Shown here one piece after another: positions 1 to 33,676 of a stretch of 33,676 bases of DNA. Below the pieces are notes generated by a model. It was not told where the DNA came from. It was given only the letters and a program-made list of their open reading frames with translations, and searched no databases. The position numbers and the translations under genes are program-made. The stretch lies in the IMG/VR virus record IMGVR_UViG_3300021446_000034, positions 1-33,676 of that record. One strand, 5' to 3'. Source of the DNA: a virus. Lineage: Duplodnaviria > Caudoviricetes. Every line of letters starts with the position of its first letter. Within the stretch, counting starts at the first letter, position 1.

Positions 1-154
1 GGAGGTTACAGCCACTCGTCCGGATGAAGACGGATGGTACACCAGCGAGTTTGCCTTCGCCCTGCAACGAATAGAACAACTCGTTGATTGGGAGGTCTTC
101 TTCTGAGACATTCTGCGATTTCTCTGCAACGTCAACCTCTGAACTGACGGGCAT
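1..154 (-). CDS. queE: 7-carboxy-7-deazaguanine synthase QueE (radical SAM), 5' part only; runs off the window edge
   Basis: Not in the ORF track. Hand translation from ATG 154 gives [51 protein letters not shown], with the QueE signature E.FYSLQGEG...G.P.VF.R.SGCNL leading into the CxxxCxxC motif. Confidence 0.92.
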
Positions 155-188
155 GGTTTATTGAGATGATTTACCGAGTTGCTCTGTA

Positions 189-1457
189 CTACCAATCCAG
201 AGCAGATCCGCCCATACTTTCCTCATTTTCTTCCCAATTACCACTCTTCCAGTCCTCATACTCGTCTTGAGAGAGATTCAATGCTTTCAGTGCCTTACCC
301 TCAGCTCTTGCACTCATTGCTACCTCCATCCGCTCGGATTGATCCAGAGCTTGAACCAGATCAAGGACTACCTTTTTAAAGTAGGTGAAATCGCCACCGA
401 TTCCCCAAGATCCTTCCTCAATGTTTGAAAGTGCCTTGTATAGTTCTGCCTCAGCACTTCCGTCTTCTACGTGTGTTTGTTTTCGTCGGAAATGAGATGG
501 ATACGATTTGTCAATGTAGTTGCCATAGGGTTCAGAAATACGACTCTCTCCCACCATTTCCAAAAGTGCAGTTGCATATTTCCAGTACCGATAATCGTTG
601 TCCGGACCAGCAAATCCCAAAAACTCATCAGCACTGGACATGATTTCGTATGCCACTGTTACCTCTACTCCCCGTAACTGTTTGTCCAGTTCGGAAAGGT
701 TGTTCCGCCAATTTTCATCCAACCAGTGAATGAACTCTTCCGGTTTGATTCCATTACCGATCTCCGCATTACCTTCTCCTTTCAGCTGTTGGTCAACAGC
801 GTCCCATTCACTCTGTTCCCACTCCCGTTGATCGAAGTCCACAGAGTCACTATCACGTTCCGAAAACCGTTGGAGATCGTTTATTGCTGATCGGAGGTCA
901 GGACGTTCCGACAATCGCTCCAAATCCCTTGGTGAGAGGTTTATGTCTTCCTTTTTCACTATCTCTTTTAGTTTTGCCTTTCGTGACCGTTTACCGAGTT
1001 TGAAGTCATGAGTGGTACAGGTTTGTTTGACCTTCCTCGGAACGCTGTACTTGTCATTCGCTGTTCCAATAACCGGACACTTGCCCATCTTTAGAGCCTT
1101 CACTAACGGTGTGAGGTTTGTCCGACCCGGTATGCTGTCGATTTCATCCAACAGAACCAACTGACGGTTTGCATATGGATTACTCGTGAGAGTTGATGCG
1201 AGTTCACGAATGTCTTCAGTTGTCCGTTTATCGCTTGCATTTACTTGGTTGAGTGTCCAACCCATCTTTTCTCGAACGACAAAGGCAGTTGTCGTTTTTC
1301 CCGTACCCGGAGAACCTATGAGTAATTGGGGTTTATCGCCCGGAGTCCAATGTTCAGCCCAATTTTCAATAGCACGAAGTGCAGTGTTATTACCTTGAAT
1401 TTCGTCAAACGATTTGGGACGGTACTTAGACACCCAGTGTTCGTCACCCATTGTCAT
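189..1457 (-). CDS. rfcL: Replication factor C large subunit (clamp loader)
   Basis: WVSKYRPKSFDEIQGN box, Walker A GSPGTGKTT, NASDKRT, Walker B LLDEID, DLRSAINDLQ and a large-subunit-type C-terminal region (YRYWKYA). Confidence 0.9.
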   Translation of the reverse strand: MTMGDEHWVSKYRPKSFDEIQGNNTALRAIENWAEHWTPGDKPQLLIGSPGTGKTTTAFVVREKMGWTLNQVNASDKRTTEDIRELASTLTSNPYANRQLVLLDEIDSIPGRTNLTPLVKALKMGKCPVIGTANDKYSVPRKVKQTCTTHDFKLGKRSRKAKLKEIVKKEDINLSPRDLERLSERPDLRSAINDLQRFSERDSDSVDFDQREWEQSEWDAVDQQLKGEGNAEIGNGIKPEEFIHWLDENWRNNLSELDKQLRGVEVTVAYEIMSSADEFLGFAGPDNDYRYWKYATALLEMVGESRISEPYGNYIDKSYPSHFRRKQTHVEDGSAEAELYKALSNIEEGSWGIGGDFTYFKKVVLDLVQALDQSERMEVAMSARAEGKALKALNLSQDEYEDWKSGNWEENEESMGGSALDW

Positions 1458-1851
1458 TCGCTTCCTCTAAATCTTTGATTATTTGTTCTACATCCACGTC
1501 AAATGCAGATTCATCAATTCTCTCCATCACAAACTGTGTATATTTGCCTCTTTTCTCTCCGCTATACTCCGCTTGGATATTTTGTTGTCCCTCAAGCACA
1601 CCCTCAATGGCGTCTAAACGGATTTCTATTTCCTCTAACTGCTCGTCAGTCTGGATGTTTATCAACCTTCTACGGATTTCGTCTGCATAAGTCTCTACTT
1701 CCTTTTTGGCTGCTTCGGGATGGACGTTCGTCTTTTTCATTTCTTTTATTACTTTTTCCTCAACCACTTGCTCCAAATGAGAACTTGAGATAGAATCTTC
1801 GGTAACATACTCCGCTAACTCCTCTACTACATCTGCATCAGAACATGACAT
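1444..1851 (-). CDS. Hypothetical acidic protein carrying the shared NVxTDEE module
   Basis: 135 aa acidic ORF overlapping the rfcL start; contains LINIQTDEQLEEIEIRLDAI. Confidence 0.75.
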   Translation of the reverse strand: MSCSDADVVEELAEYVTEDSISSSHLEQVVEEKVIKEMKKTNVHPEAAKKEVETYADEIRRRLINIQTDEQLEEIEIRLDAIEGVLEGQQNIQAEYSGEKRGKYTQFVMERIDESAFDVDVEQIIKDLEEANDNG

Positions 1852-1883
1852 AAGTAGATGTTGTTATTGGGTAAGCATTCGTA

Positions 1884-2345
1884 CTACCAAGTTATAGCGG
1901 AACTGCTTTCTGCCGCATACATATTGGTTATTGCGTCTTCCAAACGCAACATCTGATCTATATTTCCACCCGTCTTGGCGAACGGACGAGCTATTCTATA
2001 GTCCGACAAATGATTTTCCAGCGGATCTGTGTAATCTCTCCCCGCCAAGAACACAAGACTCTCCGTTTGTCTTCCCCTTATTGAAGAAACAACATCGTCA
2101 GTCCACCTCTTCATCTGTTGGTTGTGATAATTCGTAATTGCGACATCGTAATATTCTATCTTCTCATCGGGTTCTACAACACCATGTTTTGCACTAAGGA
2201 TGCACCACTCATCGGCTATTTTTCGCGCAAAATTTTTCTTTAAAGTGAAATAGTCCGAAGTATAACGGTCTTTGGCCTTTATCTTCTTGTACCGTTGTTC
2301 CCTCTTCTCGCTACCACACCCAACAAGTGCAAGAGTCATCACCAA
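1884..2345 (-). CDS. DUF6884-like protein (neighbour of the TGT/DpdA-like gene)
   Basis: Pattern ALVGCGSEK...AKDRYTSDYF...WCILSAKHGVVEPDEKIEYYD...FLAGRDY is typical of this family. The true start may be the ATG two codons downstream. Confidence 0.7.
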   Translation of the reverse strand: MVMTLALVGCGSEKREQRYKKIKAKDRYTSDYFTLKKNFARKIADEWCILSAKHGVVEPDEKIEYYDVAITNYHNQQMKRWTDDVVSSIRGRQTESLVFLAGRDYTDPLENHLSDYRIARPFAKTGGNIDQMLRLEDAITNMYAAESSSAITW

Positions 2346-3109
2346 CTCATACCCCCGTTTTCCGATATTGGTTCGTAATCGTAATTCGGAGACAACACGA
2401 AGTTCGCTACCATCAACATGAGTAACGCCCCATGACTCCTTACCGCAGACGATTTTTGTCCATTTGGTACGTCAAATTCAAATTGACTTAGACTCTCATC
2501 ATATATACTGTTATTCTTGATAGCCACTGATGGAGTAGAAGAGTCTATGCTATCAAGAAGATTGGGGGTTCTTTGAACAGCATCTACAAGGTCCTCAGTC
2601 ACACCAACACCGAATCCATGCAACATCTTAGATGGTCCTACTGTTTCTCTTGTTGCCTTTACTGCCTCTATCTTTTTTTTGTTATCCCAGTCTTTCACAC
2701 CACCAACAGCATAGTACGAATAGCCTTTGAGATCTTCGTAGTGTTCGTCATGAGGAGGCTGGAGGGGGATAATCGGCTTTGCATAACAATCTGATTCCTT
2801 ATATAAAGAAAAGAACTCCTCTACTGATTCAGTAGTCCGATCTCGGTCATGCATATAATCTTTAGGAACCACATAGGATGCCCGCATTTCTTCAGCCTTC
2901 TCTATGATTTCAGCATTGGTGATGTCTTTGCCAATTCCTGAATCAAGAATGTATTGAAAACACGTTTCACGAGAACGCCCCTCAGCCGCACCCGGACTCT
3001 GAAGTTTATAGGGATACCAAAATTGCTCTATTCCGCCCGACGCAGCACTATACACATCTACATACGACTCGCTGATGACACTCAACCGGTTTTCAAACTC
3101 TTTGAGCAT
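2339..3109 (-). CDS. TGT-fold transglycosylase, probable DpdA-like DNA 7-deazaguanine inserting enzyme
   Basis: TGT-like motifs in order: ILDSG, VPKDY, IPLQ, AVGG, LHGFG, DSIDSST. It is short (256 aa) with no recognisable Zn-binding C-terminus, and queE lies about 2 kb away. Confidence 0.7.
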   Translation of the reverse strand: MLKEFENRLSVISESYVDVYSAASGGIEQFWYPYKLQSPGAAEGRSRETCFQYILDSGIGKDITNAEIIEKAEEMRASYVVPKDYMHDRDRTTESVEEFFSLYKESDCYAKPIIPLQPPHDEHYEDLKGYSYYAVGGVKDWDNKKKIEAVKATRETVGPSKMLHGFGVGVTEDLVDAVQRTPNLLDSIDSSTPSVAIKNNSIYDESLSQFEFDVPNGQKSSAVRSHGALLMLMVANFVLSPNYDYEPISENGGMSW

Positions 3110-3114
3110 ACTAC

Positions 3115-3390
3115 TTACAAATCTTCAGGCCATTCAAGATAGTTAACCGAACACACGTTCTCAATTCGGATGTTTTTGATAACGGGAACGTTTTCTTTGG
3201 TGAGAGCGAGTCGCAAACACTCCATACCCCCAAGAAAATCGTCTTCCACCATCTCCATTACTCCTACAAGAGACATCGTTTTGTTTCTCTGTTCGTAAAA
3301 CACCTTTGCGTAACGGAGACTGCGATCATCAACCATTTCCTCGTACTTGTTCCATACACCAATCCATTCCTCATGGTCTCTTTCAGTCAT
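3115..3390 (-). CDS. Hypothetical protein
   Basis: 91 aa ORF tightly packed in the minus-strand gene run. Confidence 0.6.
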   Translation of the reverse strand: MTERDHEEWIGVWNKYEEMVDDRSLRYAKVFYEQRNKTMSLVGVMEMVEDDFLGGMECLRLALTKENVPVIKNIRIENVCSVNYLEWPEDL

Positions 3391-3616
3391 TTGGAGTCTC
3401 TTTCGGTTTGGTTTTTGCCTCTAACCACTCCTCATCTGCTCTCTTTTCCCATTCTTCATCCACAAACGTAGCAGAGCAGATATGACACGCTTCATAACGC
3501 GGATTTTTGTCCATTTCTATTCGCGTCTCACAACGCGGACACTGTACTGTCTTATCAAACTCAGACACCAACACTCTCTCAGTTGCGTCAAGAACGTGTT
3601 CTCTCTGTTCTTCCAT
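3383..3616 (-). CDS. Small zinc-ribbon protein
   Basis: CPRC...CHIC. Confidence 0.7.
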   Translation of the reverse strand: MEEQREHVLDATERVLVSEFDKTVQCPRCETRIEMDKNPRYEACHICSATFVDEEWEKRADEEWLEAKTKPKETPND

Positions 3617-3617
3617 C

Positions 3618-3959
3618 CTAGATCATATCATTAATATCGTCAATCTCTTCTTCCAACTCTTCTATATCTTCTTCTGTCATGACATTCTTCAATTCCTCTT
3701 TTAGAGACAGTATCCGATTGCAGACATCCTGCATGGTTGGTTCGGAGTCCGGTAGGCTCTCATTTCCATTCCAAAACGTCATTAGAACAACTCCACATTC
3801 GGGACACCTCATCTGACACCGTTCCTCTCCCGTTGTGAGGTACTGAGCCTGTTCCAATTCCACCGACTCAACGCTTTTTTCGTCTTCACAAGACCTACAT
3901 TTGATTGATGTCTGGGGATCAGCAGAGGGGTAGTCAACATTGAAACCCATTGTCACCAA
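3618..3959 (-). CDS. Zinc-ribbon protein with C-terminal NVxTDEE module
   Basis: CRSC...CPECG, then LKNVMTEEDIEELEEEIDDI. The likely start is the ATG of MGFNVD. Confidence 0.75.
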   Translation of the reverse strand: MVTMGFNVDYPSADPQTSIKCRSCEDEKSVESVELEQAQYLTTGEERCQMRCPECGVVLMTFWNGNESLPDSEPTMQDVCNRILSLKEELKNVMTEEDIEELEEEIDDINDMI

Positions 3960-4156
3960 CTATCCGCCTCACTCTCTTCTATCTCTACTGTTCTCACATC
4001 TACTTTTTTCATCTCCATTGTGAACGTGGTTGAGCAGTTGTCGCATACGACTGATGCGTGTCTGTCACCCACTTTACGCAGTCGTATGTTTTTGAGGGAA
4101 GGAGTAGAACGTTCTCTCAGCGCCTTGTTCCCACACTCCGGACATTCCTGTTCCAT
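3953..4156 (-). CDS. Small CPxCG zinc-ribbon protein
   Basis: CPECG...CDNC. Confidence 0.7.
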   Translation of the reverse strand: MEQECPECGNKALRERSTPSLKNIRLRKVGDRHASVVCDNCSTTFTMEMKKVDVRTVEIEESEADSW

Positions 4157-4161
4157 ACTGA

Positions 4162-5667
4162 TTAATCGCTGAATGGGTCCGATGGTCCACTACTTCCGTC
4201 CGATGAGAAGGGGTCACTTCCATCATCAGTTGACTCAAACGCAGAACTACTCCTCTTTCCCGTTCGCAGCTCACCAAAGGAGTAATTCACGAGGTCCAAA
4301 ATCGGTTCCATCGGATCTTTCATGTGTTTCTCTATGTGCTTCTGATAGTCAATTTCAAAACCATCAGGAACCCCATCCTCGCTCCACTCTACTGCTATTT
4401 CCTCCGTATTTGGGACATCCGGTGGACTGTCTTTGATGAAAACGACGAAAGGATTGTCTCCATCACCCCAGTCGTATCCAAGATACTCATTTGAATACAT
4501 ACAGGCCCTCGGAACAGGACGATTAGGGTAATCATGTGGGTCCTTGTTGAGAACTCCCGGTATTGCCATCTCCTGAATGGGTCTTTCATCCTCAACAACT
4601 CCATTAACGAACTGATCGGTGTACTCGCTGATTTCCTCAAACCCACTACCGGACAGTATGTGCTGAATAACTCCCTCCTGAAAATCACTCGTTATTTCCG
4701 GAGAAGAGGACCGGACAGCCTCATATCCGACAATATCTGTATCATCCACATAACTACCTTCTTTCCAGATGATGTTTCCTGCATATCGCTTCTTGCTTCC
4801 GCTCTGCAAAAACCTCCGATATAGCTTCTCACTTTCCCACAAGAAACATTGACGATCCGTACCGTGGAGCTTTCTGTCTTTCAAATACGGATGTTCGCCG
4901 GGAACACCAATCGCATCAGCAACTTTATCCATCTCTTGGTTGATGGACTCTTCCAGATCTTCTCCCATCGCAACAACCTCCTCCGCACTAAGATCCTCAC
5001 CACCTGAACCCAACTGAATGAAAGCTGAGTCCGTATCCGAATAAATCACCTCATGTCCTAACCGCCGAGCTACCTCCATTCCTTTCCAAGCGACATACCT
5101 TGAAAGAGCAGTAATAGCATCTCCAAATGCGTCCGTCGAGAGTCGAAAATACTGGTTATTAGCACACCCAAAGTGAGAGTTCATAAGAACCTTTACACTT
5201 CTTTGTTGGTTATCGTAGGTGTCGTATTCTGGTTGGTCCGGCGAAAACTGGTTTCGCTTGCGTTTGTAGTAACTCCGATCCTCAAACAAATCTCCAAGGT
5301 ACTTTGGGACAATTCCTTCAGTAGAAAGGTCTACACCGATTGCTTCAGGCAAACTCCAAGTGAGGTCTTCCTCAGTGATTTTGCTACCGGATGCGTGTTT
5401 ATCATTAAGAGGAATGTCAGGAATGATGATGTCCACCCTTTCTGGATCATCAGTAAGCGTTTCCTCGGAGATATTGCCCGTCAACATCGCGGATGGATAC
5501 AGAGATTTTAGGTCAAAAACACAAACCCAGTCTTTGATACCCGAAGACGGATAAAAGACCATTCCACCCGTTGCCGGTTCCATTTCTTCTTCTGTGGTGG
5601 TCGGAAGGATCTCCTCAAACGACCTCTTGTTCAACAAGTACCCCTCCACCATTTGCATCTCGGACAT
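4162..5667 (-). CDS. polB: Family B DNA polymerase, polymerase (C-terminal) half
   Basis: Motif A DLKSLYPSAM, motif B KVLMNSHFG, motif C YSDTDS, KKRYAG, GYEAVRS. Confidence 0.93.
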   Translation of the reverse strand: MSEMQMVEGYLLNKRSFEEILPTTTEEEMEPATGGMVFYPSSGIKDWVCVFDLKSLYPSAMLTGNISEETLTDDPERVDIIIPDIPLNDKHASGSKITEEDLTWSLPEAIGVDLSTEGIVPKYLGDLFEDRSYYKRKRNQFSPDQPEYDTYDNQQRSVKVLMNSHFGCANNQYFRLSTDAFGDAITALSRYVAWKGMEVARRLGHEVIYSDTDSAFIQLGSGGEDLSAEEVVAMGEDLEESINQEMDKVADAIGVPGEHPYLKDRKLHGTDRQCFLWESEKLYRRFLQSGSKKRYAGNIIWKEGSYVDDTDIVGYEAVRSSSPEITSDFQEGVIQHILSGSGFEEISEYTDQFVNGVVEDERPIQEMAIPGVLNKDPHDYPNRPVPRACMYSNEYLGYDWGDGDNPFVVFIKDSPPDVPNTEEIAVEWSEDGVPDGFEIDYQKHIEKHMKDPMEPILDLVNYSFGELRTGKRSSSAFESTDDGSDPFSSDGSSGPSDPFSD

Positions 5668-5668
5668 A

Positions 5669-6844
5669 CTACTGAGTATCCGTTATTTTCACACCGCACA
5701 AATCCGCAAGACTATAGAAAAACTCGTGAATGCCGTGTTTTTTGTCCAGTCCAGTAAGGAGCTGAACGTCTACTAGATTGTAGGCCATCAATTTTGACCG
5801 TTCTTCTTCGTACTGGTCCATGATAGATCCTCCCTCAACCTTTGACGAATCAAGTTCCTCACTGCTCACATAATCAAGAGACTTTGACCGCCATTCTCCA
5901 TACGACATTCGGTTAGTGAACGCATCCATCATGTCAAACGACGGAAGACCCGGTACTGCGTCTTCATCTCTCCAAGGCTTTACCATACCCAACTGCGACA
6001 AGTCACTAGAAGAAACCGTAAACACCGCCTTTTTTCTATTCATTCGATTTATGAGATACGGCCAGTCGAAGTCGGTAAAGTTCCAGCCAGATGCAATGTC
6101 CGGACGTTTGTTCTTTACTTCATTAATAAAAGCGCCAAAGAGTTCGGATTCGGACTCACACTGTCGCAAACGAATGTCACACTGAGTATAAAACTTCTCA
6201 TCGTCATGACCCCCCCAGTGGTTTTCTAAATGCTCACGGACCTCTTTTGGGTCAATCTGTTCCTCCTCGTCCAACGCAATACAGAGATACTGATTCTGGA
6301 ACGAGTCGTATGTGGTAATCATCAATACTTTACCCGGAGATTTTTCGACATAATCATCCCAGTTATCAGTGTTCTCTGGAGGCTCCGTTTCAATATCACA
6401 AAGCATGATCCTTGGTACGATCCCATCCCCATCCAGATCGTCCAAATCGGTTTCTACCTCCTCAATATCGCACCTACTCTTCAACTCGGGAATCTTCACA
6501 TACCCACTTAGTCCATAATCCACCGAAACGCGACGCTCATACGGAACATCTGCCTCATATGTGGCGTTGAAAGAATCCCGTATATCACCTACATCTCCCG
6601 GAACACGAGTCACTACTTTACGGAGTGGTTGTCCGTCGTATCCCTCATACTCCTCCTCAACGTACTCCACTTCGTTACAAGAGGGAACAGTTGCAGATTC
6701 AGGAACGAAGAAATACGGCTCCGTTCCCGTCACATGAACGTTGTACCTACCCCCATCCAATCCACGAGCGGTCAACTGGACAATGGGAGAAGTCTCTTTC
6801 GTCATGTAGTTTATATCCGTAACTCGCGCTGTTATTTTCTGCAT
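5669..6844 (-). CDS. polB: Family B DNA polymerase, N-terminal and 3'-5' exonuclease half
   Basis: YEADVPY, ExoI DIETE, ExoII GWNFTDFDWPYL, SLDYV, ExoIII YNLVDV. It stops 1 nt before the ATG of the polymerase half. Confidence 0.9.
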   Translation of the reverse strand: MQKITARVTDINYMTKETSPIVQLTARGLDGGRYNVHVTGTEPYFFVPESATVPSCNEVEYVEEEYEGYDGQPLRKVVTRVPGDVGDIRDSFNATYEADVPYERRVSVDYGLSGYVKIPELKSRCDIEEVETDLDDLDGDGIVPRIMLCDIETEPPENTDNWDDYVEKSPGKVLMITTYDSFQNQYLCIALDEEEQIDPKEVREHLENHWGGHDDEKFYTQCDIRLRQCESESELFGAFINEVKNKRPDIASGWNFTDFDWPYLINRMNRKKAVFTVSSSDLSQLGMVKPWRDEDAVPGLPSFDMMDAFTNRMSYGEWRSKSLDYVSSEELDSSKVEGGSIMDQYEEERSKLMAYNLVDVQLLTGLDKKHGIHEFFYSLADLCGVKITDTQ

Positions 6845-6901
6845 GAAAGTGAATTAGTGATTTGCTTTCTAAAGTCGCAGTCTGCGTTCTGAGCGGTTCT
6901 G

Positions 6902-6933
6902 TTCAAATATGATGTTGAGGTACTTGTCTTCAA
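6902..6933 (-). promoter_or_regulatory. Bipartite motif copy 1 (TTGAAGACAAGTAC-N12-TTTGAA) upstream of polB
   Basis: Same TAC-N12-TTTGAA spacing as the copies at 18798-18829 and 29235-29266. Confidence 0.45.
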
Positions 6934-6975
6934 TTCAAACAGCATGAGCGGTCGTTCACAGACGATATGAACGTA

Positions 6976-7455
6976 CTAAGAATTATCCTCGTCATCGCTT
7001 TCGTCTGATGCGCTCTGTTCTTTTATCTTATCCATAGTCCAAGTTCCTTCCGTCTTATTTATGCTCAAGCTTCTTGTCTTTCCGATGAAAGTCTCATCAT
7101 TGTCTCCCGTGTCTTTTTTATCGCCTCCAGTGCCCCACCTAGGCCCAGAAATATCAGAAGTATCAAATCTTATATCTTTATTTCCCCACTCAGAATCCTC
7201 CCAATCAATGTCCTCAATACTATCTATCTCCGGGGTCTTCAATTGCTCTTCAAGAGCGTCAAGAAGATCTTCAATCTCATCCAACTCCTCATCGGACATC
7301 ACGTTCTTCAGTTTGGTACGGAGTTGGTTTATTTTCTCTACCTCGGAATTGCCCGAGTCCATCATCATATGCGTCTCAGCTAGCTCGCTCGGAGAAGACG
7401 AGTAATGTTCTGTTTTCTTACCGTCATGAGGATCGCTCGTGATATTAAGACTCAT
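6976..7455 (-). CDS. Hypothetical acidic protein with NVxTDEE module
   Basis: LKNVMSDEELDEIEDLLDAL. Confidence 0.75.
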   Translation of the reverse strand: MSLNITSDPHDGKKTEHYSSSPSELAETHMMMDSGNSEVEKINQLRTKLKNVMSDEELDEIEDLLDALEEQLKTPEIDSIEDIDWEDSEWGNKDIRFDTSDISGPRWGTGGDKKDTGDNDETFIGKTRSLSINKTEGTWTMDKIKEQSASDESDDEDNS

Positions 7456-8023
7456 CTTTTATCTCTTTGCGGATCTTTTCAACCGATTTAACTCTACTTT
7501 TGTCTGGCCTTGCCCACTGTGTAGAAAGATTCGTGGTTTTAACACGCTGAGACGGAATGTGATGGTTTACGGAACTTGTAGTAGCTGCATTGTCGTCCAA
7601 ACCACGATGAAATTGAGTGTCGTCCAACTTTTTGGTCTTCATTGACTCCAATGCATCATTCACTTGCTTGACCTCTTCATCGGTCATCACGTTCTTAATG
7701 ATTGACTGAATATACTCAATCAATCTGTTTGTGTGAGGTTTACTTAGATACTTCTCCAATTCATCATAATCCATTTCGTCTTCGTCAACAGGATGGTGCG
7801 TATGTTGGTCTACCCTCTCACTCCGTATTTTATATCGCATCTCCTCTGCTTCTCTTTCTTTGAAAGCACCTTTGTCAAAATGTTGCTTTTGAAAAGCAGC
7901 GGTAGGAGGTAAATTCATCGCATTTCTACCACCATCGTCAGATTCGGTATCCTTTGTACTGTTCCGTTCATCGTTTCCTTCGGGAGGAAACATAGTATTC
8001 TTGACTGAGTTTATGAGATTCAT
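7445..8023 (-). CDS. Hypothetical protein with NVxTDEE module
   Basis: IKNVMTDEEVKQVNDALESM. Confidence 0.75.
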   Translation of the reverse strand: MNLINSVKNTMFPPEGNDERNSTKDTESDDGGRNAMNLPPTAAFQKQHFDKGAFKEREAEEMRYKIRSERVDQHTHHPVDEDEMDYDELEKYLSKPHTNRLIEYIQSIIKNVMTDEEVKQVNDALESMKTKKLDDTQFHRGLDDNAATTSSVNHHIPSQRVKTTNLSTQWARPDKSRVKSVEKIRKEIKDES

Positions 8024-8026
8024 CGT

Positions 8027-8812
8027 TCAAAACTTAATATAGTCTATACCACCCGCTCCGACTGGACTTGCATGACAGTGCGACTCGTAAGCGCACCAAA
8101 AACAATCTCCGTCTGCTGGATCAGGTGGGTACTCATCGTTCTTTTTTCCCTCTACTACATCTCTTGCATACCCCAACATTTCGTCCCAGATTTCATCACT
8201 CGTCTCTAACTTCCGTTGTTTTTCTTCTTTTAGATAGACAAAACGGATTCCTTCGGGCGGTTTCCCATACTCTTTCTCAAAGCACTTCATGTAAACAGCA
8301 CCCTGAATCTTCTCCTCAACAGGCGTATCGTCACGAATACGACCAGTTTTCCAGTCCCATATCTCACCCCCTGTCGCAACGTCCATGATACCCCTGAACC
8401 GAGAGTCAATGTCCGGACGAGACAAACCGAACTCACTGTCCACCTCTACACCCACGATCTCTGGTTCCATCGCAGAAAGGAAACGAGCTGCTACCTCTAA
8501 ATACTCGATTCCATCATCAAACATATCATCCGGTGGTTGCTCGTCTCCGTTTCTATACTCTCGTTTCAAGTCTCTCTCAAGCCTATCCTCATACAACGGT
8601 GAGTCGTCTTTCAGAACGCGCTCTATTGCCTCATGGACTGCTGAACCAAGAGACAAGTACCCCTTAGAAGCCTTTGTGGGAGTCTTATCGGATAAATAAC
8701 TGAAACGGTACTGTTCCGGACACGTTCGGTACTTCTTTATTGCACTTGCTGATAGAGGATAAGACCCATCATCTGCCAATGCCGGCTCGTTCCGCCACTC
8801 TCTGTCAGTCAA
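8027..8812 (-). CDS. Cas4-like/RecB-family PD-(D/E)XK exonuclease with Fe-S cysteines
   Basis: LSASAIKKYRTCP, GSAVHEAIE, RGIMDV, DWKTG, QGAVY, CFWCAYESHC. Confidence 0.88.
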   Translation of the reverse strand: MTDREWRNEPALADDGSYPLSASAIKKYRTCPEQYRFSYLSDKTPTKASKGYLSLGSAVHEAIERVLKDDSPLYEDRLERDLKREYRNGDEQPPDDMFDDGIEYLEVAARFLSAMEPEIVGVEVDSEFGLSRPDIDSRFRGIMDVATGGEIWDWKTGRIRDDTPVEEKIQGAVYMKCFEKEYGKPPEGIRFVYLKEEKQRKLETSDEIWDEMLGYARDVVEGKKNDEYPPDPADGDCFWCAYESHCHASPVGAGGIDYIKF

Positions 8813-9246
8813 CGTTCGTCCTCCGGCAATACTTCTATTGTGACCGTTTCACCCTCTTCATCAGTATCTTTTGGGATCGGAAAACCGGTTACTACGCCCC
8901 CCTGAAGAACGTTTTTCGATATTGACTTTTTGCCGCCCGGCCATTCGGATTCTATATCCAACCCAACATCACCCTCTACAAAATCCGTATCTTCATACAT
9001 TTCGTGGGTCAAACGAATGGAGTCTAGATGGTTCTGTATCTCTTTGACTTCCTTATCAGTCATGACATTAGCCAAATTGCCCTCTATGCTGTCTACTCTA
9101 TCAGTAACGGGCGGTTCTTGGGCCGACTCAACCAATTTAGAGATTTCTGCAAGGGAACTTTCTATTTTTGGAGGATCAGGAACAGAAATGTTTTTGAGTG
9201 AGTCCAAAGCCTTGGAAACGTCTTTGAATGACTCTTTAGTGCCCAT
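8809..9246 (-). CDS. Hypothetical protein with NVxTDEE module
   Basis: LANVMTDKEVKEIQNHLDSI. Confidence 0.75.
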   Translation of the reverse strand: MGTKESFKDVSKALDSLKNISVPDPPKIESSLAEISKLVESAQEPPVTDRVDSIEGNLANVMTDKEVKEIQNHLDSIRLTHEMYEDTDFVEGDVGLDIESEWPGGKKSISKNVLQGGVVTGFPIPKDTDEEGETVTIEVLPEDER

Positions 9247-10249
9247 CGTCTTCCCACTGTTCCTGTTCGTAATTGTCCACGTTCAGATGTCTGGCAACGT
9301 GGATACTCGAAAGGAGAGAATGAAACTGTACGTTCGGATTTGCCCCATTCAGAATCCTCCAGTCCGCCTTTCCGATTTTTGAAATTGCCTTAGCACGAAT
9401 CGGAGCCGGCCAATTTTTGTCTTTTACAACTCTCAGCATGGAGTCACACAACGTTTGAGAGTCCACACCGGATTTCAATACCTTGTCAGTCTTGTCCATT
9501 GCTTCCCCATAGTCACCTGCAATAGCCATATCAACCAATTCCTCAATGAGATCGTCGTCAACGACACTTACGAGAGCATCAATGGACTGTGCTGATACCG
9601 TTCCATCCGCTTCGGCTGCCTGTAGTGTATTAACAGCCTTCCGTGCATCCCCACGAGAATGTTCCACCAAATCCCAAAGGTGGTTCTCGTCTACGTCCAG
9701 ACTTTCTCCTTCTACCACCCGATCAAGGAATTGTTTTACTTCACTATCATCCAGTTTACCGAAATTAAAAACCGCGCAACGGGAGAGGAGGGGGTCAATA
9801 ATTTGGTTTTGATAATTACACGTCATTACGAATTTTGTCTGGTCTGAGAACTTTTCCATCACCCGGCGTAGAGCAGGTTGCGCAGAATCCGTGAGTGAGT
9901 CCATCTCGTCAAGGTGTATATACTGGTGGTTTGCATTAGACCCTACTGCCGTACTTTGTCGAGCGAACGACTTGACTTTATTACGAATGACATCAATACC
10001 TCTCTCATCACTCGCGTTGAGACTCATGATGTTGTTTTTCCATCCCTCTCCATATTTGTCTTTAGCAAAGGCCAAAATAACACTCGTCTTCCCAGTCCCC
10101 GCTGGACCGGAGAACAACATATGAGGTGTAGACGGATCATCAGTCCACTCTTTGAGTTGCTTCACTGCTTCCTCTTGACCGATAACATCATCAAGCGACT
10201 GAGGACGGTACTTCTCAACGTACATCTGGTCGTTTACGCTATCCATCAA
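9236..10249 (-). CDS. rfcS: Replication factor C small subunit
   Basis: EKYRPQSLDDVIGQ, GPAGTGKT, LNASDERGIDVIR, LDEMD, AQPALRRVME, SRC motif, GDARKAVNTLQ. Confidence 0.95.
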   Translation of the reverse strand: MMDSVNDQMYVEKYRPQSLDDVIGQEEAVKQLKEWTDDPSTPHMLFSGPAGTGKTSVILAFAKDKYGEGWKNNIMSLNASDERGIDVIRNKVKSFARQSTAVGSNANHQYIHLDEMDSLTDSAQPALRRVMEKFSDQTKFVMTCNYQNQIIDPLLSRCAVFNFGKLDDSEVKQFLDRVVEGESLDVDENHLWDLVEHSRGDARKAVNTLQAAEADGTVSAQSIDALVSVVDDDLIEELVDMAIAGDYGEAMDKTDKVLKSGVDSQTLCDSMLRVVKDKNWPAPIRAKAISKIGKADWRILNGANPNVQFHSLLSSIHVARHLNVDNYEQEQWEDDGH

Positions 10250-10280
10250 AGAACCTCGTTATCAATATTTTTCATATGAT

Positions 10281-10577
10281 TTAATCTCCTCCGAGTAACC
10301 ATTGTGTTCCCGCAGCGATAGCCATACCCTCAACACCGAACACCACCAACGAGAGAGTAAAGAACATCCACTCTCCACTTGAAAATAGCGTCCCTATTCT
10401 CCATAGTGTCATCGCAACGATCCCAACAACCGAAGCAACTACCATAGCAAATCCGGTAGTGATGACCACCAGCTTCGGTGTAATCAACCGAAGGAACGCC
10501 GTCAGTCTGTTTCTCTGGAGTAGTTCAATCGCACGATCCGCCGTTTTTTCTATCTTCTGTTCGGATTTACTCTTCAT
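10281..10577 (-). CDS. Small membrane protein (2 predicted TM segments)
   Basis: Hydrophobic runs LVVITTGFAMVVASVVGIVAMTLW and WMFFTLSLVVFGVEGMAIAAG. Confidence 0.7.
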   Translation of the reverse strand: MKSKSEQKIEKTADRAIELLQRNRLTAFLRLITPKLVVITTGFAMVVASVVGIVAMTLWRIGTLFSSGEWMFFTLSLVVFGVEGMAIAAGTQWLLGGD

Positions 10578-10601
10578 CTTCTACTTGAATAATTGACTCA
10601 A

Positions 10602-10651
10602 ACTACTTCGTTATCCTCAGATTCTCCGCCAAAAAGCGAGGAGGATGTCAA
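10602..10651 (+). mobile_element. Degenerate IS200/IS605-family (tnpB-type) right-end remnant
   Basis: GATTCTCCGCC-AAAAA-GCGAGGAGGATGTCAA resembles, from recollection, haloarchaeal IS1341/IS605 right ends (hairpin followed by GGAGGATGTCAA, ending in TCAA). No tnpA or tnpB is present. Confidence 0.4.
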
Positions 10652-10697
10652 TCTTTGGAACGGTACATTGATAAAGTTATGGTTTGTAGATGGTACT

Positions 10698-10832
10698 ATG
10701 GCAACGACGGTCCAAATTGAGATTGAAGACGACAACCAGTACGAGCGGTTGCGGGCAATCAAGCGGCACAACGGACTAACGTGGAAAGGAATGTTGCTCC
10801 ACTCGGCGGAGACCTTGGATACCCCGGACTGA
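10698..10832 (+). CDS. 44-aa ribbon-helix-helix-like small protein; the only convincing plus-strand gene
   Basis: MATTVQIEIEDDNQYERLRAIKRHNGLTWKGMLLHSAETLDTPD shows a strand-helix-helix pattern. A TATA-like TTGATAAAG lies about 25 nt upstream of the ATG, consistent with a leaderless transcript. Confidence 0.65.
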   Translation: MATTVQIEIEDDNQYERLRAIKRHNGLTWKGMLLHSAETLDTPD

Positions 10833-10866
10833 TCGGCTTCAACGGTTTTCGTCCCTGTTGCCGGAT

Positions 10867-11028
10867 TCACTCTCCATCGTCTATGTTATCCGCCAACCAT
10901 TGAATTTGGTGTAGAAGACTTTCGATTTCTTCCGCTTTCTTATCCGTGTTGATGTTGTCGAAAATATCTTTAATATTGTGTGCTTTATCGCTTATCTCAT
11001 CACTGTTTGTTCGTGTTGTCAGTATCAT
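10867..11028 (-). CDS. 53-aa protein consisting almost solely of the NVxTDEE module
   Basis: Below the ORF-track cutoff. MILTTRTNSDEISDKAHNIKDIFDNINTDKKAEEIESLLHQIQWLADNIDDGE; it overlaps the end of the upstream ORF. Confidence 0.6.
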   Translation of the reverse strand: MILTTRTNSDEISDKAHNIKDIFDNINTDKKAEEIESLLHQIQWLADNIDDGE

Positions 11029-11293
11029 TGGGTAATTGATTCGTATAGCTGAAGTTCTCTCCTGACTGCTTAACGTCTCCTAAGTACCGTGTAGTCCCTG
11101 TCAACTCGTCTTTCTCTTCCTCATCAGTTGAAGGCTCCAGTTCTTCGTCCACAATTTCTATGATTTCATCAACCACCAGACTCAACTCCTCTAATTCTTC
11201 ATCTGTATGGACGTTATTAAGAGAATTTTGCAACTCTATCAGTTTCTGCTTTGCCCGCTCGTCCGGATAATAAGAGATTAATTCAGAAGCCAT
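11000..11293 (-). CDS. Hypothetical acidic protein with NVxTDEE module
   Basis: LNNVHTDEELEELSLVVDEI. The start was moved to ATG 11293 to avoid overlap with the primase. Confidence 0.7.
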   Translation of the reverse strand: MASELISYYPDERAKQKLIELQNSLNNVHTDEELEELSLVVDEIIEIVDEELEPSTDEEEKDELTGTTRYLGDVKQSGENFSYTNQLPNDTDNTNKQ

Positions 11294-11318
11294 ATTGACA
11301 ACAGCCTGTCCCCAAAGG

Positions 11319-12416
11319 TCAATACTCACACTGCCCTCCGCTCCATCCATACGTCTCACACTGATCTTTTCTCTCGTCGGAATCGTATATACACAATCCT
11401 TCCTTTTGTAGCGTCTCACACGACATATCTGCATACCGTTTGCGATATATCTGCTCTAACTGCCGTTGTGTCACATCAGGATCGTAGTTCCTCCAGTTGA
11501 TTTTCGCATATATCTCTTGTACCTCCTCCGGAGACATCCCACAGTTGAACAGAAGAACCGCTACATTACGACGAACCGTATGGGAAGGATTCGGTTGAAA
11601 TATCCGTTCTTTCATACACGGTAGTTGCACTACTGACCTCACGAACTGCTCCAAGGAGTCGCTAACTGGTTTTGTATAGCCCTCAATTGGTTTGTGAGCC
11701 GTTTGAGTGTTGGTGGTATGGGTGTACCCTTCGTACACTTTCATCTCCGGTCTGTCGTACCGTATAGACACATCTCGCGGATTTCGTGACAACTCCAACA
11801 TTTCACTCACACTCATATCGCACACCTCCTCCGGTGTGAGAGGAATCGTGTAGTGTCCGGTATGCCTTCCGTCATACACACGAGGACAATTGGGGATTCG
11901 CATCAGCCGATGAACGTCTCCAATAGGCATACGATCAAGCGTTTCCAACCCTAACTCTTCTTCCAACATCATAGCAGTTGACCGCAATTCCCGTTTCGGT
12001 CTAACTTCTGTCGCAAACAGCAAATGCGTGTGGAAACCAAAACCAGTTAGGATGAGAGCCGCCGGGATTTCGTTTTCTATAGTCCACTCACATACTTTTC
12101 TGGTGTCCTCCAAAGTGTTCCCCAACACCTTTTCTGCCAACTCTGTATCTTCTCTCATACGCTTGATTTTTGCTCTCTCATCGTCCGTGTCACCAAAGGC
12201 TGCCTCTTTCCAACCGGAGTCAAAATCCAAAGAAACCATACTGGTGAGGGGAGTTCCGTCCATCCCGTAGTGAGATATTGTCGAATAGAGGTTTTTGTCC
12301 CCACTACAGAAATCCACAAAATCATCGAACTCCGCTTCGGTATGGACTACGTGTTGTGAGGGATTACCGACTGCTCTTGGAAAACGACCGAATAATGCTT
12401 TAGTTACATCATCCAC
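11319..12416 (-). CDS. Archaeo-eukaryotic primase: PriS-like catalytic domain fused to a PriL-like C-terminal cysteine domain
   Basis: Motif I SLDFDS, motif II TGFGFH, motif III GDVHRLMRIPN. The C-terminus LPCMK...SHTVR...YADMSCETLQKEGLC..C is PriL-CTD-like. Confidence 0.8.
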   Translation of the reverse strand: MDDVTKALFGRFPRAVGNPSQHVVHTEAEFDDFVDFCSGDKNLYSTISHYGMDGTPLTSMVSLDFDSGWKEAAFGDTDDERAKIKRMREDTELAEKVLGNTLEDTRKVCEWTIENEIPAALILTGFGFHTHLLFATEVRPKRELRSTAMMLEEELGLETLDRMPIGDVHRLMRIPNCPRVYDGRHTGHYTIPLTPEEVCDMSVSEMLELSRNPRDVSIRYDRPEMKVYEGYTHTTNTQTAHKPIEGYTKPVSDSLEQFVRSVVQLPCMKERIFQPNPSHTVRRNVAVLLFNCGMSPEEVQEIYAKINWRNYDPDVTQRQLEQIYRKRYADMSCETLQKEGLCIYDSDERKDQCETYGWSGGQCEY

Positions 12417-12419
12417 ATT

Positions 12420-13595
12420 TCACCAGCTCATTGCGCCATTGTGTTGTCTCGGTCCCGGATTCTTAGTAGCCCTCTCTTCAGACATCTCAACATAGTCCTT
12501 ATTCAAATCTATTCCAATCCACCTCCGCTCAAGATCTTGTGCTACTACTGCCGTTGTTCCGGCCCCAATAAACGGATCAAGGACAATACCCGGTTCAGTT
12601 TCGCTTATAGAACAGTCACATTGCTGCTCCCAACCAACTAACTCTCGGGAGGATCGTTGCCACCCCTTTTGGGGTGGAGCTGATCTGCCCTTGATATTGG
12701 GACTATATTCTCTCTCTTCTCCCCTGACAACATCACCCTTCTCCTCTTTTACCAGAGCATACGGTCTGCCACACTCAACACAAACCTCCGAAGGACAAGA
12801 CGCCTTGATTGGTTTCTCTATCAACTCCGTAGGGAAGACAGCAAAGTGTGCATCGGGAAATTGGGCTGTAGTGACTTCAAAGATGTCTCCGGGGTTCTTG
12901 CCGTTTGAGTGAGTGAATTGGTTTGGATTGAGAGTTTCTTCTCCGTCGGGATGCCCTCTTTCTGCGTTCCCTTCCCAATTCGGATTTCCGTTGTTCTGGT
13001 TTACTCGCTGAATAGAAGATTCTGCGTATGGTTTCCGAATGGAGTCAAGATCGTAGTAGTAGTTCCCTTGCTGAACAAAGTGGAAGAAAAACTCAAACGT
13101 TGTAGAGAGCCTATCTGTAACACTTTCTGGCATAGGAGATGTTTTGCTCCAGACTACATCGTTCCGAACAATCCATCCTTCGTCTTGCAAAGCAATCGCA
13201 GTCCGGTGAGGGACCAACATCTTGTCTTTGTTGGGGAACGATGTGTTCTTCGCTGGAGGCTCATCAGGATAATTCTCATCTTGGTGCATATCATCCCAAT
13301 CATCCGGCTTACCTGCTACCCCTCCACCTCCTGAATAGGTGTCCCCAAGATTCAACCACCAGCTGCCGTCATCTCTCAATACGCGCTGTAGCTCATCGCC
13401 AACGTCAACCAGTTGCTGTATATACTGTGACAGTGAATCTTCCAGTCCTATCTGTCCGTCGCAGTTGTAGTTTCTCAAACCATAATAAGGGGAACTTGTA
13501 ACGACACAATGGACAGAATCCGCTGGCATCTCTTCTAACGTCTCTTTTGCATCTCCTTGATGAACTTCATTCACCCAATCGTCTATATCGGACAT
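12420..13595 (-). CDS. Beta-class amino (likely N4-C) DNA methyltransferase with a Zn-binding insertion
   Basis: VTSSPYYG (motif IV), WLNLGD, WSKTSPMPES, HFAVFPTELIE, CPSEVCVECG...CDC insert, VLDPFIGAGTT (motif I). Confidence 0.88.
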   Translation of the reverse strand: MSDIDDWVNEVHQGDAKETLEEMPADSVHCVVTSSPYYGLRNYNCDGQIGLEDSLSQYIQQLVDVGDELQRVLRDDGSWWLNLGDTYSGGGGVAGKPDDWDDMHQDENYPDEPPAKNTSFPNKDKMLVPHRTAIALQDEGWIVRNDVVWSKTSPMPESVTDRLSTTFEFFFHFVQQGNYYYDLDSIRKPYAESSIQRVNQNNGNPNWEGNAERGHPDGEETLNPNQFTHSNGKNPGDIFEVTTAQFPDAHFAVFPTELIEKPIKASCPSEVCVECGRPYALVKEEKGDVVRGEEREYSPNIKGRSAPPQKGWQRSSRELVGWEQQCDCSISETEPGIVLDPFIGAGTTAVVAQDLERRWIGIDLNKDYVEMSEERATKNPGPRQHNGAMSW

Positions 13596-13600
13596 ACACA

Positions 13601-14497
13601 CTACGAAACGTTACCGATAGAATGACGAACAGTGGAGCCGTTACCGTCCTGAAGAACGTATAGAGGACCGTCGTCAACGGAGTAAATCTCCACTTGACCG
13701 GAAAGAGAGTTGACCAACTCTTTGAACCCAGTATGGTATTCGTTGTCGAAATCCGGTCCTTCTACTCCGGTTGAGAAGGAACCGAAAATCTGTTGAGACT
13801 GTGCATCTCCCACATTGAGACTGAATGTACCGTCCTCAACTACAACTGGGAAGAAATCTTCCTCTGCATCCTCGTGAACGTCTACCGCGTCCACGATCTT
13901 CTCCATTTCCTGCATTCCAGCACTGACATGAGTGGGTAGTTCCTCCCCACTATTCGGATTGATGAGAACGTTATCATCGTTCACCTGCGTCGGTAGGTCT
14001 AGTGGTACTTCCTCAAGGACTGCATCACTACCCGGAAGCGGCACACGAGAAGTCAACTTTCCAGTAATCCTGAGAGCTTGTGCAAGTCGCACTTGTGGTT
14101 CTTTGATGAAGTCGAGTTCTACCACTCCCCCATCACTAGCGATATTGAGGTAGTTAAGGAACTCCTGTGTGTCAACCACTGCCTCCAGCGTCGGTTTCTC
14201 TCCGTCCGGAGTGTTGTTTTCAGTCTGTTCGGTAACACCGATCTGCTTCATTGACTCCTCGTTCCATGTGGTATACGACACAACGACGTTGCCATGACTC
14301 CCCGCAAGACACTGAATCTGACCATCACTCACGTTCATGTAAACAATGTCGTGAATTGGTCCACCTCCCTTTGTAAGAGCGGTTTCTTGCACCAAGGTCT
14401 GTAGTCCCTTCGTACTCGCACGAACCGTAGCAGCAGTATAGTCAGTATCCTCAACAACAGTATCGGACGCACTTTGTGCTTCACTCATTGTAGTCAA
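13601..14497 (-). CDS. Probable divergent PCNA-like sliding clamp
   Basis: 298 aa acidic protein with a two-domain alpha/beta periodicity resembling PCNA (IVYMNVSDGQIQCLAGSHGNVVVSY; AVVDTQEFLNYLNIA..GGVVELDF; FKELVNSLSGQVEIYSVDDGPLYV). Both RFC subunits are nearby. Confidence 0.5.
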   Translation of the reverse strand: MTTMSEAQSASDTVVEDTDYTAATVRASTKGLQTLVQETALTKGGGPIHDIVYMNVSDGQIQCLAGSHGNVVVSYTTWNEESMKQIGVTEQTENNTPDGEKPTLEAVVDTQEFLNYLNIASDGGVVELDFIKEPQVRLAQALRITGKLTSRVPLPGSDAVLEEVPLDLPTQVNDDNVLINPNSGEELPTHVSAGMQEMEKIVDAVDVHEDAEEDFFPVVVEDGTFSLNVGDAQSQQIFGSFSTGVEGPDFDNEYHTGFKELVNSLSGQVEIYSVDDGPLYVLQDGNGSTVRHSIGNVS

Positions 14498-14676
14498 TCT
14501 TCGTTTTGGTTGTGTTCAAAAGCACCCAATTCAACAGACTCTCGAATCTTGGAAAGGAGAGTGAGACGACCTAACCAGAAAGATTCGGTAAACTCACTTT
14601 CCGCACCATCTATCTCTTTTCTTGCTATCGTAAATCTCTCCTCCAACCACATTTGAAATTCTGTATTATCTTTCAT
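14494..14676 (-). CDS. Hypothetical protein
   Basis: 60 aa ORF with start/stop overlaps on both sides. Confidence 0.55.
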   Translation of the reverse strand: MKDNTEFQMWLEERFTIARKEIDGAESEFTESFWLGRLTLLSKIRESVELGAFEHNQNED

Positions 14677-15020
14677 TGTAATTCGTTTTCTACATCCTCA
14701 AGTTCCGTCTTCCGCACCTGTTCTTCGTCTCGTTTAAGCCCCTCTTCCAAGAGGTACTGGTCCAGAACGTCCGGAATCGAAACGTTTTGACCAGCAGATG
14801 CCTTCAGTTCTTTGTGGACGTGTATCTCCATAGCAACGTTTTTCGTTTCATATTCGGAAAACTCAATAACCTCTCCACACCACGGAAGAAGTCGCTCTAC
14901 CGCTTCGCTGAAGGTTTCGTCTTCTTTTTTATACTCCTCTAATCTCTGGTATATATGACCGTGGACTCGGACGTTTTGACGGTCTTTGTGATAGTCCGTG
15001 ATAGTAGCATCAGGCATCAC
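14673..15020 (-). CDS. Tandem RHH/VapB-like DNA-binding protein
   Basis: NVRVHGHIYQRLEEYKKEDETFSEAVERLL followed by a second similar unit, NVAMEIHVHKELKASAGQNVSIPDVLDQYL. Confidence 0.6.
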   Translation of the reverse strand: MMPDATITDYHKDRQNVRVHGHIYQRLEEYKKEDETFSEAVERLLPWCGEVIEFSEYETKNVAMEIHVHKELKASAGQNVSIPDVLDQYLLEEGLKRDEEQVRKTELEDVENELQ

Positions 15021-15235
15021 ATTACCTCATCGGTAACGCAATCCGCCTCAACTACTACACCCCCATCCTCTATAGTGATCGTGAACCATCCAGTCGTCTC
15101 TTGTTCTTCATCTGTTACAACAAAAGACAAGTATTTCTCCGACATCTTTTCAAGATGCCAGTTGCCGTATCCAGCAACATCATCAACTGTTCCATCTTCT
15201 AACTCTTGATAGAGAGAGAACCTTTCTTTAGTCAT
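15017..15235 (-). CDS. Hypothetical protein
   Basis: 72 aa acidic ORF overlapping its neighbours. Confidence 0.6.
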   Translation of the reverse strand: MTKERFSLYQELEDGTVDDVAGYGNWHLEKMSEKYLSFVVTDEEQETTGWFTITIEDGGVVVEADCVTDEVM

Positions 15236-15437
15236 TGCCTAACATTTCCACGTCCCTATTTTTGCGGAGATTGCCGCACATACGACACCGCTCAATAGTG
15301 TGCCATTCTAGTCCGGTTCTTCCCATTTCAACATCTGCATCAACAACATTTTGATGGTCCCACATATGCGAATCTCCAGACCCAGAAGGACAGTAATCCA
15401 AAGTTGCAGGATCTGATTCGTCTTCTTCGTCACTCAT
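15228..15437 (-). CDS. Small putative zinc-binding protein
   Basis: YCP....HMW...CRMCG. Confidence 0.6.
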   Translation of the reverse strand: MSDEEDESDPATLDYCPSGSGDSHMWDHQNVVDADVEMGRTGLEWHTIERCRMCGNLRKNRDVEMLGND

Positions 15438-16596
15438 CGTCTACAAACCTCGGATTGCCTTGCATAACCGAAATATCATGATCGGTTAGTTCACTCACTT
15501 CAACCTCTTCATCGGATAGTTCCGCTTCTTCAATAGCGTTCACCACCTCCGTCGTCTTCTCAAAGGTCGGATATTCCAGTCCGGTAAATCGGTACTTGGT
15601 TAGTCCGGATTTCTCCAGAGATCCTGTTGGAACACCTTTGTGGTCTTGGTCAATGTGGAGGATATGGTCCACCTTGTAGACATTGTTTTTCTCTCCAACA
15701 GGCTTCTTCCGATCAACTCCGTCTTCCATTTTCGCACTATAATCTTGCTCCTCCATAGCAGTCCAGACCATATTATATTCGCTTTCGGTCATGACTTGAC
15801 GGAAGTCTGAGTGGTAAGATTTGATCTGCTTCCAATCCGATTGGCCCCCTCCGAAACCCGAGGAAAATTGTTCTTTAGCGTCTTCAAATGGAGTACTTGG
15901 ATAGAACTTATCAACGTACTTTTGTTGTGACCATTCCCAAAGAATGCTCATACTATCTACACAAATAGTACCTATACGACCATTTTCTGATTTATAGTGA
16001 TCTAGAACATCAAGGGCCTCATGAACCGCTTCAAGTGCTTCATCATAACCAGAGGGTTGCCAAATATAGAAATCTTTATCTGGAAACTTGTGAGCAATAT
16101 CATCACTCTTCCCTTCTGTGTCAATAATACACAGAGGGTCCTCAGCGGTATATACGAAATGGGTTTTTCCCGATCCCGGCTGTCCCCAAACCAAAATTTT
16201 CCATCGGTGGTCCTTTTCACGCGCTTCATTTGCTCCCATCGCATTGGGAGCAAGATTATCTATGTCAATACTACTTTCTTCTACACTAGATTCACTTTCT
16301 TGACTCATATTCACTTGACTCTCGTTTAGACGTGACTGCTTTGTCTCTCCATTTGGCGGAACAGAATCCAGCTCATGCAAACGCTTTCTGAATACTTCTT
16401 CTACTTCCTCCTTACTTGACTTCTCAAACCCCCTCTTCAATAACTCCTTATCTTCTACACCATCTACACCCTCCTCAACGGAACGTAAGGGGAGTTGGTC
16501 AATTGCTTCAGTATGAATAGCCGTTCTCATGTGTTCCGCATCCGTATCACTGCTACCGTCACTACTGCCTTCATTTGAACTCCAAGGACCACTCAT
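15430..16596 (-). CDS. AAA_24/Sak4-like RecA-fold ATPase (single-strand annealing recombinase)
   Basis: KILVWGQPGSGKTHF, IIDTEGK, TICVDSMS, DWKQIK; long acidic N-terminal extension. Confidence 0.75.
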   Translation of the reverse strand: MSGPWSSNEGSSDGSSDTDAEHMRTAIHTEAIDQLPLRSVEEGVDGVEDKELLKRGFEKSSKEEVEEVFRKRLHELDSVPPNGETKQSRLNESQVNMSQESESSVEESSIDIDNLAPNAMGANEAREKDHRWKILVWGQPGSGKTHFVYTAEDPLCIIDTEGKSDDIAHKFPDKDFYIWQPSGYDEALEAVHEALDVLDHYKSENGRIGTICVDSMSILWEWSQQKYVDKFYPSTPFEDAKEQFSSGFGGGQSDWKQIKSYHSDFRQVMTESEYNMVWTAMEEQDYSAKMEDGVDRKKPVGEKNNVYKVDHILHIDQDHKGVPTGSLEKSGLTKYRFTGLEYPTFEKTTEVVNAIEEAELSDEEVEVSELTDHDISVMQGNPRFVDDE

Positions 16597-16613
16597 TATT
16601 ACGTTATTGATTA

Positions 16614-17405
16614 CTAATTGACCTCGTTGTTTCCATTGTCAGGTATTTCAATATTGCCTACTTCTACAGTAGGATGGCAAACCTGACACACCGTAAACAA
16701 ATTACTCAACTCTGCTGCTTCATCCGGTGGTCGGTTCATATCGTCTTCCATAAACTCGGACCGAGGCTTGATGTGGTGGACATGAAGATCTCTTTCTCCC
16801 TCTAAAGACTCATCACCACATACCCTACATTCGTATCCATCTCTTTCTAAGGCCTTGGAACGGTTTTCGTAGAACAATCTTGAATACCCTACCCTAGTAC
16901 CACCCTTCCACCGATAACACTTCTCACCGATCTGAGATTCTGAAATCTTCTTCTTAGCTTCCTCGGTATGAGTTTCGCCATACATTCCATGATTTTCTCC
17001 GGATATTCCTTTAGAAATGTTCTTTCTATGCTCTTCTGTTTTTGGAACTCCAGCATTTGACTCAGAGATTTGCTGTTTAGTTTCTTCAGAAAGAACATTG
17101 CCGTGAGCTGGATGGTCTTCGCCGGTAAGACCATATGCCCAATGGTTTTCTCCTTTTTTAGCCTCAGACATCTTCTGTTTGACCTCTTCATCTATCCAAA
17201 CGACATTATCAACACACTCCTGACAATACTTTCTCTCTCTTTCTTTGTAGTCAGTAACCTCCGTTTCACACCCCCTACACTCTATTGTCTCTTTAGATAT
17301 AATTCCTTCGTGAATCTCATCTTTAGATATACCATAATGTTTCCTCATCCCAGCAATAGTATCAAACTCATCACCGCAAGCAGGACATTCAGTGATTTCC
17401 GCCAT
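16614..17405 (-). CDS. Free-standing HNH endonuclease with C2H2 finger and NUMOD3 repeats
   Basis: CPACG..F....GMRKH; repeats EEVKQKMSEAKKG, EETKQQISES, EEHRKNISKG, EEAKKKISES; ERDGYECRVCG...VHHIKP...NLFTVCQVCH. Confidence 0.88.
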   Translation of the reverse strand: MAEITECPACGDEFDTIAGMRKHYGISKDEIHEGIISKETIECRGCETEVTDYKERERKYCQECVDNVVWIDEEVKQKMSEAKKGENHWAYGLTGEDHPAHGNVLSEETKQQISESNAGVPKTEEHRKNISKGISGENHGMYGETHTEEAKKKISESQIGEKCYRWKGGTRVGYSRLFYENRSKALERDGYECRVCGDESLEGERDLHVHHIKPRSEFMEDDMNRPPDEAAELSNLFTVCQVCHPTVEVGNIEIPDNGNNEVN

Positions 17406-17436
17406 TGATTAGTATAAAACCTCCTTAGAAACTCAT

Positions 17437-18729
17437 CTACCAATCCGTTGCTTCATTACAGGTAAGCCGTCCTCTTGAGGCTGCCAATCTATCCCTCGCA
17501 AGTTCAGCATACTCTTCGTCTCTTTCTATACCAACACACCCCCTCCGTGTATTCTCACAAGCAATAGGGGTAGTGCCGCTTCCGAGGAACGGATCAAGAA
17601 CCCTTTGTCCTTCTGCCGTTACCAACTTGACCAACCACTCCATCAGATCAATTGGTTTGACCGTAGGGTGTGAGTGGTCAACCTTTCCACCAACGGTCTT
17701 TTCTGATCTTGATGCCTTGGACGTATAGAAAAAGCGTGACGCTCCGCCGGAATCACCATAGTTGACAGATACATCGCCTTGTCCCTCCAAATCACCAATT
17801 CCTTCCCCATATATCTCGTTAGTATCGTTCCCACTACGGATGTAGGTATCTGGAGAACGAGTAACGCCACTTTGCTCGTCCAATAACTCTGCTGCTTTTT
17901 CGTCCAATGCAAGGTTGGCAGGATAACGACTGTTTGGATTCTTGTCTCCAGTTCTTACGCCATCTCCATGCATCCCTTCCCCATTGCCGTACACTTCCTC
18001 CGTTTCGCTGACTACCCCCTCTGGAAACTCTTCTTTATTCTCGGTTGGTATCCGACACTCTCTAATGTTCAAAGCACCCGTTTCTGTAGACAATATCTGT
18101 TCTACAATCGTATCTTCCTCCAACGGTTTACGTGCTACACAGACAAATTCCGTGGAGGGTTTCAATCCGGTTTTGGCCCCTTTGAATCTCTGAGCGACTT
18201 CAGTAGCAGGAATATACTCCCGAGACGCTTTCTCTTTCGCATCGGGATCATCCATCCAAGGACGGTGGTATCCATCATGATGGGACACGTCCCTATCTAA
18301 ATTCTCTATTTCATTAGCATCTCTGTCCGTCTTCGGATCACCATACTCTCCCTCTTTTCCGAGTTTCTCATCTAACGCCTTATCAACTGCAAGTCCCTTG
18401 GGCATACCAGTACCGTAGAGATATGTGATAGTATCTCTGACAGTAAAACCGGCGTCTTCAATCCCCACCATAGCACGGTGATGAGTCCGATTGCCAGAAA
18501 ACGACAACATATGACCTCCCGGTTTGAGGACTCTCAGAACCTCTTTACTCCATTCCTCACAGAACTGCTGATACTCCTTCGGTTCAAAATCGTCCCAGTC
18601 GTTTCCCATGAACGCCAATCCGTATGGTGCGTCTGTAACACACGCATGAAAATGGTTGTCCGGAAACGATTGGAGCGTGAATGGAACTTCTCCTTTAATC
18701 ACCTCGTGTTTACCAATGTCGGAACTCAC
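17437..18729 (-). CDS. Beta-class amino DNA methyltransferase (likely N6-A)
   Basis: VTDAPYGL (motif IV), RVLKPGG, GGASRFFY, HPTVKPIDLMEWLV, VLDPFLGSGTT. Confidence 0.9.
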   Translation of the reverse strand: MSSDIGKHEVIKGEVPFTLQSFPDNHFHACVTDAPYGLAFMGNDWDDFEPKEYQQFCEEWSKEVLRVLKPGGHMLSFSGNRTHHRAMVGIEDAGFTVRDTITYLYGTGMPKGLAVDKALDEKLGKEGEYGDPKTDRDANEIENLDRDVSHHDGYHRPWMDDPDAKEKASREYIPATEVAQRFKGAKTGLKPSTEFVCVARKPLEEDTIVEQILSTETGALNIRECRIPTENKEEFPEGVVSETEEVYGNGEGMHGDGVRTGDKNPNSRYPANLALDEKAAELLDEQSGVTRSPDTYIRSGNDTNEIYGEGIGDLEGQGDVSVNYGDSGGASRFFYTSKASRSEKTVGGKVDHSHPTVKPIDLMEWLVKLVTAEGQRVLDPFLGSGTTPIACENTRRGCVGIERDEEYAELARDRLAASRGRLTCNEATDW

Positions 18730-18797
18730 GTTTGTTCTACCTCATAGTATAGTCGCTCATTTGCTATCTAAGGAGCAACAGTATGGTTATAATCCGA

Positions 18798-18829
18798 TTC
18801 AAACAAAAACAAGAGGTATGTATCCTATT
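18798..18829 (-). promoter_or_regulatory. Bipartite motif copy 2 (AATAGGATACATAC-N12-TTTGAA)
   Basis: 13/14 identical to the copy at 29253-29266, with the same spacing to TTTGAA. Confidence 0.5.
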
Positions 18830-18860
18830 TACTTATGAAACCTCCTAGACAGCAATCTGA

Positions 18861-19154
18861 CTACTCACCGTGGATAGAAGCGATCAATTGATCGGTACGA
18901 CGAACGTTCGTTCTCACATGACGGCGAAACAATTTTTCATCATTGACCGCAGACATAGTGAACCCATGTTTTTTGTCGCCCACCCACGTCCACATTTTCA
19001 GACGCGTTCTCTCGTCGTCTTCATGCTCCCACTTGTAGTGATACGTGTTTTCCAACTCATTGGTCACTTCCCTTACGATTCTACCGTAGATCGTCTTTGT
19101 ATCGTTCCCCGTCATAGTTATCTGGTTTGCATCTGTCACAATACAGTTCGCCAT
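18861..19154 (-). CDS. Hypothetical protein
   Basis: 97 aa ORF with a GAGGT Shine-Dalgarno-like sequence upstream. Confidence 0.6.
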   Translation of the reverse strand: MANCIVTDANQITMTGNDTKTIYGRIVREVTNELENTYHYKWEHEDDERTRLKMWTWVGDKKHGFTMSAVNDEKLFRRHVRTNVRRTDQLIASIHGE

Positions 19155-19254
19155 CTACCTCGGATGCTGCCGGCCGAAAACATTCGCTACAACTCAAAAA
19201 TGTTCGATCCATATCCGGTTAGGATTGTACCACCACTACTACTGTTACTCCGAG

Positions 19255-20238
19255 TCAGATGCTCATTTCCTCAGCAGAGTCATCAACCCCACCATCTCCT
19301 CCGCCACTTCCAACGTCGGAAAAGTCCGGTTCAGTCGGCATGATCGGATATGCACCGAAAACATTCATCTTTAGTTCACCGTTGTCATTCCGAGCAATGG
19401 TTCCGTAAAAGTCCATTACGGAATACTCTCCGAAGGTAATCGTCTCTGGGTCAATCCACCCCGTTAGACCCGGAGTTCTGGTGTTTTCCGCATCATCACC
19501 GATAACCTCCTCATCCAGCTCTTCTACCGGATCAACAACGGATTCGTCTTGGAGCGTCAACACCCCATAGGACCAGTCATCCGGAATGTAGAAGTCAACA
19601 ACCGTTGCCTGCATCCTCTTTATATCTCCACCAAACTCCGCAGTATATCCTTGTGAGTTCGTCTGAGAAATGTGGTCGGTCACGTCAACAAGAGTCGCAC
19701 GGTCGGTAACGTGGTTTTCGTTCACCCACTCGTGTCGCTCCCCTTCAGTCATATCTATTTCCGAGGACATAACCTCCGTCTCATCCGTAGAGTTACACAC
19801 ATAGAGATCGCTTACCTCGGAGGATACACTAACGGAGAAATTACCCTCAAGAGCATTGAACGGTTCAAACTGTTCTTTGATCTCTCCGAGCGGCGCATCT
19901 TCTCCATCAATGATGAACACCCCTTTGTTCGCTGGTTCGTCTTCCGGATTTGCGATTCCATATGCGAGGAGTGTGTCACCGTTTTTCCATTCTTGAATAC
20001 CCGAATGACCAATGGCGATAATGTCTACTGTCTCCGCATCAGCATCAATCGCTTGGTCTTCATTGTACTTTGACCGAAACTGAACGAAGGCAGTGCTTTG
20101 GATTGTCCTATCACCGACAGCATCAGTAGAGTTCTCTTTTACATCCTTCAGCTGTTCATTAAACAGTTCCCGCGCCTCTTCCATTTCCAGATCGTCTTTC
20201 GCTTCAACGAAACTCTCGACTTTGGACTCAATATTCAT
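19255..20238 (-). CDS. Acidic protein, possible OB-fold single-stranded DNA-binding protein
   Basis: Beta-rich C-terminal domain (MQATVVDFY...GVLTLQDES...FGEYSVMDFYGTI...MNVFGAYP) and an acidic Gly-rich tail, in replication context. Confidence 0.45.
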   Translation of the reverse strand: MNIESKVESFVEAKDDLEMEEARELFNEQLKDVKENSTDAVGDRTIQSTAFVQFRSKYNEDQAIDADAETVDIIAIGHSGIQEWKNGDTLLAYGIANPEDEPANKGVFIIDGEDAPLGEIKEQFEPFNALEGNFSVSVSSEVSDLYVCNSTDETEVMSSEIDMTEGERHEWVNENHVTDRATLVDVTDHISQTNSQGYTAEFGGDIKRMQATVVDFYIPDDWSYGVLTLQDESVVDPVEELDEEVIGDDAENTRTPGLTGWIDPETITFGEYSVMDFYGTIARNDNGELKMNVFGAYPIMPTEPDFSDVGSGGGDGGVDDSAEEMSI

Positions 20239-20382
20239 TGTTACAGTAGTAGAACCGCAACCGATTGATTGGAAAACTATCCACCGACAACTCCGCCACT
20301 ACCTACATCAGATGTGTTACCAGTGTGAACTACCGCGCCCTACAATTCCGCATAGTGGACAATGTAGCTGAGAGTAGTTACA

Positions 20383-23300
20383 TCATTGACACGGTGAAAA
20401 ACCACATGATATACATAGACTACAACCTTCTCTCTGTTCCATCACACCCTCTCCACATTCCGGACAAGGATTTTCACTCTCAGAATCAACCTCTACCGAT
20501 TTTTCGTCTTCTTCATCACTACTTCCGTCAGTAGTTAGAACCTGTTTACTGCGAGTTCCCTGTCTATAGTAGGTCACGCCTTTTCCATCATTTTCGTAAA
20601 TGTATTCAAACGCCTCCTTGGCGTCTTTAAGTGTTGACTCATGTGATGCGTTTACACTCTTGGAGATAGCCGATCCTACTCCTTCTTGTAGCGCACACTG
20701 AACAGAGGCGTGTTCCAGACCGGAAAGTTCACCAGCAGTAACGAACAGCTCACCGATTCGTTTCGGTACTGCTGAAAGACCCTCAACCCCATCAAAATCG
20801 TTGGTCGCCATCTGCTCTTTTGCCTCGTCTTTTACCTCCTCCACATCGATGTCGTTGGCCTCCAACACACGAAGGAAATAATCGTCAAATTCCACTAACA
20901 TTTCATCACCCTGAACGTCGTCGCTGACGTTTTTGTGATAAGCTACATTATAGATGGGTTCACATCCTCCTGTAGTATTCCCAACCATTCCGGTGGTCCC
21001 AGTCGGGGCTATTGTAGTCGTATCGTAGTTTCTGATGGGGAACCCCTCTTGCCAGTCTATTGCCTTCTCCCCCGTCTGTCTCTCAAACCACTCGCTATGC
21101 TTACGAGGATAGGCATACTTGGAATCGGGCCATGCAGCAAACGACTGACGTTCAACGGAGAGTTCCTTACTTGCTTGTTTTGACTCTTGGTTGATATGGA
21201 CCATCACCTGCCGAGCAACCTCATTACCGACCTCACTGCCATACTCCACGCCGAGTTGGATATACATTTGAGCAAGCCCCATGATCCCAAGGCCGATCTT
21301 CCGTGTCCGACCAACCACCTCGGAGATGTCTTCTGTTGGGAAGTCATTCATGGTTATGACATTATCAAGGAACCTCGTTCCAATATGGATACGATTATCC
21401 ATGTCTTCCCAGTCAATAGCCTCCTCAAGGAAAGACTCAACTCGTTCCTCTAGTTCTCCATTACCATCATACTCATCCCAAAGTGTACGATTGTCGTCTA
21501 CTACGGTAGATAGGTTGATATGCCCCAAATTACAAGCGTCATTTTCCATGAGAGGCTGCTCGCCACAGTTTCCTGTAACACAATGACTCAATCGGAACGT
21601 ATGTGATGGATGATGTACGGTAATATCCCATACATCTTCTCCGCCCTCTCGTTTTGTAACGCTTTCAATAGTCGAATGGCGAGAATTGACGTTTCTCCGT
21701 TGTGGCTCCGGAAGTTCATCTAACTCTTGTTGCTTTCTTTCATGAGTAATGTCGAATTTCGCGTTGAATTGATCTGAGGGAATAGTTGAAAGGTTGATAA
21801 TCTTGCTTTCATACTCTTCAGAACCCAACGTATCAGTCCTGTCTCTAATGCTATGTTTTAGGCCATAGAAACCAAGGAGATCGGAGAAATCGCTAACTAA
21901 CTCATCATGAGCTGAGGTTATTCCAGATCGGTTATCCTGATTCGACACATGACCATCAGACGAAAACAAACCATCAATGAAACCACGCCGGAAACTCTCC
22001 GAGCATTCTTCCCAGAATAGATCTGGCAACCCATCTTCCTTCTTACAAACATTGAAAGAATCCATGTAGTCATTGATTTCTTTGTTCGCTGCATCAAACT
22101 GTGCCCAATCCTCTCCGCCGTCATTTGTAACAGATGGAGTATAGCGAAAGCCCGTTATGTTTTCGACTTTATCAAGGATTTTCTCCATAATACCATTCTC
22201 TTGATTCTCTTCACTAAAACCAAAACCAAACTGGCGAGGACTGGCTTTATCGCTACGAATTGTCACCCACCCGTCGCCGTACAACCAACCTATTAAGAAC
22301 CCGTCTTCACGATCTCCTCTGTTACCACACTTAAGACTGTCAAGTTGTGTGAGCGGTATTCTGTCTCCTTCTTCAAGTTCATCAGTCTCTGTTTTTTCAT
22401 AACCATTGTACTCTACTTGGCCGCTTTCGTGGCTCCAAACAGGATCATCGTTAAGAACTGGCCACTCATGCTCCTCAGTAGCTCGGTATGTTTTCTCATT
22501 TTCAATCTCAACTTCATATACTGTCTCGCCTTCACCTGAAAGGAAACACTCACCTTTTGCCCACTCTCCTTCCAAAGTAGGAACTTGAATTTCTTGACCC
22601 TCCAATTCTTCAATTGGGTAAATGCCATCGCTTGTTAGAACTTTGGTCTCAGCTCCCAAGGAAGGGTTCGTAGCTTGGACCTCATATTGTCCACCCCTAC
22701 CAGTGGGAGAAGACCGTGTTGGGAAAGCATGGTCACGATTGATCTGGTCGAGATAGACAACCCCCGGTTCTCCGTTTTCGTATGCACCTTCCACAATGTC
22801 TTCCCACAACTCTTCAGCCGGAATTGACAGTGGTTCTCCTACCTCTACATACTTCCCGAGACCATGCCATTCGTACATCTCTTTAGTCTGTTCGGTTGCA
22901 ATGTGTGGATCGCCTGTCCGTGGATTGATGAAGGTGTGTTCTTCTCCCTCTTTTACTGCCTCCATAAAATCATCCGTCATTCCCACGGAGATATTGAAAT
23001 TAGAGAGATGTCCTTCAACAGCGTTGCGAAGGTGCTTTGGCACTTTTCCATCCTCATCAATCAACTCTCGGGCCTCCTCAAGTGCCTCACCGAAAGAAGT
23101 ATAGGTAGGATCGTCCGGATCGTTCAGTTTGAGAGTCCGTGCCAGAGACACGTCCTTGTTCTTTGCATGAATGAACTGAATTACGTCCGGATGAGTAACA
23201 CGCATGACACCCATCTGGGCACCCCTCCTCATCCCCGCCGCCGCAACAGTGCTACACATCTGGTCAAATGTACGCATGAAAGACAACGGACCAGAGGCCA

Positions 23301-23937
23301 CTCCTCCCGTACTCCCTACTGTATCGCCGTATGGTCGAAGTTGAGAGAAGGGATAGCCAACCCCACCCCCGCTCTGAAACGTGAGAGCCGCCTGTTTTGC
23401 AGTATCATGAATTTCACCCATGTCATCGGAAGGATGCAAAACAAAGCAGGCCGACAGCATTTGCAAGTCGTCTCCTGCGTTCACCAAGGTAGGAGTATTG
23501 GGAACGAACTGAAGATTCTCCATCAGGTTACGGAACTCTTCTGCCGTAGTCCGTACCTTCTCTTCAATCTCCGTAGGAAGGTCGCTTACAAATCGTTCAT
23601 AGTCTGCATAAACGATGTTGTCTTCCGTGAGAAGCATCCGAGTGTAGTTGTCAAACTCCTCATCGATTATCTCCTCACGCTTTGGATGATCCCTTTTCAC
23701 ATGACGTGGAGAGAACGCCAAATCAGCATCAGCATGAACTGCTTCTGCCAATGCAACGTTCTGTGCTACTCTCTCAAACAATTCCTCCTGTTCTTCTACC
23801 AATTCACCATCCGCGTTTTTCTTGAGATACCTCGCAGGAAGGATGTTGTGGTACGCATTGGATGTAAGAGTTTCTTCCAACGGCTCATCAACTGTTGCTG
23901 GCTTCGTCGGCAAAACGACGTTTTCGTTATCAGACAT
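20383..23937 (-). CDS. nrdJ: Class II (adenosylcobalamin) ribonucleotide reductase containing an intein
   Basis: FVPNTPTLVNAG, LSACFV, GGGVG, RRGAQM, GEPG, ATNP|CGEQ, CNLGHINL, RKIGLGIMG, TIAPTGT, AISKSVN, KGVTYYR and a C-terminal Zn ribbon. Confidence 0.95.
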   Translation of the reverse strand: MSDNENVVLPTKPATVDEPLEETLTSNAYHNILPARYLKKNADGELVEEQEELFERVAQNVALAEAVHADADLAFSPRHVKRDHPKREEIIDEEFDNYTRMLLTEDNIVYADYERFVSDLPTEIEEKVRTTAEEFRNLMENLQFVPNTPTLVNAGDDLQMLSACFVLHPSDDMGEIHDTAKQAALTFQSGGGVGYPFSQLRPYGDTVGSTGGVASGPLSFMRTFDQMCSTVAAAGMRRGAQMGVMRVTHPDVIQFIHAKNKDVSLARTLKLNDPDDPTYTSFGEALEEARELIDEDGKVPKHLRNAVEGHLSNFNISVGMTDDFMEAVKEGEEHTFINPRTGDPHIATEQTKEMYEWHGLGKYVEVGEPLSIPAEELWEDIVEGAYENGEPGVVYLDQINRDHAFPTRSSPTGRGGQYEVQATNPSLGAETKVLTSDGIYPIEELEGQEIQVPTLEGEWAKGECFLSGEGETVYEVEIENEKTYRATEEHEWPVLNDDPVWSHESGQVEYNGYEKTETDELEEGDRIPLTQLDSLKCGNRGDREDGFLIGWLYGDGWVTIRSDKASPRQFGFGFSEENQENGIMEKILDKVENITGFRYTPSVTNDGGEDWAQFDAANKEINDYMDSFNVCKKEDGLPDLFWEECSESFRRGFIDGLFSSDGHVSNQDNRSGITSAHDELVSDFSDLLGFYGLKHSIRDRTDTLGSEEYESKIINLSTIPSDQFNAKFDITHERKQQELDELPEPQRRNVNSRHSTIESVTKREGGEDVWDITVHHPSHTFRLSHCVTGNCGEQPLMENDACNLGHINLSTVVDDNRTLWDEYDGNGELEERVESFLEEAIDWEDMDNRIHIGTRFLDNVITMNDFPTEDISEVVGRTRKIGLGIMGLAQMYIQLGVEYGSEVGNEVARQVMVHINQESKQASKELSVERQSFAAWPDSKYAYPRKHSEWFERQTGEKAIDWQEGFPIRNYDTTTIAPTGTTGMVGNTTGGCEPIYNVAYHKNVSDDVQGDEMLVEFDDYFLRVLEANDIDVEEVKDEAKEQMATNDFDGVEGLSAVPKRIGELFVTAGELSGLEHASVQCALQEGVGSAISKSVNASHESTLKDAKEAFEYIYENDGKGVTYYRQGTRSKQVLTTDGSSDEEDEKSVEVDSESENPCPECGEGVMEQREGCSLCISCGFSPCQ
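21568..22662 (-). mobile_element. 365-aa intein with LAGLIDADG homing endonuclease, inserted before the catalytic Cys (NP|CGEQ)
   Basis: Starts SLGAETKVLT; block B ATEEHEW; LAGLIDADG motifs GFLIGWLYGDG and GFIDGLFSSDG; block F DVWDITV; ends VTGN|C. Confidence 0.92.
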
Positions 23938-23963
23938 TTGTCGGTAATCGTCTCATAAGAGGA

Positions 23964-23982
23964 CGAATAGGTTTATATCTTT
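23964..23982 (-). promoter_or_regulatory. Host-type BRE/TATA promoter for nrdJ
   Basis: The minus strand reads GGGAAAAGATATAAACC about 30-45 nt upstream of ATG 23937. Confidence 0.5.
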
Positions 23983-24008
23983 TCCCGTCTATACAACCAA
24001 GAAAAATA

Positions 24009-24407
24009 CTACACCAGTTTGAGTATTCTATTCACTGCTGGCCGACCAAACTGCTGAAACTCGGTCGTGTGTTCACGAATAATCGGTTCCATATTCTCAA
24101 CCAGTCCATCATACCTGTCTGTCCACACTACCACTGGTTTGTCTTCAGCCTGTGCTGCCTGCATTTCAGTTACCATACGGAAACGGCCCGCATCCGGTTC
24201 ATAATGGACAAGAATAGCATCTGCTTTTTCGACCAACGAAACTGCCTGTTCCATCTTCTCTTCTGGATCATGATACCGAGGATAGTCCAACGGATTGATG
24301 AACTCCACATCACCATAGGTGGTAGCGTCAATAATATCGTTTCTCCAGCGTTGAGGATTGCTTGAACTCTGAATCGGACCGGAAAGGTAGATTGTGGTGA
24401 GACTCAT
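24009..24407 (-). CDS. Nucleoside 2-deoxyribosyltransferase/dNMP N-glycosidase family protein
   Basis: TIYLSGPI...WR...FINPLD...ADAILV...TEMQAA...KPVVVW. Confidence 0.7.
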   Translation of the reverse strand: MSLTTIYLSGPIQSSSNPQRWRNDIIDATTYGDVEFINPLDYPRYHDPEEKMEQAVSLVEKADAILVHYEPDAGRFRMVTEMQAAQAEDKPVVVWTDRYDGLVENMEPIIREHTTEFQQFGRPAVNRILKLV

Positions 24408-24865
24408 CCGTTGGTACACTTTTCTTGATATGAATCAATAACGTTACCAGTAAGACTCACACTGAACCCCTCTCCAACAAGATACTCTATCATATCAATG
24501 AGACGTTCCAGACTGAACGAAAAATACTTGCTTTCCTCGTGGTATCTGGTGTACGCCTCGACTTCTTCTGCGTCTCGCCTCGTCTTCCGGATCGTTTCTT
24601 TGTAGTGTTTGAATTTCTCATCCGGTAACGTAGCCACCTTAACCAATTTCACCCGATCGTATCCTGCTTTGCTGCTCTGGAACGGATGTTTGAGGTGGAG
24701 TTCAGCCTTTTCAGAGGTTGGTTTCACAACAGGCAGGAAATGAACCTCCCAATGATCCCAAACCGGAATATCCATTTCTTTCTCAAACGACGACCGATAC
24801 ACTTTGTAAAGGGGGTCACTTCCCGATGCTGTGTCTTCCGCCGCAATAGAACTCTCTTCAACCAT
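24404..24865 (-). CDS. Hypothetical protein
   Basis: 153 aa ORF overlapping its neighbours. Confidence 0.65.
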   Translation of the reverse strand: MVEESSIAAEDTASGSDPLYKVYRSSFEKEMDIPVWDHWEVHFLPVVKPTSEKAELHLKHPFQSSKAGYDRVKLVKVATLPDEKFKHYKETIRKTRRDAEEVEAYTRYHEESKYFSFSLERLIDMIEYLVGEGFSVSLTGNVIDSYQEKCTNG

Positions 24866-25776
24866 TAGTTGTCCTCAATCGCCGTCAGTTCGTTCTCTGC
24901 AATCTGGATATGAAGTGACTTGTTCTCTTGACCCGGATGATTTTTGATTTCTGCCTCAATCAGATCGCCTTGTCCCTGACTCATATACAAGAAGAAAGAT
25001 ACGGTATGCTGAAACAAAGAACCACCATATACGAATTGCGAACTCCCGTAGGAACCCGGATTTTCGTATATCTGTGCTGTAATCAAAACAGGAACACCCA
25101 ACTCCTCTGCAACCCTCTCCAACTCGGTGAGCTGTCGCCCCATTTCCGTGGACCGTTGAGAAAGTGACCCCCTATCCTCGAACTTATCGCTAAGACGGAA
25201 ACGAGCAGTAAACGAATCCACTACCAACAACGATATGTCTTCATAGCTCTCTCTTACCGCTCCAAGAGCGTTCAACTGTTGGTCAAGGTCGTATGCTCCG
25301 ATCCGGTGGATTTTGTCCTGTGTGGCTTCCTCATTCGCAAGAGACTGTAACCTCTCAGGACGGTATCTTCCCCTTTCAGTCTCCAGATAAACCGCCGGTT
25401 TTCCCGTCTCTTCCACTGCCGATACGAGCGCCTGAAAGGACAACTGAGTCTTTCCAACTCCCGACCCCCCAGCAAGAGCAACTACAAATCCTTCCTCCCA
25501 CCCACCTCCAGTAGCCTCATCTAACAGAGACATACCCGTAGAGATTGATTCCTTACTGTCGTATTCATCCACCACATCAGCACCCGTTTGGATTACTACC
25601 GAATTGCGCCTTGCCTCAGTAATGATTCGTCCAGCCTTCGCCTCTCCTACTCCTGCATCAAGCAAATCCTCTTCTTCTAACTCCGAAAGTTCCGCCAACG
25701 ATTCTGCACCAGCACTGTTGATCTTCTTGACCGTACTTGGTCCTACTCCAGAAATATCACTTATCTCTTGTGCCAT
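24865..25776 (-). CDS. radA: RadA recombinase
   Basis: N-terminal HhH ISGVGPSTVKK, ISTG...LD...GGG, GGSGVGKTQL, YLETE..YRPERL, LLVVDSFTARFR, RGSLSQR. Confidence 0.92.
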   Translation of the reverse strand: MAQEISDISGVGPSTVKKINSAGAESLAELSELEEEDLLDAGVGEAKAGRIITEARRNSVVIQTGADVVDEYDSKESISTGMSLLDEATGGGWEEGFVVALAGGSGVGKTQLSFQALVSAVEETGKPAVYLETERGRYRPERLQSLANEEATQDKIHRIGAYDLDQQLNALGAVRESYEDISLLVVDSFTARFRLSDKFEDRGSLSQRSTEMGRQLTELERVAEELGVPVLITAQIYENPGSYGSSQFVYGGSLFQHTVSFFLYMSQGQGDLIEAEIKNHPGQENKSLHIQIAENELTAIEDN

Positions 25777-26192
25777 TATTTACTCCATCCTGCATCTTCC
25801 AGAAACTCCTCAATAGACCTCTGCCAAATTCCAGTAGTCCACTCGTAGTTTTCAGACCATTCGGTAAATGGAGCTTTTTCGCCGTTCTTCTTCAAAGAAT
25901 GATATTCAAATGGAACATCCCAACCCCGCTCTACCAACAACCTATCCTCATTAACGTAATCTTTCTCGCTGCCATTGACCAACCAAGTACCATAACATTC
26001 CAAATCCAACATACCCTCCAGCATATCAGTATCAGGATCAACCTGCGTGAAAAATGCACTAAATTCTCTTGCAGCCAAAGAAGACCAAGTTCCGATTACG
26101 TAGGGATGGTCCTCCAGTAGATCAACAGCGACCTCTATTCGTCTTTCTACGTTCTCTCGGATTTCTTCTTCGGTATAATCTTTGTCACTCAT
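25776..26192 (-). CDS. Hypothetical protein
   Basis: 138 aa acidic ORF overlapping the radA start. Confidence 0.65.
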   Translation of the reverse strand: MSDKDYTEEEIRENVERRIEVAVDLLEDHPYVIGTWSSLAAREFSAFFTQVDPDTDMLEGMLDLECYGTWLVNGSEKDYVNEDRLLVERGWDVPFEYHSLKKNGEKAPFTEWSENYEWTTGIWQRSIEEFLEDAGWSK

Positions 26193-26319
26193 CGTATTGA
26201 CGGAAATGGTAGAGTGCTTCGTTCAAGTTTGAATATCTGGTCTGACTATCCAGACTGCTCCAATGGTTGATGACCGTCTGAAGAATTTGAAAACCCTCCT
26301 TGAACTGATCATCACTCAT
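26185..26319 (-). CDS. 44-aa hypothetical protein
   Basis: Below cutoff. MSDDQFKEGFQILQTVINHWSSLDSQTRYSNLNEALYHFRQYDE, with ATGAGTGA overlaps at both ends. Confidence 0.55.
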   Translation of the reverse strand: MSDDQFKEGFQILQTVINHWSSLDSQTRYSNLNEALYHFRQYDE

Positions 26320-26464
26320 TTTTCGTCCAGTTGCTACACTCATCATTATCGCAGACTCGGATTCTGCCGTTGGAAATCATAGTATCATGACACTCAGTAC
26401 AGTTCTGTTGGATTGGAAACCACGTATCACCCGGATAAATGTGTTTCTCCCACTCTTTGTTCAT
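26312..26464 (-). CDS. 50-aa zinc-finger microprotein
   Basis: Below cutoff. MNKEWEKHIYPGDTWFPIQQNCTECHDTMISNGRIRVCDNDECSNWTKNE; ATGA overlap with the hjc stop. Confidence 0.6.
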   Translation of the reverse strand: MNKEWEKHIYPGDTWFPIQQNCTECHDTMISNGRIRVCDNDECSNWTKNE

Positions 26465-26907
26465 GCCTTGGGCGGTTCGTTGTACACATCTCTCGTCGTA
26501 TTCGGGGGTGGATTATGCACCAGCTCTTCCATCACTCTATATTTCTCTCTCTTTTCATCATGATAACTGAACGACTTTGCACCACTTTCCGATGGTATCT
26601 CCGACTCACTCAAACACGCCTCCCCATACAAAGTCGTATCTTGTGAGAAACGAGAGACAAACACAGGAACCGCGTCCCAAAAGTACGAAAAGTGTATGAG
26701 ATCAACTGCTTCCTCTATGTCAAATCTCGCATATGGATTGGACGTAAACTTCACCTCACAAGCGAACAAAACACCATCTACAAATCCCAATACGTCCGGT
26801 AGTTCGAGTTGAGTAGCCGATCCGGAAGAAGGAATCCGTATTCCTGCGTTACTCCACTCGATAAATTTCATACGGAGTTCTCTCTCCGTTCTATCTCCAG
26901 AACCCAT
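26461..26907 (-). CDS. hjc: Archaeal Holliday junction resolvase
   Basis: GDRTEREL, RIPSSGS, LPDVL, ACEVK. Confidence 0.88.
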   Translation of the reverse strand: MGSGDRTERELRMKFIEWSNAGIRIPSSGSATQLELPDVLGFVDGVLFACEVKFTSNPYARFDIEEAVDLIHFSYFWDAVPVFVSRFSQDTTLYGEACLSESEIPSESGAKSFSYHDEKREKYRVMEELVHNPPPNTTRDVYNEPPKA

Positions 26908-27086
26908 TATCTGTTACTTAAAAGATCTTCAAGAGATTTGAAATCTCCTAGACAATCCGTAAATAGTTCCTCCACACTCTTACCCTCAGCAACAAACACG
27001 TCGCCATCTCTCCTCCGGTCAACTAAACGGTAATAATACACGCTATCTTCCACAATCCTAATTTCTACTCCTTCAATTCCTACCAT
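26907..27086 (-). CDS. Hypothetical protein
   Basis: C-terminal part of the tracked ORF from ATG 27086 (MVGIEGVEIRIVED...), chosen to avoid a long overlap. Confidence 0.5.
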   Translation of the reverse strand: MVGIEGVEIRIVEDSVYYYRLVDRRRDGDVFVAEGKSVEELFTDCLGDFKSLEDLLSNR

Positions 27087-27336
27087 CAATATTCTCCTTA
27101 CAACTCGGTTGAAAGCATGGATACAGATTCCACCGGATCGCCTTTTGCCGCGACCTATTTCTCCACTCTTGATCGCAAGAGTGAGGAGTGACGCATACAG
27201 GATCTCCATTCTCATCTACCTCGTGATACACCCGAGATTTAGTGGAAGACGTACCGATTGCAACCGTTTCGTCCATTGGCCGTTCTTCCCTCTCTAAGCG
27301 ATTGCTCTCTTCTAATTTCTTTCTTGTAGTCCCCAT
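27073..27336 (-). CDS. Small putative zinc-binding protein
   Basis: RVYH...PVC...PCFQPSC. Confidence 0.6.
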   Translation of the reverse strand: MGTTRKKLEESNRLEREERPMDETVAIGTSSTKSRVYHEVDENGDPVCVTPHSCDQEWRNRSRQKAIRWNLYPCFQPSCKENIDGRN

Positions 27337-27473
27337 CAGTAGGCTCTCACCGTTTTGTCTTCTTCACACCTGTCTCCACACTCAATGCACCTGTGAACGT
27401 TGTCGTCATTGTCTCCGAACACCCGTGCAAACCGTTTCGTTACTGGTTCTCCGCAGTTTTGGCATTCAGTCAT
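27336..27473 (-). CDS. 45-aa haloarchaeal CxxCG zinc-finger microprotein
   Basis: Below cutoff. MTECQNCGEPVTKRFARVFGDNDDNVHRCIECGDRCEEDKTVRAY, a pattern common in haloarchaeal small proteins. Confidence 0.7.
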   Translation of the reverse strand: MTECQNCGEPVTKRFARVFGDNDDNVHRCIECGDRCEEDKTVRAY

Positions 27474-27666
27474 CATTTGTTATGGCAGTTGGTTTTTGTC
27501 TGCGTTTTCGCTTTCTGTAGATGAAGTCCTCTATCGCCGCTCCAATTGTCGTGCCCTGTCCTACTCTCCACACGTCACCGCTTTTGCGGACAACAAAGTA
27601 GGGATGGAATGGAGGAGGTCCTTCACATATCTTCGCGTCTTCAATCGTAAATTGATCTTCTGGCAT
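27466..27666 (-). CDS. Hypothetical protein
   Basis: Likely start ATG 27666 (MPEDQF...), immediately after the upstream stop. Confidence 0.5.
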   Translation of the reverse strand: MPEDQFTIEDAKICEGPPPFHPYFVVRKSGDVWRVGQGTTIGAAIEDFIYRKRKRRQKPTAITNDD

Positions 27667-27667
27667 C

Positions 27668-27880
27668 TCAATCCCCACGCTCTTTCCGTAACTCGTCTTC
27701 CCACAATTTTTGGCGTAGAGAGTCAACTGCCCGTTCCAAAGTAAGACCAGTCGCAATTCTTGACTCCGTTTCTGGAGCATCATACGACAAACACACCCAC
27801 TCTTTCGGAGGCCCGTCTCCTATTGATGAATCGTACACTGTCGTATTTATTTCAAGAAACTCAGGATTGAGGTCAAACAC
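27668..27880 (-). CDS. Hypothetical protein
   Basis: 70 aa ORF overlapping the ERCC4 stop. Confidence 0.55.
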   Translation of the reverse strand: MFDLNPEFLEINTTVYDSSIGDGPPKEWVCLSYDAPETESRIATGLTLERAVDSLRQKLWEDELRKERGD

Positions 27881-28541
27881 TCCCCAACTCCTCCTTTATT
27901 GTCTTCGCCCGTTTTTCACCAATTCCTTCTACACCCTCTATTTCCTGATCGTCGGCGCTTAACAGAGCAGTCATACTCGGAAAACGCTCGTACAACTTTT
28001 CAGCTGTGGATGGTCCAATACCACTCAAACAACCGAAAATCTGCATCGTAACAGGTCTATCGGTGTCAACTGATACTTGGTTGGTATATGAGGTAGTAGG
28101 CTCTTCAATGTGTTTCCGCGCCAACCGAACCACCATATCAACCAGCAACGCGGTATTGGAACACGGTATTACCGGTATTCCTTTCCGTGCCATCGTTGAC
28201 GCCATATGACCACGGATCGAGGAACCCCCCATATTCGTGTGTGTCAACGATTCCGTCTCCGACAAATCTCCATCTACCATCACATACACATTGTCGGATG
28301 CCTCTTGCATATTCTCTATCTGTTTTGGGAGACGGCCCTCAAGCAGTGAGGAGGCGTAATCACTCGGCGTTTTCCGTTCTACCATGAGAGACGATTTCTC
28401 AACAACCAGATCCCCGTACTGGAGTTTATCCAGAACGTAATCCTCTACCTCTTCATGCATTGCGAGTTCCCGTACTACCTCTTGTGTTTCTTCCGTATCT
28501 TCGTGGATGTCTACTTTGACAGTTACTTGTTGTTTGCTCAT
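27873..28541 (-). CDS. ERCC4/XPF structure-specific endonuclease with tandem HhH
   Basis: VDIHE, GDLVV, VERKTPSDYASS, GRLPKQ; HhH motifs LSGIGPSTA and VEGIGEKRA. Confidence 0.9.
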   Translation of the reverse strand: MSKQQVTVKVDIHEDTEETQEVVRELAMHEEVEDYVLDKLQYGDLVVEKSSLMVERKTPSDYASSLLEGRLPKQIENMQEASDNVYVMVDGDLSETESLTHTNMGGSSIRGHMASTMARKGIPVIPCSNTALLVDMVVRLARKHIEEPTTSYTNQVSVDTDRPVTMQIFGCLSGIGPSTAEKLYERFPSMTALLSADDQEIEGVEGIGEKRAKTIKEELGSV

Positions 28542-28577
28542 ATTTTTATTTCTCTTCTACATCGCGGATTCGCTTCT

Positions 28578-28610
28578 TGGCTGTCGGAGGAATTGAACCC
28601 CCAAACAACC
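28578..28610 (-). ncRNA. tRNA minihelix (acceptor stem plus T arm) t-element
   Basis: GGTTGTT-T-GGGGG-TTCAATT-CCTCC-GACAGCC-A: 7-bp acceptor stem, 5-bp T stem, canonical T loop and discriminator A, with no D or anticodon arms. Confidence 0.65.
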
Positions 28611-28712
28611 GTGCCGAAGTAGATAAGGAGACATCTCCCTACCTACTCAAGTCCCCAAAGCGCTCACAGTCCCCAGTTGTGAGCGATAAGCAGTTTTAGG
28701 TGATGCCAGCAC
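28611..28712 (-). ncRNA. About 100-nt structured RNA between two tRNA-like elements
   Basis: Closing stem GTGCTG/CGGCAC encloses an 8-bp hairpin (CGCTCACA/TGTGAGCG) and a 13-bp hairpin (AGTAGGTAGGGAG/CTCCTTATCTACT). Confidence 0.5.
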
Positions 28713-28715
28713 CAG

Positions 28716-28814
28716 TGGGGGTGACAGGAATTGCACCTGTCCACGACACCGGAAGGTCAGCAAGAGGTGTTAGAGGATGGTCTCAATCGGCTTTGTCGTG
28801 CGTCTACAAGCCCC
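28716..28814 (-). ncRNA. tRNA-like RNA lacking a D arm and with an extended central stem
   Basis: GGGGCTTG...CACGACA/TGTCGTG stem, then G, T arm ACAGG-TGCAATT-CCTGT and 3' CACCCCC-A. Confidence 0.5.
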
Positions 28815-28816
28815 TC

Positions 28817-28860
28817 AAAAATACCCTTCAGGAGGATCAGACAGTTCCTCCATCAAGGAT
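28817..28860 (-). terminator. Hairpin followed by a U tract (terminator-like or part of the ncRNA)
   Basis: ATCCTT/AAGGGT plus GGAGGA/TCCTCC stems, followed by ATTTTT. Confidence 0.35.
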
Positions 28861-29084
28861 GCCTGTATTGCTGGCTTCTGGTGCAACAATATGCCACACT
28901 CCAATCCCGACGAACCATGTGCGTAGTTGCTATCTCTCTGATGGGGGAGTAGGAGATGCGAACCAAGACAAACGAACCGTGTGCGGTGGTTGAGATGACT
29001 CCGACGTTTTGACGGAGATTTGTTGTTCATTGAATCAATACGACAGCACCAGAAAGCCGATGCCAAACACCGGACAGGCCCGGT
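28861..29084 (-). ncRNA. About 220-nt structured RNA with long-range closing helix, probable pseudoknot and internal direct repeat
   Basis: GGCTTTCTGGTGC (29058-29046) pairs with GCACCAGAAGCC (28884-28873). The loop GCCTGT of hairpin ACCGG/CCGGT is complementary to the distal ACAGGC (28866-28861). Confidence 0.5.
28910..28985. repeat. 14-nt direct repeat ACGAACCRTGTGCG, two copies with a 62-nt period, CRISPR-repeat-like
   Basis: 28910-28923 ACGAACCATGTGCG and 28972-28985 ACGAACCGTGTGCG; each is followed within 2-3 nt by GTTG. Confidence 0.6.
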
Positions 29085-29087
29085 TAA

Positions 29088-29162
29088 TAGGCGATAGCGG
29101 ATTTGAACCGCTGGCACTGACGATGTAAGCGTCAGACTCTAACCAGACTGAGTTAATCGCCT
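29088..29162 (-). tRNA. tRNA-Val(TAC), CCA not encoded
   Basis: Full cloverleaf: AGGCGAT / ACTC-AGTCTGGTTA-GAGT / TGACG-CT TAC AT-CGTCA / AGCGG-TTCAAAT-CCGCT / ATCGCCT-A. Confidence 0.93.
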
Positions 29163-29234
29163 ACTGAACTACTTATGTCTCCGCGAGTTGTTCCTCACTC
29201 CTGTTCTAAGGAGCGTGTGTTGGTTCTGAGACAT

Positions 29235-29266
29235 TTCAAAGACAGAGTAGTAGTAAGTATCCTATT
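29235..29266 (-). promoter_or_regulatory. Bipartite motif copy 3 (AATAGGATACTTAC-N12-TTTGAA) upstream of the RNA cluster
   Basis: Matches the copy at 18798-18829. Confidence 0.5.
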
Positions 29267-29309
29267 CATACTGAAACGTCATCACAAACAACTGAGAGCC
29301 TTAGAGAAG

Positions 29310-29717
29310 TTACACTACATTCATCTTCTCCAGCTCTTCTTCCATTTGCCTCTGAAATCTATCTCCTCCCTGTTCTGCCTCTCTAATCAACGAAGTGTAA
29401 GCACTATACTCACCAAAATTCTCTTTATATACCAGCACCTCTGCCCTCTGGATCGTTTCGGGGAGCATACAGAACATCATCCCGAAACTACCCGTAACGG
29501 AAAACGGAATGAGGTACTTGTCGTGTTCTAATTTCCCGTCAATTCCTTGTTCCAATACTGGTTCGTTTATTGGATGGTTGTTGAAGTTCCAGACCACTGT
29601 ATCCTGATACAGATACGGCTGTCTAATTCTCCGTCGGAGAAAAGACTGAACCTCCTCAACAGTCGTCTGGTTGGTCATCCTCAACGAGTCGCTTTTGTAA
29701 TTATTTGTTCTACTCAT
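29310..29717 (-). CDS. Hypothetical protein
   Basis: 135 aa ORF overlapping the upstream stop. Confidence 0.6.
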   Translation of the reverse strand: MSRTNNYKSDSLRMTNQTTVEEVQSFLRRRIRQPYLYQDTVVWNFNNHPINEPVLEQGIDGKLEHDKYLIPFSVTGSFGMMFCMLPETIQRAEVLVYKENFGEYSAYTSLIREAEQGGDRFQRQMEEELEKMNVV

Positions 29718-30078
29718 CGTGAGACATTAAATCATCAATTTGAAAGCGCAATTCGCTCATATTTTCTTCTATTTCTTTGATCTCTTCGTCGGTATTCACA
29801 TTATTGATCTTTTCGTCAATCTCCGACAACGACCGCTTTATATCGTACTTTCTATATTCCAAAGACGGTGGATCAACCCCAGAAGATACCGCATCGTATT
29901 CTCTCTCCGTTAAACTATCAATTATATACGAACCTATAAGTCCACCACATACCCCCCACAAAACAGAAAACGCCAAATTCAGATTAGAGGTCACAACAAG
30001 ATAGCTCCCAACGAGGAATATAAACAAGAAACTAACCATCGCAAAGACATCAAACGATTCCCCAAAACTACTATCCAT
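29710..30078 (-). CDS. Membrane-anchored protein (2 TM) with C-terminal NVxTDEE module
   Basis: VFAMVSFLFIFLVGSYLVV and LAFSVLWGVCGGLIGSYII, then INNVNTDEEIKEIEENMSEL. Confidence 0.75.
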   Translation of the reverse strand: MDSSFGESFDVFAMVSFLFIFLVGSYLVVTSNLNLAFSVLWGVCGGLIGSYIIDSLTEREYDAVSSGVDPPSLEYRKYDIKRSLSEIDEKINNVNTDEEIKEIEENMSELRFQIDDLMSHDE

Positions 30079-30117
30079 ACGCTGAAACTCTCTGACTATC
30101 GACTACACCGAGATTCT

Positions 30118-32061
30118 TCAAAACATTACTTCTTCGCATAGTGCCTGAAGTTTCCGGTACAGTTCATTCTCAGAACCCACCCCAACGTGCCGATGGAAGA
30201 ACTCTGAGGCGTCAGTCGTAGTACCAATTCTTCCGGTATCACCGATTAAGGTTGTAACTCCAATCACCGGAAAGTTGCAGTTATCAAGAGCGGATTTGTA
30301 CTGGTCCGGATTTGCTGGCCTACCGTCCGTTATGACGATCATAAAAGGCTGTTTCTGAGCCATCCTTTCCAGACGGTGACGAGCGAGTTCAACAGTTTTC
30401 GCCATTGGTGTTCCACCTCCAGTTCGTTCGGTAAACACCGTATCCACATTGTTTTGCAACTCGCTATTGAACGGGAGAGTAACTCTCGGGGTGTATCCAC
30501 AGAGATCAAGGAGTGAGGTGTAGATTCCAAGGTCCTCAAGCGCCTTTGCGAGCGCACCTACCGCCCGTTCTGCTACCTCTATATTCCGTCCGGACATTGA
30601 CCCAGAACGATCCAGAACGATCATACAAGAATACTCCTTTTCGTCCTCGTCTTCGGTCCGTTCAAACACCCGTGGATTACCACGAGACGCACGAGTGAGG
30701 TTTCTTGTGTCGAATTTTCCACGTCGCTGGTTTCTCTTTACCCTTGACCGGTTCTCTCTTTGCAGACGGCGTTCCAAAGACTGTTTCAGTTGACGACTCC
30801 TCCTCCGCGCCTCGTCAAACGTGTCGTAATTTCCCTCTTCATTAGAAGGAAAGTCTACAGCAAGGTCACGGAGTTCACCATCAGTAGCACCAGTTCCTCC
30901 CTCTCGGTCTGAAAGTTCGGAAAGCATTTCATGGTACTCCTCAATTTCCTCCATTGCATCTCCGGCTGCATCTTCCGCTTCCCGCTGTACCTCATCGCTG
31001 TACTCCTCTACAATGTCTTTTCCGACCTCATCATGAGGATTTTCTTCATCAAGGGAACCGCCGACACTTCCATACTCATTGTCTTCCTCTCCGTCACTAC
31101 CTCCCTGTAACGCCTCCTCAAGGTCGTCCCTCGTTGGTAGATGACCAGCAGGTTGAATTGCACCGGCTTGTCCACCATCACCAGCACTTGCAGTAGGAAC
31201 GTCCGGCATATGAACAACCATTGGACCGCTTTCTTTGTTTTTGACCTGACGAACCCCTCCTATCTCGGCCTCATCAATCCAATCTTTGTACTCTTCATAG
31301 AACTCCTCTACAAGATCTACTCGCTTGCCGCCGTTCTCCGTTGAGAGGATCTTGGACACATAATCCTTGAGAATCGGTAAAAAGTCCTCAAACAACTCGT
31401 GGTCCGCCTCTCGTGCGAAGTTGTGGTTGTTGTCGTTTTCATTAAGGACTCGTCTCAAGTCTCCGGTGTCATAACACCCGAGGTCCATAACAGCACAGAT
31501 GGTAGCCTCATGAAAAGTATAGACGTACTTGTTGTCACCGATCTTTGTTCCGAACGCACCGTCCAAGTTCATCAAGTTGGTCCGCAGAATGAGAAGTTCG
31601 TCTTTGACGTTAAACTTCCCACGAAGTTGTGCCTCAATCGCACCGTCTTCAAACGCATTGAACAACTCCCGAAACATCGGCCACTCGTCTTCGTCCAACT
31701 TGGAATCCATGCTGATGAACTTATCAGAGTCCGTATAGAGAATGTGGCCCACCTCATGGAGAGTGATCGTCTCCTGCATCAACATTTCATAGATTCGGCG
31801 CGGATAATCAGTAACCGGCTGTTCCCACTCCTCACTACTGATGCGGACCTCTGGGGGGTCTACATCATAGGACGTATCCGACCGATTTGGATGAAGGAGG
31901 AGACGGAGTTTGACCGAGGTCATGATCCGTGCGAACTTCTCCAAGTAATTTTTCCTCCGTGATGACTGTCGCAACGCCTCGTTTTTTCCCACCCCAATTC
32001 TGTTTTTGACAGAACCGAGGTCAACATCCGCTGATACTTCTACCGACTGATCGCTTGACAT
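30118..32061 (-). CDS. CobT-like vWA domain protein with N-terminal HEXXH metallopeptidase-like domain
   Basis: LHEVGHILYTD...NAFEDGAIE; acidic linker; MIDAS DRSGSMS, GGTP, VITDG. Confidence 0.88.
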   Translation of the reverse strand: MSSDQSVEVSADVDLGSVKNRIGVGKNEALRQSSRRKNYLEKFARIMTSVKLRLLLHPNRSDTSYDVDPPEVRISSEEWEQPVTDYPRRIYEMLMQETITLHEVGHILYTDSDKFISMDSKLDEDEWPMFRELFNAFEDGAIEAQLRGKFNVKDELLILRTNLMNLDGAFGTKIGDNKYVYTFHEATICAVMDLGCYDTGDLRRVLNENDNNHNFAREADHELFEDFLPILKDYVSKILSTENGGKRVDLVEEFYEEYKDWIDEAEIGGVRQVKNKESGPMVVHMPDVPTASAGDGGQAGAIQPAGHLPTRDDLEEALQGGSDGEEDNEYGSVGGSLDEENPHDEVGKDIVEEYSDEVQREAEDAAGDAMEEIEEYHEMLSELSDREGGTGATDGELRDLAVDFPSNEEGNYDTFDEARRRSRQLKQSLERRLQRENRSRVKRNQRRGKFDTRNLTRASRGNPRVFERTEDEDEKEYSCMIVLDRSGSMSGRNIEVAERAVGALAKALEDLGIYTSLLDLCGYTPRVTLPFNSELQNNVDTVFTERTGGGTPMAKTVELARHRLERMAQKQPFMIVITDGRPANPDQYKSALDNCNFPVIGVTTLIGDTGRIGTTTDASEFFHRHVGVGSENELYRKLQALCEEVMF

Positions 32062-32083
32062 TATTGTTGGGTGTGGGGGTGGT

Positions 32084-33007
32084 TTAACTCAGGTGAGTGT
32101 CGATGACCTTGTTGATGGCCCTCTCATCGTGATCTTTCGCAATTCCCGAAAACACCCGTTTTGTAGCCTCTTTCAAACCCATAATTTTCTGCATCTTTCC
32201 GATTTTGATGAGATCACGAGTTGAAACAGGAGTCATAATATCTCCCTCTTTTCGTGCGTTGCGTAGTTTGTTTGCGATGTTTACGATAGTACGAGCGTTC
32301 GTAGAGTCCATATCACTCTTTTCAACGATCAAATCCTGCTCGTCTTCCAAATCCATATTGGGTACTTCAACCGGATAGAATCTGCCTTTGAACGCGGAGT
32401 TGAGGTCTTTCGTACCGGCATACCCGAGTGGATTCATCGTAGCGACAAACTTGAACTCCGGATGGGGGTCAACTACTTCTCCCGTTTCGCGGATAGTGAG
32501 TTCTCTGTTTTGTTCGTCTTCCGTAATTCCATGAAGTGGCATCGTTGCCTCACCGCTTGCAGCATTGATTTCATCCGCAACGAACATCCACCCATTGCGG
32601 ACTGCCTGAGACAGAATACCATATTGGAACGTAAAATCACCATCCCCATCAGGAGCGTAGTGTCCCACCAGCTCGTCGTAGGTCACATCTACCCCGAAAT
32701 TGAGACGGACCATTGGACGATTGGTTTTCATGCAAATGTACTTCGCCAGACAGTCCTTTCCCACCCCAGTTTCACCGATCATGAGAGTCCCGAAGTCGTT
32801 ATCCTCAATCGTCATAGCGACTTCCTCCTGTAGAGAGCAACCTGAATCCTTCTTCGGATCGTAATAGGAATGGGTGACTTCAGGCACGAGTGGGTGTTCT
32901 ACATCCTCAAGAACCGTCAGACCATGGAACGTCTCGTCCGTGGGTTCCCCAGCAGGTTTGTTCAGTTGACTCACGTTGCCGTCAAAACCGTTGTTTTTTT
33001 CTGGCAT
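32084..33007 (-). CDS. MoxR-type AAA+ ATPase (CbbQ/NirQ/CobS-like)
   Basis: GETGVGKD, ELVG, FVADEIN, HPEFKFVATMNP, YAGTKDLNSAFKGRF, STRDLI. Start taken at ATG 33007. Confidence 0.9.
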   Translation of the reverse strand: MPEKNNGFDGNVSQLNKPAGEPTDETFHGLTVLEDVEHPLVPEVTHSYYDPKKDSGCSLQEEVAMTIEDNDFGTLMIGETGVGKDCLAKYICMKTNRPMVRLNFGVDVTYDELVGHYAPDGDGDFTFQYGILSQAVRNGWMFVADEINAASGEATMPLHGITEDEQNRELTIRETGEVVDPHPEFKFVATMNPLGYAGTKDLNSAFKGRFYPVEVPNMDLEDEQDLIVEKSDMDSTNARTIVNIANKLRNARKEGDIMTPVSTRDLIKIGKMQKIMGLKEATKRVFSGIAKDHDERAINKVIDTHLS

Positions 33008-33100
33008 TGTATTCCAAGATTGCTTATTCTGCAACTTCTATCCTCAATTGTTTTCTCTGTCTGTTCTTCCAAAGGTAGTGTGCAACTACCGATTTCTTTC

Positions 33101-33397
33101 TTATTCGTCACCCATGCCGAAGAAGTCTTGTAGTTCTTTCACAACCGTCTCTGCCGATTGTCTATTGAGAATGAGAGTAGTGGAAACCACCTCACCGTTT
33201 TCGTTCTTACCGTTCAATTCAACAGTAGCACACCAGCCATCTTGACTAGGCGGCCAACAATCGCTTATTCCGAACTTCACACTACCGCCTTCATCCGTTG
33301 CCAATCCCGACTTGGCCTTGATACTACCATCTTTTATTGACGTGTTTACCGCAACGTACTCATCCTCTTCAAGTTCTATTTCGTCTCCGGGCATCAT
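33101..33397 (-). CDS. Hypothetical protein
   Basis: 98 aa acidic ORF. Confidence 0.6.
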   Translation of the reverse strand: MMPGDEIELEEDEYVAVNTSIKDGSIKAKSGLATDEGGSVKFGISDCWPPSQDGWCATVELNGKNENGEVVSTTLILNRQSAETVVKELQDFFGMGDE

Positions 33398-33430
33398 TGT
33401 TTTAGTGTCAGGCTTATAGTGTTGGGTCAG

Positions 33431-33625
33431 CTACCATACATCTCGGACCTTCCAAAGAAGCCAACCAGTAGCAAGAGGGAAGGGAAGGAATATCAGGCTT
33501 ACAAGGAACGACCCACTAGCAGCAGCACCGACTGCACCAGCCAGCAGCAAGACAGAGAAGCCAAAGAGCAAGGGGGCTATTATCCGCTTGTTGACTTCTT
33601 TATCCTCAACAATACCATTAATCAT
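33431..33625 (-). CDS. Small membrane protein
   Basis: IIAPLLFGFSVLLLAGAVGAAA and FLVSLIFLPFPLATGWLLW. Confidence 0.6.
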   Translation of the reverse strand: MINGIVEDKEVNKRIIAPLLFGFSVLLLAGAVGAAASGSFLVSLIFLPFPLATGWLLWKVRDVW

Positions 33626-33676
33626 CCTGTTATCCTCTGTTTGTTGCAGTTATGACAGTACCACAACTGATTGTGG

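Follow-up and report, generated by a model that had tools for sequence, protein, structure and literature searches.

What partner is served by a short helical hairpin that recurs in eight small proteins of one virus? Small hypothetical genes account for a large share of the genomes of archaeal viruses, mostly as singletons. In this case, one conserved module ties together eight genes of unknown function, which persist as separate paralogs in related records, so that eight unknowns reduce to this single question. The genes lie in a 33,676-nucleotide stretch of DNA (the window) that represents about 29% of its genome and is a fragment of an uncultured salt-loving archaeal virus. The original prediction held that their otherwise unrelated products share a candidate docking tag that is conserved at the protein level, attached to different cargos, and not recognizable as a described family.

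The virus is a deep relative of the Druskaviridae haloviruses, an assignment based on gene-by-gene identities and one primase tree for a fragment without virion genes. The nearest cultured viruses (HCTV-1, HCTV-5, HCTV-16, and HVTV-1) share its replication gene set in a similar order, with core proteins 32 to 53% identical and RNR 61% identical, and in the primase tree the window falls on a long branch outside six HCTV/HVTV-like primases. It differs from these viruses in its GC content (0.42 to 0.49, lower than the 0.57 of Druskaviridae), in its split PolB, and in the presence of the module genes. The Druskaviridae-like replication backbone, encoding the clamp, primase, RFC small subunit, PD-(D/E)XK nuclease, split PolB, and RFC large subunit, occupies positions 189 to 14497 of the minus strand, where seven of the module genes fill variable slots separating the backbone genes. 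The eighth follows a pair of genes on the same strand (30118 to 33034) that encode a vWA protein (30118 to 32061) and a MoxR/CobS-like AAA+ ATPase (32084 to 33034), neither of which carries the module; both placements are as predicted.

All eight asparagine codons, with the predicted peptides around them, were found on the minus strand (positions 1659, 3686, 7305, 7693, 9069, 10956, 11215, and 29802), marking a module of 34 residues in eight small ORFs. The pattern [LIF]xN[VI]x[TS][DE][EK] occurred 8 times in a hand-picked set of 49 minus-strand ORFs totaling 10,605 aa, against about 0.03 occurrences expected (2,000 per-protein shuffles; mean, 0.034; maximum, 2). Because this pattern was composed after the copies had been seen, leave-one-out scoring is the fairer test: held-out copies scored 17 to 32 bits (E values of 9e-6 to 2e-10), and nonmembers reached 4.1 bits at most (E value of 0.11 or worse). 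A 30-row profile recovered exactly 8 copies from the contig, all in small ORFs. The codon usage scores of the eight frames (0.12 to 0.21) were within or near the range of 14 core training genes (0.11 to 0.28), and those of other frames were all negative. The module is not a DNA repeat, since third codon positions diverge (over 22 codons, pairs of copies agree at 13 to 19 second positions and at only 3 to 11 third positions) and a repeat search found 30-nucleotide echoes of only 70 to 73% among the copies; no long direct or inverted repeat was found at them. Conservation at the protein level was thus borne out. With the module masked, the eight carriers showed no resemblance to one another at an E value of 0.05, and the copies themselves have a mean mutual identity of 28%. 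Of 22 residues, adjacent copies have 8 and 5 in common, inside the range of 5 to 9 for all pairs, so neighbors are no closer than distant copies; the module tree was mostly without resolution, with 1 of its 29 branches supported.

When 1.84 billion proteins were searched with a profile, 30 matched: 7 belong to the window virus, and the other 23 are small acidic proteins that all carry the module with its whole pattern. Since the 23 are known without genome context, we infer only provisionally that they are viral; some of the shorter ones may be cut by contig ends. The window copies are 44 to 74% identical to particular proteins elsewhere, compared with their mean of 28% to each other. Because several outside proteins are counterparts of particular window genes, the paralog set is, by these comparisons, old and has been maintained as distinct paralogs.

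The cargos, all encoded on the minus strand, vary as predicted. The 135-aa ORF at 1444 to 1851 (core at 1600 to 1701), which adjoins the RFC large subunit gene, carries the module mid-protein and has a counterpart in P0026 (module 59% and N-terminal cargo 47% identical). The ORF at 3618 to 3959 (112 to 113 aa; core at 3627 to 3728) joins a zinc ribbon-like region with two CxxC pairs to a C-terminal module, and P0015 has the same layout (27% identity over 100 aa; pairwise E value of 3e-6). Between the PD-(D/E)XK nuclease and PolB exonuclease genes, the acidic 159-aa ORF at 6976 to 7455 (core at 7246 to 7347) has its counterpart in P0011, with an alignment limited to the module region (65% identity in the module), and a 192-aa ORF is found at 7445 to 8023 (core at 7634 to 7735). 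P0020 is a full-length counterpart (30% identity over 141 aa; E value of 1e-14; module, 53%) of the 145-aa ORF at 8809 to 9246 (core at 9010 to 9111), which is flanked by the RFC small subunit and nuclease genes. The 53-aa ORF at 10867 to 11028 (core at 10897 to 10998) is a nearly bare, divergent copy (TDKKA) nearest to P0009 and P0021 (41%); its exact sequence was not found in the protein collection. Directly after the primase gene, the ORF at 11000 to 11329 (core at 11156 to 11257; nearest relative, P0008 at 44%) has its longest frame from 11434, but the GTG at 11329 is the more likely start, giving a probable product of 109 aa (as in P0007), since a 144-aa protein would require an overlap of 116 nucleotides with the primase gene. 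The 122-aa ORF at 29710 to 30078 (core at 29743 to 29844), directly after the vWA gene, combines a hydrophobic N-terminal half that is likely membrane spanning (Kyte-Doolittle window of 2.55) with a C-terminal module; its counterpart is P0022 (module 74% and cargo 49% identical).

Masked BLAST aligned the cargo in three pairs, and in each of them identity is higher in the module than in the cargo (74 versus 49%, 59 versus 47%, and 52 versus 34%). Four counterparts are each found on a single 19,646-bp contig and, given this equal length, probably come from one sister genome; P0027 and P0030 belong to contigs of 89 kb and 28 kb, respectively. Nearly bare modules recur in P0016 (45 aa), P0030 (59 aa), P0021 (60 aa), and P0009 (61 aa), that is, in 4 of the 23 outside proteins, as well as in the 53-aa window ORF. 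This recurrence suggests that the hairpin itself is the working part and that the label "tag" may undersell it; the bare versions would also make easy baits.

The prediction that the module belongs to no described family held for Pfam, PHROGs, NCBIfam, PADLOC, and the PDB. Pfam (whole ORFs and 30 cores), PHROGs, NCBIfam, and PADLOC gave scattered coiled-coil matches below cutoff, with no family common to more than 3 of the 30 members and no match of the module to an enzyme family. The best PDB sequence profile was a designed coil (E value of 0.009), Foldseek found nothing at an E value of 0.001 in the PDB and viral structures, and the ESM Atlas gave no usable match. In open-licence PMC and bioRxiv full text, supplements aside, no paper contained the motif spellings, and none in these collections dealt with the combination of UVR, phage, and adaptor. 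Word-index protein searches found no new member, which is weak evidence because only about 8,000 candidates were scored in each. A translated-profile scan of IMG/VR yielded 114 pattern stretches, none confirmed, and DNA pattern scans yielded 46 and 8 stretches in IMG/VR and at least 100 in metagenomes, none of those listed exceeding 21 bits. GTDB genomes had no match to a strict pattern that catches only about half of the known copies by hand count, and tblastn against phages and plasmids gave nothing meaningful.

The acidic coils of halophiles did not match equally well. Hits at an E value of 0.05 in 8 of 401 Halobacteria genomes were partial, lay in unrelated proteins, and reached 20.6 bits at most, compared with 36.6 to 58 bits for the training copies; at an E value of 0.01, host searches gave hits in none of the 14 genomes taken from one family and in 1 of 401 drawn from the whole phylum, all partial and within the same limit. 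No mimicked module copy in a host protein was found in the host genomes searched. The idea that the copies are acidic coiled coils that look alike by chance, or that a DNA repeat is being translated in frame, might draw on the D/E-rich host proteome and on weak partial matches in haloarchaea and elsewhere, but it is refuted by the leave-one-out scores far above background, the profile search of proteins, and the Halobacteria search, and we consider it wildly improbable; third codon positions are scrambled, the whole pattern recurs in the 23 further proteins, and a six-frame translation of loci from haloarchaea and haloviruses, 1.47 million residues in all, contains no match to the motif.

Among other viruses, no module copy was found in the four complete cultured Druskaviridae records, where HCTV-16 and HCTV-1 each gave one short partial match (13.2 and 10.5 bits; model positions 18 to 31 and 18 to 25), in the complete 106-kb relative G001, in HGTV-1, HRTV-8, HSTV-2, and PhiF1, or in five IMG/VR fragments. 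Judged by its absence from the four records and G001, the module is most likely accessory. The family is lineage restricted; its known range is narrow, covering one virus fragment plus 23 proteins yet to be placed, and its reach is limited accordingly.

AlphaFold2 predicts an antiparallel two-helix hairpin (pLDDT of 85), with helices at 3 to 22 and 27 to 45 in the model for the 29710 to 30078 ORF. Isoleucine and leucine at heptad spacing (-13, -9, -6, and -2; +7, +10, +14, and +17) are predicted to close the hairpin, and N-V-x-T-D-E-E is predicted to form the turn and helix cap. An assumed resemblance of this cap to those of ribosomal protein uL29 and GvpK was dropped as generic capping. The UVR domain (PF02151), an interaction handle of UvrB, UvrC, and ClpC, is likewise a short antiparallel hairpin reused across different proteins; its loop differs, no Clp-type ATPase was found among 39 window proteins scanned, and PF02151 matched 0 of 30 modules at an E value of 0.1 and 0 of 8 whole ORFs.

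Conservation in the module peaks at noncore positions (N0 in 31 of 32, D+4 in 30 of 32, and E+9 in 26 of 32, with M or N at +2 in 26 of 32 and D+15 in 19 of 32), as counted in proteins that the profile itself selected. These columns bear on whether the module is merely a compact, salt-stable scaffold derived from one small ancestral gene, whose copies have diverged in job and have no common partner. The fold is generic (769 of 48,161 chains at a Z score of 5 or more in VIA-align, none at 8, and a best Z score of 7.5), capping accounts for T-D-E-E, and the paralogs are no more alike than noted above; yet the Asn at 0 and the Met or Asn at +2 seem more specific than capping requires, identity drops sharply beyond the module to cargos that often fail to align, and bare copies recur. 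We regard the scaffold reading as unlikely.

The main rival to a docking hairpin is self-association, in which the hairpins would pair into four-helix bundles and couple their cargos as homo- or hetero-oligomers, with bare copies as dominant-negative caps. The heptad hydrophobics are 97 to 100% conserved at seven columns, a 34-residue hairpin seems small for stability alone, and P0012 holds two copies (its single-sequence fold, with a pLDDT of 45, is unreliable). Against pairing, helix 2 has a mean net charge of -6, the positions flanking the heptad are only partly hydrophobic (38% at -10 and 44% at +13), enzymes and core components within the window carry no fused copy, and neighboring copies are not more alike than distant ones. 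Small helical adaptors are proposed to act by such pairing, and effector-associated domains (EADs) and Death-like adaptors are placed in bacterial MoxR-vWA ternary conflict systems (PMC7159879). They share with the module a small, all-helical, nonenzymatic character and a presence on several proteins of a genome that also encodes MoxR and vWA. The module differs from them in being viral and having two helices only, in 34 residues; in being absent from the MoxR and vWA proteins of the window, although other core components might bear a copy in the roughly 71% of the genome that is unseen; in that its closest pairs are not neighbors, the nearest relatives lying in other records; and in occurring as bare copies and on cargos that are not recognizable effectors. 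No EAD or Death-like Pfam profile matched any of the 30 modules at an E value of 0.1. Self-association is possible but doubtful; mutual pairing, if it occurs, would make the hairpins a viral example of a minimal homotypic adaptor network.

We tentatively favor a docking hairpin for one common partner, probably a host protein. What stands of the original docking-tag proposal is the protein-level hairpin, the varied cargos, and the lack of a known family; the viral hubs that it named (clamp, clamp loader, and MoxR/vWA) are weakened because relatives keep these hubs without the module. HCTV-1, HCTV-5, HVTV-1, and HCTV-16 all retain clamp, primase, and MoxR homologs, with RFC and vWA seen for HCTV-1. 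Since only about 29% of the genome is in hand, a viral partner may lie beyond the window. Small variable genes located among the early genes of viruses frequently have host targets, and ATPases or GTPases are common docking sites for hairpins. The conserved tip and acidic second helix would dock onto the partner, with a putative binding surface made up of the polar residues N, M/N, D, and E. Bare copies would occupy that partner or block it, and through fused copies a membrane anchor, zinc ribbon, or acidic tail would reach it in the replication phase. Against docking, much of the conserved loop (the T-D-E-E cap and V-L staple) would be needed by any stable hairpin, and acidity is general among halophile proteins. 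A host partner would name a route of host takeover or counterdefense in haloarchaea. In a bolder and rather improbable form, the hairpins, eight in less than a third of the genome, would be a plug-in adaptor system whose members all dock on a single machine of the host, which bare copies would jam and fused copies would reroute to membranes or to zinc ribbon or acidic modules. Such a system would parallel, in a virus, the modular adaptor networks known from cellular immunity, and every hairpin would serve as a ready-made inhibitor pointing to an archaeal defense or housekeeping target.

The vWA protein contains DRSGS and, in its N-terminal part, HEVGH, which we take to be a MIDAS and a metallopeptidase motif, respectively. 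The module could be a substrate or recruitment tag serving a machine of the virus, with MoxR/vWA as the likeliest candidate: the tip Asp (D+4) would complete the vWA metal site, and either the ATPase or the N-terminal HExxH region of the vWA protein would receive the tagged proteins. One copy directly follows the vWA gene, and one report proposes that a MoxR-vWA-peptidase pair acts as a chaperone in phage assembly (PMC7824862). We nonetheless think a MoxR/vWA tag improbable: HCTV-1 and G001 have MoxR and vWA homologs without any module, a separate role as CobS/CobT is proposed for the pair in another report (PMC8651126), and 7 of the 8 copies are 19 to 29 kb distant.

None of the eight module proteins, moreover, carries the Trp-ending tail that is seen on the RFC large subunit and methyltransferases. 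Clamp-binding C-terminal tails (PIP box and T4 type) are terminal linear motifs. They resemble the module as one short signal by which unrelated viral proteins reach one hub, and they differ from it in position, as none of the 8 module proteins has W or F as its last residue. Trp-ending ORFs numbered 7 of 49, against 0.73 expected, and to judge by the sequences this separate tail looks like the clamp tag of the virus.

All eight copies of the module (34 residues around N-V-x-T-D-E-E, numbered from Asn as 0) were found where the original prediction had placed them, in minus-strand open reading frames (ORFs) named by coordinate: 1444, 3618, 6976, 7445, 8809, 10867 (53 amino acids), 11000, and 29710. 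A strict motif pattern occurred 8 times in 49 ORFs of the window against a shuffle mean of 0.034, and leave-one-out profiles recovered each held-out copy at 17 to 32 bits, with the best nonmember at 4.1 bits. Codon position 2 agreed at 13 to 19 of 22 sites and position 3 at only 3 to 11 of 22, a combination that indicates selection on the protein, as had been proposed. Codon usage was core-gene-like in 8 of 8 module frames, and most of the ORFs abut or overlap neighboring genes. The cargo differs as predicted: masking the module left no mutual resemblance among the eight proteins at an E value of 0.05.

The pattern in 32 copies, whose column counts run high because the profile itself picked 24 of them, reads I(-6), L(-2), N, V, M/N, T, D, E, E, followed by L/I/V, E/D, E, I, L(+14), D, and I/L(+17). 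AlphaFold2, given a 30-row alignment, predicted helices at 3 to 22 and 27 to 45 (mean pLDDT, 85), in keeping with the proposed helical hairpin, and structure matches of the predicted module were generic antiparallel hairpins. Helix 1 is near neutral (mean net charge, -0.7) and helix 2 strongly acidic (-6.2). The hydrophobic positions, like T-D-E-E, are accounted for by hairpin packing and helix capping; the residues that would instead face a partner are Asn at 0, Met/Asn at +2, and E+9/D+15.

An eight-row profile searched against 1.84 billion representative proteins gave 30 matches at an E value of 0.001, 7 from the window virus and 23 others of 45 to 153 amino acids (21 from Logan, 1 from JGI, and 1 from ENA). 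The full pattern was present in all 23, twice in P0012, and none had an informative name; they are putatively viral, given their acidity (D+E content, 15 to 34%) and the window genes to which they correspond. For P0008, P0011, P0020, and P0026 the contig is in each case a single one of 19,646 bp, and for P0012 and P0025 one of 6,317 bp; the equal sizes suggest that the members of each set share a contig. Module identity between nearest relatives was 44% (ORF 11000 and P0008), 65% (6976 and P0011), 53% (8809 and P0020), and 59% (1444 and P0026), compared with a mean of 28% among the window's own copies. That window copies are closer to outside counterparts than to each other points to paralogs older than the divergence of these genomes and retained since. 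The module was better conserved than the cargo in the three pairs whose cargo aligns (masked BLAST), and the zinc-ribbon and membrane layouts recurred in P0015 and P0022, respectively.

Curated family libraries contained no fit for the module, consistent with the original view that it is not a described family, and a profile comparison gave no match to the UVR domain. Among 401 Halobacteria genomes, only 8 had matches, all partial, at 20.6 bits or less, and in unrelated proteins, so that random acidic coils of halophiles do not match equally well, the alternative the original prediction had raised against itself; a phylum-wide profile search matched 1 of 401 genomes (17.4 bits). NVNTDQEL followed by an acidic helix occurs in a haloarchaeal protein of about 140 amino acids in 3 of the 401 Halobacteria genomes (17 to 18 bits); the first-helix pattern is missing, and the likeness is probably chance. 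Complete records of four cultured Druskaviridae and of the 106-kb halovirus relative G001 had no full copy, nor did HGTV-1, HRTV-8, HSTV-2, or PhiF1; among these viruses, HCTV-1 and HCTV-16 alone gave matches, which were short and partial. Scanning IMG/VR, metagenome, and GTDB collections for the pattern returned chance matches only. A full-text literature search with three spellings of the motif found no paper, and passages of the Druskaviridae description (PMC8651126) do not mention the module; its supplements could bear on the point. The module is a real domain family, apparently undescribed, and its eightfold expansion in one halovirus lineage is unusual. As a putative small helical adaptor, it resembles effector-associated domains as parts of PMC7159879 present them; it differs from them in that neither MoxR nor vWA bears a copy, adjacent copies are not closest relatives, and it lacks a profile match. 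A shared helical handle is of a known kind, but neither this family nor its use by a virus is catalogued in the sources searched.

The window is an entire virus record of 33,676 bp (estimated completeness, 29%) with nearly all genes on the minus strand. Family matches identified RFC large and small subunits, PolB, a PD-(D/E)XK nuclease, a vWA/MoxR pair, two DNA methyltransferases, RadA, Hjc, and an ERCC4 nuclease; primase, clamp, and ribonucleotide reductase were assigned from their resemblance to annotated virus genes. Passages of PMC7544198 note a clamp and clamp loader among halovirus genes. Among cultured viruses, the nearest are the Druskaviridae HCTV-1, HCTV-5, HCTV-16, and HVTV-1 (PolB exonuclease, 44 to 46% identity; primase, 39 to 43%; clamp, 33%), and in a primase tree the window formed a long branch outside them. 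The host is probably a haloarchaeon, because the reductase is 61 to 65% identical to its best 80 genome matches, nearly all labelled Halobacteria, and the sequencing run containing the window DNA is labelled halite metagenome. Contigs from that run agree with this region almost to the letter, an agreement that is not independent, as they may be the source sample. Two further low-GC halovirus relatives (0.39 to 0.40) lack the module: G001, which has MoxR/vWA, and L258, a 39-kb fragment whose replication backbone is the same.

Module genes fill the slots that separate conserved replication genes, positions taken by different small genes in HCTV-1; the eighth directly follows vWA, where a tRNA gene stands in HCTV-1. 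That one copy's adjacency and the conserved Asp are what speak for a substrate tag for MoxR/vWA, which we consider unlikely; the pair is treated as CobS/CobT in parts of PMC8651126, and passages of PMC7824862 propose a chaperone role for phage MoxR-vWA-peptidase pairs. The paralogs have been maintained, some near-bare, and are accessory to the replication backbone: relatives operate it in their absence. The copies may bind one shared partner through a shared surface, and that partner would be a host protein in the reading we tentatively favor, since every viral hub visible here is also present in relatives without the module and since bare copies imply a hairpin acting by itself. Self-association of the hairpins, the main rival, is less probable, and a mere scaffold is as improbable as the MoxR/vWA tag.

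PolB and the RFC large subunit of HCTV-1 and HVTV-1, and an HVTV-1 methyltransferase, have a common four-residue L-x-F/W terminal tail, and [VP]L[DSEG][FW] ends PolB, RFC large, and several small proteins in HCTV-1, HCTV-5, HVTV-1, and a metagenomic relative (loci L002, L247, L253, and L260). In the window, a related Trp tail ends RFC large, both methyltransferases, and three small proteins (C-termini at 189, 1884, 2339, 3953, 12420, and 17437, minus strand), and 7 of 49 ORFs end in W (0.73 expected). This is likely a binding tail for the viral clamp; on the methyltransferases it would tie methylation to replication. None of the eight module proteins carries it. P0028 bears hairpin and Trp-type tail together. 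Clamp binding by the module itself is unlikely, because replication proteins share this separate tail, which differs from the module and is missing from all eight.

Several other features were observed in the window. A VapB-like antitoxin domain (14673-15020, minus; Pfam PF02697, 29.5 bits) had no recognized toxin gene beside it. A TGT-like ORF (weak Pfam match, E value of 0.004) lies beside a DUF6884 ORF (1884-3109, minus), both with the Trp tail, possibly as a DNA base-modification pair. A 79-amino-acid plus-strand ORF (10593-10832) occupies the gap after the 53-amino-acid gene, and read contigs from elsewhere match 10710-10751 and intergenic 29227-29277. PolB is split into exonuclease (5669-6844, minus) and polymerase (4162-5667, minus) ORFs with one base between, compared with a single gene of 908 to 913 amino acids in HCTV-1 and HVTV-1; a read contig, possibly from the source sample, spans the junction without differences. 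The class II ribonucleotide reductase (20383-23937, minus) has 1,184 amino acids versus about 980 in HCTV-1; an insertion beginning near residue 426 resembles, by eye, an intein carrying a homing endonuclease. The vWA protein (30118-32061, minus) has a DxSxS motif and, in its N-terminal part, an HExxH motif also found in G001.

Follow-up and report, generated by a model that had tools for sequence, protein, structure and literature searches.

A shortened C-terminal PIP box predicted to dock the clamp loader and DNA-modification enzymes of a halovirus on a viral sliding clamp

A short C-terminal tail is shared by the clamp loader large subunit (RFC-L), two DNA methyltransferases (MTases) and a DpdA-like/DUF6884 pair encoded by a halovirus; it is likely a PIP box in shortened form, whose position 7 is W/F/Y-COOH and which has no position 8, and, as judged from sequence and structural modeling, it probably docks these proteins on a virus-encoded clamp of the PCNA fold. 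Such a clamp-docking role had been proposed in the initial annotation of this DNA and is supported by the present analysis, with the binding itself being predicted by modeling. The DNA, a 33,676-nt stretch (hereafter, the window), is assigned from its sequence as a halovirus replication region nearest to the Druskaviridae: its replication proteins match this family only or best, its clamp, RFC-L and family-B DNA polymerase (PolB) show 33–46% identity to their Druskaviridae counterparts, although the contig carries no identifiable virion genes.

All six C-terminal Trp tails initially annotated are present, each in a protein encoded on the minus strand: RFC-L (189–1457; phrog_11838, E = 3e-101), ending with GGSALDW-TAG (tail at 192–212), the DUF6884 protein (1884–2345) with SSSAITW-TAG (1887–1907), the DpdA-like protein (2339–3109) with ENGGMSW-TGA (2342–2362), MTase 1 (12420–13601) with HNGAMSW-TGA (12423–12443), MTase 2 (17437–18729) with CNEATDW-TAG (17440–17460), and a Zn-ribbon protein (3953–4156), an uncertain member with a possible tail, ESEADSW-TGA, which is encoded directly after PolB and gives weak Zn-finger matches. 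Counted across 50 hand-picked minus-strand genes, as the initial annotation had suggested, a C-terminal Trp occurs in seven, against a Trp frequency of 1.5% (binomial p = 1e-5); six are those flagged, and the seventh, previously overlooked, is a small membrane ORF (33431–33625) whose KVRDVW end misfits the motif. The pattern [AG]-x-[SDT]-W matches six of the seven (composition chance 0.026 each, p = 2e-9, a value affected by the post hoc definition of the pattern after inspection of the sequences). A non-circular test of the shared tail is provided by a profile trained on the tails of RFC-L homologues alone, which places the six flagged proteins at ranks 1–6 of 50 (scores from 12.0 to 3.6, next −0.5), the Zn-ribbon protein being fifth. 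Scored without the Trp itself against 3,453 internal aromatic contexts, the tail context is strong for RFC-L (top 0.2%), MTase 1 (0.3%) and the DpdA-like protein (0.9%), and marginal for the DUF6884 protein (7%), the Zn-ribbon protein (9%) and MTase 2 (10%).

The terminal Trp, taken initially as the hallmark of the motif, holds for all six tails but is not invariant, since cultured relatives mostly have F or Y; in HVTV-2, terminal W alone occurs in 4 of 175 proteins, which is no enrichment. These forms also bear on the explanation that the tail is a nucleotide-level by-product, TGG-TGA serving as a Shine-Dalgarno sequence or a gene overlap, or has arisen by chance. Three of the six tails do end with TGG-TGA, and there the following gene starts only a few bases away; the other three, however, end with TGG-TAG, the relatives mostly use F/Y codons (TTC, TTT and TAC), and the tail is conserved in orthologues, 108 of 110 viral RFC-L homologues ending in W, F or Y. 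Such F/Y endings, together with conservation at the protein level, refute the Shine-Dalgarno origin raised as a caveat in the initial annotation, and a by-product of any of these kinds is extremely improbable.

In the PIP register, positions 1–7 of the tail read [Q/S/T/G]-x-[S/D]-[A/V/I/P/G]-[L/M/A]-[D/E/S]-[W/F/Y]-COOH, to be compared with the canonical archaeal consensus QxxhxxAA (PMC4929162). The canonical Gln at position 1 is found in none of the six tails and in 28 of the 110 RFC-L homologues. Position 4, canonically L/I/M, is A (five) or G (one) in the window, and in the homologues it is A in 37, V in 21, E in 13, I in 10, L in 4 and M in 1, with E, S, D or G together accounting for 33. 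The aromatic residue at position 7 is present in all six tails, as in the 108 homologues, and the chain stops there, lacking the aromatic or hydrophobic residue of position 8. The proposal of a non-canonical clamp-binding motif is thus supported by the PCNA-fold receptor, the conservation, the positions in PolB and orthologues and the pocket model described below, with the amendment that the motif is a PIP box cut short, not one of a separate kind, and that its last residue may be W, F or Y.

This register bears on the reading that the tail is simply a degenerate PIP box binding host PCNA too, or instead, with no private code. Host-type boxes share the register, 27 of the 110 RFC-L tails still fit Q-x-x-h-x-x-aromatic, and W at position 7 sometimes also occurs in the canonical boxes of DpdA-like homologues. 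However, A at position 4 in 37 homologues, with E/S/D/G in 33 more, and the absence of position 8 depart from the consensus; furthermore, the same tail form ends the viral RFC-L, the expected loader of the viral clamp, and the longer box is kept in viruses with conventional PCNA or none. We consider this reading, in which host PCNA is bound too or instead, rather unlikely.

The predicted receptor is encoded on the minus strand at 13601–14488 (295 aa, with an ATG start at 14488), annotated initially as a divergent clamp at 13601–14497, and this identification is borne out by its fold and by orthologues annotated as PCNA. Its AF2 model, based on a 96-sequence alignment (pLDDT 93.2, pTM 0.89) and replacing a fold from 5 sequences (pLDDT 33), has the two-domain PCNA fold, with a Foldseek match to PCNA at E = 5.6e-14, 6–13% identity to solved PCNAs and TM of 0.68–0.72 to Atlas PCNA clusters. 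The protein is 33% identical to that annotated as PCNA in HCTV-16 and HVTV-2; the Pfam PCNA_N and PCNA_C profiles give zero matches to it, and its own family profile finds an archaeal PCNA only at E = 0.007. The clamp was modeled as a monomer, and the window also encodes, besides RFC-L, the RFC small subunit (9236–10249, minus strand; Pfam Rep_fac_C, phrog_168), which is without the tail.

Modeling of the clamp–tail complex, as suggested initially, placed the MTase 1 tail in the PIP pocket with an ipSAE of 0.81, compared with 0.21 for the best control; the ipSAE mark is reached by 116 of 157 solved pairs and 2 of 215 mismatched pairs, a calibration only approximate with the alignment used. Contacts agree 100% between runs (partner pLDDT at least 57) and involve only residues 385–393 of MTase 1, positioned on clamp segments 66–70, 162–184, 271–275 and 290–295, which parallel the human PCNA pocket segments 40–44, 117–135, 230–235 and 251–253 (PMC6881253); in an alignment with one archaeal PCNA, the first segment falls on its DPSRVVL loop, and the best-resolved contacts come from PIP positions 4 and 5. 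The tail is predicted to occupy the PIP pocket formed by the centre loop, interdomain loop and C-terminal strand, although the pass may reflect resemblance to solved PIP–PCNA structures, and the predicted interface residues, with a conservation of 0.38, do not exceed the average over the clamp, 0.39. Elsewhere, C-terminal aromatic tails act in hub binding, degradation or localization, and the present tail could likewise bind another viral hub, such as the SSB (19255–20238), the AAA protein (15430–16596) or the primase, or be a degradation or localization signal. Its column-for-column match to the PIP-like boxes of orthologues, its presence at the ends of RFC-L and PolB, and its modeled position in the clamp pocket make this very unlikely.

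In the cultured relatives HVTV-2, HCTV-16 and HCTV-5, the tail is borne by PolB, all annotated DNA methyltransferases seen, DpdA4, GNAT, HNH and a wHTH-like protein. Taken together with those of the window, the tailed enzymes comprise two types of DpdA and methyltransferases of the D12, C5 and N4/N6 kinds, among which similarity could not be detected. RFC-L, PolB and Dam occupy profile ranks 1–3 of 175 in HVTV-2. Across the three viruses, the tail is present in 7 of 7 DNA-acting modification enzymes and 0 of 15 soluble precursor enzymes, which amount to about four versus five families because the sets are orthologous; nor is it common in structural proteins, an outcome that would have spoken against the initial proposal, as it was found in 0 of 29 virion-block genes. 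Within-genome co-variation was followed in four named genomes together with a few contigs, since searches for uncultured close relatives yielded little; several searches for such relatives with DNA context gave none, one produced 80 distant RFC loci, another matched two stretches, and a further one gave five bacterial loci and one cellular-looking RFC locus, the latter having neither tail nor clamp. Two further viruses, phiH1 and phiCh1, were rejected as clamp-less controls, both encoding conventional PCNA.

The textbook clamp partners RFC-L and PolB are both tailed in these three relatives, the HVTV-2 PolB being a single ORF that ends SNPF...GGVLSW; the PolB of a more distant relative (L093) ends TESFDFS, and that of HSTV-4, where no clamp was found, ends with the canonical QTGLAAFC. 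The exception, unmentioned in the initial annotation, is the PolB of the window (4162–6844, minus strand), which is split into exonuclease (5669–6844) and polymerase (4162–5667) ORFs and has a duplicated SDPFS, ending DPFSD without an aromatic tail. The tail is also absent from the primase, Cas4-like nuclease, Hjc, ERCC4 and RadA of the window. The untailed PolB would suit a situation in which clamps are bound away from moving forks, having stayed on completed DNA or been loaded onto it again, or in which the tail merely gathers the enzymes in a zone of viral replication. A post-replicative chemistry has been described for DpdA (PMC10516641), and the tails of HNH and the wHTH-like protein in HVTV-2 point the same way, whereas the tailed PolB in all three cultured relatives examined argues for the fork; we consider action away from it somewhat unlikely.

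Among the modification enzymes, MTase 1 is an N4/N6-family DNA methyltransferase (PF01555, SPYY motif), whose tail aligns column for column with the PIP-like box of all five orthologues, these being longer, host-type boxes (E/Q-x-x-L/F-x-x-F/Y plus extra residues). MTase 2 belongs to the same family (PF01555, DAPY motif), and its ATDW end also terminates one RFC-L homologue (P0105); its closest full-length matches are bacterial-phage enzymes (W tail in 0 of 4 inspected) and therefore provide no test of archaeal tail exchange. The DpdA-like protein is a tRNA-guanine-transglycosylase (TGT) homologue, 29% identical to the annotated HRTV-29 DpdA (E = 3e-31), with weak TGT matches below curated cut-offs; it lacks PF20314 (DpdA4, DUF6610), present in HVTV-2 gp68, to which BLAST gives no match. 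TGT homology and a 7-deazaguanine synthesis gene nearby fit a DpdA, predicted to insert a 7-deazaguanine; at the window edge lies the cut start of QueE (2–154, minus strand; 71% identical to HVTV-2 QueE over 31 aa, E = 2e-14), for 7-deazaguanine precursor synthesis. SAMEW and SPLSW are the ends of the closest full-length homologues of the DpdA-like protein, and in 21 of 59 homologues the final 14 residues contain a canonical PIP box (background 2 of 956 internal windows; shuffle mean 1.3, maximum 6), the other 38 not matching the strict pattern. Independent origins within the family are not claimed, because the quick tree of 60 proteins leaves the base unsettled. The DUF6884/YaaA-like protein (PF21818) is possibly DpdC-like (weak PADLOC DpdC match, E = 6e-4); DUF6884 is fused to a DpdA-like domain in 4 of the 59 homologues, and its orthologue adjoins DpdA in HRTV-29. 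In that virus DpdA ends QTSLGG without an aromatic residue and YaaA has no tail, and the HSTV-4 DpdA4 has no PIP box, so that these enzymes need not be tethered.

In the predicted mechanism, viral RFC would load the viral clamp at primer junctions, and the tailed enzymes would swap over on the clamp pockets behind the fork; being docked on the viral clamp, they would act on newly copied viral DNA, the MTases methylating their sites, the DpdA-like enzyme replacing G with a 7-deazaguanine, and the DUF6884 protein perhaps converting the inserted base further. More speculatively, enzymes joining the lineage may have brought a PIP box of the host type that was then adapted to the viral form, favoring the viral clamp. 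We offer only tentatively, as short of an even prospect, the stronger idea of a private clamp code, in which clamp and tail are orthogonal to host PCNA and modification is aimed at DNA carrying the viral clamp, so that self is marked at the fork and host DNA is left unmarked, and in which the tail exposes DNA-acting proteins. If so, DUF6884 would be a DpdC-like enzyme acting on DNA-bound preQ0, the wHTH-like gp99 would be a clamp-riding transcription factor like T4 gp33/gp55, and the HVTV/HCTV GNAT would be a DNA acetyltransferase, for example of the dPreQ1 amine, and hence a candidate for the further modification raised for HVTV-1, in which about 30% of G is modified (PMC6884629). Docking bears on how viral DpdA and orphan methyltransferases reach and heavily modify viral DNA before host restriction; the only phage precedent for such coupling is disputed, and a cultured virus–host pair makes it testable. 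The tail, for its part, is a short linear motif that varies among elements whose clamps differ, and it yields predictions as to which proteins without annotation act on DNA.

The module is worth comparing with known systems. That of the Druskaviridae (HVTV-1/2, HCTV-1/5/16; PMC4889955, PMC8651126, PMC6884629, PMC10516641) has in common the clamp, RFC-L/S, fused primase, PolB, QueE and a DpdA-type enzyme, whereas in the window PolB is split and untailed, DpdA is of the HRTV-29 type and accompanied by DUF6884 in place of DpdA4 (DUF6610), the MTases are N4/N6 instead of D12/C5, and the G+C content is about 46%. No docking motif appears in the accessible portions of these four papers, nor was an account of this tail found in the open-access literature, taken without the supplements of PMC8651126 and PMC10516641. 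The archaeal C-terminal PIP clients of PCNA (PolB, RFC-L, Fen1, RNase H2, NucS and NreA; PMC4929162) share the C-terminal position, register, predicted pocket, and RFC-L and PolB as clients. The viral tail differs from theirs in mostly lacking Gln at position 1, in being often small at 4 and hydrophobic at 5, and in ending at aromatic 7; its receptor is a viral clamp of very low identity to solved PCNAs, and its clients include DNA methyltransferases and DpdA. Phage T4 likewise combines a virus-encoded clamp, gp45, with a short C-terminal docking peptide shared by gp43, gp33 and gp55, whereas the main non-replisome clients here are modification enzymes. A T4 α-glucosyltransferase/gp45 interaction was not reproduced in a 2025 preprint that used C-terminal His tags (bioRxiv 10.64898/2025.12.06.692756). 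Such tags could mask a terminal motif. In eukaryotes, DNMT1 is a DNA methyltransferase with a role at the replication fork. It is listed with a PIP motif (PMC6881253) and so shares the tethering to a sliding clamp predicted here, but its motif is internal and canonical, in a host enzyme of maintenance methylation, whereas the viral enzymes are unrelated and carry a terminal variant.

All six C-terminal tails that the initial annotation had read on window proteins (GGSALDW on RFC-L, SSSAITW on DUF6884, ENGGMSW on the DpdA-like protein, EADSW on the Zn-ribbon ORF, HNGAMSW on MTase 1, and CNEATDW on MTase 2) were found, and C-terminal Trp is enriched in the window, ending 7 of the 50 genes at a W frequency of 1.5% (p = 1e-5); the seventh gene is a membrane ORF. 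Because the original pattern was post hoc, a profile was built from RFC-L homologue tails only (94 distinct tails of the viral homologues P0007–P0116, excluding two too short to reach the tail and the window's own). The six flagged proteins occupy ranks 1–6 of the 50 window genes on this profile, scoring 12.0, 11.8, 9.6, 4.8, 4.0, and 3.6, with the next gene at −0.5. When the W is left aside and the tails are placed among internal aromatic contexts, those of RFC-L, MTase 1, and the DpdA-like protein reach the top 1%, those of DUF6884, the Zn-ribbon ORF, and MTase 2 stand at 7–10%, and that of the membrane ORF at 87%. Read by letter against the canonical PIP box, the tail fails positions 1, 4, and 8. 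The tail is a real, conserved short motif, and probably a clamp-docking peptide, likely PIP-box-like in its action on a highly divergent viral PCNA; the strong form of a private code, setting the viral clamp and its own tail against host PCNA, is a tentative reading that we consider less likely than not.

The conservation expected in orthologues was confirmed for RFC-L, for which 138 homologues were found. Among the best 110 of 138, counted apart from the query, 108 end in an aromatic residue (W in 95, F in 12, and Y in 1), and 28 of these 110 carry a Gln six residues upstream of the C-terminus, which places the tail in the register of PIP positions 1–7, with the chain stopping as soon as the aromatic is reached. 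Nine further RFC-L among the 120 matches listed comprise three partial proteins, also W-ending, and six of cellular type, five of which have a longer, Q-led PIP-like end (e.g., QSGLTDFMG); one Natrinema RFC-L ends in QSGLSDFM. A W-tailed RFC-L of the same viral family (P0055) is filed on a 173-kb contig of Halorubrum sp. C191, perhaps from a resident virus or plasmid; a scan of sequence collections did not recover the underlying DNA.

The proposed receptor, encoded at 13601–14488 on the minus strand (13601–14497 in the initial annotation), has the PCNA fold: the AlphaFold2 model (pLDDT 93.2, pTM 0.89) retrieves PCNAs by Foldseek from E 5.6e-14 at 6–13% identity, and its Atlas model agrees. The HVTV-1 clamp protein was earlier recognised as a distant clamp (PMC4889955). 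A complex model of clamp residues 14–295 with MTase 1 residues 362–393 is in line with the predicted docking for this tail, scoring 0.81 vs 0.21 for the best of three controls. Of solved pairs, 116 of 157 attain the score mark, as do 2 of 215 mismatched ones, although this calibration is only roughly valid with the alignment used. Contacts were 100% concordant between runs, with partner pLDDT of at least 57, and are made in the model by MTase 1 residues 385–393 only and by clamp segments 66–70, 162–184, 271–275, and 290–295, plus 212 and 252–253. Segment 66–70 corresponds in alignment to DPSRVVL, a loop of the archaeal PCNA 3lx2, and segment 162–184 lies between the two domains of the AlphaFold2 model. 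The four contact segments parallel the four that form the human PCNA pocket (PMC6881253). The modelled pass may be driven by solved PIP–PCNA complexes and speaks for likeness, not binding. Among clamp relatives (130 by profile search, 96 aligned full-length), conservation of the interface columns does not exceed that of other columns (0.38 vs 0.39).

Terminal W as a marker held in the window but not in HVTV-2, where W alone is not enriched (4 of 175 genes); the motif end was therefore taken as W/F/Y. With all 175 HVTV-2 genes translated, seven end in the motif vs 0.49 expected, the pattern having been drawn after inspection: RFC-L (SQSVLDF), PolB (QGGVLSW), Dam (TDVLDF), gp68 (DNVLEF), a GNAT protein (EDPLDF), a small HNH protein (DDVLDY), and gp99 (DDVLGF). 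All seven lie inside gp35–107 (73 genes), and none of the 29 virion-block genes has the motif. On the RFC-L-tail profile, RFC-L, PolB, and Dam rank 1–3 of 175, followed by an HNH protein without an aromatic end and by gp68, which is identical in sequence to HVTV-1 gp69, the DpdA4 of PMC10516641. The tagged set recurs in the 50-kb parts of HCTV-16 (7 of 73 genes motif-ending) and HCTV-5 (8 of 75), joined there by a C5 methyltransferase ending in QDVLSY and by another D12 enzyme, ending in TNVLDF. FolE, QueC, QueD, QueE, and QueF lack the motif in all three viruses (0 of 15). Since the tagged modifier families share no mutual BLAST similarity, the tail would have been acquired repeatedly by modifiers. 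The GNAT acetyltransferase (gp90, L001:45026–45523), which adjoins or lies near PolB and whose orthologues in L004 and L005 are likewise tailed, is a candidate DNA-acting acetyltransferase. The gene of gp99 (L002:3706–4158) adjoins primase, and its tail is kept in most relatives (VLGF, VLEF, VLRF; VLEV in L086); its Atlas look-alikes are winged-helix repressors (0.88), a lead only. The terminase large subunit is W-ending in three Druskaviridae-type genomes (L002:12303–13748, L089, and L091), its ends VNDAW, VNTAW, and VNDTW fitting the profile poorly.

MTase 1 can be aligned through its last helix with orthologues, picked from the top search matches, from phiH1, phiCh1, HRTV-29, and two haloarchaeal plasmids. 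The columns of HNGAMSW hold ETNLTEF(V), ETSLREF(I), QAGFEAY(T), ETSLLAF(T), and ETSLLAY(A) in these five, all PIP-like, with Q1 in only one. A conventional PCNA is encoded by phiH1 and phiCh1, and no match to either clamp type was found in HRTV-29 or HSTV-4. Among DpdA-like homologues, Q-x-x-h-x-x-aromatic occurs within the last 14 residues in 21 of 59. It is found in 2 of 956 windows taken from inside the proteins, and 2,000 shuffles gave a mean of 1.3 and at most 6. Of the 21, 20 continue beyond position 7; P0127 and P0129 end in SAMEW and SPLSW, and the tree of the homologues has no resolution at its base. HSTV-4 PolB ends in QTGLAAFC, its DpdA4 has no PIP box, and one small unknown gene of the 84 read has a viral-pattern tail; HRTV-29 DpdA ends in QTSLGG, and its YaaA is untailed. 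Four of the 59 homologues (P0138, P0140, P0154, and P0171) are fusions of DUF6884 with the DpdA-like domain and have a canonical PIP box at the C-terminus; DUF6884 of the window pair at 1884–3109 matches DpdC weakly (E 6e-4). Two of four bacterial-phage MTase 2 homologues read (L106:286–1488 and L107:241–1497) end in PSLFS and EVGFDFGDAAS, which we take to resemble bacterial beta-clamp motifs.

The tail is absent from several DNA-acting window proteins. PolB (4162–6844) is split between its exonuclease and polymerase parts without an intein (stop TAG, one base, ATG), unchanged in one spanning contig of the metagenome run X1. Its C-terminus carries SDPFS in duplicate, perhaps as a second short motif, at the place where the HVTV-2 counterpart has one SNPF and then the tail; other frames or readthrough at this end supply no tail. 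The Zn-ribbon ORF starts five bases past the PolB stop in a different frame, and one may speculate that its protein lends the tail to PolB in trans. Cas4-like nucleases have aromatic-rich C-termini (GGIDYIKF at 8027–8812, SYWKY in HCTV, and ALEWRHI at L093:4579–5376) of a pattern unlike the clamp tail.

The 33,676 bases are the complete assembly of their own record, and all 50 ORFs taken as genes lie on the minus strand. Among their products are RFC-L, RFC-S, split PolB, fused primase, Cas4-like nuclease, RadA, Hjc, ERCC4, and ribonucleotide reductase. Both methyltransferases are of the N4/N6 type, DUF6884 accompanies a TGT-like protein, and the beginning of QueE is present as well. Phage-record matches of the clamp candidate and RFC-L number only eight, all Druskaviridae, at 33% and 43–46% identity, respectively; 0.91 of sampled window words are present in X1, labelled a halite metagenome and perhaps the origin of the record. 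The ribonucleotide reductase (20383–23937) is of class II type and contains an intein with a LAGLIDADG domain. A MoxR-type AAA and vWA pair (30118–33034), has Druskaviridae orthologues annotated CobS/CobT, with EVMF at the C-terminus of both vWA proteins. By eye, a stretch NV(M/H/N)TDEE(L/V/I)xE(I/L), apparently a repeated module, recurs in small, unrelated-looking proteins at 1444–1851, 3618–3959, 6976–7455, 7445–8023, 8809–9246, 11000–11434, and 29710–30078.

DpdA chemistry is called post-replicative in PMC10516641, which fits either timing, and the main text of PMC8651126 mentions neither PCNA, PIP, nor clamp. At the level of titles and abstract openings, no paper listed by searches of the open-access literature reports clamp-docking tails on haloviral modification enzymes. 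A preference of the tail for the viral clamp is suggested by motif divergence and co-occurrence, and modification would be timed at the fork. Among known systems, T4 gp43, gp33, and gp55 have C-terminal tails as clients of the gp45 clamp, and DNMT1 has a role at the replication fork.

Follow-up and report, generated by a model that had tools for sequence, protein, structure and literature searches.

The window, by which we mean the whole stretch of DNA analysed, is a single virus contig, 33,676 bases long, with its replication genes on the minus strand. On the basis of 39–45 % protein identity to HVTV-1/HCTV-1, the virus is a Druskaviridae-like halovirus. The two genes that flank the locus described here, encoding an ERCC4 nuclease and a homologue of gp54, are 39–45 % identical to those of HVTV-1, HVTV-2, HCTV-1, HCTV-5 and HCTV-16, and the proteins nearest to those of the window (53–75 % identity) are encoded on Logan contigs. 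In the four Druskaviridae records that were opened, on which the assignment of these relatives is based, a tRNA-Gln gene lies beside gp54 and protein genes take the place of the 770-nt gap found in the window (4 of 4 records); none of the four has a tRNA-like element other than tRNA-Gln at this locus. The features of the gap and its neighbours, in the direction of transcription, are:

29310–29717, minus strand: upstream neighbour, homologue of gp54 of HVTV-1/HCTV-1 (41–45 % identity)
29235–29277, minus strand: promoter-like motif, 43 nt, repeated in the window; it opens the gap and ends just ahead of the ATG of the leader stem
29175–29234, minus strand: leader closed by a 7-bp stem (29234–29228/29181–29175), z −3.0
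29088–29162, minus strand: tRNA-Val(UAC), CCA not encoded (ARAGORN; Rfam, 59.2 bits)
28859–29087, minus strand: non-coding spacer, initially annotated as a 220-nt RNA, z −0.9
28817–28858, minus strand: hairpin (28858–28824) and U5 (28821–28817), z −2.9
28716–28814, minus strand: TLE1, a D-armless tRNA-like element, T-stem P 0.94–0.99
28653–28720, minus strand: rival long hairpin that covers the 3′ strand of the TLE1 acceptor and the discriminator, P 0.95–0.98 in the precursor
28611–28715, minus strand: candidate released RNA, 105 nt, with a 6-bp closing stem and two hairpins, one of 14 bp, z −3.7
28578–28610, minus strand: acceptor plus T-arm minihelix, 12 bp, with a 1-nt connector and discriminator A, found in 0 of 20,000 shuffles
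27873–28541, minus strand: ERCC4 nuclease gene (Pfam PF02732; 39–42 % identity to Druskaviridae Hef/ERCC4)

Three further observations concern the protein genes. The family B DNA polymerase (6844–4162, minus strand), which is one gene in HVTV-1, has its exonuclease and polymerase halves in two adjoining genes. The ribonucleotide reductase (23937–20383, minus strand) contains an internal LAGLIDADG domain and is likely to carry an intein. The gp54-like protein (29717–29310, minus strand), considered as a possible RNA-handling partner, gave only weak Atlas matches (0.83–0.85, all <0.9), to ATG8/ATG12 ubiquitin-like clusters, and these are a lead only.

The 770-nt gap is non-coding. In a codon model trained on 16 genes of the window, its eight ORFs score −0.17 to 0.03, against 0.07–0.41 for the 13 held-out genes used to test the model. 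These ORFs have few acidic residues, and a protein search with the 100-codon ORF of the gap returned no homologue. The leader also overlaps a 21-codon ORF (29234–29169) with a codon score of −0.04, zero acidic residues and no coding signal.

The promoter-like motif that headed the cluster in the initial annotation is present at 29277–29235 and has a second copy at approximately 18841–18798 (minus strand), in another intergenic gap, with a score of 37 that was equalled by 0 of 100 shuffled queries. The second copy is located 70 nt upstream of a DNA methyltransferase gene. Another contig of sequencing run X1 includes 29227–29277 with one difference, between unrelated flanks. We infer that the repeated motif is a viral promoter. 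The stem proposed for the leader is supported by its z score and by a pairing probability of 0.91 when the pair span is limited to ≤250 nt, but the probability is 0.02 if no span limit is applied.

The tRNA-Val was called by both ARAGORN and Rfam, and 29162–29088 forms a full cloverleaf, with a bit score well over the Rfam cut-off of 29. Beyond the tRNA-Val, the searches suggested for the cluster gave only Rfam matches below the cut-off and no further ARAGORN tRNA, and no 5S rRNA was detected by Rfam in the window. In 27 genes of the window, 165 of 610 Val codons are GTA, compared with 21 of 322 in nine genes of Haloferax volcanii pHV4, a proxy that may not be the host of this virus; the tRNA-Val likely supplies the GUA codon.

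The part of the gap that follows the tRNA had been described as a structured RNA of roughly 220 nt, and this description was not upheld, as its stability does not exceed that of shuffled sequences (z score in the list above). The 12-bp closing helix of the spacer (29058–29046/28884–28873) has a probability of 0.88 when the spacer is folded alone and of 0.04–0.41 in longer contexts; its 5′ strand has two rival partners, and 28801–28786 is a rival partner for the helix. The best inverted repeat of the spacer was equalled by 10 of 200 shuffles, and the score of two 23-nt repeats 62 nt apart by 8 of 300, both borderline values. The next element, a hairpin with a U tract, was found as first described, and its U5 is the sole run of ≥4 U between the promoter and ERCC4. 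It is possible that this hairpin is a leaky terminator. It also has tandem G.A, A.G and U.U pairs on a G-C run, resembling what we take to be the box C/D k-turn consensus, with a short bulge, and from this likeness it is a possible L7Ae site.

A T-arm pattern was found three times in the whole window, searched on both strands, and all three are within the cluster (in the tRNA, at 28740 and at 28602). When the 545 nt that follow the tRNA were shuffled 20,000 times, 64 shuffles had one T-arm, none had two or more and none had a perfect minihelix, for a loop pattern that was fixed after the sequence had been seen and that permits G at position 55. G55 loops are found in 2 of the 29 T-arms of one related halovirus tRNA cluster. 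The clean minihelix of the initial annotation is fully paired (33 nt, 12/12 pairs, P 0.82–0.95, z −3.7) and forms in every context folded, as do the T-stem of TLE1 and the 14-bp hairpin. It is a plausible substrate for RNase P and tRNase Z. The ERCC4 start lies 36 nt past the minihelix discriminator, with no U-run in between.

TLE1 consists of a 6-bp acceptor with one C.C mismatch, an 8-nt linker, a 7-bp side helix and a 6-bp T-stem, with a G55 T-loop, a discriminator A and a 67-nt connector. The T-arm and the side helix of this proposed D-armless element are good, and a perfect 7-bp helix abutting the T-stem was seen in only 86 of 20,000 shuffles. However, the acceptor is within chance (5/6 pairs, equalled in 1889 of 5000 shuffles) and has a probability of ≤0.02 in all six contexts folded, and the fold as a whole is no better than shuffles (z −0.5). 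For comparison, ViennaRNA gave an acceptor probability of <0.1 for 3 and >0.5 for 7 of 19 host t-elements (the plus-strand loci among 34), on a measure that counts any upstream partner and on which TLE1 reaches 0.19. Neither ARAGORN nor cmscan at E values up to 10 detected a D or anticodon arm in TLE1 or the minihelix. An anticodon-like 4-bp hairpin at 28713–28699 was rejected (P 0.00).

The 105-nt piece exactly fills the interval between the discriminator at 28716 and the first minihelix base at 28610, and the spacings initially given for a closed two-hairpin RNA of about 100 nt are exact. The stability of this RNA was reached by 0 of 200 shuffles, and its 14-bp hairpin has a probability of 0.97–0.98 in all contexts. 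It is well folded when excised, but its closing stem (28712/28611) has a probability of 0.95 in the excised RNA and 0.00 in the precursor. The regulatory role suggested for such RNAs is unsupported, and comparison of the cluster with the mRNA strand of the window and with three host rRNA operons gave no antisense stretch beyond chance. Because no antisense target was found, the 105-nt RNA is likelier to bind protein than to act by base pairing. An 8-nt G-rich word occurs in it twice, 18 nt apart (28675–28668 and 28657–28650, minus strand), and the two copies are possible protein-binding sites. Separately, the seven bases at 28704–28698 (minus strand) equal the 16S rRNA 3′ end in three host operons, perhaps by chance; they fall in a stretch resembling the NLPC-P60 consensus.

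We conclude that the cassette is real, ordered and non-coding and that it includes two tRNA mimics; it is less tidy than first described and known from one genome. The reading that we tentatively prefer is that it contains a tRNA-Val and two D-armless mimics, TLE1 and the minihelix, and that the mimics may be cut marks for the host RNase P and tRNase Z, releasing the 105-nt RNA. Excision by host enzymes, as first proposed, is thus retained as the best single reading; it is firm for the minihelix, doubtful for TLE1 and unsupported for the 220-nt piece, and the cleavage itself is a prediction.

The principal difficulty is the rival long hairpin. The precursor fold that includes it is predicted at −93.5 kcal/mol, against −86.1 kcal/mol for the fold initially proposed, a gap of 7.4 kcal/mol, and in the predicted precursor fold the role of TLE1 as the left-hand cut mark is doubtful. 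The predicted fold instead places the first T-arm in a larger RNA with a closed stem (28720–28653) and the 14-bp hairpin (z −3.6 for this fold). Such an RNA would be a YrlA-like, circularly permuted tRNA mimic whose 3′ end is set by a cut at the minihelix alone. YrlA RNAs have a T arm, a closed acceptor stem and a D arm in that order (PMC4201824), and the rival fold likewise runs from T-arm to closed stem to a further hairpin. An intergenic element with this arm order is also found in a related 104-kb halovirus, G002 (L139:14617–14752, plus strand), where a closing helix and a long arm are followed by a T-arm, a closed 7-bp stem and a small arm; it has a z score of −1.3 and no Rfam match. However, in our cluster the T-stem and the closed stem are two unpaired bases apart, which precludes a 12-bp stack and the exact stacking of YrlA, and the 7-bp side helix of TLE1 is left unexplained. 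The Ro-binding motif GNCGAAN0-1G, described near the 5′ end of YrlA RNAs (PMC4201824), is missing. There was no Rfam match to a Y RNA at E values up to 10. For a YrlA RNA, a Ro60 gene would be expected within 4 kb, but 51 ORFs searched with Pfam contained no TROVE domain, in a contig fragment that reaches >4 kb on either side. We regard a permuted RNA of this kind as rather unlikely.

Searches for relatives of the non-tRNA parts of the gap found no homologue by blastn against phages and plasmids, among 35, 80 and 28 fetched loci, or in 4 plus 401 haloarchaeal genomes. The genome searches yielded 10 matches of approximately 30 nt each, six of them to one stretch of a transposon-type-looking ORF. 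Covariance models built from single sequences, one for the 105-nt piece and one for a 230-nt piece, found no homologue in 61 sources (772 kb), and the best outside match (14.8 bits) involved closing helices alone. Matches to four DNA patterns of the cluster in viral contigs were judged to be chance. No variants of the cluster were present in the contigs of four DNA runs, of which X1 alone spans it. X1 is a halite metagenome from which the virus may come, and the runs listed as containing the stretch included none of RNA.

This lack of detected conservation would suit an origin of the mimics as decayed tRNA genes, left from a formerly larger tRNA cluster and with no present role. Clusters of that kind are known from two uncultured Druskaviridae-like viruses, on contigs L147 (G004) and L141 (G002), with approximately 24–30 tRNA matches (24 and about 28 genes in the two clusters) that include damaged genes and orphan T-arms. 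The G55 loop shared with one such cluster points the same way, and putative tRNA pseudogenes are reported for HGTV-1 (PMC13532342). However, a 12-bp minihelix that is paired throughout and has a 1-nt connector is not a ready outcome of decay, the Rfam tRNA model sees no remnant of a D or anticodon arm in it, and the hairpins flanking it show no damage, their G.U pairs favouring this strand (z −4.2 vs −2.7). Decay seems to us an improbable account. On L141, at approximately 7618 (plus strand), what resembles the end of an HNH nuclease frame is followed by the 3′ half of a tRNA, which may mean that a mobile element has split a tRNA gene.

Analogues of the mimics were found in related haloviruses. 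On contig L051, which encodes an ERCC4 protein (38 %) and a distant gp54-like protein (19 %), a 470-nt non-coding gap (1167–1636, plus strand) precedes the gp54-like gene and opens with a D-armless element (1270–1327). This element has a 6+6 split, 12/12 pairs, the T-loop of the minihelix and an acceptor probability of 1.0. In a descriptor scan of 920 kb, it and the minihelix of the window were the two top matches lacking a cloverleaf; TLE1 fell below the cut, three lower matches look like chance, and the 100 kb of HVTV-1 that were scanned had no such element above the score cut. The L051 and G002 analogues are single cases, chosen by eye. Elsewhere in the L051 gap, an 11-bp helix closes approximately 190 nt with no Rfam match. 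Another structured gap, with two G+C-rich hairpins after TATA-like runs, precedes a gp54 homologue at L014:3427–3698 (plus strand), and it perhaps contains a degenerate tRNA-like element. A broader proposal, which we consider less likely than not, is that haloviruses build minimal tRNA mimics of several forms (minihelix, D-armless and circularly permuted) and that these constitute a natural, virus-encoded t-element sandwich, from which host RNase P and tRNase Z would excise small RNAs of a new family.

We also considered known catalytic or defence RNAs, namely a self-cleaving ribozyme after the tRNA, a pair of CRISPR pseudo-repeats or a two-piece tmRNA. In gut phages, theta ribozymes have been proposed to remove 3′ trailers from tRNAs (PMC10879173); like the cluster, they combine a tRNA-like 3′ end with a structured RNA that immediately follows it in a virus. 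However, they have an HDV-type topology, a nested double pseudoknot with a catalytic C, for which the cluster gave no Rfam match and 0 matches to an unvalidated descriptor lacking a positive control. Searches with short patterns also led us to reject hammerhead, twister and C-box motifs. The two repeats 62 nt apart in the spacer resemble part of an H. volcanii repeat, on the opposite strand, but their scores as CRISPR pseudo-repeats are 18–22.5 compared with 24–24.5 for ordinary coding stretches of the window; only H. volcanii repeats, which may not be those of the host, were used in this comparison. A weak match to NLPC-P60 RNA (RF03033; 18.0 bits, E 2.3) is far under the cut-off of 53.7, and its 5′ motif has three chance matches in coding DNA. 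The permuted tmRNA model gave 12.4 bits against a cut-off of 47, and ARAGORN found no tmRNA; at the 3:70 pair, which is G3.U70 in tmRNA, TLE1 has G-C and the minihelix has U.G. We consider a known RNA of any of these types very improbable.

Under the preferred reading, in which the mimics are cut marks, one transcript would start from the repeated motif at 29277–29235, and would partly stop and partly read through at U5 (28821–28817). As U5 is directly before TLE1, the downstream half needs read-through. RNase P would cut before 29162, 28814 and 28610, and tRNase Z after 29088, 28716 and 28578, the two enzymes together freeing the tRNA-Val. Transcripts that read through would be cut on either side of the minihelix, so that the RNA upstream ends at 28611; this is the likeliest of the cuts, and would leave the ERCC4 mRNA with a 36-nt leader whose 5′ end is made by processing. 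TLE1 might fold with the aid of enzyme binding, salt or tertiary contacts; in that case, cleavage after 28716 would liberate the 105-nt RNA, and its terminal stem could then close.

If this reading is correct, an archaeal virus matures its own non-tRNA RNAs using the tRNA-processing enzymes of its host, the 105-nt RNA is a novel small RNA whose ends are predicted exactly, and the 33-nt element is shorter than all 33 host t-elements measured. To our knowledge, t-element excision in haloarchaea has so far been limited to the 5S leader and an engineered crRNA cassette. In the literature searched, which did not extend to most subscription papers, we found no report of an archaeal virus with t-elements. 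What the tRNAs of archaeal viruses do is stated to lack systematic study (PMC13532342). RNase P, tRNase Z and a t-element assay all exist in H. volcanii.

The closest known counterparts are the t-elements of haloarchaeal 5S rRNA leaders. A total of 37 5S rRNA loci were fetched and 34 were analysed, one per genome, with three second copies omitted. In 33 of the 34 leaders, there is a discriminator directly adjoining the 5S RNA, with a T-loop 12 nt ahead of it, and no D arm. The acceptor/T-arm split of these 33 is 6+6 in 26, 5+7 in six and 7+5 in one, the connectors are 9–46 nt long, and there is usually one acceptor mismatch. In an alignment of 28 of the 33, 98.7 % of cells are paired and 8 of 11 pairs show two-sided change, which is strong covariation. 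The host elements therefore share the geometry of the viral mimics, namely a 12-bp acceptor/T stack (12/12 pairs in the minihelix and 11/12 in TLE1) without a D arm, and TLE1 is further like them in its 6+6 split, its one acceptor mismatch and the structured RNA right after its discriminator. The tRNA mimicry, the viral and haloarchaeal setting and the t-element precedent of the initial annotation all stand. However, the acceptor sequence of the host elements is conserved and their connector contains a GG; the mimics lack both, come as a pair, have connectors of 67 and 1 nt and have no 5S rRNA. A covariance model of the 28 aligned host t-elements, a short model that scores even tRNA T-arms weakly, matched neither mimic at E values up to 10. 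As the geometry fits but the connectors and the covariance model do not, the mimics likely act like t-elements without belonging to the host family.

Taken together, punctuation by t-elements is favoured by the T-arm and minihelix statistics, the non-coding scores, the host 5S-leader geometry, the fold of the excised 105-nt RNA, the 6+6 element of L051 and the failures of ViennaRNA on host elements. Against it are the more stable rival hairpin, the chance-level acceptor of TLE1, the off-range connectors, the miss by the host model, the position of U5, the lack of a homologue in the searches made, the occurrence of a tRNA-Gln alone at this locus in the four Druskaviridae records opened, and the negative scan of 100 kb of HVTV-1.

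Small non-coding RNAs beside phage tRNA genes have a precedent in RNA C and RNA D (species 1 and 2) of phage T4, the role of which is given as unknown (PMC3014915, PMC9697503). The T4 genes rnaC and rnaD directly follow a tRNA, and rnaC has a 3′-terminal T-arm and no cloverleaf. By analogy, the tRNA-like pieces might themselves be the products, stable tRNA-shaped RNAs that serve as decoys for host proteins that bind or cut tRNA, with the 105-nt RNA a by-product; the L051 element, alone at the start of its gap, would fit this. However, T4 is a bacterial phage, its RNAs lack a free minihelix, and kinship was rejected because the sequence likeness of the cluster to rnaC and rnaD is at background. 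For a product, a 33-nt minihelix would also be small, and TLE1 is less ordered than the 105-nt piece (z −0.5 vs −3.7). We consider it unlikely that the mimics are the products, though this is the foremost alternative to the mimics as cut marks.

More generally, tRNA-like candidates are reported in viruses (PMC10690425) and t-elements have been described in plant mitochondria (PMC1920247). In Haloferax, t-elements on both sides of a crRNA release it (PMC4326828). The icrRNA cassette engineered in H. volcanii is synthetic and carries a crRNA, whereas the layout described here is natural and viral, with a cargo that matches no family. In both, a small RNA is located between two tRNA-like marks under one promoter (PMC4326828 for the cassette).
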